DNA from: a bacterium
GTDB lineage: Bacteria > Electryoneota > Electryoneia > Electryoneales > Electryoneaceae
Length of the DNA stretch: 64,000 bases
Assembly: GCA_963675295.2 (NCBI GenBank)
Contig: CAXXKJ010000002.1
Location: 3,904,001-3,968,000 of the forward strand
Reading direction: 5' to 3'
The stretch's first letter is position 1, and the number at the start of each line of letters is the position of its first letter. Both the position numbers and the translations under genes were made by a program. Of this stretch, positions 1-64,000 are shown piece after piece. The notes beneath the pieces were generated by a model, which saw nothing but the letters and a program-made list of their open reading frames with translations, was not told where the DNA came from and searched no databases.

Positions 1-57
1 CCGCGGTAGCGAACAGAAGCTCCCGCGGGCATCGTCCGAGTTGCGAGTGACGGTTTA

Positions 58-81
58 CCCGCGTTTGCAAGCAAACACGGG
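58..81. repeat. REP-like palindrome, family A (CCGCGTTTGC-AA-GCAAACACGG)
   Basis: The same sequence recurs at 19326 and 19402 and forms an imperfect hairpin with a GC-AA-GC apex. Confidence 0.75.
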
Positions 82-93
82 CATGATTGTAAT

Positions 94-190
94 GGACTGA
101 GGACCGAGGACTGAGGAAGAGTAAAACTGCCACGGACTGAAGTCCGTGGCAATTGAGTTTTTACTCACCACTCACAACTCACCACTCACT
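94..190. repeat. Composite: heptamer array (GGACTGA)n, palindrome TGCCACGGACTGAAGTCCGTGGCA (128-151), heptamer array (CTCACCA)n; probable operon end
   Basis: Directly visible, just downstream of the last sulfotransferase stop. Related palindromes occur at 23060, 26617, 45747 and 61683. Confidence 0.7.
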
Positions 191-203
191 ACTGCCCCAC
201 CCA

Positions 204-1127
204 TCACTTCTTCTTCGGCTTCGGTGTGGCGTCGTTCCACGCGTTCAAGTCACGTCCGAGGAACTCGGCGAGGCGGTCATTGGCCGGCTTGAAGGTCTCG
301 ACCAGTTTCTCGCGCACATCCTGCGGCATATCCTCATACTTCTCGCGCTTGATGTTAAGCTGCTTGATGTTGCCCCACACCTTGCCCGCGCCGAGGTTGT
401 ACTTGAGGCGGTCACGGAGCCAGCGTGTGGCGGCAAATTTGCCGACGGCGATGTGCATCAGGTAAAACGCCTTCAGCGCGTTTTTTGACCGGATCTGCTT
501 CGCGGTGTTGACGCGTTTGTTGAGGATCTCCAGCGGCACCGGTTCGATCTCGAGGAACGCGCAGAGCTCCTCGTACACTTTCTGGTTGTCCGCCTTGATA
601 TCGTCCATCAGCACGATGTGCATCTGTTCGCGCGGGAAATACTCGAGGAATTTCTCAATCCAGTTGATGTACTGGAAGTATTCCCGTCCCTCCGGCACCT
701 CTTCGAACGCCTGCTCGAACGGCATGTCCACCGGGTGAAACGCGCTGTAGTGGTGGTAGAACGAGTACGCCGCTTCGGTCGGATTGCGGAAGTTGAACAG
801 CAGCTTGGCTTTCGGGTTGTGTTCGTGGATCAGACGCGGGCTGCCCGGATCGTTGAGGTACCGCGGGCTGTACTCACCCTTGATCTGGCCGGGCTGGCAG
901 TGGTCGAACTGCTGTTTCAGCCACTCGATGCCCTTCGGCTTCATCCTGGTTTCGGTGGTACCGAGACGGTGCTGCATATACAGCGGCATCAACTCGAGGA
1001 AGTAGTCGAGCTCCTTGCCGTGTCCGAGGCAGGCCTGCGGATGTTCATCGAGAATTGCCGCGGTCCAGGATGTGCCCGCTTTTGCGGCGCCGACGCCGAC
1101 AAAGTCCAGCTTGAAGTCACTGCTCAT
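204..1127 (-). CDS. PAPS-dependent sulfotransferase
   Basis: 5'-PSB motif GAAKAGTSW, KELDYF, GEYSPRY and 3'-PB motif RNPTEAAYS; ATGA overlap with the upstream paralog. Confidence 0.92.
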   Translation of the reverse strand: MSSDFKLDFVGVGAAKAGTSWTAAILDEHPQACLGHGKELDYFLELMPLYMQHRLGTTETRMKPKGIEWLKQQFDHCQPGQIKGEYSPRYLNDPGSPRLIHEHNPKAKLLFNFRNPTEAAYSFYHHYSAFHPVDMPFEQAFEEVPEGREYFQYINWIEKFLEYFPREQMHIVLMDDIKADNQKVYEELCAFLEIEPVPLEILNKRVNTAKQIRSKNALKAFYLMHIAVGKFAATRWLRDRLKYNLGAGKVWGNIKQLNIKREKYEDMPQDVREKLVETFKPANDRLAEFLGRDLNAWNDATPKPKKK

Positions 1128-2053
1128 TTGGCGGTGGCCCCTTTCGGTTCGGGCATTTTCAGCCAGTGGCTGAGGTCACGGTTCTGCATCTTGCCAACTT
1201 CGATGATGTCGTCGTGGAATTCTTCGATCAGGCGTGCGCGGGTTTCCAGTTTCATCGGCGGATACTTCGCCTCGACGGAATTCCAGCGGCGGATCTTGCG
1301 GGCGATCACGCTCAGTTTCTTCTCCCGCATCCAGTCGCGGATGTTGCGCATCGTCTGGTTCTTGTTGAACAGGTAGTACACCTGAATCGCGAGGTCACGG
1401 ACCTTTGTCGACCGGACCATTGTGCTCGGGTTCACCTTTTTGTTCACCGAGTCGAGTTCGATCTCGTCGATGCCGAGAAACTCGCACAGCTCGCTGTAGA
1501 CGGCGCTCGAATCGGCTTTGATATCATCGAGGAAGATGAACTTGATCTGTTCTTTCGGGAAGTAGTCGAGGTACCGCTTCATGTGCCGCGAATAGCTGTA
1601 GTACTCGATGTGATCGTTGGTGCGGTCGAGCAGTTCCTCGAAGGTCTCATGCACCGTGTGCATCTGAAAGACCTGGTAGTACACGGAATAGACAGCATCC
1701 ACAGGGTTGCGGATGTTCATGATCAGCTTCAGATCTGGATTGTGCTCGGCCAGCAGTTTCGGGCTGGTCGGATCTGCGAGGTAGCTGGTCGACAGTTCGC
1801 CCTTCAACTGTCCGGGCTCACAGCGGCAGTACTGTTCCTCGTACCACTCCATACCACGGCTGTAATTCAATGAATCGAAATGCGAACCTGTCCGTGGAAA
1901 CACACCTTCCAGCGGATGGTTGCGCATGAAGTAGTTCAATTCCTTGCGTCTTCCGATGCAGGTTTGGGGGTGATCCATCAACTGCTTGGTAACCCACGTC
2001 GTTCCTGCTTTTGCAGCACCGACGCCGCAGAAATCAATCTTGAAGTCGCTCAT
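1124..2053 (-). CDS. PAPS-dependent sulfotransferase (paralog of 204-1127)
   Basis: Motifs GAAKAGTTW, KELNYF, GELSTSY and RNPVDAVYS. Confidence 0.92.
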   Translation of the reverse strand: MSDFKIDFCGVGAAKAGTTWVTKQLMDHPQTCIGRRKELNYFMRNHPLEGVFPRTGSHFDSLNYSRGMEWYEEQYCRCEPGQLKGELSTSYLADPTSPKLLAEHNPDLKLIMNIRNPVDAVYSVYYQVFQMHTVHETFEELLDRTNDHIEYYSYSRHMKRYLDYFPKEQIKFIFLDDIKADSSAVYSELCEFLGIDEIELDSVNKKVNPSTMVRSTKVRDLAIQVYYLFNKNQTMRNIRDWMREKKLSVIARKIRRWNSVEAKYPPMKLETRARLIEEFHDDIIEVGKMQNRDLSHWLKMPEPKGATAK

Positions 2054-2276
2054 TCCCTGACTCGTTGTTCAACTCGTTGTTGTCCGATCAGCCTGCCTGA
2101 CCTGGCAGCTGCAGACGGGCCTTTGGAATCGTTGTTGCGTATTCACCGGTAACCAAGTGTGACCCATTGACCCAGCGGAAGTTAGACAGCCGAATGGTTC
2201 CACTCAAGCAAAAGGTTTGGCCAATGCTCACCTTGAGAACACCGTGGCGGAAGGAAGCTGAAAATGCCTGAAAATT

Positions 2277-3458
2277 CTATCTCGTGGCGGCAACGGTTCT
2301 TTTCCCGATTGCGTCCTCGTAGATCTCGATCATGCGCTGGTAGGATGCCTCGGTTGCGTAGGTCTGCTCGAATTCGGTCCGGGCAGCCTTGGAGATACGC
2401 TGCAGCCCAGCCGAATCTCCTTGAATGTCCCGGATTGTGCGGCTCCAAGACGCCGGATCACCGGCCTCGGCGTGCAGGCCGGTGTCACCGTGACGGATCA
2501 TTGTGCCAATGGATCCGATCTTCGAGACCACGATTGGTGTGCCGATGGCGAACGCTTCGAGGATGGTGTACGGCAAGCACTCGTACCAGATGGAAGGAAA
2601 CAGCAGCATGCGCGCGTGTTTCATCAGCTGGTAAACACTCTCCCGCGGTTGCGACCCGAGAAACTCAACGCGAGTCCCCTCCGCTTTCGCACGCAGCTCG
2701 TCCATCAACGGCCCGTCCCCGGCGATCTTCAACGGCAGGCCGGGATCGTCCTGCTTCCACGCGTCCACGAGCGTCGCCACACCCTTTTCGTGCGACAATC
2801 GGCCAACAAACAGTGCGTAGTCCTGCGGATCGTACTGGTAGCCGGGGTCCTCGCTGAGGAAATTCGGCTTGATGACGACTCGTTCCGCAGGCAAGCCTCC
2901 CTCGATGTACTTGTCGCGGGTGAATGGTGTCAGCGCGATGTAGCGGGTGACGTACCGGTTCCACGTGCCCATCATCCGGTGTGTGGTCAGCATCGCGGCG
3001 ACCGCACCGCTGATCTTGCGGTTGTCGCGGTAGCATGCGTGCACAACACCGGGATAAGGCACGAACTTGCCCATGCAATCTTCGCACACCTTGCCGTCCC
3101 GGAAGAACGTCGCCGACGGGCAGAACAGCCTGTAGTTGTGCATCGTCTGGACGACGGGCACCTTTTCAGCAGCGGCGGCATAATAGACCGCCGGGCTGAT
3201 CATGAGGAAGAAATTGTGGACGTGGACGATGTCGGCGTTGTGTTCACGGATGGCCGCACGGATGTCGCGGAAATCCTGCTGGCTCCAGATCATCCGTGTC
3301 GCCACGGCGAGCTGGCCCATGCTGTCGGTTTCGTCGTTGCTGCGCGTGTAGGTACGAACGGCGTGACCTTTGGCCAGCAACAGATCACGCTCGTTCTCGA
3401 AGGCAACCGCTTCGCCGCCGCGCTGCTTGTAATCGTTGTAGACGAGCAGAACTCGCAT
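2277..3458 (-). CDS. Glycosyltransferase family 4 (GT-B)
   Basis: Motifs DIVHVHN, FVGRLSHEKG and PSIWYECLPYTILEA (EX7E). Likely start is MRVLLVYND at 3458; the ORF is open to 3500. Confidence 0.92.
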   Translation of the reverse strand: MRVLLVYNDYKQRGGEAVAFENERDLLLAKGHAVRTYTRSNDETDSMGQLAVATRMIWSQQDFRDIRAAIREHNADIVHVHNFFLMISPAVYYAAAAEKVPVVQTMHNYRLFCPSATFFRDGKVCEDCMGKFVPYPGVVHACYRDNRKISGAVAAMLTTHRMMGTWNRYVTRYIALTPFTRDKYIEGGLPAERVVIKPNFLSEDPGYQYDPQDYALFVGRLSHEKGVATLVDAWKQDDPGLPLKIAGDGPLMDELRAKAEGTRVEFLGSQPRESVYQLMKHARMLLFPSIWYECLPYTILEAFAIGTPIVVSKIGSIGTMIRHGDTGLHAEAGDPASWSRTIRDIQGDSAGLQRISKAARTEFEQTYATEASYQRMIEIYEDAIGKRTVAATR

Positions 3459-3510
3459 GTTCCGGGATCCACCGTGACTCTGCGGGTCGCGAAGCGTCAA
3501 TTGTCGACGT

Positions 3511-5061
3511 TTACCGTGTGAAAACGAACAAGCTCTTCAACTTGAGCGGGTTCTTGTCGTCCGGTACGATCTGGTTATGATGTTCCTGGATGAATCGGTC
3601 GTGCATTGCGTCCGACATGCCCATGATCATGAACGCCATCGCCATCACGAACGGATAGTGCAATGTGTTCGCGGTGATCGATGAGAACGCGATCAGGAAA
3701 ATCGAGAGAAATCCCGCCATCGACCAGTAGGCCTGGACGTAATTCCCCCTGTCATCGTGGAATTTCCATCTGAACCATAGCTGCAACGTCAGGTATACAT
3801 AGAAGATCAGCAGAATCCCCGCGCCGACGACACCGAAATCGTGCCATACCTGCAGGTATTCGTTGTGCGGCGGATATTCCTGCTGGAACTTTTGTGCGGA
3901 CATCGCTTCACCGATGTTCCGGCGGGCGGTTCCCGGTCCCTGGCCGAAGATCGGCGCATCCATCGCGCTGTTGATCGTGTGTGGCCAGAGCTTGGAGAAG
4001 CGGCCGGACGAGTCAAACGTGATGAGGAACTCGGTCATGTTCTGCGGCAGACGACCGTTCTTGAACATGCGGGCACGGAAGGCCGGCACGGCAACGAACA
4101 GGCTGACGATCAGCGTACCGCCGATAAGTACTGCCGTGACCAGGCGCATGAAGTGCCGTGGCCGGTTGCGTGAGATCACGACGAGCATCATGCCGGTGCC
4201 CAGTGCCATGCGGGATAGCGTGATGAACACGGTTCCGAGGAACAGCAGCGAATAGAACAAGCCGACACGGCGCTGTTTCGGGTCTGGATGGTACCGCCAG
4301 CGTGCCAGCGGAATCGGCAGAATGGTAGAGGTGAAGAGCGCGACGGTACGCGCGACGACGTCGCCGTCCGGGCCGTTCGCCGTCATCACCAGGCCGCCGG
4401 TGGCGAAAAACCAGCCGAACATCCACATCACGATGAAGATGTTGTTGCGAATCAGCCAGTCGGTGTGTTCGAAGCGTTTCAGGTCAGCGTTGAGGAAATA
4501 GTTATAGGTGAACATCCCGATGATCATCGGGAGCGCGTACCACACCAGGTCCTTGTCGCCGGTACCGACAGAGCCCTTGACGACGTAAATGATCATGCCG
4601 TACGCAAGGAACACCATGTATAGCCAGTACTTGCGCTGGATTCCCTTGTTCCGGAAATAGTAGAGGTTGATGACACCGGCGATGAAGGTGATCAGCGCCC
4701 AGCGCATGCCCGAGGTGGACATGGTGGTGCCGCCGATGTTCATGTTGCCGATGTTCTTGACGATCGTCGAGGTGGAAGCGGAGATGACGGTGAAGTACAC
4801 CAGCAGCAGCGGTTTCAGGATCGAAATCGCGCACAGAATGATAATCACGTATCCCGCGATGATCATCGGCAGGACGTCCGGCTTGACCATCTGCGGCACG
4901 ACGCCCAGAATGAACGCGAACAACAGCAGGCCCATGATGAAGATGCTGCGCCAGAACAGCATCAACATGTAGCCGTAATCCTTGCTCTTCAGCTTCCCGA
5001 AGATGGTATTTGCAGAAGTATCCACAGCACTACCCTGGATTGAAAAATGTGCACCTGACAC
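3511..5061 (-). CDS. wzy: Wzy polymerase / O-antigen ligase-like membrane protein
   Basis: Many transmembrane segments; TLSRMAL, SSGR, PIFGQGPG and PHNEYLQ motifs of the Wzy_C/WaaL family; capsule-locus context. Confidence 0.8.
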   Translation of the reverse strand: MSGAHFSIQGSAVDTSANTIFGKLKSKDYGYMLMLFWRSIFIMGLLLFAFILGVVPQMVKPDVLPMIIAGYVIIILCAISILKPLLLVYFTVISASTSTIVKNIGNMNIGGTTMSTSGMRWALITFIAGVINLYYFRNKGIQRKYWLYMVFLAYGMIIYVVKGSVGTGDKDLVWYALPMIIGMFTYNYFLNADLKRFEHTDWLIRNNIFIVMWMFGWFFATGGLVMTANGPDGDVVARTVALFTSTILPIPLARWRYHPDPKQRRVGLFYSLLFLGTVFITLSRMALGTGMMLVVISRNRPRHFMRLVTAVLIGGTLIVSLFVAVPAFRARMFKNGRLPQNMTEFLITFDSSGRFSKLWPHTINSAMDAPIFGQGPGTARRNIGEAMSAQKFQQEYPPHNEYLQVWHDFGVVGAGILLIFYVYLTLQLWFRWKFHDDRGNYVQAYWSMAGFLSIFLIAFSSITANTLHYPFVMAMAFMIMGMSDAMHDRFIQEHHNQIVPDDKNPLKLKSLFVFTR

Positions 5062-5078
5062 TACTCGGTACAGTCTGA

Positions 5079-6857
5079 CTATTGTTCGGCACGTATGGTC
5101 GAGTGCGACCCTTCGACCAACTCCTGCCAGACGTCAAACCCGAAACGTTTATTGCCGGCTTCGATGCAGGCATTTGGCTTGGGATGGACCCACGTGTTGT
5201 AATCCGACTCGACCGACTGCAGGAACGGCTTCATCTGCTGCTGGTTGATATTGGTCCAGAACAGGTTCTGCGCCGGTGCGGTCGCGACAATCGTGTTGTT
5301 CCTGAATGTAAGCTGCCGGTAGTCCATTTCCTCGGTCTGACCGGTAACTCGTGTATCAATCATCCGGCCATAGCCTCGCAGGTAGATCTGGTTGCGGCCG
5401 TTGCCGATGATCTGGTTGTCGACCAGTGCGATGCGCCTTGAATTGGCGATGCGCACTCCGCCGACGTTGTTGTTGTCGATCTCGCAATTTGTGACGAGGA
5501 TCGGGCCGCGGGTCGCCTCGAGGAAGAGACCGTCCACGTAATTCCGTTTCATGACGCAGTTGTCGATCAGCACGTGCAGGTTGTCATGGTCAAACCAGAT
5601 GCCGAACGTGAGGTTGTCCACCGCCTCATGGTTGCGAATGATGGTGTTCGCGGTGTTGAGGATCTTGATCCCGGCTATGGCCCACGAGTAGGTCTCGCCC
5701 CAGTCGCCGCGCCAGTTGTTTTCGTTGGTGACGCAATCCTCGATCAATAGATCGATGATGTACGCCATGTCAATGCCCTGCGCGCCATTGTTGTTCGCTT
5801 CACAGTCGCGCAACGTGACGTTCTTGCTGTTGTACAGCCCGAGACCGCGATAGTTGTTCGTGTTGAAGCGGCAATTTTCCAGCAGCAGGTTCTCGCAGCC
5901 GCGAATCCACGCCGCCCGTTGCTCGACCATCGTCGCGGCGTGCTGGAAGGTGATGTTGCGCAGGGTGGTGTTCATCGCCTGCATCAACTCGAATACCAGC
6001 GGACGCTCGCCGACCTCGATTGTAGCATCATTCAGCGACAAACCGGCGGGCAGATCGAGCCACAGCTTGTCGTTTGTCTCGTCCACGAAGTACGTACCGT
6101 CCGCCAGCTCATTGCTGCTGAGCACCTGGCGCATGACATCGCCATTGACGATCACGATCTCACGACGTTTGAACAACGGGCCGGAATTCTTGATCCAGTC
6201 GCGGTGCTTCTCCTTCATCCACTCATTCTGCTTCTTCCACGCCTCGGTCTCGGTGACCAGACCCCAGTCGAACTGCCATGAGTGGGTGAACCGTCCATTC
6301 CCAGCGGATTGCCAGCCAGTGTAGATCTCGGAGCCGTCAATCGCGACATCACCGATGCCCTCGATCAACAGTTTGGTGTCCGGGTCCTTGCCCATGCTCA
6401 GGCGTGCGTGTTCACGGTACACGCCTTCATGGATCCGCACATGAATGAAGCTCGCGCCGTTCGCCTTCTGCCGCGCCAGCTTGAGCGCGCTGTCGATGGT
6501 CTTCAGCGGCGCGTCCGGCGTGCCCGGGTTGTTGTCGCTGGCGTTGGCGTGGTTCTGATCGACGACGATGCGCACGACTTCGCTTTCCAGCGCGGGAACT
6601 TCGCCGGCGCCGGGCGTCTCGGTGACCGTCGGGCTGGCGATGCGGGCGTTGTAATCGAGCGCGGGCAGATCCTTGTCCGCCGCACCGCTGCTCTTGTCGC
6701 CACCACCCCAATCATCCGGCTGGCCGGACTCGTCCTCGCCGGAGCGGTTGCCGGGCTGCTTGCCTGCCTTGGATCCAGCGCAGCCGTTGGCCACCAGCAG
6801 CAGCAGCAACACTGCCAGCGTGGTTAGAAACGTCGTATGTCGCGAACGCATCATCAT
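5079..6857 (-). CDS. Lipoprotein with right-handed parallel beta-helix (pectin-lyase fold), putative polysaccharide lyase or modifier
   Basis: Lipobox-like LLVANGC, low-complexity linker, NPGTPDAPLKTI and IHEGVYRE, then Asn-ladder PbH1 repeats (e.g. GIWFDHDNLHVLIDNC). Confidence 0.8.
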   Translation of the reverse strand: MMMRSRHTTFLTTLAVLLLLLVANGCAGSKAGKQPGNRSGEDESGQPDDWGGGDKSSGAADKDLPALDYNARIASPTVTETPGAGEVPALESEVVRIVVDQNHANASDNNPGTPDAPLKTIDSALKLARQKANGASFIHVRIHEGVYREHARLSMGKDPDTKLLIEGIGDVAIDGSEIYTGWQSAGNGRFTHSWQFDWGLVTETEAWKKQNEWMKEKHRDWIKNSGPLFKRREIVIVNGDVMRQVLSSNELADGTYFVDETNDKLWLDLPAGLSLNDATIEVGERPLVFELMQAMNTTLRNITFQHAATMVEQRAAWIRGCENLLLENCRFNTNNYRGLGLYNSKNVTLRDCEANNNGAQGIDMAYIIDLLIEDCVTNENNWRGDWGETYSWAIAGIKILNTANTIIRNHEAVDNLTFGIWFDHDNLHVLIDNCVMKRNYVDGLFLEATRGPILVTNCEIDNNNVGGVRIANSRRIALVDNQIIGNGRNQIYLRGYGRMIDTRVTGQTEEMDYRQLTFRNNTIVATAPAQNLFWTNINQQQMKPFLQSVESDYNTWVHPKPNACIEAGNKRFGFDVWQELVEGSHSTIRAEQ

Positions 6858-6911
6858 GCGTGAACTTCCTGTTGATTCCCGGGATAAGGTGCGAAGGTAA
6901 CCAGTGCCGGC

Positions 6912-7799
6912 CTACCGCATCGCTTCCCACTCGAAGGACGTTCCGAGGTGAGAGTATAAGGCCTGGTTGGATTCGGCAAAATAGTCGTACATCCAGTCCC
7001 GAACACCCGGGTCAAGCTGCTTGTAGTTGGCCATGTTGAGCCGCCGGAACGAGTCCGGTTCCCACTTGGGCAGGTTGAGGAACTCGAGCACCCGCGGCAT
7101 CACGGTTTCCGGCCGTTCGAAATAGTCCTCGGCCTTTAGAACAAGCATCTGCGCGCGTGGGAACATCTTCTCCCAGCGTTGCAACTGTTCAAGGTAGCGG
7201 CCGCGTGTGAGGTACGAATGATGGATGCGCCGGACGCCCATGAAACGGGTGTCGAGCATCCGTCGCCGTTGCTCCTCACCGATCCATTCTTCCTCGACCT
7301 TCGCGGCTTCCTCGAACGAACGTGTCTCGCCCCAGTAGCGGACGGCGTGCTGATAATGCGAATACGCACGGTCCACCGGGTTGCGCAGCAGCACTACCAG
7401 CTTCGCCTGCGACTCGAAGCGCTTGATCCGCCGTGGGGCGTGCGGATCGAACAGGTACGATGGGCTGGCTTCGCCGGTCAGCGTTTCGCCCCGTTTCTTC
7501 GCCGTCTTCTCCAGCGGGAAATGCGCCAGGTACCAGCGCCGTCCACGTTCGTAGTGGAAATCGAAGAAGCGGATTTCCTTGGACAACGGCTCTGCGATCA
7601 TCGGATGCTGGATGAGATTGTTGAACAGCGACGTGGTGCCGGCCTTCATCGACCCGATCAGGAAGAAAGACGGCTTCAGCCGCAACCCGGCCGTCGGACG
7701 CCGCGAGGCGACCAGCAGCTCTTTCGCCAGCGCACGTACGGAGACAGACACGTTCGCCTCGCGCGCCTTGTCGCGCATCAGATTCAGCGAATCGCCCAT
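6912..7799 (-). CDS. Sulfotransferase resembling the heparan-sulfate 3-O/N-sulfotransferase fold
   Basis: Motifs PSFFLIGSMKAGTTSL, KEIRFFD, GEASPSY and LRNPVDRAYSHY. Confidence 0.92.
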   Translation of the reverse strand: MGDSLNLMRDKAREANVSVSVRALAKELLVASRRPTAGLRLKPSFFLIGSMKAGTTSLFNNLIQHPMIAEPLSKEIRFFDFHYERGRRWYLAHFPLEKTAKKRGETLTGEASPSYLFDPHAPRRIKRFESQAKLVVLLRNPVDRAYSHYQHAVRYWGETRSFEEAAKVEEEWIGEEQRRRMLDTRFMGVRRIHHSYLTRGRYLEQLQRWEKMFPRAQMLVLKAEDYFERPETVMPRVLEFLNLPKWEPDSFRRLNMANYKQLDPGVRDWMYDYFAESNQALYSHLGTSFEWEAMR

Positions 7800-7800
7800 C

Positions 7801-8715
7801 TCAGATATCCCAGTTGAAGGTGAGGCCCGTCATCGCTTCCAACTGTTTTTTCTCATCGGCAAAGGTGGCACGCAACTTCTCCCGCGTTGCCAGGTTCATC
7901 GCCGGATAGGGCACGCTGTTGTCCGTGCGCAATACCGGGAACTGATGAACCGGTAGATCGAGGAAGTCGATCACTTCGTCAAGAACCTCCGGCATGTGCA
8001 GGAAGAACCGTTCCGCCGGAATGATCATCATCTGTTCGCGTGAGAACAGCTTCAGCCAGCGTTCCAGCTGCTTCGTGTACATCCCGCGTTCGATATAGGC
8101 GTAGCGCTGGTAATCGGTACTGACATAGGCTGGATTTTTCAGCATCCGTTCCGCTTCGCCGTGTGTCCGCTTGGCTTCGGCGGCCAGTGCATCCTCGAAG
8201 TTCAGCGGTTCCTGCCCCAGTTGCACCTGTCGCTGGTAGTCCGAATAGGCACGGTCGATCGGATTCCGCAGCAACACCACCAGTTTTACCTTCGGCAGCG
8301 CCTGGTGCATCCGTTCCGGCACCCGAGGCTCGAACAGGTAGTAGGGACTCGCTTCGCCCCAGCGGTGCTTCGGGCCGTAACGTACCCAGCGGTACAGCGG
8401 GAAGTGTGACTTGTACCAGTCCAGCCCCTTTTCGTAATTGAGGTCAAAAAAATGGACTTCCTTGACGACGGATTGGGTAACGGACGGATGGCCGGAGAGA
8501 ATGTTGAACAGGCTTGTTGTGCCCGCCCGTTGCGCGCCGATAATGACGAAATCGGGGAAGCGGCAGTCGGACGCAATCATGCGGCGGAACGCGAAAATGC
8601 TGCGCCGGACGAATCGGGTCACCGTTCGCTTGAGTGGACGGTTGGCCGGGATATGCCGGCCGAGTGAACGTTCCTCAACGACCATGGTCGGTTCAGACGA
8701 AAATGGGATAGCCAT
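7801..8715 (-). CDS. Sulfotransferase (paralog of 6912-7799)
   Basis: Motifs PDFVIIGAQRAGTTSL, KEVHFFD, GEASPYY and LRNPIDRAYSDY. Confidence 0.92.
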   Translation of the reverse strand: MAIPFSSEPTMVVEERSLGRHIPANRPLKRTVTRFVRRSIFAFRRMIASDCRFPDFVIIGAQRAGTTSLFNILSGHPSVTQSVVKEVHFFDLNYEKGLDWYKSHFPLYRWVRYGPKHRWGEASPYYLFEPRVPERMHQALPKVKLVVLLRNPIDRAYSDYQRQVQLGQEPLNFEDALAAEAKRTHGEAERMLKNPAYVSTDYQRYAYIERGMYTKQLERWLKLFSREQMMIIPAERFFLHMPEVLDEVIDFLDLPVHQFPVLRTDNSVPYPAMNLATREKLRATFADEKKQLEAMTGLTFNWDI

Positions 8716-9634
8716 ACCGATGCAGGAACGGCATGGACAGCGCAGTTACCAGGTACTTGTCACGGGGCCGCATCTTGCGGGTCCACTCGTCATCCATCCG
8801 GAGTGTGACTTCCCCTTCCTGGAAGCGGTTCGGATTCCCCGAACACGTGTGATCCTTGCCAAGATAGACGGTATGGTCGTCCACGAAAGGCAGGTTCTCC
8901 GTGCTCTCGCCGAAACGGCGCAGGATACGGATGATCGCTTTTCGCGGCTGGCGGACAAAATCCTCGTAGCGCATGAAGACGTAGCGTTCCGGGCGTTTTC
9001 CCCAAGTCGCCTCGGTGGCAACATTCCACGAATCCCACAGCAACGTGGAGAAAATCGGACCGTGCTCATCCATCGGCTGCATCGTGCCGGTATCCGGCTG
9101 CAATTTGCGGCGCAGCCATGAGAACGATACCGCGCGCGGATCACGCACCAGATGAACGACGTAGAGATCGATTTCCTTGAGAATGTCGAGCGTGAAGGCG
9201 TAGGTCGGGAACTTGGATGAATCGACGATAACATTGCAGCCGAAATGGCTCTGGATCGACTTGTAGAGCAGGATCAGGTTGGTCAGGTATTCACGGGCAT
9301 TTTCCCACAGCGCCCGCCGTGTCGCGCCCGGCACGGCCAGCCCGGCGAGGTGGCGGGTACGGGTCAGCCGGTCACGCAGCTGGATCATCCGGTTCGGATC
9401 GACGGCATCAAACCCCCCGAACGCGTCCTCGACAATCGCCTGCCATTCGGGACAGTCGCGGAAGTGTTCGCCGCAGCCACAGAGGTGGTTGCCGATGAAA
9501 TTCCGGTCCCAGATGTAGCGAACCTCACCGACGGAGTTGAAGCCGGGGATCTGGCCGAGGATTCGGTCCAGGATCGTGGTTCCGCTGCGACCCCAGCCGG
9601 TGATGTACAGGACTTTAACGTTCGAATTTTTCAT
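8693..9634 (-). CDS. Sulfotransferase, third subtype (Sulfotransfer_3-like)
   Basis: Motifs VLYITGWGRSGTT, CGCGE..CPEW, VDSSK, HLVRDPRAVSFS and RYEDF. Confidence 0.9.
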   Translation of the reverse strand: MKNSNVKVLYITGWGRSGTTILDRILGQIPGFNSVGEVRYIWDRNFIGNHLCGCGEHFRDCPEWQAIVEDAFGGFDAVDPNRMIQLRDRLTRTRHLAGLAVPGATRRALWENAREYLTNLILLYKSIQSHFGCNVIVDSSKFPTYAFTLDILKEIDLYVVHLVRDPRAVSFSWLRRKLQPDTGTMQPMDEHGPIFSTLLWDSWNVATEATWGKRPERYVFMRYEDFVRQPRKAIIRILRRFGESTENLPFVDDHTVYLGKDHTCSGNPNRFQEGEVTLRMDDEWTRKMRPRDKYLVTALSMPFLHRYGYPIFV

Positions 9635-9642
9635 GGTATCAA

Positions 9643-11193
9643 TCAGACTGTCATGTTCCGGAAACGTATGCGGCGCCGCATTCGAGTCAACACCCAGCGG
9701 TCATCATCATCCAATCCCTGCGCGGACAACGCGACAATGTACACCAGCACAATCAACGAAGTGCTGATCAGCAATTCAATAAAAGAACTCTGGATTGGCA
9801 ACAGTTTGAGGCCAATGGGCAGTACGCTTGCCGCCAGCGAGGCCAACAGCCCCTTGGCGAAGCGGCGGTCGTAGGGCCAGACGCCGACGTATTTACGCGC
9901 CATGAAGACGCCGATGATAAACATCGTGGCAACGGACACCGAGGTCGCGACGGCAGCGCCCTGCAGGCCCCATTTCGGGATCAGCAGGATATTGCCGAAG
10001 ATGTTGACGGCGAACATGATCATCGACGTCATCATCCACAGCTTCTGCTGCCCACCCATCATCAGGACCAGACCCACCGATCCGGTTCCGATGTTGACCA
10101 GCTGTCCCGCCGCGAGCAGCACCAGCGGTGCCCCGCCGCGCGCGTAGGGTGAACCAAAGATGGTACCCAGTATGGTATCGGCATTGAACAGGATCACGAG
10201 GAACAGCGGGAGGGCAACGTACAGCCCCCACTTGGTGTTCGCACGGTAAATCCCGTTCAGGTTTTCCTTGTCGTTCTTGGCGTGCAGGTCCGCCGCTAAC
10301 ACCGCGAAGATGCCGTGGAACATGCTCGCCAGCACCATGAACAGCGTCGAAATCTTGGACGCTGCCTGGTAGACGCCGACGCTCGCCGCCGCCATGAAAT
10401 AGCCAATCATCAGCCGGTCGACCCAACTGTTCGTCTTCGCGAACACGGCGGCCATCGATGTCGGGAAGGAGTAGCGCAGGATCTGCCACGCCAACGGCAG
10501 GTTGACCAGCTTGCCGTTCCCGGTGAACGCGTACAGCTTCAGGCTGAACGCGACCCCGGCGAGGAAGCCGATACCGTACGACGCACCCAGCGCCATCAGG
10601 GCGCCTTCGATGGTCATGCCCATGCCGGCAATGAACAGGAGAGTCAGGCCAAACTGGCTGAGCGGCTGCAGGATCTGTTCGCACAGCACGGCGTAGGTCA
10701 TCTTCTTCGAGATGCGAGTGATGGCGACGATCACGTGCATCCCGGACAGCACCGGTACCATCACCGCCAGCATGCGCAGTGCGTTTTCGAGTTCTGCCTT
10801 ATGGAACACCGACAGGGCGAGCCACGATGAGCTGAAGTACAGCGCGGCGCTGAACGCGAGCGCGATCACTGTGTGGATCGCCACCGATTGGATCAGCACC
10901 GAGCTGAGGCTGGTGTCCTGGCGGTTGAGCGCTTCGGTGCCGTATTTGATCACACCCTTGTCGAGGCCGACCTGGGCAAACAGCGCAATGAACTGCGAGA
11001 TGGTCCACGCGAGGACGAAAATGCCGTATTCAGCTGGGGTAAGAAGACGGGTGAGGACGGCGTGGGTCAACAATTGCAGCACCACACTGATGCCGCGGCC
11101 GACCATGGTGATGCCGGACTCCTTGGCGAGCACCACGAGGAGCTGGTTCAGTTTACCCTGTTTTTGAGACGCTGCGCTCACGAAATCTTCCAA
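9643..11193 (-). CDS. wzx: Wzx flippase (MOP/PST family)
   Basis: Polytopic membrane protein; TRLLTPAEYG, DRLMIG, VGVYQAA and LIPKWGLQGAAVAT motifs. Confidence 0.9.
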   Translation of the reverse strand: MEDFVSAASQKQGKLNQLLVVLAKESGITMVGRGISVVLQLLTHAVLTRLLTPAEYGIFVLAWTISQFIALFAQVGLDKGVIKYGTEALNRQDTSLSSVLIQSVAIHTVIALAFSAALYFSSSWLALSVFHKAELENALRMLAVMVPVLSGMHVIVAITRISKKMTYAVLCEQILQPLSQFGLTLLFIAGMGMTIEGALMALGASYGIGFLAGVAFSLKLYAFTGNGKLVNLPLAWQILRYSFPTSMAAVFAKTNSWVDRLMIGYFMAAASVGVYQAASKISTLFMVLASMFHGIFAVLAADLHAKNDKENLNGIYRANTKWGLYVALPLFLVILFNADTILGTIFGSPYARGGAPLVLLAAGQLVNIGTGSVGLVLMMGGQQKLWMMTSMIMFAVNIFGNILLIPKWGLQGAAVATSVSVATMFIIGVFMARKYVGVWPYDRRFAKGLLASLAASVLPIGLKLLPIQSSFIELLISTSLIVLVYIVALSAQGLDDDDRWVLTRMRRRIRFRNMTV

Positions 11194-11343
11194 GTTGCTC
11201 GTCGATGTGAAGCGCCAGGGGGATTTTCATTGAACAGACACAACGAAAACGAACGAATTCGGTGATACGTCGCCCTCTCCAGAAACGCGGTAACAAAAGT
11301 GTCGTTCATGCAGCCTGCTCGTGGAAATGGGCGATATACAACA

Positions 11344-11385
11344 CACTCCCACCCGATCCCGTCTGGGGACGCACGGGTGGGAGTG
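11344..11385. terminator. Strong hairpin between wzc and wzx (terminator or mRNA-stabilising stem)
   Basis: 12-bp perfect stem CACTCCCACCCG / CGGGTGGGAGTG. Confidence 0.5.
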
Positions 11386-11406
11386 ATAGAGTCTTGCAAC
11401 TGGCGG

Positions 11407-13632
11407 CTAAGCGGTTTCCTTCTCGCTTCGTGCCTTTTCCGTGTAGTACTTCTTCGCACCGTAGTATTCGTTGAAGAACCGGCCGTAATAGTACTTGCTG
11501 CTCAGCTTGTTGACCTTGATGCCGTTGAAGACGACGCCGAAGAGGCGGCCATCCACCTGGTCTACCTGGGCGATACAGCTGCGCAGGTCGGCCATCGTGT
11601 TCTTCTCCATCAGCGCGACCAGCACCAGACCGTCCGACTTCGAGGTCAGGATCTTGGCGTCGATGGCGACGTGGATCGGCGGCGCGTCAAGGATGACGGT
11701 GTCGTATTCCTGCTTCGCGCGGGCGATGAACCGGTTCATCGACTCGGAGGCGAGCAGGTCGGACGGGCTCGGCGTACGTGAACCGGCCGGTACGACGGTC
11801 AGGTTTTCGTGCATCGTCTTACGGAACACTTCGTCCCATTCGCACTGTCCGACGAGCAGGTCGGACAGGCCCGGGGTACGTTCCACATCGAAGAGGCGGT
11901 GCTGATCCGGGACGCGGAGGTCGCAGTCCACCAGCAGCGTCTTCTTGCCGCCCATGGCGAAGGCCAGCGACAGGTTGCAGCTGGTCAGCGTCTTACCGTC
12001 CGCATGGTCGGCCGACGAAATCGTGAAGCATTCCAGCGGCTTGTCGACGGCGGAGAAGACGAGGCCCGTACGCAGGGAGCGGTAACTCTCGACGGACGGA
12101 TCCTGCGGCTGCATGTACGCGATAATCGGGTACGGCTTGCCGCTGCTACTGATCACCGGCTTGTGACCGTTACCGTGCGTAAACTCAACCTTCTTCGCGT
12201 TGATGAAGGGGATCATGCCGAGCACGCTGACGTTGAGCTCCTTCTGGATCTCGTCGGTGCTCTTGATGGTGTTGTCGAACAGGTCCGCGAGGTACGCACC
12301 GAAGGACGCGACCATCAGCGCGACCATCACGCTCATGATCAGGCGAAGCATCGTCTGCGGGTCTTCCGGCTGTTCCGGGATATACGGCGGGTCGATCACC
12401 TTGACGCCGCCGGTTTCGGAGGCGGCCTGGACGCGAGTTTCCTCGCGTTTGGTCATCATCAGGTCGTACGTCTGCTGCAGCACGGCACGCGAACGCTGCA
12501 TGCGGGAATACTCGAGGGCTGATTCGAGCAGGTCCGGATGCTGGCGCTGGTAGTCTTTGATCTGCGCGTTGACGTAATCAATCTTGTTGCGCAGGTTGGC
12601 GAGCTGCACTTCCGCTTCGGTGAGGCGGGTAATGACCGACGCCAGCTTGGCCCCGCGTTCCGCCTTGAGGCTGGAGCTTCCGGCGTTGGATGTCATCGCC
12701 GTGACGAGATTCTGCTGCGCGACGTCGATCTGGTTCAAGATCGATTCGCGTTCCGGGCTGTCTTCCGGGAGCTGCACAAGGCGTGCTTCCAGATTCTGCA
12801 GGTCCAGGCGAATCTGCTTGACCAGCGGGTTGTCCATCCCGCCGAGCTCAGCGGCTGAACTCTCGGTCAGGTTGCGGTATTCTTCGCTGTAGGTCTTGTG
12901 GTTCAGCTCAGTCAATGACAGCTGGACCTCAGCCTCGGCCAGTTCATCCTGTAAAGCATAGAGACGTGAGTAAACGCTGCTTTCGAGCAGGTTGCCGGGA
13001 GTGATCTGGTTCTTTTCCTCGAACTGTTTCACTTCCCGTTCAACGATCTCCATCTCTTCGCTGAGCAGCGCAAGCTGTTGGTCGAGGAAGACAATGGTAT
13101 TGTTCAACTCCTGGACCTGCAAGCTGGCCGATCGTGCCTGGAACACGTCCACAGCGTGCTTTACCAGTGCGTAGGCGGCAGTCGGGTCGGACAACTCGGC
13201 GGTGATATCGAGGAAGGATCCGTTCTTCTGGATGTTAAAATCAACGGCCTTGTTGACTTCCTTCTCGATGGTTGGTTTTGCTACCGGCTCATAGCCAGCC
13301 GCATCCAGCGATTCTTCGAGCTGTCGCAGGAAGAATTCACTATGGATGATGGAGTTGAAGTAGTCCTGGGGGACTACGGTGCTCATCCCGGGAATCAACG
13401 TGCTCGTGGCCATGGCCTGCGGGCTCGTCTGCACACCGAACATCAGCGTGGCCTTGGAGATGTACACCGGGGGCAGGCGCAGGACGATAAACACGCCCGC
13501 GGCCAGCGTCACGACAAAGAACACGACGAACAGGACGAGGTGCTTGAGCAGCGCCCCCATTACCCGTTCGTAAATGTCACGCGCGCTGAGCGACTCAGCC
13601 TGCTGGAACAGATCGGTACTCTTGGTATTCAA
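11407..13632 (-). CDS. wzc: Wzc polysaccharide co-polymerase / BY-kinase
   Basis: Two transmembrane helices flank a coiled coil; ESYRSLRT, Walker A ADHADGKT, A' LVDCDLR, B ILDAPP, and a C-terminal Tyr cluster YYYGRFFNEYYGAKKYY. Confidence 0.93.
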   Translation of the reverse strand: MNTKSTDLFQQAESLSARDIYERVMGALLKHLVLFVVFFVVTLAAGVFIVLRLPPVYISKATLMFGVQTSPQAMATSTLIPGMSTVVPQDYFNSIIHSEFFLRQLEESLDAAGYEPVAKPTIEKEVNKAVDFNIQKNGSFLDITAELSDPTAAYALVKHAVDVFQARSASLQVQELNNTIVFLDQQLALLSEEMEIVEREVKQFEEKNQITPGNLLESSVYSRLYALQDELAEAEVQLSLTELNHKTYSEEYRNLTESSAAELGGMDNPLVKQIRLDLQNLEARLVQLPEDSPERESILNQIDVAQQNLVTAMTSNAGSSSLKAERGAKLASVITRLTEAEVQLANLRNKIDYVNAQIKDYQRQHPDLLESALEYSRMQRSRAVLQQTYDLMMTKREETRVQAASETGGVKVIDPPYIPEQPEDPQTMLRLIMSVMVALMVASFGAYLADLFDNTIKSTDEIQKELNVSVLGMIPFINAKKVEFTHGNGHKPVISSSGKPYPIIAYMQPQDPSVESYRSLRTGLVFSAVDKPLECFTISSADHADGKTLTSCNLSLAFAMGGKKTLLVDCDLRVPDQHRLFDVERTPGLSDLLVGQCEWDEVFRKTMHENLTVVPAGSRTPSPSDLLASESMNRFIARAKQEYDTVILDAPPIHVAIDAKILTSKSDGLVLVALMEKNTMADLRSCIAQVDQVDGRLFGVVFNGIKVNKLSSKYYYGRFFNEYYGAKKYYTEKARSEKETA

Positions 13633-13766
13633 CAGTCAGCCCACTCGTTTGGAACCGTCATCTGGACAGGATCACCGCAGCCGGTTTTCCCATCAACTCG
13701 ATCACGACATTCTCGTGATCTTCCGCAACCCGGACGTTGTCGTCCGACGGTAACGGAAGACTACCC

Positions 13767-14783
13767 TCAATTGTTGTCCAGCCGGTCGATACGCAGGTAG
13801 ATCAGGTATGCGCTGGCGATGACGCTGACGTCACGCAGCATTTGAAGCATCCTGTCCCACGTAAAGAACGGATCGTACAGGGAAACGATGATCACATCGC
13901 CGCCGCTGACCGGCGGGATCTGCGCGATCTGCGCTTCCTCGATAATTTCATCCAGGTCCAGTTCCGTCTCCCGGTATACGCCCGGCGACGTCATGAACAG
14001 GTGCTTGATGTTCGACCTGTCGGCATCGGGACGGAACCCGCCGGCGAGCAGCACCATGTTGAGCACGTTCGAATCGGCGTAGGGGACGTAGTTTCCCGGT
14101 TTGTTAACCCAACCTACAACCATCACCGACGAGTTGTTGGTGATCGAGGGCACAATAATGATGTCATCTTCCTGGAGCTTCGGCAGATCTTTCAGATCAC
14201 CACTTGCGAGAAACTCGCGGAGGTTGGCGTCAATGCGCTTCCACTCGGTTTCGCCGCTGGCGCTGGTTCCGGTGGGCCGCAGGATGTGTACCCCGCTCGG
14301 ATCGGCGTGATCCGCTGGACCGCCGGCGAGAGAAATTGCCGATTGCACGTCCGTGTTCACCGGAATCTGCACGAGGCCCGGCTGGCGGACCTGTCCGAGT
14401 ACCTGCACCTTGATGGTGTAGTTCTCCGGGATTTCGACCACTACGACGGGGTTATCCATGTATCGTCGCAGAATGGTGACCAGCAAGGTCTGCATCTCGG
14501 TGGTCGTCATGCCGACAACCGGGATTTCAGTGATGTACGGGTACGGCACGGTGCCGTCATCCCGGACTTTGAGCAACCGGTTGAATTCAGGAGCTCCCAG
14601 CACACTGATCTGCAGGTGATCTCCGACATCGATGGTGCGCGCGGCTCGCGCATCCGGAATCAGGGTTAACGCCATGACCAAGGCCAGGAACAGCACGGCC
14701 ATGACCCGTTTTGCAGGCGCCCCAGACAATCCTCTACCCCTCGTCAATCTCAGCTCCTGTTCATGCGGTCCGTGTAAGCTCAA
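13767..14783 (-). CDS. wza: Wza/OPX polysaccharide export protein (Poly_export + SLBB)
   Basis: GDHLQISV, VRDDGTVPYPYI, VQVLGQVRQPG, GWVNKPGNY and GDVIIV motifs; amphipathic C-terminal helix. True start uncertain (possibly about 14703). Confidence 0.88.
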   Translation of the reverse strand: MSLHGPHEQELRLTRGRGLSGAPAKRVMAVLFLALVMALTLIPDARAARTIDVGDHLQISVLGAPEFNRLLKVRDDGTVPYPYITEIPVVGMTTTEMQTLLVTILRRYMDNPVVVVEIPENYTIKVQVLGQVRQPGLVQIPVNTDVQSAISLAGGPADHADPSGVHILRPTGTSASGETEWKRIDANLREFLASGDLKDLPKLQEDDIIIVPSITNNSSVMVVGWVNKPGNYVPYADSNVLNMVLLAGGFRPDADRSNIKHLFMTSPGVYRETELDLDEIIEEAQIAQIPPVSGGDVIIVSLYDPFFTWDRMLQMLRDVSVIASAYLIYLRIDRLDNN

Positions 14784-14891
14784 CGGATCCGCGGTTTCTG
14801 CGCCCTGGTTTCGCAGGATGTCCGGCCATGTTAGCGCAGAAATCGCACATCCTTATAAAGTGTCGAAAAAGCTCCGAATCTCCAAAAGGAA

Positions 14892-16580
14892 TCAGAGATT
14901 ATAGGTAAAACCAGCCAGGAACAAGGCGAGAGTTTCGTTTTCCACCCGCGTGAGCCCGGCTCGTGTTTGTAACACCAGATTTTCCAATGGTTCCCACTCA
15001 ACCGCCACCTCTCCCCGCCAAGCCGTTGTCTCATCTCCGGCAAGGAGTGGATAGCTTGTGTCGCGTGCCCGTACCGGCACCAGCTCGTAGATGTTGCCGC
15101 CGACCGGATCTTCACCCGGAATTGACTCACCGTGACGCAGCCGTTGCCCCATGGCGGTGACCTGCCATGTTCCGCCGAATTTCTGGTTGAAACTCAGTGT
15201 CAGGGCGTCGCTGTTCGGTGGAATCGGCGATCCGAGCGCAGTTCCATTGTGGGCGTAAACACTCACTGCAAACCAGTGGGAATACACATACGGCCTAAGT
15301 CGAGTAAGGTGCAGTTGCAGCATGCTTCCGCGCAACCCCACTGGCTCGATAACGTCCATCCCCAGCGCAAAAGCCGTACGGTTATGCAACTGGTTGGTAA
15401 ACAGGCCACTCATCGAGGTCTCGTCCAGCAATCCCTCGAAATAGAAAGCCCATCCACGCAGAGGCTGCACCCGCAAATCCACACCCCAGGCGACGTTGTC
15501 ATCCCGATCCTGATGGTGGTTTTCCGACCAGAAGATGTTCAACGGAATCATGTAACCGATTTCCGGGTCCCGTTCCGCGTAAATCACCGTCTCGCTGAGC
15601 CCGACCTGCAGCCAGGGCCTGGGATTGACTTCAAGCCGGTGCGCCGCGAACCACTTCTGATTCACCACCTTGCGCCGTTTGCCACTCGGTGAAACGTAGT
15701 AGATCTCATCTTCGACCGGATACGGATCCAGCCGGGCATGAAAGTAATCAAACACAAGCCATGGTTTCACCTGCGCTCTCAGTTGCAGGTAGAGGTACGC
15801 CGGCGCTTCTCCGGAGACGATCAGTCCACGATCCAGCGACGGGCCGCGTTCCATCCGGTCCCGTCCGACGCCAACGTCCACAAACTCGCTGTGGTATTCG
15901 AGGTACGCCAGGGTCTCATCGAACGATGAGGATGCCCCGGCCGGCGACACCGAGGCGACGTACCCCGGAGTCGGGCTGTAAGCTCCGCGTGCTTTGTTTT
16001 GATTGTATTCGGCGGTGTCGGTAAAACGCACTCCGGCGGTCCACGAGTTGCCGAGTGCCGCCTGCACGTCGATACCGATCACCGAGCGCAGCAACGGATC
16101 GTCGTTGTAGTCCTCGTCGTAGATGCCGTGCCAGGCGATGATCGGGTCGACGGTGAAGCTGAGCTCATCCTTCCGCATGCCGTAGAGGTGTGCGCCGTGC
16201 TTGAACAGTGGCGATCCAGAGGGGATGACGTTGTCCCAGCGGGTTTGGTCCGGCACCAGGGACTCGTTCTGGCCGTACACGGCGATCTCGCTCAGTAACT
16301 CGTCGAGTTCCGCCTGTTCGCTGGGTGGCAGTTTATCGCGGTTGGTGTTACACTCCCGCAGTCGTTCGATCAAAACCGGCAGGGATTCGGGACGAACCGT
16401 GGGTGGTGGTTGTTCGGTGACGCCGTAGAGCCAGGCTCGGTTGAGGAACTCGTACACGGAATGATCAGCGTACAATCCGGCTTGCGCGGGGACATTCAGC
16501 GCAACGAGAGAGCACGCGAGCAGGATCGCGGACACAAAAAGCCGCTGGATCTGGATCATTCTCTTCGTATGATTCGGCAC
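14892..16580 (-). CDS. wzi: Wzi-like capsule-assembly outer-membrane beta-barrel
   Basis: Signal peptide; GRDRMERGP, AAHRLE, GLSETVIY and LGSPIPPNSD motifs; beta-signal end GFTYNL; first gene of the capsule operon. Confidence 0.75.
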   Translation of the reverse strand: MPNHTKRMIQIQRLFVSAILLACSLVALNVPAQAGLYADHSVYEFLNRAWLYGVTEQPPPTVRPESLPVLIERLRECNTNRDKLPPSEQAELDELLSEIAVYGQNESLVPDQTRWDNVIPSGSPLFKHGAHLYGMRKDELSFTVDPIIAWHGIYDEDYNDDPLLRSVIGIDVQAALGNSWTAGVRFTDTAEYNQNKARGAYSPTPGYVASVSPAGASSSFDETLAYLEYHSEFVDVGVGRDRMERGPSLDRGLIVSGEAPAYLYLQLRAQVKPWLVFDYFHARLDPYPVEDEIYYVSPSGKRRKVVNQKWFAAHRLEVNPRPWLQVGLSETVIYAERDPEIGYMIPLNIFWSENHHQDRDDNVAWGVDLRVQPLRGWAFYFEGLLDETSMSGLFTNQLHNRTAFALGMDVIEPVGLRGSMLQLHLTRLRPYVYSHWFAVSVYAHNGTALGSPIPPNSDALTLSFNQKFGGTWQVTAMGQRLRHGESIPGEDPVGGNIYELVPVRARDTSYPLLAGDETTAWRGEVAVEWEPLENLVLQTRAGLTRVENETLALFLAGFTYNL

Positions 16581-16952
16581 GCCTTACTCGCGGTTTGGTG
16601 ACCGTATTCGACTCAGCCCTTTGTACTTCATTCAAGGTAGCTTACGCAAGCTTTGAGCCGCGAGTGATGGGAGTCACCACATTCGTGATTCCTTTATAAC
16701 ATGTTATCGCCATCTGGCACATGCAAGCGAAATTCGTACGGAGGCGAAATACCTAAATCTGATATCCTCTGGAGCCGTCTCAAGTGCATGACGCTGAAAT
16801 CAGAGGGGTTACCCGCGGAACGTCTAACAATAAAATGACAAAATTAGTGATATTCAGCTTGCACGTAATAGTTAGCGTGCGCTAGTTTGCAGAGTTGCTT
16901 TCTCGGCGCGGTGTACCCAACGTTCATGAAACGGTGACAAAGGGAATATAGT

Positions 16953-17732
16953 TTGCGGGCAGCCGATTCGATAAAGCTGTTGGGTGTAAAGGTCAGCAGC
17001 GTATCGCTGGATCAAGCTGTAGGTGTGATCGAGCAATGGATCCGGAAATCAGAAGCGAATTATGTCACCTGCACCGGCATGCACGGTGTGATGGAGAGCC
17101 AGGCAGATGAGGCGATCCGTCAAATTCACAACAAGGCGGGAATGGTTGTCCCCGACGGCATGCCGCTGGTGTGGATGAATCATTATCATGGCCGCCGCCA
17201 CGTGACCCGTTGTTACGGTCCGGATTTGTTCCTGGCGGTGCTTCAGCGCAGTGTGGAGAATGATGCGGGTTTCAAGCACTTCTTCTACGGTGGCGCTGAG
17301 GGTGTGCCGGAGATGTTGGCAGAGCGAATGCGTGAGAAATTTCCCGCTCTGCAGGTTGCAGGTACCTGGTCTCCTCCGTTCCGTCCATTGACGCCGGAAG
17401 AAGATGAACAGGTAGTGAAGATGATCCGCGATTCAGGTGCGGACATCGTGTGGATTGGCCTGAGCACACCGAAACAGGAGCGGTGGATGGCTGACCACGT
17501 GGAGAAGTTGGGCCGGCCCGTGCTGATCGGGGTTGGCGCAGCGTTTGATTTTTATACCGGGAGAGTGACCCAGGCCCCGCGTTGGATTCAGCGGAGCGGG
17601 TTGGAGTGGTTCTTCCGGATGGTGATGGAGCCACGGCGCTTATGGAAACGGTACTTAAAGAACGTCCCGTTATTCCTGATACTGGTCATTCGGGAAATGG
17701 CCACAGGAAAACGCCAGTACCCCCACCGGTGA
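16953..17732 (+). CDS. WecG/TagA/CpsF family glycosyltransferase (GT26)
   Basis: Motifs VPDGMPLVW, GPDLF, IGLSTPKQE, GVGAAFDF and GLEWFFR..EPRRLWKRY. Confidence 0.93.
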   Translation: MRAADSIKLLGVKVSSVSLDQAVGVIEQWIRKSEANYVTCTGMHGVMESQADEAIRQIHNKAGMVVPDGMPLVWMNHYHGRRHVTRCYGPDLFLAVLQRSVENDAGFKHFFYGGAEGVPEMLAERMREKFPALQVAGTWSPPFRPLTPEEDEQVVKMIRDSGADIVWIGLSTPKQERWMADHVEKLGRPVLIGVGAAFDFYTGRVTQAPRWIQRSGLEWFFRMVMEPRRLWKRYLKNVPLFLILVIREMATGKRQYPHR

Positions 17733-19180
17733 TCAAGCGGCAGACGGCATCGAGTTCCTCGCGGAATTTCATGCGGATTCTGTTGGTTGTTATCGACATG
17801 GTTACGGTCTATGCAGGGATCGTCCTCTCCCTCTACGTTGCCCGATTGCTGAACTTGTTTGACGCCGGCATTCCGGTCAAGGATCTGGCTGAAGGTGTGT
17901 TGCGTCCTATTCCCAGGGACCATGTTCTCGTCTACGGGGCGATTTCGTCCGTGCTCGCGGTCATCATCATGTGGTGGCAGGGCACGTACAACCCCAGTCT
18001 TAATCACATGAAGCTGGACGGTGACCGTCGTTTCATCCGTTCGTTGACGATGGTCATGCTGGTAACCTTCCCGCCGTTCCTGTATGTGCAGAACCAGTTT
18101 GACACGCGTGGGATGCTGACCGCCGCGATTGTGGTCGTTCCGGTATTGCTGATCCTGCAGAAAACGCTGTCCGTCGCGTTCATTTCGAAGCATTATGACC
18201 GTCCTGTACGCACCCACAAGCTGTTGATTGTCGGCGCGCACAAGGAGGGTCCGTACGTTCTGCGGCAAGCGTTATCCTGCTGGGACCCGGGCTACCTGCC
18301 GGTGGGCTTCCTGTCGAAAGATCCGGTGCAGAACGGGGATTACATCGAAACCGAGAGCCGGGGCCTGGTGGGCTCGGTGCCTGTGCTCGGGGATTACAGC
18401 CAGCTGGAACACTTCATCAAGCGGCACGCGATCGAGGAAGTCTGGATTAACGATCCGGAGATGCCGCAGGATGAGATCGTTGACATTTTGCGGCTATGCG
18501 AGCATCGCGGTGTGGTTACCAGCATGCTGCCGAGTATCGGCCGTATCCCGACGATGTCGGTGACCGCGACCTATGCCGGTGGGCAGGTGTTGCTGCGTGA
18601 ACGCCGGGCGCCGGAACGCATCTACTACGACAAGATGAAGCGCGCGGTGGACTTCATCGCGTCCACCCTGATGCTGATCGGCCTGTCGCCGATTTTGATC
18701 CTGGTCGCAATCTGGGTCAAACTCGACAGCAAGGGGCCGGTGTTCTTCTCGCAGGAACGTGTTGGCAAGAACGGCAAGCCGTTCCGGATGTTCAAGTTCC
18801 GCAGCATGCACGTGAACGCGCCGAAGTATGCTGTCAGTCCGAGCAGCAAGCTCGATCCGCGGATCACACGATCGGGCCGTTTCCTCCGGAAGAGTTCGCT
18901 GGACGAGTTGCCGCAGCTGTTCAACGTGTTCAAGGGCGACATGAGCCTCGTCGGCCCGCGTCCGGAGATGCCATTCATCGTTGACCAGTACACACGGTTC
19001 CAGCGTGCACGGCTGCAGGTGAAGCCGGGCATTACGGGGCTGTGGCAGATCTCGGCGGACCGTTCGATCGCCATCCACGACAACCTGGACTACGACCTGT
19101 ACTACATCCAGAACCGTTCGCTGACAACGGACATGGTGATTCTGTGGCGCACGGTGTGGTTTGCGATTCATGGGATCTAA
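17729..19180 (+). CDS. Priming polyprenyl-phosphate glycosylphosphotransferase (WcaJ/WbaP-like)
   Basis: N-terminal transmembrane helices; KRAVD, KFRSM, SLDELPQLFNVFKGDMSLVGPRP and KPGITGLWQ motifs. The GTG at 17729 overlaps the upstream stop (GTGA). Confidence 0.93.
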   Translation: MIKRQTASSSSRNFMRILLVVIDMVTVYAGIVLSLYVARLLNLFDAGIPVKDLAEGVLRPIPRDHVLVYGAISSVLAVIIMWWQGTYNPSLNHMKLDGDRRFIRSLTMVMLVTFPPFLYVQNQFDTRGMLTAAIVVVPVLLILQKTLSVAFISKHYDRPVRTHKLLIVGAHKEGPYVLRQALSCWDPGYLPVGFLSKDPVQNGDYIETESRGLVGSVPVLGDYSQLEHFIKRHAIEEVWINDPEMPQDEIVDILRLCEHRGVVTSMLPSIGRIPTMSVTATYAGGQVLLRERRAPERIYYDKMKRAVDFIASTLMLIGLSPILILVAIWVKLDSKGPVFFSQERVGKNGKPFRMFKFRSMHVNAPKYAVSPSSKLDPRITRSGRFLRKSSLDELPQLFNVFKGDMSLVGPRPEMPFIVDQYTRFQRARLQVKPGITGLWQISADRSIAIHDNLDYDLYYIQNRSLTTDMVILWRTVWFAIHGI

Positions 19181-19313
19181 TACCAGTCCTGAGTCCTGAG
19201 TCCTGAGAAACACAAATGGCCGCGTCTGTAATCAGACACGGCCATCTTTACTCACTGATCACATCTCGCCCACAGCCTACTGCCCATACCCCCGGCCCTC
19301 AGCCTGGCGCCTG

Positions 19314-19448
19314 GATACGGATCGTCCGCGTTTGCAAGCAAACACGGGCACATCATCTCTCACCGTCCGCTGTCCCAGCCAATAGTCGAGATACGGTTCG
19401 ACCGCGTTTGCAAGCAAACACGGGCACATCATCTCTCACCGTCCGCTG
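19314..19448. repeat. Two near-identical ~59-bp direct repeats (19314-19372 and 19390-19448) containing the family A palindrome
   Basis: GATACGG..CCGCGTTTGCAAGCAAACACGGGCACATCATCTCTCACCGTCCGCTG occurs twice between convergent genes. Confidence 0.8.
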
Positions 19449-19491
19449 CCCACAGACCGCAGCCCACAGCCTACAGCCCATCGCCCACAGC

Positions 19492-20367
19492 CTAGTTCCG
19501 GAGGATGATGCGTCCGTCCTCGACACTCATCCGAACATTGGCGGTGCCGCCGGGCAGTTCGTATTCCTCGTAATAATCATTCTCGTCGATGAGGTCGAAG
19601 TCGCGGCCAACGCGTGTGCCGCCGTCCTCGAATTCGAGCCGGAAGGTGCCGCCGCCGTCTAGCACACGCAGTTCGACGCTGCCGTCCTCGGCTTTCATCC
19701 GGTAGCTGCCATCGTCCGAAAGGCTGGTTTCGATGACGATTTCGCCGTCTTCGACCGTTGCGTGCACGTCCTTGAACGTACCGTTCTCGACGGTGATCGA
19801 ACCGTCTTCGGCATACATGTCGAGAATCCCCGCGCCTCCGCTGAGGTCAATGCGGCCATCCTCGACGCCGAGTTCAAAATGGGAGCCGGTCATGTCCAGC
19901 AGTAGCGCGTCACCATCTTCCATGTCCATACGGACATCACCGGAGAAGTTGCGGACGCGGTAATCATCGTCTTCACCCCGTAAGCGCAGGTTGATGGTTT
20001 TCGGGGCATGTATGTCGACGGTGTATTCTTCTCGGATCGATCCCATCATGATGGTGATGCCGTCGGTGTCCGCCTCACGAATGCGCAGATTGCCATTCTC
20101 TTCAGTGACGATGATTTCGAAGTCTTCCCCGCCACGGGAGCTGACCCCGCTGATGTGCCAGCTGTGATGCACGACCACGTGAACATCATCGCGATCCTCG
20201 CCGATAACAGACACTTCGGCGTCGTCAGTGCTGAGATACAGCGTTCCATCCGCAGCAATGGCATAGGTTTCGTCGAGGTCATAGCGGTGCGTCTTGGCGG
20301 CGCTCGCCTGCACCGAGAACAGACCGAACAGAACAGCGATAACGAGTGATACGGTTGCGCGTGACAT
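19492..20367 (-). CDS. Secreted DUF4097-type beta-strand repeat protein
   Basis: Signal peptide (ASA-A) and repeated x-x-EDG-x-I/V units. Confidence 0.75.
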   Translation of the reverse strand: MSRATVSLVIAVLFGLFSVQASAAKTHRYDLDETYAIAADGTLYLSTDDAEVSVIGEDRDDVHVVVHHSWHISGVSSRGGEDFEIIVTEENGNLRIREADTDGITIMMGSIREEYTVDIHAPKTINLRLRGEDDDYRVRNFSGDVRMDMEDGDALLLDMTGSHFELGVEDGRIDLSGGAGILDMYAEDGSITVENGTFKDVHATVEDGEIVIETSLSDDGSYRMKAEDGSVELRVLDGGGTFRLEFEDGGTRVGRDFDLIDENDYYEEYELPGGTANVRMSVEDGRIILRN

Positions 20368-20562
20368 GGTTCTCCTCCCCTGGGTGTGTGGCTTCCCGTG
20401 TGGGACGCTGACAAGGCTGTTTCGGTTACAGGGAACGTACGACAGCCCCGTATGGAATGGACCACTGGAGCTGTTCGCAGGCGGTCTCTCGGCTCGCCGT
20501 AAAGGTGAATCTGCGTGTACCTTCCCGCGAACATAAACGTCTCAGTGGTGGAGAACGTAGCG

Positions 20563-22053
20563 ATGAACGCTTGGAAGCTGATCGCGGCTGGTTTGTTGCT
20601 GGCCGTGTTGGTAGCCGGTTGCGGGCAACAGCCGCCGGCAGAAACAGCGATGGTGGCCAGCGAGGGCCTGGCGATGGTGGATGGCCGTGCGCTGGATGCG
20701 ATGGACCAGGTGCCGCCAATTGTGGAAGGCTTGGGCGATGCGGCGTCGGACGGCATCGACTTTGATACCGTGCGCGTGCAGGTACAGAACGGTCAGCTGA
20801 TGTTGCGGGTGAACGTGCACACCGTCCTCAGCCTGCAGAACTACAGCAATCTGCAGCTGTTGCTGGACACCGACAACAACCCTGGAACCGGTCGCGCGGG
20901 CGGATTTAACGGCGCGGAAGTTGTCTGGCGGTTCGGACAGCGGAACGGCCTGATTGATATCGACGACAAGTCGGAATCGTTCAAGCACGGTGACGTTGGC
21001 ATCGTGACCGCGCCGACGGTAACCTCAGATTTCTTCGAGGTGTCGATTCCGCTTGATGCCAAAGTGCACGAGCACCGCATTTTCCAGGGAAACACGGCGG
21101 GGATTGCGTTCCTCAGTATGCCGGAAGAGGGCGGGCTTGATCGCATTCCGGACTCCGGATTTGTGGCGGTAGACCTGACTGCGGACGCAGGCGAACCGGA
21201 ACCGTTGAGCATGGACCGGCCAAGCGGGGATGCGGTTCGCATGGTCACCTGGAACATCCTGCATGATGGCATTGTCGAACGGCCGGAGAAGTTCGATCCG
21301 ATCTTCGACGTGCTCGACCCGGACATCGTAACGCTGGTCGAAGTGTGGGACACTCCGGCGCAGGTCGCGGCGGATCTGTTTGACGAGTGGCGGCCATTGC
21401 CGGACGGGCAAAGCTGGCACGCCGACCGTCAGGGTGCGGACATCATCGTGCTCAGCAAGTGGCCGATTCTCGAGTGTGTTGGGTTGGACGATGCCCGCGC
21501 GACGGCGTACCTGTTGCAGATGCCGGATAATTGGAGCTCGCCGTTGTTTGTGATCGGTGCCCATGCGCCATGCTGCGGCAAGGACGAGAAGCGGCAGAAG
21601 GAAATCGACGCGTTCATGGCGTTCCTGCGTGATGCACGCGATGGAACCGGCCCAATCAACCTGGGCCTGAACACTCCGGTGGTGATCACCGGCGACATGA
21701 ACCTCGTCGGCCTGCAGCAACAGTTGACGACGCTGGTCGAGGGCCAGATCGTGAACGAAGCCTACCTGCCGGCCTTCGGTCCGGACGCGGACGGGACGGC
21801 TTTGACCGACCTGTTCCCGCGTCACCTGTACCACAACCTGGTGTACACGTGGCGGGACGAGGACAGCTCGTACGGGCCGGGCAAGCTGGACTACATCGTC
21901 TATAGCGACTCGAACCTCGAGATTCCGCACAGCTTCATCTTTGATACCCGTCTGCTACCGCAGGCGAAGCTGGATGAGCTGGGCTTGACACGGGAAGCGA
22001 ACCCGGAAGCGTCCGATCACCTGCCGGTGATTGTGGACGTTCTGCCGCGGTAG
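20563..22053 (+). CDS. Endonuclease/exonuclease/phosphatase family lipoprotein
   Basis: Lipobox LVAGC; VTWNI, PDIVTLVE, GDMN, LDYIV and SDHLPV catalytic motifs; GGAG before ATG 20563. Confidence 0.88.
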   Translation: MNAWKLIAAGLLLAVLVAGCGQQPPAETAMVASEGLAMVDGRALDAMDQVPPIVEGLGDAASDGIDFDTVRVQVQNGQLMLRVNVHTVLSLQNYSNLQLLLDTDNNPGTGRAGGFNGAEVVWRFGQRNGLIDIDDKSESFKHGDVGIVTAPTVTSDFFEVSIPLDAKVHEHRIFQGNTAGIAFLSMPEEGGLDRIPDSGFVAVDLTADAGEPEPLSMDRPSGDAVRMVTWNILHDGIVERPEKFDPIFDVLDPDIVTLVEVWDTPAQVAADLFDEWRPLPDGQSWHADRQGADIIVLSKWPILECVGLDDARATAYLLQMPDNWSSPLFVIGAHAPCCGKDEKRQKEIDAFMAFLRDARDGTGPINLGLNTPVVITGDMNLVGLQQQLTTLVEGQIVNEAYLPAFGPDADGTALTDLFPRHLYHNLVYTWRDEDSSYGPGKLDYIVYSDSNLEIPHSFIFDTRLLPQAKLDELGLTREANPEASDHLPVIVDVLPR

Positions 22054-22061
22054 CGATTCGG

Positions 22062-22430
22062 ATGCAGCAGTGGCAGTGGAAACGGATCTGGCCGGCGTTG
22101 GCGTGGGCGGCGCTGTTGTTCGCGTTGTCGTCGATTCCGGGCGACGAGCTGCCGTATGTTCAGGCTCCGCTCGGTTTCGACAAGGTGCTGCACATTGCCG
22201 CGTATGCGGTGTTTGGCATGCTGGCGATGCGTGGCTGGTTTGAGGCGGGCGTTGCGCCTTGGATAATCTTTGCTTTCTGTGTAGGTTACGGCGTTACGGA
22301 CGAATTGCATCAGATCTTTGTACCCGGACGTTTCCCGGATGTGTACGACTGGATTGCCGATGTGATCGGGGCTGGTCTGGGAACCTGGGGCATGTTTCAT
22401 TGGTTGAAAAGACGCCGGCGCGAGGCGTGA
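22062..22430 (+). CDS. VanZ family membrane protein
   Basis: Motifs DKVLH..AY and DELHQIFVPGR..DWIAD. Confidence 0.88.
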   Translation: MQQWQWKRIWPALAWAALLFALSSIPGDELPYVQAPLGFDKVLHIAAYAVFGMLAMRGWFEAGVAPWIIFAFCVGYGVTDELHQIFVPGRFPDVYDWIADVIGAGLGTWGMFHWLKRRRREA

Positions 22431-22472
22431 GTTGGGTGCGCGGGCGATGACGAAAAACGGCGGAGACGAATC

Positions 22473-23018
22473 GTGGTCAACAAGGTAATCCTGATCGGTA
22501 ATCTGGGTAAAGATCCGGAGATGTCGTATACACCCAGTGGCGTGGCGGTGACGAAGGTGTCGCTGGCGACCACGAAGAAGTGGACCTCGGCCTCCGGCGA
22601 AAAGCGTGAACAGACGGAATGGCATAACCTCGTGTTCTGGCGCAAGCAGGCTGAAGTTGCGAACGAATACCTGCGCAAGGGTTCGCGGATTTATGTGGAC
22701 GGAGAGATCAACTACCGCACGTGGGAAGGCCAGGATGGCCAGAAGCGGTACATGACCGATATCGTGGTCAACAATTTCCAGATGCTGTCCGCCCGTGGTG
22801 AGGGCGGCGGCGGCGGCCAGGGCGGTGGTGGCGGCCAGCAGCGCCAGCAGGGTGGCGGCGGTGGTGGTGGCCAGCAGGGCGGCGCACGCCAGCGTTCCCG
22901 TCAGCAACAGCAGCAACCGTCCGACGGCCCGTACTATGAGCCGATCGATCAGGGCGGCCAAGGCGGCGGCCAGGACCAGGACTTCGGCGGCAACGACGAT
23001 GACGATCTGCCGTTCTAA
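22473..23018 (+). CDS. ssb: Single-stranded DNA-binding protein
   Basis: [15 protein letters not shown] and TEWH motifs, a Gly/Gln linker, and the acidic tail DDDDLPF. Confidence 0.97.
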
Positions 23019-23162
23019 CAACCGTGCCGAGTGGTGAGTCGTGAGTGATGAGTGAATTCAACTGCCGCGGATGCAAGTCCGTGGCAGTTTCATTGCAGCT
23101 GTCTAACACTTGGCGAGTATCTTTGTTCGGACGAGCTACGTTTGATGCGGGAGACGTGAGTC

Positions 23163-23528
23163 GTGGTACTGCTTGATGTGGTATCGAATGTTGAACCGGC
23201 GGTGTCGTACGGCCTCAAGAACCGGCTGATCATCGCCGCGGTACTCCTGATCCCGTATTTCACCTGGGATTGGTTCCTCGAATGGTTTGACCAGGCGTTT
23301 TTTCAGGCGATTCTCGGCGAGCGTCCGCTGCCGGCATGGCTGTACCTCGACCTGAAATCACGTCTGATCATCGTGCCGTTCATCGCCGGGATGATTTTCG
23401 TCGTGCCGAGTCCGGGCGAGACGGTCGCCGATCACGTGCTGCTGCGGTTCACCCTCACCGCCATCCTCGCGCTGGTTGTAGTCGTGCTGTGGTTCGTACT
23501 CGGGATTCGAGGTGCGGATCGGTTTTAG
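23163..23528 (+). CDS. Hypothetical small membrane protein
   Basis: Three hydrophobic segments; GGAG upstream; followed by a hairpin at 23551-23580. Confidence 0.55.
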   Translation: MVLLDVVSNVEPAVSYGLKNRLIIAAVLLIPYFTWDWFLEWFDQAFFQAILGERPLPAWLYLDLKSRLIIVPFIAGMIFVVPSPGETVADHVLLRFTLTAILALVVVVLWFVLGIRGADRF

Positions 23529-23550
23529 TAGCTGTCGGAAACAAATGTTG

Positions 23551-23580
23551 AACGGGACAGGGTTTTTACCCGGTCCCGTT
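23551..23580. terminator. GGGAC-family hairpin between convergent genes
   Basis: Sequence AACGGGACAGGG-TTTTTA-CCCGGTCCCGTT. Confidence 0.55.
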
Positions 23581-23637
23581 TTCAGTTCCTCACAACTCAC
23601 AACGCACCACTCACAACTCGTCACTCACGAACTTCGC

Positions 23638-24705
23638 CTAGCGTTGGGCGAAGGTGAAGCCGGCGTCGGGGCGGTGCGGTTCGATCTGGTCGACGAGGCC
23701 GGCGTGACGCAGGTTCGCCACGAAATCGTTGGTGATGAATTTCTGCGGGAAGCCCAGTTCGAACCGGCTGGCTTCGTTCAGCTTGTCCATCAATTCGCTG
23801 GGGATGGTCAGTTCGGTAGCTTTCAGGTTGTCCTTGACCTGGCTGACCTTGGTTGCGCCGATGATCGGGATGAACTCGCCGGTTTGCAGTTGCCACGCCA
23901 AGGCGACCTGTGCGGAGGAGACGCCGAGTTCGTCCGCGACCTCATCCACCACCTTCGCGATGCGGATGACACGTTCGGTAAGACGGCTATACTCCTGCTG
24001 CGCGATGCGGCCTTCCTTGTCACGGTTGCCACGGGTGTACTTTCCGGTTAACGCGCCTGCGCCCAATGGTGACCAGGTGGTGACGCCGATGTCGGTGGCG
24101 CGTGCGAGCGGGATCAGCTCCTGTTCGGGGGTGCGTTCGATCAGGCTGTATTCGATCTGCATCGCAATAAACTCGCTCCAGCCACGCAGTTCGGCGATGG
24201 CGTTCGCACGGGCGATGGTCCACGCCGGCCAGTCGCTGACGCCGATGTAGAGGATCTTGCCGGCACGGATCATGTCGTCCAGCGCGCGCATGGTTTCCTC
24301 GACCGGCGTTATACCGTCCCAGATGTGCACCCAGTAGAGGTCGATGTAGTCGAGGTTCATCCGTTTCAGGCTGGCGTTCAGCGACTCGACCATCTTCTTG
24401 CGGTGGTTTCCGGCAGAGTTGGCGTGATGCGGTGCCATGCCAGGGTGAGCGTTGGCGTATTTCGTGGCGACGACGAAGTGTTCACGATCCGAGCGAACGA
24501 AATCGCCGACGTACTGTTCGCTGGTGCCGTTGGTGTAGATATCGGCCGTATCGATGAAATTGCCGCCGGCGGCGGCGAAGGTGTCGAACTGCTTGCGGCT
24601 GTCCTCCCTGGAGGCGCCCCAGCCCCAGTCCTCGCCGAAGGTCATCGTGCCGAGCGAAATTTCCGACACACGCAGGCCACTCTTGCCCAGAATCCGGTAT
24701 CTCAT
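23638..24705 (-). CDS. Aldo/keto reductase
   Basis: Motifs GLRVSEISLGTMTFG, FIDTADIY, VATK, IDLYWVH and WSPLGAG. Confidence 0.95.
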   Translation of the reverse strand: MRYRILGKSGLRVSEISLGTMTFGEDWGWGASREDSRKQFDTFAAAGGNFIDTADIYTNGTSEQYVGDFVRSDREHFVVATKYANAHPGMAPHHANSAGNHRKKMVESLNASLKRMNLDYIDLYWVHIWDGITPVEETMRALDDMIRAGKILYIGVSDWPAWTIARANAIAELRGWSEFIAMQIEYSLIERTPEQELIPLARATDIGVTTWSPLGAGALTGKYTRGNRDKEGRIAQQEYSRLTERVIRIAKVVDEVADELGVSSAQVALAWQLQTGEFIPIIGATKVSQVKDNLKATELTIPSELMDKLNEASRFELGFPQKFITNDFVANLRHAGLVDQIEPHRPDAGFTFAQR

Positions 24706-24860
24706 GGAATCATCTCCTCTTCAGGTTGGGGGAAAACTTAATCGGAGCTAAACGATACATTGTCCGGGTAACCGGATCATGAGGGAATTCGTCCCACAGG
24801 CGAGCCGGGAGCAAACCGGGGTGGGTTGCTGGGTCAGGATGCAGCTCCCCGGGATGCGGT

Positions 24861-26432
24861 ATGACGGTACAATCCCTTCCGAACAGTGCGGAGACTGCGA
24901 TGCAAGCCGCCCGTCGTGAACCGACCGCGTGGACCTGGATCCTGTTGTTCAGCGGATTGACGCTGGCGTTGCACCTGATCGTGAACGCGTTGGACAGCTA
25001 CGGCATCTTCCGGGACGAGTTTTACTACCTGGCGTGCGCGAGTCATCTCAGCTGGGGGTATGTCGACCAGCCACCGTTCTCGCTGCTGCTGCTCGCGATC
25101 CAGACGGCACTTGTTGGTGACTCGTTGTTCGCGTTGCGGCTGCTGCCATCGTTGCTGTCGGCCGGAGTGGTGCTGTTGGCCGGGTTGACGGTGCGGGAGT
25201 TTGGCGGCGGAAAACTGGCGCAGGCGAGTTCGGCGATGCTGGCGTGGCTGGTGCCGTGTTTTCTCGGATTCGGTGGCTATTACTCGATGAACATCATCGA
25301 CCTGAGTGTTTGGGCGGCGGTGGCGTGCCTGCTTGCACGGCTGGCGAACAGCGGCAACCGCAATTACTGGCCGTTGCTCGGGCTGGTGCTCGGAATCGGG
25401 CTGCTCAACAAGATCAGCGTGCTGTACCTCGGGGTCGGGATACTGGCGGGGATTGCGCTCAGTCCGTTGCGGGTGTGGCTGAAGAAACCGTGCCCGTACA
25501 TCTCCGCCGGGATCGCGTTCCTGATTTTCCTCCCCCATGTGATCTGGCAGATCGGGCATGACTGGCCGACACTCGAGTTCATCGAAAACGCGCGGCTGTA
25601 CAAGAACATGCCACAGACTCCGCTCAGTTTCCTCGGCGGAGTGATGTTCGAGGGCAATCCGGTGTTCCTCCCGTTCTGGCTGCTGTCGCTGGTGTACCTC
25701 GGCACGAGTAAGGCGTTGAAACCGCATCGTTGGGCGTTCTGGGTGGTGGTGACGGTGCTGGTGCTGTTGATTGCACTGGGCAACGCGAAGCCGTACTACG
25801 CCGACACCACGTTTTTCCTGCTGGTGGCCGGGTTCGGGTTGGCAGTGGAACGCTGGCTGCGGTGGCTGTGGCTGCGTGGGGTCGCGTTTGCGTTGATGCT
25901 GGTTGGCGGCGCGCTGGCGATGCCGTTGGCGATTCCGATCCTGCCGCCGGCAACGCTGATCGCGTATTCAACCGCGTTGGGATTGAGCCGTCAGCCGATG
26001 GAACGAAACGAACTGCCGGAAATGCAACAGTTTTACGCTGACCGCTTCGGTTGGAAAGAACTGGCAGCGACGGTGTCCGAGGTGTATACGGCGCTTTCAC
26101 CGGAGGAACAGGAGATCGCGTATGTCTTCGGCCAGAACTACGGTGAAGCCGGTGCGGTGGACTACTATGCGGATGTTTACGACTTGCCGCCGGTGATTTC
26201 CGGGCACAACAGCTACTGGCTGTGGGGTCCGGGTGAGGCTTCGGGTGAAGTGATGCTGGTGATCGGGGATGATCGTGACCGCCTGCTGGAGTTGTTTGAG
26301 TCGGTTGAGCTCGGCGCGGTCCGGGAGTGCGACTATTGCATGCCGTTCGAGGACGAGCTGCCGGTATGGATTTGCCGCGGGTTGAAGATGTCCGTTCAGG
26401 AAATGTGGCCGGAGGTGCAGATATTCGTCTGA
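24861..26432 (+). CDS. GT-C fold glycosyltransferase (GT39/ArnT-like)
   Basis: FRDEFYY, GYVDQPP and GLLNK motifs; many transmembrane helices; periplasmic C-terminal NYGEAGA...GHNSYWLWG. Confidence 0.85.
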   Translation: MTVQSLPNSAETAMQAARREPTAWTWILLFSGLTLALHLIVNALDSYGIFRDEFYYLACASHLSWGYVDQPPFSLLLLAIQTALVGDSLFALRLLPSLLSAGVVLLAGLTVREFGGGKLAQASSAMLAWLVPCFLGFGGYYSMNIIDLSVWAAVACLLARLANSGNRNYWPLLGLVLGIGLLNKISVLYLGVGILAGIALSPLRVWLKKPCPYISAGIAFLIFLPHVIWQIGHDWPTLEFIENARLYKNMPQTPLSFLGGVMFEGNPVFLPFWLLSLVYLGTSKALKPHRWAFWVVVTVLVLLIALGNAKPYYADTTFFLLVAGFGLAVERWLRWLWLRGVAFALMLVGGALAMPLAIPILPPATLIAYSTALGLSRQPMERNELPEMQQFYADRFGWKELAATVSEVYTALSPEEQEIAYVFGQNYGEAGAVDYYADVYDLPPVISGHNSYWLWGPGEASGEVMLVIGDDRDRLLELFESVELGAVRECDYCMPFEDELPVWICRGLKMSVQEMWPEVQIFV

Positions 26433-26885
26433 CGATGATTCCGGATCAACCTGCCCCGATCAATGTGCCCCTTCAACGTAACCCTGATGGCTCCGCCAGC
26501 AGGGATTATCCACTATCCGATAACCCGCGGTAGCCGTCACAAACACCCGTGACGGACAATCACGGGCACCAACTGCCATGGCTGCAGGCATCAGCGTTCA
26601 TTCACCTCCGGATCATCCACGACATGAATGTCGTGGGCATGTGGAAGCGGTGCGACTCATTCGTGTTGTTCGTTCCTGCTCCAGACTTAGCTCACATGAA
26701 CTAAGTGCTGTCCGTCTCCAGTTGTTGGGTTAACCTCTCCTTACGCATTCCCTCGTCTTTTGCACAGGCAAAAAAGCAGATCCGCCGGGCAGCGTAAATT
26801 TGTATCAGACAATTGGCGGACGTACCGCCTCGCTTGTTCCGAAGATCACAACGTCGACAACCACCGTCAGGGGGAGTACAGTCCG

Positions 26886-28226
26886 ATGAAACGAACCATT
26901 CTTTTGACCGTTGCGCTGTTGTTGCTCGTGTTGATTGCGGCGCCGTCGTTTGCGATTGACGAACAGGTCAAGGGGCAGTGCATGACCTGCCACAAGGAGA
27001 AGTCGCCTGGACTGTATCACCAGTGGCGGGATTCCGAGCATGCAATGCACAACGTCACCTGCTACGATTGTCACGGCGCGGACCGATCCGACGCGGACGC
27101 GTTCAAGCATGAAGGCGCGTGGATCGCGACGCTGGTCACGCCCGACGATTGCGGCACCTGCCACAAAAAGGAATCAGGCGAGTTCCAACCGTCTCACCAT
27201 GCCAAGGCTGGACAGATTCTCGAGTCGGCGGACGCCTACCTCGCGCATGTGGTCGGCGGCGATCCGGTGGCGATTGTCGGCTGCGAATCGTGCCACGGTG
27301 GCAAGATGGAAATTGATCCGGACAGCCCGAACAAGCTGGCAGTGGGGTCATGGCCGAACTCCGGTATCGGACGAATCAATCCGGACGGCAGCCTTGGTTC
27401 GTGCAACGCCTGCCATGTTCGTCACAGTTTCAGCCGGGCGCAGGCACGTCAGCCGGAAACCTGCGGCAAGTGCCACCTCGGCCCGGACCATCCACAGAAA
27501 GAGATCTACGAGGAATCGAAGCACGGAATTGAATATTACACCAACAAGGACAAGATGAACCTGGACGCCGACCCGTGGATCGTCGGTCAGGATTACGCTG
27601 TCGCCCCGACCTGCGCGACTTGTCACCTGTCGGCGACGAAGGACATGCCGGTGACGCATGACGCCGGTGCGCGACTTTCCTGGACGTTGCGGCCGCCTGT
27701 GAGTAACCTGCAGGAAGATTGGGATGTGAAACGTGACAACATGCAAAACGTTTGCAAGAACTGTCACGGTGGCGTATTCTACAAGGGGCATTATCGTCAG
27801 TTTGACGGACTCGTGAACATGTACAACGAGAAGTTCGCGAAGCCGGCGACGGAGATCATGGGAATTCTGCGCAAGAACCAGGCGCTGGAAAAACCGGCCA
27901 GTTTCAGCAACGACATCGAGTGGATCTACTGGGAAATCTGGCATCATGAAGGCCGGCGTGCGCGTCACGGCGCAGCGATGATGGGCCCGGACTACGCGTG
28001 GTGGCACGGCATATACGAAGTCGGCAAGCACTTTTACTTCGAGTTCATTCCAGCTGTTGAGGAATCCGGCGACGCGGAAGCGATTGCATACGTCGAAGAA
28101 CTGCTCACGAACGATCCGATGCACAACTGGATGAGTCAGAATACGGATGTGTTGAAGCAGGGTATCAAGTCGGGTGAGCTGCAGGAGTTGTACGAAGACA
28201 TGTTCACGCCGACGTACAGCGAATAG
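26886..28226 (+). CDS. Octaheme cytochrome c of the hydroxylamine oxidoreductase (HAO) family, probably reductive type
   Basis: Signal peptide; eight CXXCH motifs (CMTCH, CYDCH, CGTCH, CESCH, CNACH, CGKCH, CATCH, CKNCH); HAO-type CH-LGPDHPQ.EIY.ESKHG; GGGGAG RBS before ATG 26886. Confidence 0.85.
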   Translation: MKRTILLTVALLLLVLIAAPSFAIDEQVKGQCMTCHKEKSPGLYHQWRDSEHAMHNVTCYDCHGADRSDADAFKHEGAWIATLVTPDDCGTCHKKESGEFQPSHHAKAGQILESADAYLAHVVGGDPVAIVGCESCHGGKMEIDPDSPNKLAVGSWPNSGIGRINPDGSLGSCNACHVRHSFSRAQARQPETCGKCHLGPDHPQKEIYEESKHGIEYYTNKDKMNLDADPWIVGQDYAVAPTCATCHLSATKDMPVTHDAGARLSWTLRPPVSNLQEDWDVKRDNMQNVCKNCHGGVFYKGHYRQFDGLVNMYNEKFAKPATEIMGILRKNQALEKPASFSNDIEWIYWEIWHHEGRRARHGAAMMGPDYAWWHGIYEVGKHFYFEFIPAVEESGDAEAIAYVEELLTNDPMHNWMSQNTDVLKQGIKSGELQELYEDMFTPTYSE

Positions 28227-28244
28227 TCAGCAGGAGGTCCCCCC

Positions 28245-29762
28245 GTGCGCAGACTGTATTTCGCTCTACTCCGTGGACTCGCGGCGAACGCGATCAGCAG
28301 GATCGGTGTGTTTTTAACCACCAGCGCATTCATCCTGTTCGTGCTGTTCTTCTTTGCCACCGCGACCGGTTGGTTGACCAACGCCTACCTCGGGCTGATC
28401 AGCTACATGGCGCTGCCTGGTGTGTTCATCGTCGGGTTGCTGCTGATTCCGTGGGGCTGGCGGCAGCATTCGAAGAAAACGGGACGACCGTTCTCAGACC
28501 TGTTTGCGTCCCAATTTTCCGACGAAGATGTCGCAGCGCGGAAAGCCGGTGCGCCGATTGTCCGGGTTGTGCTGCTGCTGACGCTGGTGAATCTCGTCTT
28601 TATGGGTGTTGTCGGCACGTCGACGGTGCATTTCATGGATTCCGCGCACTTCTGCGGCACGGCCTGCCATGACGTGATGAACCCGGAGTGGATGACCTAC
28701 CAGGGTTCGCCGCACGCACATGTGAAGTGTGTCGAATGCCATGTTGGCGAAGGGTTGGACGCGTTGTTCCTGTCCAAGTTGAACGGCGCGTGGCAGGTGG
28801 TGTCGGCAACATTCGACCTGTACGAACGTCCGATCCCGACGCCGGTTCATAACCTGCGTCCGGCGCGTGAAACCTGCGAACACTGCCACTGGCCGGACAA
28901 ATTCCACGGCAACCGGATCGCGAACCGGATCTCGTTCAAGCGGGATTCCACGTCCACACCGATGTACACGACGCTGATGCTGAAGATCGGCTCCGGCGCG
29001 GAAGGAAACGCGTCCGGTAGCCACTGGCATGTCGCCGAGACCAACGCGGTGCGGTATTCCTCCATCGAGGACGAGCGCAAGGAAATGCTGTGGGTGGAAG
29101 TGCGGCAGGACGATGGCACGTGGAAGCGCTACACCAACACCGACTACCCGCAGTCGGTGGAGACGGGCGAAGAAAATGTCCGTGTGATGGACTGTGTCGA
29201 CTGCCATAACCGTGCGACGCACATCTACGAAGAGCCGGACCGTGCGATCGATGACCGGATGGCGTTCGGGCAGATCGACCGCAGCCTGCCGTACATCAAG
29301 CGTAAGGCACTCGAGGCCCTGACCGGCAGTTATGCAGACAAGGAAGCGGCGCTGCAGTCCATCGAGACCAGCCTGCACAATTATTATCAGCAACGGTTCC
29401 CGGAAATCCTGCCGGAGAAAGCGGACGAACTGGATCAGGCGATTGCCACGCTACAGCAGATTTATGACCGCAACATTCACCCGCACATGAACATTGAGTG
29501 GGGTGCGTACGAAAGCTATCTCGGCCACCGTGACGGGCCGGGCTGCTTCCGGTGCCACGATCCGGCGTTGCAGACGGCCGAGGGTGAATCGATCCCGATG
29601 GACTGCACGTTATGCCATTCGATTCTCGCCGATGAGTCCGCACAACCGTTCGCGTACCTGCAGAGTCTCGACCTGCTCGAACCGGGTTCGGAGAAGAATG
29701 TGCAGAGTTACTTCCAGGACGAGTTCTGGGATGCGGTGGTGAAGGAACAGACACCGGAATAG
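28245..29762 (+). CDS. Membrane-anchored multiheme NapC/NirT-family cytochrome c
   Basis: Three N-terminal transmembrane helices; CGTACH (CX3CH) plus CVECH, CEHCH, CVDCH, CFRCH and CTLCH; GGAGG RBS. Confidence 0.85.
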   Translation: MRRLYFALLRGLAANAISRIGVFLTTSAFILFVLFFFATATGWLTNAYLGLISYMALPGVFIVGLLLIPWGWRQHSKKTGRPFSDLFASQFSDEDVAARKAGAPIVRVVLLLTLVNLVFMGVVGTSTVHFMDSAHFCGTACHDVMNPEWMTYQGSPHAHVKCVECHVGEGLDALFLSKLNGAWQVVSATFDLYERPIPTPVHNLRPARETCEHCHWPDKFHGNRIANRISFKRDSTSTPMYTTLMLKIGSGAEGNASGSHWHVAETNAVRYSSIEDERKEMLWVEVRQDDGTWKRYTNTDYPQSVETGEENVRVMDCVDCHNRATHIYEEPDRAIDDRMAFGQIDRSLPYIKRKALEALTGSYADKEAALQSIETSLHNYYQQRFPEILPEKADELDQAIATLQQIYDRNIHPHMNIEWGAYESYLGHRDGPGCFRCHDPALQTAEGESIPMDCTLCHSILADESAQPFAYLQSLDLLEPGSEKNVQSYFQDEFWDAVVKEQTPE

Positions 29763-29788
29763 GTCTGGATCCGGGGCTAATGGAACCA

Positions 29789-30008
29789 GGGACATCTGGC
29801 GGCACTGGTTGCAGGTGGCTCGGAGTGGGGATGGCAACGAACAAATGCCGACTCACCGCCGCACCGCACAGTCTGTGCCGACAGGTGTCCCTTCTCTTTC
29901 TACCTGGGACATCTGGCGGCACTGGTTGCAGGTGGCTCGGAGTTGGGACGGCAACGAACAAACGCCGACTCACCGCCGCACCGCACAGTCTGTGCCGACA
30001 GGTGTCCC
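29789..30008. repeat. Tandem pair of 103-bp MITE/REP-like elements (29789-29891 and 29906-30008)
   Basis: The copies differ at 3 positions; each has 17-bp imperfect terminal inverted repeats GGGACATCTGGCGGCAC / GTGCCGACAGGTGTCCC. Confidence 0.85.
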
Positions 30009-30117
30009 CTCTCTCTGGAGCCTATGGGATACCTGCACGTGAAAACTGGCGGATAATCCCGACCAGCAAGCTGGTCGGGGCAGACGACGTGAGCGCGAGG
30101 CTCGGGAAAGAACGAAT

Positions 30118-30155
30118 AAACCGGGGACACTTAACGGAGTAAGTGTCCCCGGTTT
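30118..30155. terminator. GGGACA-family hairpin (bidirectional terminator or REP)
   Basis: Sequence AAACCGGGGACACTTA-ACGGAG-TAAGTGTCCCCGGTTT between convergent operons. Confidence 0.6.
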
Positions 30156-30253
30156 CTAGTTCGGTGTTCGGTGATCGATGATCGGTGATCGGAGTATCGT
30201 GTTTTGCGCTTTGTGTTTGCTCAAAGCTCACCTCTCACCACTCACAACTGTCC

Positions 30254-31480
30254 TTATTCGTACCTCAGCGCCTCGATCGGGTCCAAACGTGACGCCTTCC
30301 ACGCCGGCCACGTGCCAAACGCGAGGCCGATGATGCTGCAGAATAGCAGCCCGACGAAGATGCTCCACAACGGCACCGCCACCGGCAAATTTGCCGCCTG
30401 GCCAAGCAGATAGGCTGAGGCGACGCCAAGTCCAACTCCGATCAAGCCACCGATCTCGGTCAGGATGACGGCTTCCATCAGGAACTGGCTGAGGATGTTT
30501 GAGCGTTTGGCGCCGAGCGCTTTGCGCACTCCGATCTCACGAGTTCGTTCGGTCACGGTGACCAGCATGATGTTCATGATGCCAACCCCGGCGACCAGCA
30601 ACGCGATCGCGGCAATGCCGAATGCGGCGACTTTGATCCACTTGGTCATGTCGTTGAACGAATCGACCAACTCGGCTGAGTTCCAGGTGGCGAAGTTATT
30701 GTCTTCACCGGGTTTCAGGCCACGGGCGGCACGCATGGCGGCAACAGTCTGCTGGATCGCCTCATCCATCCGGGCCGGTTCGGTGACCTGAATGGTGATG
30801 TTCCAGCTTCGTTCCGCACCCCACCAGCGTTCGAAGGTGGTGATTGGAACCGCGACGCGGTAATCCGCCTGCTGGTTAAGCATACTGCCGAGTTCTTCGA
30901 AGACACCGATCACCTGGGCCTTTTCGCCGTTGATGAACACGTCCTCACCGATCGGATCACGGTACGGGAACAAGCGTTTGACGATGGCGTCACCGAGAAT
31001 CACGACCGGGCGCGCATAACGAATGTCCTGTTCGGTGAGGTTGCGTCCACGTCCGATGTCATAGCCATTGTTCGACATTGAACCGGCCGTGCCACCGAGG
31101 ACGACGATGTTCGGGTTGGTCGCGTCGTTTTTATACTTGATCACCGCGCCCCAGTCCCAGACTTCCGGCGCGACGATCTTCGCGAGCGGGACGTTCTGCT
31201 CGATCGCCACCACCTCGCGCATGCCGATCGGCGGCCGGTAGCGGCGGTCACGGTGATGATCACCGAAGTTGATGTTCTGGTCATAGCGCTGCACCTGGAA
31301 CACACCGGCGGAGAGCTGAGTCATCTCTTCTTCGACCATGTTGTTCAGGCCGCGAATGATGGACATCGTGGCGATGATGGTCAGCACGCCAATGACCACA
31401 CCGAGCAGCGTCAACGCACTGCGCAGCTTTGATCCAGAGATGCTGGCGACGGAGACTCTGAGTGCTTCGGATATATTCAT
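30254..31480 (-). CDS. MacB/FtsX-type ABC transporter permease
   Basis: Motifs RSALTLLGVVIGV, GVGIMNIMLVTVTERTREIGVRKALGA and LDPIEALRYE. Confidence 0.95.
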   Translation of the reverse strand: MNISEALRVSVASISGSKLRSALTLLGVVIGVLTIIATMSIIRGLNNMVEEEMTQLSAGVFQVQRYDQNINFGDHHRDRRYRPPIGMREVVAIEQNVPLAKIVAPEVWDWGAVIKYKNDATNPNIVVLGGTAGSMSNNGYDIGRGRNLTEQDIRYARPVVILGDAIVKRLFPYRDPIGEDVFINGEKAQVIGVFEELGSMLNQQADYRVAVPITTFERWWGAERSWNITIQVTEPARMDEAIQQTVAAMRAARGLKPGEDNNFATWNSAELVDSFNDMTKWIKVAAFGIAAIALLVAGVGIMNIMLVTVTERTREIGVRKALGAKRSNILSQFLMEAVILTEIGGLIGVGLGVASAYLLGQAANLPVAVPLWSIFVGLLFCSIIGLAFGTWPAWKASRLDPIEALRYE

Positions 31481-31492
31481 CAGACTCTCCTG

Positions 31493-32731
31493 TTATTGCG
31501 CTCGCAGCGCTTGAATCGGGTCCATCCGCGCGGCTTTCGCGGCCGGGAACATGCCGAACAGCAGGCCGACCATCGCGGAGAACAGCACCGCCGCACCAGC
31601 CAACCACAAGGGCAACACCGCGGGCAGCGCCTGTTTCAGCAACTGCCCACCGGCAAACGCGAGCAATATCCCTACCGTTCCGCCGAGCATGCAGATCATC
31701 ATCGCTTCGACGAGGAACTGCCACAAGATGTGGGTGGTGCGTGCACCGATGGCTTTGCGCATGCCGATTTCCCACGTTCGTTCGGTGACGGAAACCAGCA
31801 TGATGTTCATGATCCCGATCCCGCCGACGAGCAGGCTGATGCCGCCGATGATCAGGCCGGCGGCATAAATCCCGCCGGTGAGCGTATCGTACAGATCCGA
31901 CAGTGCTTCCTGCCGGTTGATCGCGAAATTGTCTTCGTCCAGCGGCTTCAGGTTTCGCGCGCCACGCATGATCGCGCGGATCTCATCGACGAGATCCTCA
32001 ACGGGGACATCATCCCGTCCCTTGACCGCGATCATCACGTCCCGGCCGACCCGTCCGAAGTCGGTGAACAGCGTTTCGATCGGGATGATGATGATGTTGT
32101 CGCGTGAGTCGCCGAAGAAATTCCCCTGCTCCTCCAGGATACCGACGACGGTATAGACTTTCGACGCGATCCGGATATCCCGCCCGATGGGGTCGAGCGG
32201 CCCGAATAATCTGTCGCGCACATCGACCCCGATGACCGCGACCCGCCGTGCGGAACGGTCGTCAATGTCCGTGATGTAGCGTCCGTATTCCGGGAGTGTG
32301 CTGCCGACGATGGCGTGCTGCTGCTGGGTGCCGAGAATGCTGACGCGGTCGAGAGACTTGTCACGATAGGTGACCGAGCGTCCGGTCCACGCCATCGGGG
32401 ATATCTCTTCCGCACCGACGATTCGTTCGCGCAGCTGATCGTACTGGTCCATGGTGACGCGCGGGCGGTTGATGTACTTCCACCAGTCATCGTCCCAGAC
32501 CCACGGCCAGCGTTGCACGTATACGGTTTTCGCGCCGAGGAAGGAAATCTGGTCCTGGAAGGATTTGTTGAGTCCCTGGATGATCATCATCATCAGGGTG
32601 ACGGTCACCACGCCAATGACGATGCCGAGGGTGGTCAGCGAGGCGCGGGTCTTGTTCGCCATCAGGGCGTTGTTCGCAATGATCAACCCCTCCCACAGCG
32701 CCCGGCCCGCTCCGCGTAGTTTTCTACCCAT
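31493..32731 (-). CDS. MacB/FtsX-type ABC transporter permease (second)
   Basis: Motifs RASLTTLGIVIGV, GGIGIMNIMLVSVTERTWEIG and MDPIQALR. Confidence 0.95.
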   Translation of the reverse strand: MGRKLRGAGRALWEGLIIANNALMANKTRASLTTLGIVIGVVTVTLMMMIIQGLNKSFQDQISFLGAKTVYVQRWPWVWDDDWWKYINRPRVTMDQYDQLRERIVGAEEISPMAWTGRSVTYRDKSLDRVSILGTQQQHAIVGSTLPEYGRYITDIDDRSARRVAVIGVDVRDRLFGPLDPIGRDIRIASKVYTVVGILEEQGNFFGDSRDNIIIIPIETLFTDFGRVGRDVMIAVKGRDDVPVEDLVDEIRAIMRGARNLKPLDEDNFAINRQEALSDLYDTLTGGIYAAGLIIGGISLLVGGIGIMNIMLVSVTERTWEIGMRKAIGARTTHILWQFLVEAMMICMLGGTVGILLAFAGGQLLKQALPAVLPLWLAGAAVLFSAMVGLLFGMFPAAKAARMDPIQALRAQ

Positions 32732-32755
32732 GGTCTTCCCCTCGGACTTGCTGGT

Positions 32756-33484
32756 TTACGCGGATGCGATCACGGTGGATGATGCGATGCGTCGCGGTTC
32801 CTGCTTTTCGTCGCTGCTGATCCTGCCGTCCAGCAGGCGCACGACGCGGTGCGAATAGGCCGCGATGTCCTCTTCATGCGTAACCAGGACGATGGTGTTG
32901 CCGGACGCGTGCAGCTTCCCGAACAGGTCCATGATCTCGTAGCTGGTTGCGCTGTCGAGGTTACCGGTTGGTTCGTCCGCCAGCAGCAGGCTGGGGTCGT
33001 TGACCAGCGCACGTGCAACGGCGACACGCTGCCGCTGCCCGCCGGAAAGCTCGTTCGGCTTGTGCTTCATACGATCCTTGAGGCCGACCTTCTCCAGCGC
33101 ATACTCAACCTTCTCCTCGCGATCTTCCTTCGACATGCCGGCGTAAATCAATGGCAGTTCGACATTGTGGAACGCGTTTGCGCGTGGCAGCAGGTTGAAC
33201 GTCTGGAAAACGAAGCCGATGCGCCGGTTGCGGATGTCCGCGAGCTCATTGTCAGTCATCTCACCGACATTTTCCCCGGTCAGCAGGTAGGTGCCGCCGG
33301 TGGGCGTGTCGAGGCAGCCGATCAGGTTCATCAGGGTCGATTTGCCTGACCCGGACGGCCCCATGATCGAGACGTACTCGCCCTCGTCGATTTCCATGTC
33401 GACGCCATTCAAGGCGGGCACCTTGATGTCGCCGATCTCGTAAATCTTGCTGATGTTTTCAAGCTGGATGATTTTGCTCATCAC
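32756..33484 (-). CDS. ABC transporter ATP-binding protein (MacB/LolD type)
   Basis: Motifs [29 protein letters not shown] and VTHE. Confidence 0.97.
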
Positions 33485-33501
33485 AGACTCCGTGCGGGAA
33501 A

Positions 33502-34902
33502 TCAGGACGCGGATGCATCCGCGGTTTCCACTTCTTCGATATTGCTGGCTTCGTCCTCGCCATCTTCAGCGAGTTCGACCTCACCCGGGCCCTCGTCCGG
33601 CGTGGCCTGCATGTCACCTTCACCGTCTCCATCCGGCTTGAACGGTGGTGTGAAATCGACGACGGTGCCGCTGTGCAGTTCGCGGGACAGAATCCGGAAC
33701 GGACCAGTCACGACAAGGTCACCTTGCTGCAGTCCGCTGACGATCTCAAAGTGGGTGTCGGAATAGATGCCGAGAGTCACCTGCTGCGCCCAGACGGTAT
33801 CATCACGGACGACGAAAACGACTTCCACCGGTTCCTCGCGGTCACCGAGACGCTGCATCTGACGGTGTTCGCCGTCGTTCTCTCCCTCATCGTTACCGCG
33901 CCTGTTCCCGTTTTCCGCCTCTCGGGCCTGCTTCGCGAAACGTTCTTCATCGCTCAGCAAGCGCACGGCAACCGCTTCCTGCGGCAGCACGACGGCGTTG
34001 GGACGGCGTTCGGTGACGATATCGACGGTGGCGCTCATGCCGGGACGCAGGGTCTGGACGAAATCGTCAATGGCGACTGTGACCATGAAGTTGGTGACTT
34101 CCTCGGCGGTTCCGCTGCCTGAGACTGTGCCGGAGTGGGCGATCTCGGTGACATGACCCTTGAAGGTGGTATCCGGCATGGCAAACACTTCGACGTCAAC
34201 ATCATCGCCGATGTCCACAAGTACGACGTCGTTTTCGTTCACCTCGACCTCGACTTCCATCGAGTCGAGCCGGCTGACGACCATGATCACGTCCTGGCTG
34301 AACTGTGAACCGATCGCCATCTCCCCGACCTCCTTGCTGAGGCGGGTGATGATACCATCCAGCGGAGCGTAGATGCGGGTCTTGTCGAAGCGGTCGCGCG
34401 ATTGCTCGAGCTGTGCGCGTGTGCGTTCGACATCTGCTTCAAGGCGTTTCACCGCGGCGGTCGCCGTTTCCAGATCCGCCTGGCTGGCGAGGCTGGCTTC
34501 GGCCAGTTCGCGCACACGCTTCAGCTTGCTCTGGTTTTCTTCCAGACTGGCTTCGTAGCTGCGGAGGAGGTATTCCATCTGCTCGACATCGGCGCGGTAC
34601 TCTTCGTCCTCGATGCGCACGAGCATGTCACCCTTCTCGACATGATCGCCTTCTTCGCCGCCGAGGAACAGGATCTGTCCGGACACATTCGAGCTGATGT
34701 TGACTTCGGTCTTCGGCTGCACCTTGCCGGATGCGGTGACGGTTTGCGCGAGGCTGTCGGTCACGGCTTCGGCGACGTCGACGTCAATCGCCTTCGGACC
34801 ACGCTTGGTCATAATGTTGGCCGTCACGAGTCCGCCAACAATCACGACCACGGCGATGATGATCCAGATTTTGGCTTTGCTCTTCTTCTTTTTTCGACTC
34901 AC
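33502..34902 (-). CDS. Periplasmic adaptor (membrane fusion protein, MacA-like)
   Basis: N-terminal anchor; ASGKVQP, IYAPLDG, VNENDV and LRPGMSATV motifs. Confidence 0.93.
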
Positions 34903-36296
34903 CGTGCAATCTCCTCCAAGGGCATCCCGAGGTCACGCTCGAGAGTGGCCATTGTCGTGAAAAAGTCCAGAACTCGTGCCAGATATTCCCGTTCAGCGGA
35001 TACAAAGGTCACTTGGGCACTGCGCAGATTGAGTTGATCGGATACACCGACACGATACCGTTCCTGCTCGAGGTTAAGCTGGCGGCGCGCCAGTTCACGG
35101 TTGCGGTCGGCGACTTCGATTTGCTGGTAGGTGCTGGTCAACGTGCGCCACTGACGGCGGACGTCGGCCGCAACGGACTGCTCAAATTGATGGGTATCCC
35201 ACATCGACTTGCGCTTGGTGATCACGGCCCGCTCCCGTTGCACTTCACGGGTGAACCCGTCAAACAGGGTCCAGTTCAGGGACAGACCATAGTACATATT
35301 CCAATCATCCGGATACAGATGCCACTTCCACGAATTTGCACCATCACCTTCGGAACGGCCATACTGTGCAAACGCGGAAGCCGTCGGTATGTACTGTGAT
35401 AGATAAGATTTAGCTGCGTAGTCGTTGATATCAACCAGATTTCGTTGTTGTTCCAGATCCGGTCGTGCGCGCAAGGCAATGCTAATCAGCGAATCTGGAT
35501 TCATCTCTGGTAATCGTGGTTCAAGGTTGCCAGCAACCGAATACTCACTTTCCAGGTCGAGTCCGATCGCAAGGTTGAGCATTTCGTGCGCATTTCGCAG
35601 AGCCTGTTCTGCACTCAGGACAGAATTCTCTTGCGTCCCAAGGTCAATCTCCGCTTGCATCACGTCTAGCTCAATCACATCACCGGTTTCGAAACGGGCC
35701 TTGGCGAGCCGGTGTGCTTCCCGGCGCTGGTTGAGAATCTCCTGCTCCACCTGCAACGCTCGTTCTGCTGCCATAACGCTGTAGGCTGCGGATTTTACAT
35801 CGCTTACCAGTTCATCATATGAGCGTTCAGTAGCCAAGTAAGTGTTTTCTACCTGTAATTGCGCCTGACGGTAGCCATAGTATCTGGAGAAGCCATCGAA
35901 CAAGGTCTCATTCGCAGAAAAGCTCCACCCACTGGAGCTGGATTTTCCACTCGAAGTCAATGTATCCAAGAGCCCCAAGGGGTTCTGATAGATGATCTCG
36001 CCCTTTTCAGTCACGGTATTAGACCACGTCGCGCCAGCGGACAGGGTGGGCAGGAACTGTCCAATCGCCCCGGCTCGCAGTTCCGGGATCAACTCCTGGT
36101 CTTCCAGGCTCTGCCGGTAGGCCGCCCGGTTGTCCTGCGCGAGGTCGATCAACCGGGAGAGAGGGACGGGATCATCGGAGTTCAGCACCGGCGGCGTGAA
36201 GGTCTCGGCGGTTGCCGGTACGATGCTCAGTCCAAGCAGCATGACCAGAACCAGCATGGTCGGGATTATCGTACCCATAATCTGCCTGCGCGGCAT
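34899..36296 (-). CDS. TolC family outer-membrane efflux protein
   Basis: FLPTLS, LFDGF (twice), ARFETG..ELDV and ERYRVG motifs; GGAGGAG before ATG 36296. Confidence 0.9.
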   Translation of the reverse strand: MPRRQIMGTIIPTMLVLVMLLGLSIVPATAETFTPPVLNSDDPVPLSRLIDLAQDNRAAYRQSLEDQELIPELRAGAIGQFLPTLSAGATWSNTVTEKGEIIYQNPLGLLDTLTSSGKSSSSGWSFSANETLFDGFSRYYGYRQAQLQVENTYLATERSYDELVSDVKSAAYSVMAAERALQVEQEILNQRREAHRLAKARFETGDVIELDVMQAEIDLGTQENSVLSAEQALRNAHEMLNLAIGLDLESEYSVAGNLEPRLPEMNPDSLISIALRARPDLEQQRNLVDINDYAAKSYLSQYIPTASAFAQYGRSEGDGANSWKWHLYPDDWNMYYGLSLNWTLFDGFTREVQRERAVITKRKSMWDTHQFEQSVAADVRRQWRTLTSTYQQIEVADRNRELARRQLNLEQERYRVGVSDQLNLRSAQVTFVSAEREYLARVLDFFTTMATLERDLGMPLEEIAR

Positions 36297-36495
36297 AATC
36301 GCAACTCCTCCCTGAAGTGATGTTTCACTTCTATGGACTGTGTGAGGGGGGTTCGAGTTACAGCACTCCGAGCCGAACATTCAACTCTCCGAGAATTCCT
36401 GCGAAATACGGGGACATCACGAAATTTCTGATGTCCCCATCACGCTCTTGTCAGTGCTGCTGAAAGTGTAACCTGTTTCCGACCGGAAAGGATCC

Positions 36496-37323
36496 TCAGC
36501 CAGCCATCGGGTTGAAGGCGTTGGTCAGGATGTAGGTAAGCGCTGCGGGCAGTATAACAAATACAATGAGCCCCCAGACGATCCCGAGTCCACGTCCAAT
36601 CTTGCCCATGATACTGAGGCCGATACCGGCGACAATCGACTCCCAGACGGAGAAGATGGTGACCGTTGCAGCCGCGGCGTGCAAGGCGCTTGTCGGATTC
36701 GACTTGGTCAGGATGCCGAGGCCGAGGTGCCCACCCTGCGCGTCCTGGGTCAACATGATGAGAAGCCCCATCAGCAACATCCCAATCGAGCCGATGACCC
36801 CGGCGTACCATGTCATCGACCAATAGGTACCAAACTTGGCGTTGCCGTTGTGGATGATGTTTCCGATCAACAGCAGCAGGATCGACATCACCAGGGAGAT
36901 AATGAAGATGACGACAATCGTACCGATCAGCATGGTGATCCGTCCGCCCATGCCTTCCTGAAATCTGGCGGATACTTCCATTGCCTGGTCGGCCTGTTCC
37001 TGTGTCATCGACCCCTGTGCCACACGTTCCTGCATCTGATCGCGGGCGCGATCCATCTGCTCTTCTCCCAGATACGGCCCGGCGAGTAACACATACAGGG
37101 TCGAACAGACCAGGAATACCAGCAATGGGGCCAGCCAGCCACCATTGAGTTTGACGCCACGCATGGCTTCCGCGGGCGACAACAACACGGCGGTTATCCG
37201 CTGCCAACGGTTGACCGCAACCCCTTCCTCTTCTTCCACGACAGCGTCCGCTGTCACCTGCGGTTCCTCGACCTCCGGGGCGGATGTCGCCTGCGGATCG
37301 TCCTGTGTGGTCATCATCGCCAT
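36496..37323 (-). CDS. Yip1-domain membrane protein
   Basis: VLLSPAEAM followed by five hydrophobic segments; RBS before ATG 37323; directly upstream of the tolC operon. Confidence 0.7.
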   Translation of the reverse strand: MAMMTTQDDPQATSAPEVEEPQVTADAVVEEEEGVAVNRWQRITAVLLSPAEAMRGVKLNGGWLAPLLVFLVCSTLYVLLAGPYLGEEQMDRARDQMQERVAQGSMTQEQADQAMEVSARFQEGMGGRITMLIGTIVVIFIISLVMSILLLLIGNIIHNGNAKFGTYWSMTWYAGVIGSIGMLLMGLLIMLTQDAQGGHLGLGILTKSNPTSALHAAAATVTIFSVWESIVAGIGLSIMGKIGRGLGIVWGLIVFVILPAALTYILTNAFNPMAG

Positions 37324-37480
37324 GTCTCCCTGTGAACAAATGAACGAAGCGAACCCTGATTGTGATGGAAAATCGACAGACAGACAAGTAAGTAACGGAA
37401 TTCCACACTCCTTCGGAAGCATGGAGTTGCTGGCGATCTCCCACCCGAGAGACTCAGGTTTTCGTGAATCGGTTACTCAG

Positions 37481-37664
37481 GAGACGCAACGGATGCAAGG
37501 GAGGCAAATGACGCCAAGGACGCAAGGGATGCAAAAGACGCAAAGGATGCCAAGGACGCAAGAGATGCAACGGATGCAAAAACAAACAAGCCACAGATCA
37601 GATCTGTGGCCTGTTACCAACCGGTTCTGAAGCTTTTCTTTGCTTCTGTTGCTTCTGTTGCTTC
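37481..37664. repeat. Eleven 9-bp tandem units (NNGAYGCAA), palindrome GCCACAGATC-A-GATCTGTGGC, then an opposing (TTGCTTCTG)n array
   Basis: Directly visible at 37481-37579, 37590-37610 and 37640-37664. Confidence 0.8.
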
Positions 37665-37666
37665 AA

Positions 37667-39118
37667 TCACTTCACCAGCACCACTCGTGTCGCGGCTTGC
37701 CAGGAACCGGTTGTCAGCTGGCAGAGGTAGGTTCCGCTAGCGAGACCGTCCGCATTCAACGAGTACAGTTGCTCGCCGCCGGTCAGGGTCAGCGCATCGT
37801 GGTACACTTGCTGTCCCTCGGCGTTGATCAGGTTGACGGCCACCTCGCCCGGTCGTTCCAGCTTGAACGTCAGTTTGACCTCTCCGTTGAACGGATTCGG
37901 GTAAGCCCGCAGCAGCCCGTGCCGGTCCGGAACCTGCTCCTCGCCTTCCGGAACCGAGTTGATTTCTTCCGCGAGTTTGATCAGGCAGGCGTCATACCCT
38001 CCCTCGCCGCTGTCGGTGTAGCCGGCGATGATGTGGCCTCCGTCCGCCGTCGGCTTCATGTCAAACGCCCACTCAACCACGTCCGCTTCGCCGATCTGCG
38101 TGCGCCAGACCGTATACCCGTTGGCGTCAACGCGAACCAGCAGCATATCGTTCTTGTCGGTGGTGTAATCCTTGGTGATCCCGGAGATGATGCAGCCGCC
38201 GTCCGCCAAGGCGCAGACCGTGCGCGCATAGTCGTAGAACGTGGTCATGCCGTAGCGGAAGTTCCATGTCCACGTGCCATCCAGATCGGCCCGTGCCGCG
38301 AAGGCCTGGTACAGGTCCGAGTTGTGCTGGTCGGCCTGCCCGGCGACAAAGACGCCGGTACCGTCGTGGGTCAGGCAGGCGGCATGGCCCCAGTCGGAGT
38401 TGCCGATGTGGCGGTAGGTTTCCCAAAGCTCGTAGCCGTCCGGATCGACTCCGACGAGATACGCGTCCCGGTTACCAGTGAACGATCCGGTCGTGCCGGC
38501 GAGGATAAAGTTGCCATCCGGTGTTTCGACGACAGATTCGCCCCACTCTTCCTGATCTTCGCCGAATTCCTGGGACCAGAGCAGGTCACCGTCCTCGCTC
38601 AAGCGATGCAGCGTTGCCTGGAACCAGGTGTCGTTGCTGCCAGTTTCGGTGTAGCCGGCGACGGCGTATCCGCCTGCCGACACCGGAATGACGCACCAGC
38701 CCTCGTCGTTTTCAAACGTGCCATCGAGGTACTCCCAAACCAGGGTGCCGTTCGCATCGGTTTTGATCACCCACAGGTCACGCCAACCGGACCCCAACGA
38801 GGTGGTGTAGCCGGTAAGGACATAGCCGCCATCCGGCGCTGCACACAAACCCATCCCAGCCTCGCGCAGATCTCCGCCAAAAGTGGTGGACCACTGTTCG
38901 CTACCGTCGGCGTCGACTTTCACCAGCCAGATATCCGGATCGCCGTACTGGGTGTCGCGTGTAGTGCCAACGAACGCGTAGCCACCGTCCGCGGTCTGGA
39001 TCACGCATCGCGCCTGTTCGTTGGCGGCGCTGCCGTAGGTGTGGGTCCATTCAACGTCTGGCTGTGCAAACGCCACGGACACTATCAGCAGCAGCATAGT
39101 CACAAGGATCGGTTTCAT
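37667..39118 (-). CDS. Secreted DGG-repeat (probable beta-propeller) protein with T9SS type-A-like CTD
   Basis: Signal peptide; repeats T.DGGY..G...D.W..K.D..G...W; CTD AYPNPFN...LASGTY...RVVLVK. Confidence 0.85.
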   Translation of the reverse strand: MKPILVTMLLLIVSVAFAQPDVEWTHTYGSAANEQARCVIQTADGGYAFVGTTRDTQYGDPDIWLVKVDADGSEQWSTTFGGDLREAGMGLCAAPDGGYVLTGYTTSLGSGWRDLWVIKTDANGTLVWEYLDGTFENDEGWCVIPVSAGGYAVAGYTETGSNDTWFQATLHRLSEDGDLLWSQEFGEDQEEWGESVVETPDGNFILAGTTGSFTGNRDAYLVGVDPDGYELWETYRHIGNSDWGHAACLTHDGTGVFVAGQADQHNSDLYQAFAARADLDGTWTWNFRYGMTTFYDYARTVCALADGGCIISGITKDYTTDKNDMLLVRVDANGYTVWRTQIGEADVVEWAFDMKPTADGGHIIAGYTDSGEGGYDACLIKLAEEINSVPEGEEQVPDRHGLLRAYPNPFNGEVKLTFKLERPGEVAVNLINAEGQQVYHDALTLTGGEQLYSLNADGLASGTYLCQLTTGSWQAATRVVLVK

Positions 39119-39768
39119 TGGTCGTCCTCCCGGTCCACGATGGACGCCAGTTCGATTGCATCCGCGATCTTTTCCGCGTTCTGCAGGTGGTAGTACATGC
39201 TGCGAGTGCCGGTGATGATGAAGTGATCGAGCACCGGCGGCACACCCTCCCCGGCGAAATACGCGCCAGCGTTGATGTACTCGTTCAGGTAGTCATCGTT
39301 GCCGCTGACCGTTACCCCGTTGATCACACCGGCTGCCGCCAGCACACGCACCCCCGAGCAGTAGGCCGCGATGGGGATGTTGACGTCATGCGCGTCCGCC
39401 AGCAGATCCAGCGTGTGCTGATCGCCCATCAGGTCGGTCATCGGGTCGCCGTAGTACGAGCTCGCGGTGGTGATGATGACCGCGTCATACTCGGTGATGT
39501 CGCTGATGTCGCTGAGCAGCAGGTCAACGGTCATCGGCGAGGCGTGAAACTGGCCCGTCCACGGGCAATTGGCGACCGTGGCGGTCAGCCCGGCGGTAGT
39601 GACATCCCAGCCGAAGTTTTCGTAATCGTCGAGGTAGAGGTAGGTGTTCGCGCCGAAGTAATGCGGGAAGATGACCAGCACGTGCTGCGCGGATGCGGTT
39701 GCGGCCAGCAGCAACGTCAACATGCCGATCATCGCCAGTTGAAGCAACAACGGTTTTCGTTGTCTCAT
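39115..39768 (-). CDS. DJ-1/PfpI family protein with a signal peptide
   Basis: EYDAVII, nucleophile elbow IAAYCSG.RVLAAAG and IITG motifs; N-terminal signal (ASA-Q). Confidence 0.8.
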   Translation of the reverse strand: MRQRKPLLLQLAMIGMLTLLLAATASAQHVLVIFPHYFGANTYLYLDDYENFGWDVTTAGLTATVANCPWTGQFHASPMTVDLLLSDISDITEYDAVIITTASSYYGDPMTDLMGDQHTLDLLADAHDVNIPIAAYCSGVRVLAAAGVINGVTVSGNDDYLNEYINAGAYFAGEGVPPVLDHFIITGTRSMYYHLQNAEKIADAIELASIVDREDDQ

Positions 39769-40014
39769 GCGTCCCCCGAAATCGTGTATACGTCACGCCT
39801 GAAGCCGCGGGCGACAACCAACAGCCCGCTTCAGGCTATCGTTCAGTGCGGATAGATCGTGCCATGTGAGCGTCGCGTTGACGGACGGGGGGAAACGCGT
39901 CGCCGGTATGGTTACGCATGGACCGGAACAGCGGAAATCAAGCAGGGGCCCGATCCTGGGACCGGGCCCCGCATGGGCAGGTTTCAAAACCTGGGCTGGA
40001 TGCTCTCCAGGCGT

Positions 40015-41523
40015 TCAGCGATGGGTTCGCGATGACACGTTGGCCTCAGGCCATGCAACGCAGGCGGGGGAGTTGGACTGTCCGTCAGAGTGTGACGCAT
40101 CGTGGATCGTGAACGTGAAACAGGCCTGCTGCGATGCGTTTGGGTACTCTCCGGTGCGCAGGATATACACCCACTCCCCGGCATGGACTCCGACCGGCGC
40201 GAAGCGGTGAAGCATCCTGGTGATCGTCTCGCAGGCAGGAATCGTAACATCCTCCCACATCCGTATCGGTTCTGTCGGGTACCCACTAGGCGTGCACGCC
40301 ATCACCCAGACGTCGGTGAAAGTGTCATTGTCGAGCGTGTTGATCAGTTGACCGTACCAGTGCAGTACGCCGGGCGGCTCTATCACGACTCCCGGCCGGG
40401 GTGTTTTCGCGCTGACAACCAGGTCGTTGGGAATCCGGTTGAACTTGATGATGTACGCTTCCTGCTCTTCGTCCGGACCGGTGTAATACGATCCAGCGAG
40501 TATCAGCTCTTGCGACTGCGAGATCAGCATCCGCGAACAATCAGGACCGGGATCGTTCAGCGAACCCGGAACGGTATATTGATCCAGCCAGTGCATGTGC
40601 TGATAGCAGATGTCGTAGCATTTCATCAGAACGCCACCGTCGCCCTCCGCTTCGTAGGACAGGTAGCCTCCATGGGGCATCAGCACGACCGGATTCGGCC
40701 AGTCGCCGAGGTGGGCGAGGACATCTCCGTCCGGTGAGATTCGAATGAAAGTGTGGGTCAAATCATCGTTCACCGGGAAGCTGCCATGCAGCATCAAGTT
40801 GCCGTCCGCTTCCTGGATGATGCCGTCCACGACGGGTGACCATCCGGCATAGTCGGTGATTTCAGTGTGCAAGTACAGGTTGCCATTCGCATACAGGAAG
40901 TAGACGTGAATGTTTCCAGAATCATCAGTCCCCACAGATGCGATCGCTTCGGTGCTGGTCTCAATCGCTTCGACGCCAATCTCGCCAAGAGAACCCATCG
41001 GTACGGACCAGATGGTGGTACCGTCAGCATTGAGCTTCATCACCCTGTGCCGGGTCGATTGTTGGCTGGCAACTGTTCCGCCTGACACATAGCGCCCCTC
41101 GCTCATCGGGTTGAGATGCTGATGGCGCCCGTCCAACTCGATAATCCAATTAAACCCCTGGGCCAGGTCATACTCGCCGTAGGTGCTACTCTGGTCGTAC
41201 GTATCGGGCAGATCGATGCCAATCAGCAACCGGCCCTCATTGAGTGCTACCAGCGGCGCGCCGGTCACGACCTTGGGAATGGTGACACGATCCAGCAGTG
41301 TTCCGTCCTCGAAATCGTAGCGGAAGAATTCGACGCCGTTGTCACCGTTTGCGGATGCGACGATGTCACCGTTTGCGAGCTGTGCCATCGCGCGGAAGTC
41401 GTCGATCTCGGTGCCACCGATCTGGGATTGCCAGATGGTGCTTAGTTGCGCACTGGATGTTACGGCCAGGGTGATGAAAAGTGCGAGGATACAACAGAGG
41501 TGTAGGCCGAGCCTGGTTGTCAT
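40015..41523 (-). CDS. Secreted protein, divergent DGG-repeat family member with C-terminal Ig-like domain and no CTD
   Basis: Signal peptide; degenerate repeats (KLNADGTTIWS, RISPDG); C-terminal domain DVW...P.G..GEW.Y.LRTGEYP resembles that of 51379-53232. Confidence 0.65.
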   Translation of the reverse strand: MTTRLGLHLCCILALFITLAVTSSAQLSTIWQSQIGGTEIDDFRAMAQLANGDIVASANGDNGVEFFRYDFEDGTLLDRVTIPKVVTGAPLVALNEGRLLIGIDLPDTYDQSSTYGEYDLAQGFNWIIELDGRHQHLNPMSEGRYVSGGTVASQQSTRHRVMKLNADGTTIWSVPMGSLGEIGVEAIETSTEAIASVGTDDSGNIHVYFLYANGNLYLHTEITDYAGWSPVVDGIIQEADGNLMLHGSFPVNDDLTHTFIRISPDGDVLAHLGDWPNPVVLMPHGGYLSYEAEGDGGVLMKCYDICYQHMHWLDQYTVPGSLNDPGPDCSRMLISQSQELILAGSYYTGPDEEQEAYIIKFNRIPNDLVVSAKTPRPGVVIEPPGVLHWYGQLINTLDNDTFTDVWVMACTPSGYPTEPIRMWEDVTIPACETITRMLHRFAPVGVHAGEWVYILRTGEYPNASQQACFTFTIHDASHSDGQSNSPACVAWPEANVSSRTHR

Positions 41524-41764
41524 GATCAGTTCCCCCCTTACTTGATGCGAATCTGCCGGCTGGTCAGGCTACTGAAATGTACACTGTTCCGCGGAGTGAC
41601 AACAGGTTGGCTGAATTTTTTGTCAATTCTCCGAACGGGCAAACATACCCTGTAAAGTCAATAGCTGCTGGATTTGTAGTCGCTGACGGAAGATCTGGAC
41701 TCGGGGAGTACAGTGATCAGCTGTCAATGGTCCTTAGCTCATCACTCACCACTCACAACTGAAA

Positions 41765-42247
41765 TCAAAACCCTACCCCCGGCAGCCTGAGCACCCGCCG
41801 TGCGAGGCTGATCTGGCCGATGTGGTACATCTCGTGCTGCGTGTAGACGAACAGGTCCTGCGCACGGGTCGGTGGTTTGCCGAGGATGGTGCTGTCGAGG
41901 GTCGCGCTGAGTGCATCCTTGCTCAACGAATCGAGCATCCGGTTGATCAGGTCGAAGCTGAGCGGGATCAACGCCTTGAGCTCATCAAAGGACAGCGCCG
42001 GATGGTCTTCCGGCGTGCTGCCGGTGGTGTAATTGCTAAAGTCGGGGATGGTCGCCGGGAGGGTGACACCGTTCTTCGCCACCGCCTCGAAGCGTTCGGC
42101 GAGGATGTGGCCAAGGATCCAGTGGATCGTGTTGCCGCCGTTCGGGGGACGGGTCAACGCGAGCTCCGGCGTGACGTCCTTGAGGTACACGTTTACCTGG
42201 CTCTGGCTGACCGCGAAGGCGAGTTTGAGGTCGTCGGGGGTCATCAA
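41765..42247 (-). CDS. DinB family protein
   Basis: GNTIHWILGH and HEMYHIGQ provide the His triad. Confidence 0.85.
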   Translation of the reverse strand: MMTPDDLKLAFAVSQSQVNVYLKDVTPELALTRPPNGGNTIHWILGHILAERFEAVAKNGVTLPATIPDFSNYTTGSTPEDHPALSFDELKALIPLSFDLINRMLDSLSKDALSATLDSTILGKPPTRAQDLFVYTQHEMYHIGQISLARRVLRLPGVGF

Positions 42248-42280
42248 TCGCTCCTGGATTCGGGGAATCGAATATAGATA

Positions 42281-42315
42281 ACAAACCGCCCGGCAATGAG
42301 CACCGGACGGTTTGT
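42281..42315 (-). terminator. Hairpin downstream of htpG
   Basis: Stem ACAAACCGCCCGG / CCGGACGGTTTGT. Confidence 0.5.
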
Positions 42316-42347
42316 AGAATTGGAAGAAGTACTGCCTGGAGGCAGGA

Positions 42348-44309
42348 TTACTCGTCCCCTTCCCCCAACGCCGCCTCGAGGATCTTCGTTGACTGCTCCA
42401 TCATCGTCTTCGGGTCGATCAGCAGGCCGGCGGCGATCTGCGCGTTGGTCAGCAGCAGGCTGGCAGCCTGTTTTGCGAGCTGGTTGTCGGCGTCCTGCTT
42501 GCGCAGCGTGTTCAGCCGGGTCAGGATGTGGTGTTTCGGATTGATCTCGAGCACCAGCTGGCCGATCGGCATGCCGGTCTTGTTGATCGTCTGCATCACG
42601 CGTTTCATGCCGGTGGTCATGAACTCGTCCGGATTGACCAGCGCGGCCGGGCTCTTGACCAGACGCTTGCTGACACGGACTTCCTCGACGGCGTCCCCGA
42701 GCTGGTTCTTGATCCACGAGGCGAGGTCGCCAGCTTCCCGTTCCTCCTCAGACTTCGGCTCGTCCTTCTTGTCCCCGTCCTTGTCCTCGCCGGACTCATC
42801 GTCTTTGGACTCGTCCTTTACTGGCTCGTCGTCGAGTTTGAGGTCAGACTGGTCGGCGGAGATCAGCGGTTTGCCTTCGAATTCGCGCAGGTTGTTGAAG
42901 ACGAAATCGTCCACGCCCTCGTAGCAGTACAGCACCTCGAACCCGCGTTCCTGCAGGGCTTCGAGGTACGGCCCGGCTTCGATCGCATCACGGTTCGGAC
43001 CGCTGATGTAGTAGATCGCCTTCTGCGCCTCGGGCATGTTCTCGACATACGTCGGCAGGCTGGTGGATTCACCGACGGCGGTTTTGTCGGACTCGTAGCG
43101 CAGCAGCTTCGCGAGGTCATCGCGGTAGTCGAAGTCGGACGCGACTCCTTCCTTGATGAAGACGCCGAACTGCTTGAAGAACTCGTCGTATTTCTTCGCG
43201 TCTTCGTCCGCCTGTTCGGCGAGGAACTTGATCAGCTTCTTGGTCAGCACCTTGCGCAATTTGGCGACGAGGGCGCTGTCCTGCATCGTTTCACGGCTGA
43301 TGTTGAGCGGCAGATCCTCGCTGTCGACGACGCCACGGATGAAGCGGAAATAGTCCGGCAGCAATTCCTCGACCTTGTTCTGGATCAGGACACGGCGGCA
43401 GTAGAGGCTGACGCCCGGCTCCATCCGGCCCATGCCGAACGATTCCATGTTCTGGCCGGGGACAAACAGGATCGAGCGGATCGCGAGCGGCGCGTCCGCG
43501 TTGAACTGCAGGTGATACATCGGCTCGTCGAAGGCATCCGCGACGAACTTGTAGAACTCCTTCAGCTCGTCCTCGGTGATCTCGGACGGATTTTTCGTCC
43601 ACAACGGCTGGACGGTGTTCACCTGCTCATCGTTGACGAAGATCGGGTAGGCGACGAAGTTGCTGAAGCGCTTGATCAGCTCCTTGATCTCGTCGGCCTT
43701 GGCGTAGCGGTCCTTGTCGTCCTTGAGGTCAACGGTGATCGTGGTACCGCGCGGCAGGGATTCGGTCTCACGGATGTCGAACGAGCCCGCGCCGGCGGAC
43801 GACCAGACGACGGGCTTGGCGTCCGGGTCGGCGGAGCGGGTGTGCACGGTCACCTTTTTCGCGACCATGAACGCGCTGTAGAAACCGACGCCGAACTGGC
43901 CGATCAGGTCCTTGAGGTCGGTGCCGTTTTCGCCGAGCGACTGGAGGAATTCACGCGAACCGGAGTGCGCGATGGTGCCGAGGTTGCGTACGGCTTCGTC
44001 ACGGGTCATGCCGATGCCGGTGTCGCTGATTTCGAAGGTTTTCGCTTCCTCATCAACGCGGATCTTGATCTCGAGCGGCAGGTCGCTGTCGGCCATCGTG
44101 TCCTTGTCGGTCAGCTGCCGGTGGCGGGCTTTTTCCAGTGCGTCGGACGCGTTCGAGATCAGTTCGCGGACGAAGATCTCATGGTCGGTGTAGAGGCTGT
44201 TGATGACGATGTTCAACAGGTGCGAGACTTCCGCCTCAAATTGCATCGTCTCGGTCTTCGGTTTCTTGCTCGTGCTTTTACCGGTGCTCTTGGTCTTGCT
44301 CTCGCTCAT
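42348..44309 (-). CDS. htpG: Chaperone HtpG (Hsp90)
   Basis: Motifs FVRELISNASDA, DTGIGM, IGQFGVGFYSAF and DLPLNISRE. Confidence 0.98.
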   Translation of the reverse strand: MSESKTKSTGKSTSKKPKTETMQFEAEVSHLLNIVINSLYTDHEIFVRELISNASDALEKARHRQLTDKDTMADSDLPLEIKIRVDEEAKTFEISDTGIGMTRDEAVRNLGTIAHSGSREFLQSLGENGTDLKDLIGQFGVGFYSAFMVAKKVTVHTRSADPDAKPVVWSSAGAGSFDIRETESLPRGTTITVDLKDDKDRYAKADEIKELIKRFSNFVAYPIFVNDEQVNTVQPLWTKNPSEITEDELKEFYKFVADAFDEPMYHLQFNADAPLAIRSILFVPGQNMESFGMGRMEPGVSLYCRRVLIQNKVEELLPDYFRFIRGVVDSEDLPLNISRETMQDSALVAKLRKVLTKKLIKFLAEQADEDAKKYDEFFKQFGVFIKEGVASDFDYRDDLAKLLRYESDKTAVGESTSLPTYVENMPEAQKAIYYISGPNRDAIEAGPYLEALQERGFEVLYCYEGVDDFVFNNLREFEGKPLISADQSDLKLDDEPVKDESKDDESGEDKDGDKKDEPKSEEEREAGDLASWIKNQLGDAVEEVRVSKRLVKSPAALVNPDEFMTTGMKRVMQTINKTGMPIGQLVLEINPKHHILTRLNTLRKQDADNQLAKQAASLLLTNAQIAAGLLIDPKTMMEQSTKILEAALGEGDE

Positions 44310-44459
44310 GGTTGCTGTTCCACTTTATCATGATCGTTGAAAGGTTTTTCTGTTCCGGGCGTTGTGAATGGCCCGCTGACACCCGACTTGGCAACTGACC
44401 CCAAGCCGGGCCACGCAGCCCACTATCGACTTGCCGACTTTCGACTTCGTACTTGCCGA

Positions 44460-45479
44460 CTACTTCTCCCACTCGCGCGGGTTGAACGCGCTGCGGTTCG
44501 CGAGCATCTCCATCAGTTCCTTCTCATGCTTGGACGGTTTCGCCGGAATCTGGATCTGAATCTCGGCGAACAGGTCGCCCCGTCCTCCACCCTTCTTCGG
44601 CAGGCCCTGGTTGGCGAGACGCAGCTTCTGGCCGGACCGTGCGCCGGGCTTGATCGTCACCTTGACCTTACCGTCAAGGGTCGGCACGGTGACCGTCGCA
44701 CCCCGCATTGCCTCCCACGGCGAAACCGGCAGCGCCATGCGGAGGTCGTGTTCGTCCGGCTTGAAATAGGGGTGCGGCTTGAGCCGGACGGTGAGGAACA
44801 AATCCCCCGGCTGCCCGCCGGCGACACCCGCGCCGCCCTGCTTTGGGACACGGATCTTCATCCCGTCCTTGACAAACGGCGGGATCTTGACGTCCAGTGT
44901 TTTCTGCGTCGGCGGCTGCACCCCACCCTGCGGCGTGTGCTGCAGGCTTACACGGTGGCTGCCGCCCGCGAGCGCTTCCTCGAGCGTCAGGTCGAGGTGC
45001 GCTTCGTGGTCGAAGCCCTTCATGCCGGGACGTCCGCCCGGTCGCGCCCCCTGCTGCCCACCAAAGCCAGCGAATCCACCAGAGCCACCCTGGCCGCCCA
45101 TGCCGCTGGAGGTGGAGAATCCACCGAAGCCCCCGCCACCAAAAAACGCATCGAAGAAATCGCTGAAGCCGGAGAATTCCTGCTGCTGGTGACGGCCGCC
45201 TCCGGGGCGCGTGCGGAATCCGCCTTCCCAGCCCGGCGGGGGACGGAATCCCTGTCCCTGCTTCCAGTTGGCGCCAAGCATGTCATATTTCTTGCGCTTG
45301 TCGGGGTCTTTCAGCACCTCGTACGCTTCCCCGACCGCCTTGAACTTGTCCTCCGCGCCGGAGTCCTTGTTCACGTCGGGGTGGTATTTGCGCGCGAGCT
45401 TGCGGTAGGCCTTGTGGATTTCGTCCTGGCTGGCCTTACGGTCGACTCCGAGCGTCTTGTAATAATCTTTGTATTCGAT
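44460..45479 (-). CDS. DnaJ-class co-chaperone (CbpA-like, no zinc finger); start codon non-canonical or frameshifted
   Basis: The frame extends upstream of the listed ORF as (I)[10 protein letters not shown]...[12 protein letters not shown], a J domain with HPD, followed by a G/F region and a C-terminal domain. The first codon is ATC at 45479-45477. Confidence 0.88.
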
Positions 45480-45704
45480 GGCACGGCTCCTGTGAGCTGT
45501 GTTTCGTTTGGTTTCATGCGCCGAATTGGCAGACTATACCTGCAATTACGGCAGACAGTTTCTGTCGAATCGTCAGGCTCGCGCGTCACCCGGATCGGGT
45601 ATTTTCCGCGAACTCGGGGTATTGTCACCGGTTCAGGCGAAAGTGGACCAACGCGTGGTCGTTGTCTGCGGATGGATTTTGCAAGGTGCGTGCCTCAAAA
45701 GACA

Positions 45705-45880
45705 GGTGTGAGGTGTGAGGATTGAGGTGTGAGGAAAAGACAACAATACCACGGACTGAAGTCCGCGGTAAGAAAAAAAGCATTGCTCACTTCGCGTAAC
45801 TGACAAATGAACCGGGGACAGCCGCGCGCGACTGTCCCCGTCAGGTCTTAGCTCACTGCTCACACCTCATACCTCACACC
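45705..45880. repeat. Composite: (GTGTGAG)n, family B palindrome (45747-45770), GGGACA hairpin (45813-45840), (CTCACAC)n
   Basis: Directly visible; the outer arrays are mutually complementary. Confidence 0.7.
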
Positions 45881-45887
45881 TGCTTCA

Positions 45888-47078
45888 TCACACCTGGAAC
45901 GTGAACACGTCTTCCTGGTCGCAGCCATCGGCGACGATCACCCGCTTGTCGGGAGTGATCAGAACATCGTTCTCGGTGCGGACGCCGAATTCGGGCAGGT
46001 AAATGCCGGGTTCAATCGAGAACAGGGTACGTGGGATCAGGGGCCGCAGCTCTTTTGTCTCGAGGTTGTCGATGTTCGCGCCGTTGCCGTGTGTGACGGT
46101 GGTGATCGAGTGGCCGGTGCGGTGGATGAAGTAGTCGCCGTACCCGGCGGCAATGATCGGTTCGCGGACGGCCTCATCGACCTCCCAGCCGTACACGGCC
46201 TGGCCCTGCTCGTAGCGGGATTTGACGAGGTTGAACCCGGCCCTGCGGGCGTCGCGTGCGAGCTGCCACACTTCCTGCATCTTATCCGGAACGGTCGGGC
46301 CCATGTAGCCCATCCACGTTTCGTCTGCGACGACGGACAGCGGATCATCTCCCTCGCTCGCCCACAGGTCGATCAGCACGAGGTCGCCGGGTGCAAAGGC
46401 GGCGTCCTTGCCCAACTCCGGGCTGTAGTGCGGATCGGACGCGTGCGCGTTGGCGGCGACAATCGGCGGATGTTCGGTGATCATCCGGTGTTCTTCGAAG
46501 CGGCGCATGATCAGCTGCTGGACTTCGTATTCACGGACCTCCTCGCCGGTGATCAGCTTGGCGTGGATGTACTCGAAGCCCTCGCGGGCGATATCACGGA
46601 TCAGGACGGCCGAGCGCAGGTGCGATTCGATCTGCGCATCGCTGAGCACGGCCTCGAACTGCTGAATCAGCTCGGCGCTGGAGACGACCTCGACGCCGAA
46701 ACTGCGGACCAGCTCGACAGTGCCAGCGTCCACCCAAGCCACGGTCGGGATCAACGCGTTCGGGCTGTATTCCATCGCGATAGTCCTCGCGCCACCGATC
46801 AGAGTTTTCAGCTTCTCGTGCAACGACTGGTAGCTGAGGTAACGATCCTCGCTGCCGGGCAGGTGTTCGAGTGTGTGTGGCTCGATGGCGTGATGCAGCT
46901 TGCGCGGTTCGCCCTCGGTCGGGATGAAATAGAACGCGCGGCGGGAGATGTGGCCGTCCAACGGCAGGCCGAGGGTCGCCAGTGCGGTCGGGTTGCGGTC
47001 ACGCCAGACGTAGAGCAACCAGCCGTCAACGTTGAGACGCTTGAGGTGGTCCTGGATCGTTTCGATGGAGTGGGTCAT
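45888..47078 (-). CDS. M24 family Xaa-Pro aminopeptidase/dipeptidase
   Basis: Metal-ligand motifs PHY, LIDLW, ADET, HRTGHS, IEPGIY and GVRTE. Confidence 0.92.
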   Translation of the reverse strand: MTHSIETIQDHLKRLNVDGWLLYVWRDRNPTALATLGLPLDGHISRRAFYFIPTEGEPRKLHHAIEPHTLEHLPGSEDRYLSYQSLHEKLKTLIGGARTIAMEYSPNALIPTVAWVDAGTVELVRSFGVEVVSSAELIQQFEAVLSDAQIESHLRSAVLIRDIAREGFEYIHAKLITGEEVREYEVQQLIMRRFEEHRMITEHPPIVAANAHASDPHYSPELGKDAAFAPGDLVLIDLWASEGDDPLSVVADETWMGYMGPTVPDKMQEVWQLARDARRAGFNLVKSRYEQGQAVYGWEVDEAVREPIIAAGYGDYFIHRTGHSITTVTHGNGANIDNLETKELRPLIPRTLFSIEPGIYLPEFGVRTENDVLITPDKRVIVADGCDQEDVFTFQV

Positions 47079-47214
47079 CGTGGGTTCCCGGTTATCGGTC
47101 GTCGGTGATCGGTCTGTGTGAAGTGTGCCCCGACTTGCTCGCAAGTCGGGATGATCGACAGGTTCAAGTTCTGGTGAACCCTACTTGCAAACAATCAGGG
47201 GCAAACACAAACGG

Positions 47215-47613
47215 CTACAATAAATCCGCCACGGTGGTTGTCGCGAGATACTCAACCAAGCCGCGCCGGTAGGGTTGCCAACGTGCGCCGAGGGCGTCGG
47301 TGAGGTGTTGCGGCGCGCCGTCCATGGCGTCCATCGAGGGGTCGTCCCCGGGGATATCGTCGGTGGCGGCGGCGATGTCGCTGAGTTTGATTTTTTGCGG
47401 CAGTCGTGCGAGTTTGACCCCGCCGCCGCGTCCCCGTTGGCTGTCGAGCAGGCCTTCGCCGGCCATCGCGGACAGCACCTTGCTCAGGTAACTGGCGGGC
47501 AGGCCGGTTTCTTCCGCCAGCTCACCCGATTGCCATCGTTTCTCCGGATCGTCCGCAGCGGCCATGTGCACCAGCGCACGGACACCGTATCCCCAGCTTT
47601 TCGAGAACGCCAT
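47215..47613 (-). CDS. Rrf2 family transcriptional regulator (cysteine-free)
   Basis: Motifs YGVRAL, SYLSKVL and SQRGRGGG.KLAR; GAGG before ATG 47613. Confidence 0.88.
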   Translation of the reverse strand: MAFSKSWGYGVRALVHMAAADDPEKRWQSGELAEETGLPASYLSKVLSAMAGEGLLDSQRGRGGGVKLARLPQKIKLSDIAAATDDIPGDDPSMDAMDGAPQHLTDALGARWQPYRRGLVEYLATTTVADLL

Positions 47614-47854
47614 CAGTCCCTCGCAGTCGTTGTGGTACCGGCGAATATAAGGATAGTGTGTGGCCGGTCCACAGGCGATCGTGGTGTTTTTTCGCGCTGT
47701 GAAACCTTTCGGCTCATGACCCGTGAATGCTGGAGTAAGGAGCACAGTAGATGGGTCTCCGGGAGGCCACGTGTGGGTACCCTTTACGGGGGTTTAAAGC
47801 GATCTTACGGTTCCTCAAGAGCAACATTTCACACACTACGACGGAGGATTTCCG

Positions 47855-49405
47855 ATGGCGGTAATTCCCTTCAAAAACGAGCCGTTCACCGATTTCAGCG
47901 TACCCGCGAACAAGGCGGCGTACGAAGCGGCGTTGGAGAAGGTGCGTGGCGATTTCGGCAAGCACTGGGAGCTGTTGATCGCGGGCGAACGTGTCGCCAG
48001 CGACAAGAAGATTGAATCGTACGATCCGGCCGATCCGAACACCGTAGTCGGCAGCGTCGGCAAGGCGAACAAGGACCAGGCGATCAAGGCGATCGACACC
48101 GCGCACGAGTATTTCATGAACGAGTGGCGGTTCGTTGACGGTCACGCTCGTGCCCGCATCCTGCTGCGTGCCGCCGCGATGCTGCGTGCTCGCAAGCATG
48201 AGTTCAGCGCGACGATGACGTACGAAGAGTCGAAGAACTGGGCGGAGGCGGACGCCGACACGGCTGAAGCGATTGACTTCCTCGAGTTCTACGCGCGCGA
48301 AATGATGCGTTTGGATCGTGAGCAGGAAGTGGTGCCGTATCCGGGCGACGAGAATAATTTGTATTACGTCCCGCTGGGCGTTGCGGTTGTGATTCCGCCG
48401 TGGAACTTCCCGCTGGCGATCATGGCCGGGATGACGACGGCCGCGCTGGTGACTGGGAATACTGTCGTGCTGAAGCCGGCGTCGACCGCTCCGGTTATTG
48501 CCGCGAAGTTCATCGACCTGTTGCTGGAAGCCGGGATGCCGGCGAAGGCGATCACCTTCTGCCCGGGCAGCGGTGGTGAGGTCGGCGACACGTTGGTCGA
48601 TCACCCGAAAACGCGTCTGATCGCGTTCACCGGTTCGAAGGAAATCGGCCTGCGGATTCACGAGCGCGCGGCGAAGGTGAATGAAGGCCAGCTGTGGATC
48701 AAGCGCACGATCCTCGAGATGGGTGGCAAGGACGGCATGGTTGTTGACGAAACCGCCGACCTCGATTACGCCGCCGATATGGCGATCGCGGGCGCGTACG
48801 GCTTCCAGGGCCAGAAGTGCTCGGCGTGCAGCCGTCTGATCGCGGTCGACGCGATTTACGACGAGCTGGTCGACAAGGTCGTCGAACGTGCGAAGAAGCT
48901 GAAGATCGACCACCCATCCAAGAACCCGAACATGGGTGCGGTGATCGACGCGGCCTCGCATGGCAAGATCCTCGAGTACATCGAGAAGGCGAAGAACGAC
49001 GGCAACGAAGTCGTCTGTGGCGGCAAGGCGATTGAGGGCGGTTATTTTGTCGAGCCAACGGTGGTCAAGAACGTGAAGGACACCGACACGATCGCGCAGG
49101 AAGAGATCTTCGGGCCTGTGCTGGCGTGCATCCGGGCGAAGGACTTCGAGGACGCGGTGCGCATCTTCAACGGCACCGAGTTCGGTTTGACCGGCGGCTT
49201 GATTTCGAACATCCGTGAGCGTCTCGAACGCGCCCGCCGTGAGTTCCACGTCGGCAACCTGTACCTGAACCGGAAGATCACCGGCGCGCTGGTCGGCGTG
49301 CAGCCGTTCGGCGGTTTCAACATGTCAGGCACCGATTCCAAGGCCGGCGGCCAGGACTACCTCGGGCTGTTCATGCAGGGCAAGTCGGTGACGGAGAAGT
49401 TCTGA
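47855..49405 (+). CDS. pruA: L-glutamate gamma-semialdehyde (P5C) dehydrogenase
   Basis: Motifs PFKNEP, EAIDFLEFYAR, PWNFP, EMGGKD, GFQGQKCSA, EEIFGP and QPFGGFNMSG. Confidence 0.93.
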   Translation: MAVIPFKNEPFTDFSVPANKAAYEAALEKVRGDFGKHWELLIAGERVASDKKIESYDPADPNTVVGSVGKANKDQAIKAIDTAHEYFMNEWRFVDGHARARILLRAAAMLRARKHEFSATMTYEESKNWAEADADTAEAIDFLEFYAREMMRLDREQEVVPYPGDENNLYYVPLGVAVVIPPWNFPLAIMAGMTTAALVTGNTVVLKPASTAPVIAAKFIDLLLEAGMPAKAITFCPGSGGEVGDTLVDHPKTRLIAFTGSKEIGLRIHERAAKVNEGQLWIKRTILEMGGKDGMVVDETADLDYAADMAIAGAYGFQGQKCSACSRLIAVDAIYDELVDKVVERAKKLKIDHPSKNPNMGAVIDAASHGKILEYIEKAKNDGNEVVCGGKAIEGGYFVEPTVVKNVKDTDTIAQEEIFGPVLACIRAKDFEDAVRIFNGTEFGLTGGLISNIRERLERARREFHVGNLYLNRKITGALVGVQPFGGFNMSGTDSKAGGQDYLGLFMQGKSVTEKF

Positions 49406-49674
49406 ACAGACAGCTGTGAGCGATGAGCTCTGAGCCGTAAGCAACTGCGAGCGGGTCACATTCTTCGGGATGTGGCCTGTTTCATTGCCTCTCACCCGCA
49501 ATCTCCACAGGGACTCTTTTCAATCCTGGCACTACCCTGTACATCAGGGTGTCTCTCCAGCCGTAATTCAAGATTATTTACCAGAGTAGGGGCAGATCTA
49601 ACATCGTAGTATCATGGATACTGGTCAATCCTACCCAATTGACCAAACGATGTATCGCGACACAAGAGGTAGCG

Positions 49675-51174
49675 ATGAATGGTCTGCGATTCAGTGTATT
49701 CCTTGTCTTGGTCACGACCACTGTCTTTTCAGCGGTTGCGCAGACACCAGACACGGTATGGACGCATATCCTTGATGCGGACGGGTTAATAAGCGGGCAG
49801 AGTGTCGAACAGACCTCCGATGGCGGTTTTATTGTCGCCAGCAGGGAATTGATGTCATCGCCCCGCCGGACCCTGTTGACGAAAACGGACTGGCAGGGAA
49901 CGGAGATCTGGTCACAGCTTTATGATTTTGGCGCCAATTCGGCCGGAAACGATGTGAAACAAACGTCTGATGGCGGCTATATCGTTGCAGGTTATGCGGG
50001 AAACAATTCCTTACTGCTGAAAACAGACTCTAATGGAACAACTTTATGGTCTAATATCTACTCATTTCTTCAGTATAATACACTATATGATGTATATATA
50101 ACGTCAGATGGAGGATACATGGCATCTGGAAGCAATCATCATGGACTTCCACAGATTTATGAGGCTTTCCTTATTAAAACTGATCCTCTTGGTAATCTGG
50201 AATGGATACAAACATACGATGATAATCACGGAGGCTATGGGCAGCCTACAAGCGACGGTGGTTATATAATAGCAGGCTCTACATATATTGGAACGTATGC
50301 CTCAGCCTGGGTATTGAAAACGGATCAGACAGGTAATGCAGTTTGGGAACGTACTATCGGAGATGGGGAGGATACCAGCAAATCGTTGTACGATATCCGG
50401 CAAACATCAGATGGTGGATATATCGGCACTGGTTTGTACACTTCAAATCCCGGTTCATACACTTCACATTCGGACAACTATCTTCTCAGGCTGGATGAAT
50501 CTGGAGATACCATTTGGGAAAGACATTTTGGTGGCTACTATGATGACCATGCGCTTTGTGTACGTGAAACAATGAGCGGTGGATTTATTATAGCTGGGTA
50601 TAAAGAAATTGACGATTATATGATAGATTCTTTCATATATATAGCAAAAGCCAATTCGTCGGGAAATGTCACATGGACCTGGACTTACAATTACGGCTAT
50701 TACCACTTTAACAGGGCAAGTGAAGTTGAACAAACGTCTGAGGGCCGGTACATTGCGATTGCGGACCAGTATCTTGGAGATTCGGATTGCGCCTGGCTGA
50801 TTCGTCTTGAAAGCGATGATCCGCAACCGTTGGTCACGATCACCCTGACCCCGTACAACACACCGATCCGTATCCCGGCTTCCGGAGGATCTTTCGAGTT
50901 AGACGCCTTCAGCACAAACGCACTGGTCAATCCGGCAGAAGGGCAGGTGTGGACCGTCGTCCAGCTTCCGAATGGTAACGATTATTTCAGTCCTCTTCTG
51001 TATCGCGCAACGATCACGTTTCAGCCCGGCGAAACGATTGTTTTCAACCGGCTTTCACAGCTCGTGCCAACTTACGCCCCTGCTGGTATCTATGTTTACA
51101 AGGCGCGCGCCGGCTACTTTCCGGGTCTGATTCTTGCCGAAGCAGAATTTGAATTCGAAAAGCTGGATGAATAG
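49675..51174 (+). CDS. Secreted DGG-repeat protein with C-terminal Ig-like domain and no CTD
   Basis: Signal peptide; QTSDGGYI repeats; C-terminal LTPYNTPIRIPASGGSF...FEFEKL; GAGG RBS. Confidence 0.8.
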   Translation: MNGLRFSVFLVLVTTTVFSAVAQTPDTVWTHILDADGLISGQSVEQTSDGGFIVASRELMSSPRRTLLTKTDWQGTEIWSQLYDFGANSAGNDVKQTSDGGYIVAGYAGNNSLLLKTDSNGTTLWSNIYSFLQYNTLYDVYITSDGGYMASGSNHHGLPQIYEAFLIKTDPLGNLEWIQTYDDNHGGYGQPTSDGGYIIAGSTYIGTYASAWVLKTDQTGNAVWERTIGDGEDTSKSLYDIRQTSDGGYIGTGLYTSNPGSYTSHSDNYLLRLDESGDTIWERHFGGYYDDHALCVRETMSGGFIIAGYKEIDDYMIDSFIYIAKANSSGNVTWTWTYNYGYYHFNRASEVEQTSEGRYIAIADQYLGDSDCAWLIRLESDDPQPLVTITLTPYNTPIRIPASGGSFELDAFSTNALVNPAEGQVWTVVQLPNGNDYFSPLLYRATITFQPGETIVFNRLSQLVPTYAPAGIYVYKARAGYFPGLILAEAEFEFEKLDE

Positions 51175-51378
51175 TGCTTCATAGATGAGGATCTGAAGCG
51201 ACTGTTGCGGACCAATACTGCAATTGACTTCAAACGGGACACCTTCGGAGAAAGTGTCCCGTTTTTGTTGCCACTAATGCGAAAATCCGGTATCTTTGGG
51301 ACGTAAAACACGAATGAACTGACTGCCAGAGCGCCGGAAGATTCGGCTGCCGGTTGCAACAGATTGGGAGAAATGACC

Positions 51379-53232
51379 ATGAACCGGATCAGAATCATCG
51401 TTCTGTTGCTCGCCGTTGTTGTCCTTGTTGCTGCGCCAACCCTCGCTCAACCACCCGATACTTTGTGGACGCGCACTTTTGGCGGCCTGGAGCTTGATGC
51501 CGGATACTGTGTCCGGCAGACGTTCGATGGTGGGTTCATCATCACTGGCAGTACCTGGAGGTTTGATCAGGAAGAAAGCGGGATCTGGTTGATCAAGACG
51601 GATGCTGCGGGAAACGAAGAATGGGACCAGACATTCGGCGGTGACTACTCTGTGGTCGGGGAGTGCGTGCAGCCGACAGCCGACGGCGGTTACATCGTCA
51701 CCGGCAGCCAGTACTCCTGGGATGGCGAGTATGACGCGTTAATTCTGTTCAAGACGGATGCATCTGGCAACGAAGAGTGGTATCACGTGTTCCGAGGTGT
51801 GGCCTGGGACGGCCTGGACGGTGGGCACTGGGTTGAACAGCTGGTTGACGGCGGCTACATCGTCGGCGGCCACACTGAGGTCGACAACCATTACCTGGAC
51901 TGGTGGTTGTTGCGGACGGACGCCAACGGGGACGAACTGTGGAGCCAGACATTCGGCGGCGAACACGCGGAACGATGCTGGTGCGTGCGGCCAACCTCCG
52001 ATGGCGGATTCATCTTAACCGGAAACAAGTACACCGCTGGTGGCAACGGCAACGACGTCTGGTTGGTCAAGACCGATGAAAATGGCAATGAATTGTGGGA
52101 ACAGAGCTATGGCGGTGAGTTCTCCCAGTACGCGTACGAGGTGCAGGAAACCACGGACGGTGGATACATCATCGTGGGGCAGAATTATCTTGACCTTGGC
52201 ACGCTGCCGGAAATCTGGCTGATCAAGACGGATGCCGACGGAATCGCGGAATGGATCCGCAGTTTCGAAGGCTTAGGTGGTTACAGTGTGCAGCAGACGC
52301 AGGATGGTGGATTTATCTTGACGGGCAGTAACGATGGTGCGCTGGTTCTGAAAACCGACTCGAATGGAAACCAGATCTGGTCTCGTACCTACAATGGCTC
52401 GGACTATGAGGTCGGGGCCTGCATTCGTCAACTTCCGGATGGCGGCTTTATTGTCGCCGGAACCACCGGCCTGACTGGAAATCCGGATGTCTGGTTGCTG
52501 CGTGTGGACCAAGACCAGCCGTTGGAATTTGAACTGTCGCTGACGCCGGATGCCCCATTCATCGTGCCACGCGGAGGCTGGTTCGAGTATGGGGCGACCC
52601 TCACCAGCCTGCTGCCGGATCCGTCGCAGGTCGATATCTGGACACTCGCGGTCACCCCGGACGATGTACCGGTCGGCCCGATCTGGCGAATCAACAACCT
52701 CCCGATTGCACCGGGTGGGACGATTACCGCGTCAGGGTTGTGGCAATCTGTCCCGTTGAATGCGCCGCTTGGGCGGTACACCTTCGGCATGCGTGTCGGT
52801 GAGTATGGAACGCACTTCGCTGCGGAAGACTCGTTTGAGTTTTTCGTGGTCGATCCCGAACCGGGGACTGTGGCGTTCAACAATAACGGATGGTTCGGCG
52901 GCGGCTACAGCGCTGCATTTGGCGTTGAGGAACCGGGGAAACCTGAAACGCAAGCGTCAACGGCTCCGCCTGTGCCCGCAATCAGTATTGCGCCGAATCC
53001 GTTCAACCCGGTGACGACGATAACGGTCACCTTGCCCGAACCCGGGGAACTGACTGTGCGCGTCTTTACTACGGTCGGACGTGAGGTGGCGCAATTGACG
53101 GATGGCATGCACACGGCGGGCGAACATCGGTTCAGTTTCGACGGTTCAAGGATGGCGAGCGGAATCTACTTCGTCGAGGTGGCTGCACCGGGGATCGGTC
53201 AAGAGTTACAGAAGATCGTGCTGGTGAAATGA
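51379..53232 (+). CDS. Secreted DGG-repeat protein with Ig-like domain and T9SS type-A-like CTD
   Basis: Signal peptide; repeats DGG.I..G...WL.KTD..G.E.W; CTD APNPFNP...MASGIYF...KIVLVK. Confidence 0.88.
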   Translation: MNRIRIIVLLLAVVVLVAAPTLAQPPDTLWTRTFGGLELDAGYCVRQTFDGGFIITGSTWRFDQEESGIWLIKTDAAGNEEWDQTFGGDYSVVGECVQPTADGGYIVTGSQYSWDGEYDALILFKTDASGNEEWYHVFRGVAWDGLDGGHWVEQLVDGGYIVGGHTEVDNHYLDWWLLRTDANGDELWSQTFGGEHAERCWCVRPTSDGGFILTGNKYTAGGNGNDVWLVKTDENGNELWEQSYGGEFSQYAYEVQETTDGGYIIVGQNYLDLGTLPEIWLIKTDADGIAEWIRSFEGLGGYSVQQTQDGGFILTGSNDGALVLKTDSNGNQIWSRTYNGSDYEVGACIRQLPDGGFIVAGTTGLTGNPDVWLLRVDQDQPLEFELSLTPDAPFIVPRGGWFEYGATLTSLLPDPSQVDIWTLAVTPDDVPVGPIWRINNLPIAPGGTITASGLWQSVPLNAPLGRYTFGMRVGEYGTHFAAEDSFEFFVVDPEPGTVAFNNNGWFGGGYSAAFGVEEPGKPETQASTAPPVPAISIAPNPFNPVTTITVTLPEPGELTVRVFTTVGREVAQLTDGMHTAGEHRFSFDGSRMASGIYFVEVAAPGIGQELQKIVLVK

Positions 53233-53244
53233 AATGGAATAAAC

Positions 53245-53770
53245 TACCCCGCAGCAAGCTACGGGGTATCGACTACTCACAGCTCAAGTCGACTTTGATG
53301 TAGCGGCTGGTAGTTAGCTTCTGTACCTTGGTTCATAACGTATTTTCTGATTGTATTTTCGTCACCGTGCGGACCTACGGTGGATATATAATAACCTTTT
53401 GTCCAAAATTCCCCACCCCAGAGCTGCTTTTTAACTTTGGGTTGTCGGATAAACATCTCTCGTGCTGTTATGCTCTTTATAGTTCGTACTAATTTTGTAG
53501 CACTCATGGTTGGCACGGATTGCACTAAGAAATGCACATGATCTCTATCTATTCCAATTTCTATAAATTCTATTTCATAACGTTTTTGGATTTCAAAGCA
53601 GATATCCTTTAATGTTAAATCTATCTCAGGTTCATCAAATACAACACGACGGTATTTCGCTACACATACAAGATGGTATAGCAATATCGATACGTTGTGT
53701 TGTTTTCGGATCAGCTCAGACATTCCACAAGAAACCAACTGCAGCTGGCCGAAGCAAGCTTCGGGGCATC
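53245..53770 (-). mobile_element. IS200-type insertion sequence (IS200/IS605 family, tnpA only)
   Basis: AT-rich tnpA flanked by related subterminal hairpins TACCCCGCAGCAAGCTACGGGGTA (53245-53268) and CCGAAGCAAGCTTCGG (53749-53764). Exact ends uncertain. Confidence 0.85.
53277..53723 (-). CDS. tnpA: IS200/IS605 Y1 HUH transposase
   Basis: YHLVCVAKYRR, HUH motif DHVHFL, KSITAR, LWGGEFWTKGYY and the catalytic Tyr in RKYVMNQ. Confidence 0.95.
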   Translation of the reverse strand: MSELIRKQHNVSILLYHLVCVAKYRRVVFDEPEIDLTLKDICFEIQKRYEIEFIEIGIDRDHVHFLVQSVPTMSATKLVRTIKSITAREMFIRQPKVKKQLWGGEFWTKGYYISTVGPHGDENTIRKYVMNQGTEANYQPLHQSRLEL

Positions 53771-53789
53771 AACCGCACTGGAGTCAACA

Positions 53790-55256
53790 ATGAACAAAGC
53801 CTCGCGAATACTGATCTACTTCTTTTTTCCGGTTCTGGTGGTGTGCATGTCTAGCGCTCAACCGCCTGCAATTCAATGGGACAGTACCTTTCAAGGGGAG
53901 GGTGGCATTAATTATGCGAACGACGTCTGCGAAACGTTTGATGGTGGATTTGTGCTCACCGGACAGATCGTCCTGAATCCTGAAGATGATCCGCAGATGG
54001 TACTGATCAAGGCTGACAGTGCGGGAAATCAGGTCTGGTCTAGAACGTTTACGGGTACCGGTTTCCATGGTGGAGCTGGCTATAGTGTCGTAGAAACGGA
54101 CGAACATGGATTTCTGATCGCTGGGACTGTCGATCAGGCAGGTTTCACCTTTGCTGTCGTCAAGGCCGATTCGACGGGTGCCGAGGAATGGCGAAGGGGG
54201 TATGATAATTCATCCCATGCGATCAAAATCAGACAAACCTCTGATGGCGGCTTCATTGCGACGGGTGGTGATTTCAACGTGACGTTGCTGAAAGGTGATG
54301 AACAGGGTAACGAAGTCTGGCGACAAGATCTTGGCGGTTTTGACACAAATATCGGCCGTGATGTTCATCAAACTTCGGATGGAGGGTACATTATCCTGGC
54401 CTACACGGACGGCTACGGGCAAGGGTACAAGCTGATCAAAACGGATTCGCTGGGTGTCGAAGAATGGAGTCAGGTTTATGGCACTCCCGGGACAGAAATT
54501 CCAGCCAGTATGCTGATCACGAATGATGGCGACTATGTCCTCTGCGGGTATGGCTGGAACGGTGACGACGACTACGACATCCTGTTGATCAAAACGGATT
54601 CTGCGGGAAACACCCTCTGGTCCAGGTACCTGGGGGGTGCGTACGGGCAGATCGCAGGGGATATTGATCACACGGAAACAGGTGGGTATATCATCTGCGG
54701 GTACGAGTGGAACGGCGCGCTTGTACTGAAAACCGATGCTGATGGAAATGAGCTGTGGACTGAAACCTATTTCGATGGCGGTAGTGCGGAAGGCCATGGA
54801 ATCAAGCAGGTCTCGGATGGTGGCTATATCATTGCAGGAGCAACAAATGCCTGGGGATATAGCTCGTCAGACATCTTACTTATGCGTTTGGACAACGAAC
54901 CTCTCGTATCGATTTCGCTTCAACCGCATGATCTACCCATCCAGATTCCTGCCGCCGGAGGTTCTTTCACGTTCGATGCAATGAGCTTGAACACATTCAC
55001 GGAATCGATGTCTGGACAGGCCTGGACCGTCGTTGAACTTCCCAGTGGCAGAGACTATATCGGACCAGAATTATATCGCACACGCTTGATGTTTGAACCG
55101 GGAATCAGGATCGACCGGACTGATATCGAACAGGTTGTTCCTGCCTTTGCCCCGGCAGGGACATACGTCTACAAGGCTCGAGTCGGGTTCTACCCTGATG
55201 TTATTTATGCCCAGGATTCGTTTGAATTCGAGAAGTTAACAAACGAATCAAGGTAG
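53790..55256 (+). CDS. Secreted DGG-repeat protein with Ig-like domain and no CTD (paralog of 49675-51174)
   Basis: Signal peptide; QTSDGG repeats; C-terminal LQPHDLPIQIPAAGGSF...FEFEKL; GGAG before ATG 53790. Confidence 0.82.
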   Translation: MNKASRILIYFFFPVLVVCMSSAQPPAIQWDSTFQGEGGINYANDVCETFDGGFVLTGQIVLNPEDDPQMVLIKADSAGNQVWSRTFTGTGFHGGAGYSVVETDEHGFLIAGTVDQAGFTFAVVKADSTGAEEWRRGYDNSSHAIKIRQTSDGGFIATGGDFNVTLLKGDEQGNEVWRQDLGGFDTNIGRDVHQTSDGGYIILAYTDGYGQGYKLIKTDSLGVEEWSQVYGTPGTEIPASMLITNDGDYVLCGYGWNGDDDYDILLIKTDSAGNTLWSRYLGGAYGQIAGDIDHTETGGYIICGYEWNGALVLKTDADGNELWTETYFDGGSAEGHGIKQVSDGGYIIAGATNAWGYSSSDILLMRLDNEPLVSISLQPHDLPIQIPAAGGSFTFDAMSLNTFTESMSGQAWTVVELPSGRDYIGPELYRTRLMFEPGIRIDRTDIEQVVPAFAPAGTYVYKARVGFYPDVIYAQDSFEFEKLTNESR

Positions 55257-55276
55257 CAGGAATATGAACGAACGCG

Positions 55277-55296
55277 GAAGATCGTGCTGGTGAAAT
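55277..55296 (+). repeat. 20-bp direct repeat of 53211-53230 (GAAGATCGTGCTGGTGAAAT, coding KIVLVK)
   Basis: Exact match to the 3' end of gene 51379-53232; this copy runs into a TAG stop. Confidence 0.85.
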
Positions 55297-55342
55297 AGCT
55301 GCGTAGCGATTGTCGCTTCGTCAACACAACGTCAAACGAATC

Positions 55343-55371
55343 ACGGGACGCTTCTGCGAGATGCGTCCCGT
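55343..55371. terminator. GGGAC-family hairpin between convergent genes
   Basis: Sequence ACGGGACGC-TTCTGCGAGAT-GCGTCCCGT. Confidence 0.55.
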
Positions 55372-55390
55372 TTGATTTGCCGCGTACGAC

Positions 55391-56710
55391 TCACGGTCGT
55401 GGCGGCACCTGCAGCTTGGTCGGTTTGCCGGCGGATTTGCGGACGGCGTTCCACTCGTTGCGGTCAATGAACGCCTGGGTGCCTGACTGGCTGCTGATGA
55501 TTTCGAAGAAGTCGAGTTTGTATTTGTCGGCGTAGACGATCTCCGGCGGGTTGCATTTGACGACGTAGACGGTTTGCACCGACTGATGATCCCACTCCCG
55601 CCAGGTCTGCAGGTTCTTCAGCAGGGTGTAGGAATGTCCTTCCAGCTCGGAGATGACGGCTTCAGTGGCGAAGCTGCCCGCGCGTTCGACGGCGGCTTTG
55701 TACTCGTAGACGATGGTGTAGGCGGACGCGCCGGCGGTGCTGGGATAGCGGCCGTACCGTTCGCTGAACGTCTCGACGAATTCCACACCTCGTGGGTAGT
55801 TGTGCTCGTACGGTAGTTTCCACGTCCACGGCACGGTCCCGATCACCCCTTGCATGACTTCTGCCCCACCGAGTTCCGCCATGCCAATGGTCAGGTTGGG
55901 CACGACGATCTGGCAATCGTCCTTGAAGCCCATATCATCCGCAATGCGGATCGCGGTTGACATATTGGCCCCGAACAGCACGAGAACCAACACATCCGGG
56001 TCAGCCAGTTCCGCCAATTGCAGAGCCTTTCTGAAATCGGCTTCTGTGGCCTGGGGAAATGGTGTTTTCACCCCGATGTGCGTTTCGGTGTCCTCGGTCA
56101 TGGTGTAGGCGCGCATGGCTGCTTCGGTGGTCCTGCCCCACGTGTAGTCCGCCGTGATGTAGAAATAAGTTTTGCCGAAATAATTCTTACGCATGTACTC
56201 CGCCATCGCGCTGGCGCTGGCATGCGAATCGGAGCATTCGCGGAAAACGTAGCGGTTGGCCGCTTCGCCTGTGGTTTCTGTGGAATAGGACAGGGTGGCG
56301 AAGAACAGCGTTTTGTGCTTGGCGCATTCTTCGCCGGCGGCGATGGCGACCGCGCTGGACGATCCGCCGAACAGCATTTTCACTCGATATTGCTCGATAA
56401 GTTCGGCAACATTTACTCGGGTGCGATCCGGTTCCGAGCGGGAATCTTTCTTCACCAGTTCAACCTGCTGTCCGAGGATACCACCGCTCGCGTTGATCTC
56501 ATCGATGGCCATTTCGGCCGCGCGCAATTGATCGAGCCCTTGCACCTGGTATGGACCCGTTTCGGGATAGTTGAACCCGAGGTACACTCTTTCCTGCGCC
56601 GTCGCGGATGCTACGAACAGCAGAAGTGCAAACAGCAGATGAGTCGTCAGGAACCAACCGGTGGCAAAGCCTTGCGCTTGCCCCGGGCCACCGGATTTCA
56701 CATGAAGCAT
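55391..56710 (-). CDS. LivJ/LivK-like periplasmic substrate-binding protein
   Basis: Motifs LGFNYPETGPY, EINASGGILG, GGSSSAVAIA and ADYTWG; signal peptide (start uncertain). Confidence 0.88.
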   Translation of the reverse strand: MLHVKSGGPGQAQGFATGWFLTTHLLFALLLFVASATAQERVYLGFNYPETGPYQVQGLDQLRAAEMAIDEINASGGILGQQVELVKKDSRSEPDRTRVNVAELIEQYRVKMLFGGSSSAVAIAAGEECAKHKTLFFATLSYSTETTGEAANRYVFRECSDSHASASAMAEYMRKNYFGKTYFYITADYTWGRTTEAAMRAYTMTEDTETHIGVKTPFPQATEADFRKALQLAELADPDVLVLVLFGANMSTAIRIADDMGFKDDCQIVVPNLTIGMAELGGAEVMQGVIGTVPWTWKLPYEHNYPRGVEFVETFSERYGRYPSTAGASAYTIVYEYKAAVERAGSFATEAVISELEGHSYTLLKNLQTWREWDHQSVQTVYVVKCNPPEIVYADKYKLDFFEIISSQSGTQAFIDRNEWNAVRKSAGKPTKLQVPPRP

Positions 56711-56754
56711 TTATACGCCTGTTTCTGCTATCGTCAAGTTCCCGCCATTGCGGG

Positions 56755-58023
56755 TTAGAGTTTTGTCGGTTTTCTGGCAGCCTTCCGGACCGCGTTCCAG
56801 TCGGATCGCTTGATGAATGCTTCTGTGCCGGACTGGCTGTCGATGATCTCGAAGAAGTCCAGTTGATAAGGGTCCTGCCGGATGGCATCGGCTGGCTTTA
56901 CACGGACAACGTAAACGGTTTGCACCGATTGATGGTCCCAGCTCCTCCAGGTTTGCCGGTCCTTGAGCAGGGTATAGGTATGGCCTTCGAGCGCGGCGAT
57001 TACGGCTTCGGTGTCGAAGGTTCCCGCGCGTTCGACTGCGGCCTTGTATTCATGGACGATGGTGTAGGCGGACGCGCCCGCGGTGCTGGGGTAACGGAAA
57101 TAATGATCCTTAAACGCTTCGACGAACTCGATGCCACGTGGATAGTTGAATTCGTAGGGTACCCGCCACGTCCATGGCAGTGCGCCGATAATGCCCTCCA
57201 TGTACTCCACACCTGTCATTTCCGCCATGCCGAGGGTCAGATTTGGACAGACGATTTGAACACTATCTTTGAGCCCAAGCTCTTTGGCAAACTGTACGGC
57301 ATGGGCGAAATCCGACCCGCCGAGTACCAGGACAAGCACGTCCGGATTGATCAGTTTGACCGCAGTCAACGCGCGTTTGAAATCCTCATCGGTCGCCTTG
57401 GGTGATGGAATCCGGATCGACTTGTGGATGGTTGTGTCTTCGGTGCTGGTGTAGACACGCATGGCGGTTTCGGTCGTCCAGCCGAAGGTGTAGTCGGCGA
57501 CGAGGTAGCAGTACTTCTTCCGGCTGAAATGCTCTCGCATGTAGGAGGCCAGGGCGCTGGACGCGGCGTGCGCATCCGAGCATTCCCGGAACAGGTACCG
57601 GTTTGCGGCGGCACCGGTGGTTTCCGTCGAGTAGGACAGCACGGCAAAATAGAGCGTTGTACGCTTGGCGCACTCCTCGCCTGCAGCGATCGCGGTTGCG
57701 CTGGACGCACTGCCGAACATCATGGACGCACCATGCTCCTCGATCAGGCTGGCGACATTGGCACGGGTGACATCAACATCTGCCTGTGAATCCATCCGTA
57801 CCAGTTCGACGGGCCGGCCGAGAATACCGCCTGCCGCGTTGATTTCCGCAACCGCCAGTTCCGCCGCACGGAGCTGATCGAGACCGTCCACACCGTACGG
57901 ACCGGTTTCCGGATAGTTCAGGCCGAGAACAACGGGCTCCTGAGCGTGCAATGCAAGCGTTGGAAAAGCAATCAGGAAGGTGAGCAATAGTCTGTTCAAC
58001 CACGTGCGCACGTACCACCTCAC
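56755..58023 (-). CDS. LivJ/LivK-like periplasmic substrate-binding protein (tandem paralog)
   Basis: Motifs LGLNYPETGPY, EINAAGGILG and ADYTFG; long stretches are identical to the neighbour. Confidence 0.88.
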   Translation of the reverse strand: MRWYVRTWLNRLLLTFLIAFPTLALHAQEPVVLGLNYPETGPYGVDGLDQLRAAELAVAEINAAGGILGRPVELVRMDSQADVDVTRANVASLIEEHGASMMFGSASSATAIAAGEECAKRTTLYFAVLSYSTETTGAAANRYLFRECSDAHAASSALASYMREHFSRKKYCYLVADYTFGWTTETAMRVYTSTEDTTIHKSIRIPSPKATDEDFKRALTAVKLINPDVLVLVLGGSDFAHAVQFAKELGLKDSVQIVCPNLTLGMAEMTGVEYMEGIIGALPWTWRVPYEFNYPRGIEFVEAFKDHYFRYPSTAGASAYTIVHEYKAAVERAGTFDTEAVIAALEGHTYTLLKDRQTWRSWDHQSVQTVYVVRVKPADAIRQDPYQLDFFEIIDSQSGTEAFIKRSDWNAVRKAARKPTKL

Positions 58024-58157
58024 ACATGCTGAAAGCGGGTCGGACCCTGAACCTGCGGCGTAAATCTGTCCCCATCACAAGATGCAGGAAAAACTATTAA
58101 AAATCAAGTGGGATTCTAAAATTATTAAAGCTATGTTAAGATCAAGTTCGAATGGTA

Positions 58158-58589
58158 TTAGTACCGGCGTCCACCCCGGTAGTCGTCATAAGGTGCATCC
58201 TGCCGGAAGTTCGGGGTGTCGTAGCCTTCCATTTCGTTAGTGTAGATCTCACGGTAGAGCGGTTTCCACGCTGCGTACTGCTCCTCGGTCAGCAGGCCTT
58301 CCATCTGGCGGTCAAATTTCTGCAGCCGGGACTTTTCCTGTTCCTTCAGCTCGATGATCTGCGCGCGGTATTTGTCCTGGATGCGTTGCCGCATGCCGGC
58401 GTTATCGACAACCATCTGCCGCACCTTGATTCGCTGATCCGGTGTCAGGTTGACCTCCTGATCGATCAGGTCGGTCATCGCCTCGACCTCAGTCATCGGC
58501 GGGATGAGGACGTCCTTGTATTTCGACGCACACCCGGTGAGTGCGATCAGGACGATCAACAGCGACAGTACAGTAATACGGTGCTTCAT
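58158..58589 (-). CDS. Hypothetical helical lipoprotein (Spy/CpxP-like LTxxQ motifs)
   Basis: Lipobox ALTGC; LTPDQ and LTEEQ motifs. Confidence 0.65.
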   Translation of the reverse strand: MKHRITVLSLLIVLIALTGCASKYKDVLIPPMTEVEAMTDLIDQEVNLTPDQRIKVRQMVVDNAGMRQRIQDKYRAQIIELKEQEKSRLQKFDRQMEGLLTEEQYAAWKPLYREIYTNEMEGYDTPNFRQDAPYDDYRGGRRY

Positions 58590-58698
58590 CTCACGGTTCC
58601 TTCGGTTCTTCACCTCAGAAAATGACCACAACCTGTTGTCGTGGTTGTTCCGCGTCCGCAAGCGGACACGGGCACACCAATCCGTTCTCGGGACAACC

Positions 58699-59403
58699 CT
58701 ACTCCAATGGCGGCAGCGAGGCTTTCTGCAGCGCCAACGCATCCCGGACGATGAAGTTGCGGCCGTTCACGTCGAGGATCTGCTCGTCCTGCAACTTTCG
58801 CAATGCGCGTGACAGGGTGGCCTGGTTCATGTTCAGCATCAACGCCAGCTCACCCTTTTTCACCGGCAGGGTCAGCTGCGATCCGCCGGGACGGCCATCA
58901 TCTACCTCCTGTTCGAGGCTGCTGAGCACATAATGCGCAAGCCGGGCGGTGGCGTCATTGAGCGTCAACTGGTCGATCTTGTCGACGAGGCGTTTCATCC
59001 AGATCGCCATTGCATCGAAGATACGGCGCATGAAGCCGGGGTGACGGTCCATCAGGTCGAACACATCCTCCCGTCGCAGCAGTATCAGCTCGCTCGGTTC
59101 GGTCGCGACCGCGGTCGCCGGATAGTGACCGAGGAACAGGGCGGCTTCGGCGATGAAGCGGTACGGTTGCGCGAGGTGCAGGATGACTTCGCGGCCGTCG
59201 ATGGTGTAACGCACCAGCTTGACCAGTCCCTCGCTGACGAGGAACATGCCGTGGGTTTCGTCCCCTTGCTGAAAGATCATCTCGTCGGGAGTGGCGTGTT
59301 TGACCGTGCCCCGGGTCAGCATTTCGGTGCACAGTTCCCGGCCGAACGAGCGTCCGGTTGGTGTCGCCAGCAGCGGCTCGAGGTGTTTTTCCAGCAGGGT
59401 CAA
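58699..59403 (-). CDS. Crp/Fnr family transcriptional regulator
   Basis: cNMP-fold motifs IFQQGD, EGLVKL and YPATAVA; HTH ELALMLNMNQATLSR. Confidence 0.92.
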   Translation of the reverse strand: MTLLEKHLEPLLATPTGRSFGRELCTEMLTRGTVKHATPDEMIFQQGDETHGMFLVSEGLVKLVRYTIDGREVILHLAQPYRFIAEAALFLGHYPATAVATEPSELILLRREDVFDLMDRHPGFMRRIFDAMAIWMKRLVDKIDQLTLNDATARLAHYVLSSLEQEVDDGRPGGSQLTLPVKKGELALMLNMNQATLSRALRKLQDEQILDVNGRNFIVRDALALQKASLPPLE

Positions 59404-59622
59404 GTGTCCTCCACGTCAACAGTGTATCTATGATACGCGCTGCGGGCGGATGGAGAAAACAGCGGGCACAGGTCTCGGGGGTACGCTGAGCGGGAACGGG
59501 AACGTTGGGAACAGAACAGCACGCCTCAACCGCAACGGCAAAACCCGCCGCACCTTTCGGCACGGCGGGTCTGGCAACCGAACGTGAACGTGGTCGACAT
59601 TCACGTAAGGGAGGGTTACCGT

Positions 59623-60135
59623 TTAACTCTGCATGGCGCGCATCATCCACGCCTGCTTCTCGAAGACCGTCAGGCGGTCATCGAACATCGCGACGGTGGC
59701 GGCGTCACCGGCTTCGTCCGCCGTCGCCCGCCACTGGCGCATGCTGCGGATCATCCACTGGTAGTCGTTGAGCAGATCGCTCAGCATCTGCTCGGCCGAA
59801 GCGTGTTCATTGCCCGGCTTCATGTTCGACAACTCCTGCATCGCACGCAGGTTGCCCGGCGCCTTGAAACCAAGCTGCAGTACGCGTTCCGCGATTTCGT
59901 CCATCGACTCGTTCAAGTCGGTGTACAGTTCCTCGAAGAAGTTGTGCAGCGTGTGGAACTGCATACCCTTCACATGCCAGTGGTAGTTCAGCGCCTTCAG
60001 GTGCAGCGTGTAGGTGTTCGCGAGGAAGCGCTGCAAGCCGTCCACGATCTCCGCGCGCTGATGTTCTTCGATGCCGATATGCGGTTCAACCTTCGTGGTC
60101 TGAAGGGTATCAGTCTGTCCGTTGTTGTTCTGCAT
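59623..60135 (-). CDS. dps: DNA protection during starvation protein (Dps)
   Basis: Ferroxidase motif HWHVKG..F..LHNFFEELY...DEIAER; EKQAWM; GGAGGAG RBS. Confidence 0.95.
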   Translation of the reverse strand: MQNNNGQTDTLQTTKVEPHIGIEEHQRAEIVDGLQRFLANTYTLHLKALNYHWHVKGMQFHTLHNFFEELYTDLNESMDEIAERVLQLGFKAPGNLRAMQELSNMKPGNEHASAEQMLSDLLNDYQWMIRSMRQWRATADEAGDAATVAMFDDRLTVFEKQAWMMRAMQS

Positions 60136-60210
60136 GGGTACTCCTCCTTCTTTTATGGTTGCATGACGTGCGGGGGAGGTTGCTCGACCCCGCCGTCGTT
60201 GGTTGATCCT

Positions 60211-60239
60211 ATGATAATAGGATTTATTCTTATTTACAA
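60211..60239 (-). promoter_or_regulatory. Sigma70-like dps promoter whose spacer is a Fur/PerR-like imperfect palindrome
   Basis: Minus strand reads TTGTAA-N17-TATCAT with spacer ATAAGAATAAATCCTAT. Confidence 0.55.
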
Positions 60240-60417
60240 ATTAAAACCAGATAGGTTCCCGCTCGGGGAGACGGAGGAGAGCTGGGGTTGGTTGAGAGAC
60301 GTGGGTGGCGATACACTTCCCGCTCGCTGGAAAGGACGAGTTGGGCTTGCCCTCGGGCGGTGGAAGCTGCAAGTTTAAGCGGCATGGAAAGTTGCAACGA
60401 CAGGTTTGGAGTGAATC

Positions 60418-61537
60418 ATGGTTTCGGAAGTTGAAGCCCGCGAAAGCTGGGAAGAGATAAAGCGCAAGACCTCGCAGCTGCGGGGGTATCTTTGACCTTC
60501 CTTCCCACCGGGAAAAGCTGGCTGTATTGGACAAGAAGGCGACGGAAGAAGGATTCTGGGACGATCAGGAACGTGCGCAGAAAATCCTGAAGGAAGCGTC
60601 CACGCATCGGAAGTTGATCGAGGATTACGACTCGCTGGTGCAGGAGGTCGAGGACTTCGAGGTGTACCTCGAGTTGTTTGAGGACAGCCCGGAGGAGGCG
60701 TCCAGGGCGTTGCGCAAGCTGGAACGCCGTGTCGACGAGATGGAACTGGCGAAGATGCTGTCCGGTCAGGACGACGACAAGGACTGCATCATCACGATCA
60801 AGCCGGGCGCTGGCGGGACAGAGTCGCAGGACTGGGCGCAGATGCTGTTCCGGATGTACACGCGCTACCTCGAGCGGATGGAGTACAAGTTCAATGTGAT
60901 CGACTTGCAGCCCGGTACGGAAGCCGGGATCAAGGAAGCCTCGATTGAAGTCAGTGGCGATCATCCGTTCGGGTATCTGAAAGCGGAGACGGGCGTGCAC
61001 CGGCTGGTACGCATCAGTCCATTCGACTCGAACGCCCGGCGGCACACCAGCTTCGCGTCGGTGTTTGTGTTGCCGGACGCGCAGGATGTAGTCGAGATCG
61101 AGATCGACGAAAAGGACATTCGGATTGACACGTTCCGTTCGTCCGGCGCTGGCGGGCAGCATGTCAACAAGACCGACTCCGCGATCCGGATCACTCACTT
61201 CCCGACGAACATCGTGGTCAGCTGCCAGAACGAGCGCAGCCAGCACAAGAACCGTGATGCGGCGATGAAGATGCTCAAGGCGCGGCTGTATCAGCGTCAC
61301 CTCGAGGAAGAGGCGAAGAAGCGTGCCGAGATCGAGGAAACGAAAGGCGACATCGGCTGGGGCAACCAGATCCGGTCGTATGTCTTCCACCCGTACAAGA
61401 TGGTCAAGGACCTGCGGACCGGGGTCGAAACCAGCAACATCGACCAGGTGATGGACGGCGACATTCATGAGTTCATCACCGAGTTCCTGCTCGGCCGCAA
61501 ACGTGTCAAGCACGGCGGCCAGGCCGAGGAGGACTGA
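60418..61537 (+). CDS. prfB: Peptide chain release factor 2 with programmed +1 frameshift
   Basis: ATG 60418 starts 25 codons ending CTT TGA C (60490-60496), then the +1 frame continues with SPF and GGQ motifs. Confidence 0.97.
60482..60496 (+). promoter_or_regulatory. prfB frameshift cassette
   Basis: GGGGG-TAT-CTT-TGA-C: an internal SD-like sequence plus the slippery CTT TGA C. Confidence 0.95.
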
Positions 61538-61655
61538 CGGTAGCCGGTTGTCGGAATGTCGGTGATCGGCAAGTCGGTTGTCGGAAGGTCGGTGGTCGGT
61601 GATCGGTAAGTCGGTGATCCGTAAGTCGGTAATCGGTAATCGGTATTCGGTTGGT
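61538..61655 (+). repeat. About 16 tandem 7-8 nt units (CGGTGAT / CGGTAAGT) directly after the prfB stop
   Basis: Directly visible in the sequence. Confidence 0.85.
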
Positions 61656-61813
61656 CACCGCGTAGCGGTGAAAGGTGGTTAGCGTGTGGCTTCAGCCACA
61701 CGAAGGCGGCCCCAACACAAAGACCGTCCTGTAGGGACGGCGCCCATCGCCATGATACCCGACATGGCAACAACACCATGTCGGGACACGCAGCTTATAG
61801 CCTGGAGTAACCC

Positions 61814-62299
61814 ATGGACGCGAAAGACCTGCTCGCGATGTTCGGCGCGACGGAATACACGTTCACCGAGAACAGCAGCGATGTGACGCACGAGATGTCG
61901 TTGATCCCCTCCGCGGAGGGCGGCAGCTCGATCAATTTTCTCGTCGGGCACGCGTTGCGTTCGCGGCAACGGGTGCTTGAGCAGTTTGGCGCGGAAGTGG
62001 TGATCCCCAGCGACGATCTGCCGCAATATGTCAAGGGCGATGATTTCAGCCCGGAGAAGGCGTTACCGTTGGACGAGCTGACCGCGATGATGCACGAGAG
62101 TTTCAGCCGGATGAAGCGCGCGTTTGTCAAGGCGTCCCAGGAGAGTCTGGACGAGGAGCTACCCGACCCGTTCCTCGGGCAGAAGGTGACCCGTGGACGG
62201 ATGGCCGGCCTGTTCAGTTTCCACGAGGCGTACCACATGGGGCAGGTCGGCATGATGCGGCGGTTGGTTGGTCTGGTGGGGAAGATTCAGGCGAAGTAA
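61814..62299 (+). CDS. DinB family protein
   Basis: Motifs SINFLVGH and HEAYHMGQ; GGAG RBS. Confidence 0.85.
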   Translation: MDAKDLLAMFGATEYTFTENSSDVTHEMSLIPSAEGGSSINFLVGHALRSRQRVLEQFGAEVVIPSDDLPQYVKGDDFSPEKALPLDELTAMMHESFSRMKRAFVKASQESLDEELPDPFLGQKVTRGRMAGLFSFHEAYHMGQVGMMRRLVGLVGKIQAK

Positions 62300-62345
62300 T
62301 CAGAGAGACGGCGCAGCTGCTTGCCCAGGTTTTCCAACTAGTTGC

Positions 62346-63632
62346 TCATACAACCGGGGACACTTTGGGGACAAAGTGTCCCCGGTTGTGTTTCCCCAGT
62401 TGTATTTCCGCTATCAGGTCCGTTTGCATCTCAGGCACAATGCTCGAGTTCTCGGATTTACCTCCACTACCCCGATCAGAAAACAGAGAACCCGACGCGG
62501 ACCTGTGAGGTGCGCACTCGTTCCTTGTAGTATCCACCGAATCAGCCACCCGCCAGCGTTCGTAGTTGAACCACGAGAACGCGGTGTGTACCGCGAACGT
62601 ATTCCCGCCCGCGCTGACGCCGAGTGTCCATTCGCCGGACGAGATGGAGGACCCGTCGTTCTGATTCACCTGCAGCAGCGTCTTCCACGCCCACCCACCA
62701 CGAACCGCGATGAATGCGGGCCCGTTTTCCAGTCGTTTCTCCGCACCGAGCCGGTACTCAGTGATGTCCCCGGCGGCGCTGAGGTCGTATTGAACCGGGT
62801 CCAGCGAGCCGCCGCCCGGACTGGATGGTTGATCCTCGTCGGTCGCGGTGACGCCGTTGAAGAAGTAGTGTTCGATATCGCCGGCGAGGGTGAATCCGGC
62901 CCAGGTCGCGGCGATGCCGGCACCGGCGGTGCCGGGTTGGTCGTTGATCAGGCGGGGACGTCGTGTCGGCCCCCAGACTCGTCCGACGAGACCGGAGGTG
63001 ACGGTCACCGGGCCGAACAGGTCAGGTAGCCGCAAGGTCACGCCGCCGGTGTAGTACGTCCCGAAGTTGCCGAAATTGACCGACAGGCCAATGTTCAGCG
63101 GATCCAGCGGAGTCAGCGCGAACCCGAAGCCGAGGTAGATCGTGTTAAACTCCTGCTCGCCGTCGTAGAAGTCCTCCTCGAACGGATCGTGCACACTGAC
63201 GCCCCACGCGAACCGGAGCGTGTCCAGACTCTGCACTGCCGACAGCTGCCCACCGCTCCAGGCGTCGTCGTCCGGCTCGTACCCTTTCACCGTTCCGAGC
63301 ACATCGTTAGCTTGAAAGCCGGTCAACGGCGGATGGTCGAGGATGTCATACTGCTTGCCCAAACCGCCTAAGGCGAAGAAGAACTGGTTGTCGGTCACAG
63401 CTCGGAGGCAGGCAGGGTTGTTCCAGACCGCCGCGGCGTCGTTTGCTGCCGCGATCTGTGCGCCACCCATGCCGAGTGAACGGACGCCGACGGCGACGAT
63501 CTGCATCCGGTTGCGGGGTTCGTGCGGATCGACGTTTTCTGACCAGAAATTTGATGCCAGAGAGTACGATGGAGATAACAGAAGAAGTGTGAATCCAGCA
63601 AAGATCAGCGTGAATAGTCGTCGCATCGGCAT
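62346..63632 (-). CDS. FadL/PorV-like outer-membrane beta-barrel; probable 1-nt frameshift near 62540 (true end probably 62476)
   Basis: Signal peptide; GVRSLGMGGA..A..DAAAVWNNPA motif. An alternative frame ends in a beta-signal QVRVGFSVF*, whereas the called ORF runs through a hairpin. Confidence 0.7.
   Translation of the reverse strand: MPMRRLFTLIFAGFTLLLLSPSYSLASNFWSENVDPHEPRNRMQIVAVGVRSLGMGGAQIAAANDAAAVWNNPACLRAVTDNQFFFALGGLGKQYDILDHPPLTGFQANDVLGTVKGYEPDDDAWSGGQLSAVQSLDTLRFAWGVSVHDPFEEDFYDGEQEFNTIYLGFGFALTPLDPLNIGLSVNFGNFGTYYTGGVTLRLPDLFGPVTVTSGLVGRVWGPTRRPRLINDQPGTAGAGIAATWAGFTLAGDIEHYFFNGVTATDEDQPSSPGGGSLDPVQYDLSAAGDITEYRLGAEKRLENGPAFIAVRGGWAWKTLLQVNQNDGSSISSGEWTLGVSAGGNTFAVHTAFSWFNYERWRVADSVDTTRNECAPHRSASGSLFSDRGSGGKSENSSIVPEMQTDLIAEIQLGKHNRGHFVPKVSPVV
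62350..62389. terminator. GGGACA-family hairpin between convergent genes
   Basis: Sequence ACAACCGGGGACACTTTG-GGGA-CAAAGTGTCCCCGGTTGT. Confidence 0.6.
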
Positions 63633-63800
63633 CTGGTTGCTACCCCCCGGTTCAACCTCGTTGATAGTAACTTGCGCTTGCAGATAACGTGATGCAACCG
63701 ATTCGGGCTATAAACCACATATTTGTATAGGGTTGAGCACAATCGGAGGCAGCCGCTTCGTGGCAACTGCCTCCATTTCAAAGCTCTGGATGCATGCGGG

Positions 63801-64000
63801 CTACACCAGCAGGATCACGTCCACGGCTTGCGGCCCATGCACACCGAGCACAAGCTCCTTTTCGATGTCGGCGGTGCGGCTGGGTCCGGTGACGAACACG
63901 GCGGAGCCGTTCGTGTCCCCCACCTCCTGCCAGCGACGCATCAGCGCCTCGATGTCCGGCACGACCTGGTCCGCACGCATGACGGCGACATGGTTCACTG
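63801..64000 (-). CDS. LUD-domain (LutC/YkgG) protein, 3' part only
   Basis: Motif VTGPSRTADIEKELVLGVHGP; truncated by the window edge. Confidence 0.88.
   Translation of the reverse strand, partial: VNHVAVMRADQVVPDIEALMRRWQEVGDTNGSAVFVTGPSRTADIEKELVLGVHGPQAVDVILLV

Follow-up and report, generated by a model that had tools for sequence, protein, structure and literature searches.

The window analysed here, the whole stretch of 64,000 nucleotides from an uncultured bacterium, contains between positions 204 and 19180 a polysaccharide locus flanked by strong hairpins (125-154 and 19214-19247). Our re-reading of this region bore out the gene order, strands and coordinates given in the original prediction: the minus strand reads wzi-wza-wzc-wzx-ST1-ST2-ST3-beta-helix lipoprotein-wzy-GT4-ST4-ST5, where ST stands for sulfotransferase and GT for glycosyltransferase, and wecG and a priming transferase gene are divergent from it. 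The features, in order of position, are:

125..154, no strand, hairpin with a 13-bp stem directly 3' of the ST5 stop
204..1127, minus, ST5, 307-aa PAPS-type sulfotransferase (Pfam Sulfotransfer_1, 65.2 bits)
1124..2053, minus, ST4, 309-aa PAPS-type sulfotransferase (Sulfotransfer_1, 81.4 bits)
2277..3500, minus, GT4-family glycosyltransferase, a retaining fold family (Glycos_transf_1, 103.7 bits, and Glyco_transf_4)
3511..5061, minus, Wzy-type polymerase, multi-pass membrane protein with a Wzy_C domain (63.5 bits)
5079..6857, minus, right-handed beta-helix lipoprotein (Beta_helix, 78.4 bits)
6912..7799, minus, ST3, 295-aa PAPS-type sulfotransferase (Sulfotransfer_1, 69.6 bits)
7801..8715, minus, ST2, 304-aa sulfotransferase, heparan-sulfate 3-OST/NDST-like (PDB sequence matches)
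8693..9634, minus, ST1, 313-aa Sulfotransfer_3-type sulfotransferase (56 bits)
9643..11193, minus, Wzx flippase of the MOP family (Polysacc_synt, 76.3 bits; Polysacc_synt_3, 70.6 bits)
11407..13632, minus, Wzc, PCP-2a co-polymerase with a C-terminal tyrosine autokinase (GNVR and AAA_31)
13767..14783, minus, Wza-type outer-membrane polysaccharide export protein (Poly_export, 55.9 bits; SLBB, 65.3 bits)
14892..16580, minus, Wzi-like outer-membrane protein, first gene of the operon (Caps_assemb_Wzi)
16953..17732, plus, GT26 (WecG/TagA/CpsF family) glycosyltransferase, divergent from wzi (Glyco_tran_WecG, 206.6 bits)
17582..19180, plus, priming polyprenyl-phosphate sugar-1-phosphate transferase (Bac_transf, 230.4 bits, and CoA_binding_3)
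19214..19247, no strand, hairpin with a 15-bp stem directly 3' of the priming transferase stop

All 14 proteins matched their expected Pfam family above the curated cut-off. Further matches were TIGR00696 for the GT26 protein (177.8 bits, cut-off 69), TIGR01007 for Wzc (169.8 bits, cut-off 108) and TIGR03025 for the priming transferase (368.6 bits, cut-off 295.55), while the Caps_assemb_Wzi match of Wzi is modest (43 bits, cut-off 30.1; residues 172-551). Seven tyrosines can be read in the last 30 residues of Wzc, and Wzy has 68 hydrophobic windows. For GT4, wza, wzx and the priming transferase, the start of the longest ORF probably lies too far upstream. GT4, whose orthologue in the relative L005 has 393 aa, probably begins at 3458, and the true start of the priming transferase may be 17642 or 17771 instead of 17582.

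In group 1 capsule loci, such as those of Escherichia coli K30 and Klebsiella, wzi-wza-wzb-wzc is followed by wzx, wzy and glycosyltransferase genes. Here, too, wzi, wza and wzc come first and the flippase, polymerase and glycosyltransferase genes come after them, but the locus lacks wzb, contains five inserted ST genes and the beta-helix lipoprotein gene, and has the priming transferase and GT26 genes divergently transcribed. Pfam recovered no Wzb phosphatase gene inside the locus; outside it, the genome has four LMWPc matches. The count of five STs against only three glycosyltransferase-type genes inside the locus was upheld. By gene content and Pfam families, no glycosyltransferase is encoded in the 20 kb upstream, which contain two polyketide-synthase (PKS) genes and encode an SLBB-domain protein (523 aa) and a protein without a Pfam family (532 aa), or in the 5.7 kb downstream, where the nearest glycosyltransferase-like gene is of the ArnT/PMT_2 type (24861-26432). 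The locus itself contains no nucleotide-sugar, deacetylase, PAPS or regulator gene. The ST genes form a compact arrangement with wzx, wzy and GT4 (gaps of 8 bases and 1 base, and overlaps of 23 bases, between ST1 and ST2, and of 4 bases), and no long-stem hairpin was seen within the operon. The hairpin at 125-154 is a terminator-like operon end, common to the convergent upstream PKS gene.

The five STs match Sulfotransfer_1 and/or Sulfotransfer_3 and fall into three sequence types: ST1, the paralogues ST2 and ST3 (37% identity in pairwise comparison), and the paralogues ST4 and ST5 (39%). As had been predicted, all five keep the PAPS motifs, namely the 5'-PSB [KR][AS]G[TS][TS] and the 3'-PB R[ND]P....S (e.g. 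RSGTT and RDPRAVSFS in ST1, KAGTT and RNPVDRAYS in ST3, KAGTS and RNPTEAAYS in ST5). A KE..[FY]F motif, the Glu of which we take to be the catalytic base, is kept in ST2-ST5 (KEIRFF in ST3, KELDYF in ST5), and in ST2 the stretch KEVHFFD aligns with QEIHFFD of heparan-sulfate 3-OST-5. The best solved relatives of ST2 are animal heparan-sulfate 3-O-sulfotransferases and NDST domains (3bd9, 1t8t, 1zrh, 1nst; E 9e-27 to 2e-20), with 3-OST-5 (3bd9, 9.3e-27) at the top, along with 3-OST-3, 3-OST-1 and NDST1. These also match ST4, which belongs to a large family (9188 representatives at E<=1e-10) and has as its closest solved relatives a bacterial ST (3rnl, 3.7e-20) and heparan-sulfate 3-OST-3 (2e-13). 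At the sequence level, ST2-ST5 resemble the animal heparan-sulfate 3-O/N-sulfotransferases, with which they have the 5'-PSB, 3'-PB and KE..FF motifs in common. ST1 has weak matches to ST domains, one from an olefin synthase (5.9e-6) and one from CurM (7.1e-4). Every 19-residue window of all five STs has a Kyte-Doolittle mean of at most 1.08; hence none has a hydrophobic segment that could form a signal peptide or membrane helix, in agreement with the original reading. Accordingly, they are predicted to be soluble and cytoplasmic, unlike the animal enzymes with their Golgi membrane anchor, and the locus encodes no deacetylase partner for N-sulfation.

The beta-helix protein has a Cys after a hydrophobic leader that is kept in close orthologues. 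Its AlphaFold2 model (pLDDT 86.9) retrieved with Foldseek, as top matches, XylC of GH120, BT_1002, AlgE4/AlgE6, an alginate epimerase/lyase, the K1 capsule lyase and AlgG. On this modelled fold it is a predicted periplasmic polysaccharide-active enzyme (a hydrolase, lyase or C5-epimerase) on a disordered tether.

Genome-wide, there are 13 PF00685 matches and one PF13469-only match in 4.81 Mb, and five of these ST matches fall inside 9.5 kb. By our arithmetic, a Poisson model predicts about 0.055 ST matches in any given 19 kb; the clustering is not due to chance. The PAPS pathway, the absence of which had been named beforehand as counting against the prediction, is present, with two matches each for APS kinase and ATP sulfurylase, and one 581-aa frame that carries both domains. 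The proposed amino-sugar/uronic backbone fared less well: no precursor gene in the locus points to it, and UDP-GlcNAc 2-epimerase and UDP-sugar dehydrogenases are encoded only at distant genome sites.

The synteny expected in relatives is found in L005 (about 95% amino acid identity) and L006 (57-91%), with 13 of 13 genes collinear in both. Against L005, dN/dS ranges from 0.017 to 0.108 across all 13 genes, with the lowest value in ST1, and the locus is under strong purifying selection. In a tree spanning four genomes of the genus, ST2, ST3, ST4 and ST5 form four separate orthologue clades, each with members from all four (ultrafast bootstrap 95-100); the paralogues therefore arose before the genus did, with no losses since. 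Orthologues of Wzy were found in the genus only, in all three other genomes. In G032, of the same phylum but another family, one contig reads beta-helix-wzy-ST-GT4-epimerase-wecG-PGT, and a second reads wzx-ST-?-MBOAT with wzi, wza and wzc. In metagenomes the beta-helix/Wzy/GT4/WecG core recurs with the decorating slots filled by methyltransferases, an acyltransferase or a deacetylase in place of STs.

Taken together, these observations support an export locus of the Wzx/Wzy type whose five PAPS-type STs are intact, conserved and cytoplasmic. We consider it likely that this is a complete pathway of the group 1 capsule type and that it makes a surface polysaccharide with several sulfate esters per short repeat. 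The priming transferase would load a sugar-1-phosphate onto undecaprenyl phosphate, and the GT26 and GT4 enzymes might then add the second and third sugars, respectively. The five STs, with PAPS supplied by the ATP sulfurylase and APS kinase of the genome, could then sulfate different positions of the lipid-linked unit, a proposal based on their cytoplasmic location and the retention of each paralogue. As both the STs and PAPS are cytoplasmic, the idea of sulfation before flipping finds support. Wzx would flip the unit and Wzy polymerise it, with the Wzc tyrosine kinase in control; the polymer would leave via Wza, and the tethered beta-helix lipoprotein may trim, cleave or epimerise it in the periplasm. 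Wzi may hold the polymer on the cell, and the predicted cell anchoring is based on its 43-bit match. As sulfate-adding enzymes outnumber sugar-adding ones, the product is probably an unusually densely sulfated slime or capsule.

The number of sugars is less secure. The basis of the proposed repeat, about three sugars long, is a count of genes, and both this repeat and the glycosaminoglycan analogy are what we infer from gene content. The genus member G003 keeps wzx and wzy and has six STs, but neither GT4 nor the beta-helix gene is present in its locus; the closest GT4 of that genome (51% identity) is on a different contig, next to a polysaccharide deacetylase. Read literally, this would imply a persulfated disaccharide, so that glycosyltransferases elsewhere or non-stoichiometric sulfation are likely. 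Related metagenomic loci encode two or three GT4 genes along with WecG, which together with G003 makes gene counts a weak guide. G003, these metagenomic loci and the other glycosyltransferase-rich glycan clusters of the genome would also suit a longer or branched repeat, built by glycosyltransferases encoded elsewhere or by one acting repeatedly, with moderate, partly sub-stoichiometric sulfation as in heparan sulfate. We regard this as rather unlikely, given that PGT, WecG and GT4 accompany this Wzy lineage in G032, that 6 of 32 metagenomic loci have GT4 and WecG paired downstream of their beta-helix gene, and that the flanks searched here encode no further glycosyltransferase.

The product could also be other than a capsule, either a sulfated O-antigen-like or lipid-anchored glycan, with the Wzy_C protein as ligase, or free slime. 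The Wzy_C domain is common to polymerases and O-antigen ligases, and the low Wzi score and missing wzb fit this option. Yet the wzi-wza-wzc operon head, the BY-kinase and its cluster of Tyr residues, and the OPX protein, all identified here by their domains, presumably indicate group-1-type capsule/EPS export rather than O-antigen assembly, making such a product improbable. Similarly improbable, in our estimate, is that some or all STs act on another substrate, such as a protein-linked glycan, or a lipid or glycolipid from the polyketide/PUFA-type synthases encoded nearby. Two very large PKS genes (2638 and 2459 aa; KS-AT-ACP-KR ... ACP-TE) converge on ST5, ending 90 bases before the window, their adjacency is retained in L006 and G003, and the only solved sequence relatives of ST1 are the ST domains noted above. 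However, synteny inside one genus is weak evidence of function, and the PKS genes lie past a strong hairpin, transcribed from the other strand. ST1 lies 8.5 kb from them, 8 bases after wzx and overlapping ST2. ST2-ST5 are like carbohydrate sulfotransferases and unlike PKS ST domains, and STs stay beside wzx and wzy in G032.

The favoured reading, a sulfated Wzx/Wzy polysaccharide, places the locus in a type already known from other bacteria. The rarity of sulfated bacterial polysaccharides had been overstated, as published work describes clusters in cyanobacteria, Vibrio, Cobetia, Pontiella and Actinoplanes. The synechan (xss) cluster (Synechocystis sp. PCC 6803, PMC8205485) is also Wzx/Wzy-dependent, with STs among glycosyltransferase, flippase, polymerase and co-polymerase genes, and a lipid-linked unit is modelled as modified in the cytoplasm ahead of flipping. 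There, glycosyltransferase and ST gene counts matched the sugar:sulfate composition (8 and 2, sugars:sulfate about 8:2), as against three glycosyltransferase-type genes and five STs here. The synechan outer-membrane exporter gene lies outside its cluster, whereas wza and wzi are inside ours, which comes from a different lineage and lacks an XssQ/R/S-type regulator. The wps-1 cluster of Actinoplanes missouriensis (PMC13390465) is likewise of Wzx/Wzy type with STs of different families, one of them heparan-sulfate-type, and its sulfation is predicted; it differs in having two STs, a GH26 glycoside hydrolase gene rather than a beta-helix gene, and a monoderm actinomycete host. Sulfate was chemically detected in the capsule of Vibrio sp. 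KMM 8419 (PMC11641403) and in the glycosaminoglycan-like exopolymers of Pontiella (PMC7356697), both with ST genes in glycan clusters. The former uses an ABC-transporter route, with cysNDC in the cluster and three STs across 80 genes, and the latter has one ST among eight glycosyltransferases; compared with both, the present locus has no PAPS genes of its own and a far higher ratio of STs to glycosyltransferases.

The locus (window 204-19180) consists of 12 closely spaced genes on the minus strand, read from 16580 down to 204, and two further genes that diverge from them on the plus strand (16953 to 19180). All 14 products belong to the expected Pfam families with scores above the curated cut-offs, and are given here in operon order, followed by the divergent pair:

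Minus strand, head of the operon: Wzi-like outer-membrane protein (Caps_assemb_Wzi, 43 bits against a cut-off of 30.1)
Minus strand: Wza-type exporter (OPX; Poly_export and SLBB)
Minus strand: Wzc co-polymerase/tyrosine kinase (PCP-2a, BY-kinase; GNVR and AAA_31, with TIGR01007 above cut-off)
Minus strand: Wzx flippase of the MOP family (Polysacc_synt 76.3 bits, Polysacc_synt_3 70.6 bits)
Minus strand, between wzx and the beta-helix gene: sulfotransferases (STs) ST1, ST2 and ST3 (Pfam sulfotransferase families)
Minus strand, between ST3 and wzy: right-handed beta-helix protein (Pfam)
Minus strand: Wzy_C membrane protein (Wzy_C 63.5 bits and a multi-pass membrane profile; the domain is common to polymerases and ligases)
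Minus strand, between wzy and ST4: GT4 glycosyltransferase (Pfam)
Minus strand, operon end, after GT4: ST4 and ST5 (Pfam sulfotransferase families)
Plus strand: WecG/TagA-family GT26 enzyme (Pfam; NCBIfam agrees)
Plus strand: priming polyprenyl-phosphate glycosylphosphotransferase (Bac_transf 230.4 bits; TIGR03025 368.6 bits against a cut-off of 295.55)

NCBIfam models agree with Pfam on the priming transferase (TIGR03025), on Wzc in its kinase domain and on the GT26 enzyme; Wzi, Wzy and all five STs are without an NCBIfam family. Wzc carries seven tyrosines within its last 30 residues. Neighboring genes are separated by as little as 8 bases (wzx/ST1) or 1 base (ST2/ST3), or overlap by 23 bases (ST1/ST2) and 4 bases (ST4/ST5), and the two strongest hairpins of the region lie exactly at the locus ends (125-154 and 19214-19247). 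No other glycosyltransferase (GT) is encoded within 20 kb upstream or 5.7 kb downstream of the locus. Taken together, the family assignments, gene spacing, hairpins and absence of a further flanking GT confirm, from coordinates, Pfam and the flank scan, every particular of the gene order, content, families and GT count in the original prediction. The nearest other GT-like gene, 5.7 kb past the locus, encodes an ArnT/PMT_2-type membrane glycosyltransferase (window 24861-26432) that is probably unconnected with repeat-unit assembly.

All five STs contain a Sulfotransfer_1 or Sulfotransfer_3 domain above the curated cut-off and both the 5'-PSB and 3'-PB motifs for binding the sulfate donor PAPS, and no member of the set has a hydrophobic segment suited to membrane anchoring or to a signal peptide. 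By sequence they are of three types: ST2 with ST3 (37% identity), ST4 with ST5 (39%), and ST1; identity between the two pairs is about 25-27%, and ST1 shows no relation to the other four at the BLAST level. The best solved relatives of ST2 are the animal heparan-sulfate 3-O-sulfotransferases and the sulfotransferase domain of NDST (E 9e-27 to 2e-20), and its KEVHFFD segment aligns with QEIHFFD of HS 3-OST-5. The corresponding KE..[FY]F motif, whose glutamate is the putative catalytic base, is present in ST2-ST5; no candidate base was identified in ST1. The best solved relative of ST4 is a bacterial structural-genomics sulfotransferase (3rnl), followed by the same animal enzymes as for ST2. ST1 is a Sulfotransfer_3 protein that, among solved structures, gives only weak matches to polyketide-embedded ST domains. 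The ST4-type family is very large (25,652 representative clusters at E<=0.001, 9,188 at 1e-10 and 245 at 1e-30), and the locus enzymes therefore do not constitute a new family.

The genome (4.81 Mb in two contigs, 92.8% complete) yields two matches each for APS kinase and ATP sulfurylase, including one 581-aa frame with both domains. Thus the PAPS pathway, on whose presence the prediction of sulfation depended, is encoded. There are 13 Sulfotransfer_1 matches in the genome, one additional match to Sulfotransfer_3 only, and six sulfatase matches at E<=1e-10. Three of the STs outside the locus are in another large glycan cluster (contig C2, 585001-612000; L009, L010), where one is fused to a GT4 domain in a 787-aa protein; this cluster also encodes a 1567-aa GT2/glycerophosphotransferase fusion, a GDP-mannose dehydratase, a DegT aminotransferase, a formyltransferase and several methyltransferases. 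The remaining STs occur singly or beside other genes. In a surface-glycan cluster at C2:46001-66000 (L012), sulfotransferase matches (C2:55939-56547 and C2:63954-64538) accompany two NeuB-type nonulosonic acid synthases and a Wzy_C protein.

The original call was for the same synteny in related genomes; a scan of species-representative genomes returned two related loci (L005 and L006), both from uncultured bacteria. Each keeps the order of the window from wecG through ST5 for 13 of 13 genes, and in both the priming transferase lies past the fetched flank. Protein identity to the window is about 90-99% for L005 and 57-91% for L006. Against L005, dN/dS is 0.017-0.108 across all 13 genes, with the lowest value in ST1; against L006, dS is saturated (1.4-3.6, and not computable for ST2 and ST3), making dN/dS of little use. 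Orthologs of Wzy are found in all three other genomes of the genus, in none of 12 genomes from other genera of the family, and in two of 25 from other families of the phylum (strong in G032, marginal in G016 with E 5.8e-4). Carrying ST genes is a trait of the family: at E<=1e-8 they are present in 15/15 of its other genomes but in only 4/25 genomes from the phylum's other families, with 7-9 matches per genome in the genus and 1-5 in the rest of the family.

In a tree of the Sulfotransfer_1-type STs, ST2, ST3, ST4 and ST5 form four separate clades (support 95-100), each with members from all four genomes of the genus. By this phylogeny the four paralogs are older than the genus, with none lost, which argues against their being redundant. 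Five STs, the GT4 and the beta-helix gene occur together in three genomes of the genus, and the fourth (G003, 86% complete and fragmented) has six STs without the other two. Its locus (L014; G003:C10:20001-38208) reads wzx-ST1-ST2-ST3-wzy-ST4 followed by two ST5-type genes, and contains neither a beta-helix gene nor a GT4 gene, nor remnants of either. The priming transferase, wecG and the start of wzi are on a separate short contig (L022; G003:C243), the closest GT4 (51% identity) adjoins a polysaccharide deacetylase on a third contig, and the nearest beta-helix relative (34%) lies outside the locus. It appears that the GT4 and beta-helix genes were lost together and an ST5-type gene was duplicated. 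This natural variant, in which six STs face just two visible transferase genes, cautions against equating GT gene number with sugar number. In G032, from another family of the phylum, one contig carries beta-helix-wzy-ST-GT4-epimerase-wecG-priming transferase, and a second has wzx-ST-unknown-MBOAT close to wzi, wza and wzc, which places the origin of the core and of at least two STs before that of the genus.

The beta-helix protein drew only 12 matches at E<=1e-5 in a search of 5.8 billion proteins. Its close orthologs retain a cysteine after a hydrophobic leader, followed by a stretch rich in Gly/Asp/Glu/Pro, a pattern that fits a lipoprotein on a flexible tether. A confident AlphaFold2 model (pLDDT 86.9; residues 1-8 and 21-61 disordered) structurally matches a GH120 xylosidase (TM 0.59), the BT_1002 hydrolase and the mannuronan C5-epimerases AlgE4, AlgE6 and AlgG, as well as alginate epimerase/lyase and capsule depolymerases. 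These fold matches indicate that the protein is a polysaccharide-active enzyme, of a fold compatible with hydrolases, lyases and C5-epimerases alike.

A metagenome scan with the beta-helix alignment recovered 32 loci (27-37% identity). In six of these (L028, L029, L031, L034, L037 and L051), genes for GT4 (40-43% identity to the window protein) and WecG (43-51%) come after the beta-helix gene on the same strand; most of the other contigs are shorter than 10 kb. Four of the six (L029, L031, L034 and L037), chosen for showing the beta-helix-GT4-WecG pattern and hence not a random sample, were scanned with Pfam, and a Wzy_C gene lies directly 5' of the beta-helix gene in three of them. The GT4-WecG pair is separated from the beta-helix gene by differing sets of genes: methyltransferases in L029 and L037, an acyltransferase and another, 850-aa GT4 in L031, and two proteins without a Pfam family plus a deacetylase in L034. 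In the last locus, a sulfotransferase gene immediately precedes the Wzy_C gene, and a gene for a CysQ-like phosphatase is located close to where the contig begins. Because BLAST with the five STs missed this sulfotransferase, which Pfam had found, the count was repeated using phmmer with 16 diverse ST queries, giving one ST among the 243 ORFs of the 32 loci. A similar scan with the Wzy alignment gave 581 pattern matches and no relatives. The recurring arrangement in the four scanned loci, GT4-Wzy-beta-helix-(methyl/acyl/deacetyl/sulfo modifier)-GT4-WecG, with a MurJ-like flippase in some, suggests a widespread polysaccharide chassis, as yet without a name, in which the decorating enzymes can be exchanged. 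In our reading, beta-helix/Wzy/GT4/WecG/priming transferase form such a chassis of varying decoration, onto which the lineage of the window loaded sulfotransferases.

The finding is genuine as well as coherent and conserved, and its principal interpretation, a sulfated Wzx/Wzy polysaccharide locus, is sound. We observe the gene content, the motifs, the conservation and the donor pathway; we infer the acceptor, the number of sugars, the sulfated positions and the anchoring to the cell. None of the eight sequencing data sets listed as containing this DNA is of RNA, which bears neither way on expression. The priming transferase, GT26 and GT4 would assemble a short undecaprenyl-diphosphate-linked unit on the inner side of the membrane, where the five soluble STs would sulfate it with PAPS. 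Wzx would then flip the lipid-linked unit, Wzy would polymerize it under the control of Wzc, and Wza would export the polymer, which Wzi may retain and the predicted beta-helix lipoprotein may process. Pfam detects no nucleotide-sugar, dehydrogenase or deacetylase gene among the locus proteins, and a UDP-GlcNAc 2-epimerase and UDP-sugar dehydrogenases are encoded elsewhere in the genome. The donor of the GT26 enzyme is not readable from sequence, and we treat the glycosaminoglycan analogy and the three-sugar repeat as hypotheses. N-sulfation was considered, and nothing speaks for it in a locus without a deacetylase.

One sulfate per ST on a three-sugar unit would amount to about 1.7 sulfates per sugar, which is above the sulfation of heparin. 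It is conceivable, though we think it rather doubtful, that the polysaccharide of the genus is built of two- or three-sugar repeats carrying about 1.5 or more sulfates per sugar and that species differ in sulfation pattern, so that sulfation and not sugar composition is the main surface-polymer variable; such a "sulfation code" would stem from STs added onto the beta-helix/Wzy/GT4/WecG chassis, which bears methyl or acyl groups in other loci. A density of about 1.5 or more would likewise be greater than that of heparin. The logic of counting genes is supported by synechan, in which 8 GTs and 2 STs fit a composition of sugars to sulfate of about 8:2 (PMC8205485), and is limited by the variant in G003.

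This kind of locus has already been described in print. As in the synechan type, where the available text places two STs in a Wzx/Wzy cluster (PMC8205485), the ST genes of the window are embedded among Wzx/Wzy genes; unlike synechan, the locus has no XssS/R/Q-type regulators beside it, and no regulator domain was detected in its proteins or in ORFs scanned out to 24.7 kb. It resembles group 1 capsules of the E. coli K30 type in having a Wzi gene at its head and differs from them in lacking a Wzb gene: no LMWPc or PHP domain (Wzb phosphotyrosine phosphatase) is present among the 14 proteins, and four LMWPc matches lie elsewhere in the genome. An LMWPc-family gene directly adjoins, on the opposite strand, a fused ATP sulfurylase/APS kinase gene (C2:1828391-1830806). 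As far as the available portions of the reports go, the sulfated capsule of Vibrio sp. KMM 8419, with a structure reportedly solved by NMR, uses an ABC-transporter route, has cysNDC inside the cluster and has three STs (PMC11641403); Pontiella has one ST in a cluster, and sulfated glycosaminoglycan-like exopolymers were detected (PMC7356697); Actinoplanes wps-1 has two STs and a hydrolase, with sulfation only predicted (PMC13390465); and a sulfated capsule is reported for Cobetia marina (PMC11766843). A review, in the part available, puts at six the bacterial genera reported to produce sulfated polysaccharides (PMC11625862). No cluster in which STs outnumber GTs was found in the literature searched, a statement that does not extend to all print. 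The locus is distinguished by the highest ST:GT ratio (5:3) among the clusters compared, and further by its four heparan-sulfate-type STs and its uncultured lineage; its value lies in how extreme this ratio is and in the occurrence of natural variants with five and six STs.

If the prediction is true, the locus is a compact 19-kb gene set by which a bacterium makes a polymer of very dense sulfation, and a source of five soluble sulfotransferases that probably differ in position specificity. Four of the five are related to animal heparan-sulfate enzymes, and such sulfotransferases are wanted for heparin-like materials made without animal tissue. An uncultured lineage would also join the few bacteria that make, and do not only degrade, sulfated glycans. 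The methyl- and acyltransferases in the same slots of related loci show re-decoration of a common polysaccharide chassis.

On the other side of ST5, ending 90 bases short of the window (C2:3888269-3903910), two giant polyketide/PUFA-synthase-like genes converge on it: one of 2638 aa (enoyl reductase-like NMO, KS, AT, ACPs, KR) and one of 2459 aa (KS, AT, phosphopantetheinyl transferase domain, ACP, thioesterase). Two other genomes of the genus share this adjacency to ST5 (L006:17717-20827; L014:11-9316); a functional link with the STs is ranked low. Elsewhere in the window, two adjoining genes (26760-29762) encode multihaem cytochromes c of 488 and 505 aa. Type IX secretion sorting domains encoded in the window point, though only loosely, to a relationship with the Bacteroidota group. 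The segment 50001-56000 has a G+C content of 0.50-0.54, against 0.56-0.62 in the rest of the window, encodes a protein with a type IX secretion sorting domain (51364-53232) besides ORFs without a Pfam family, and may be acquired DNA.
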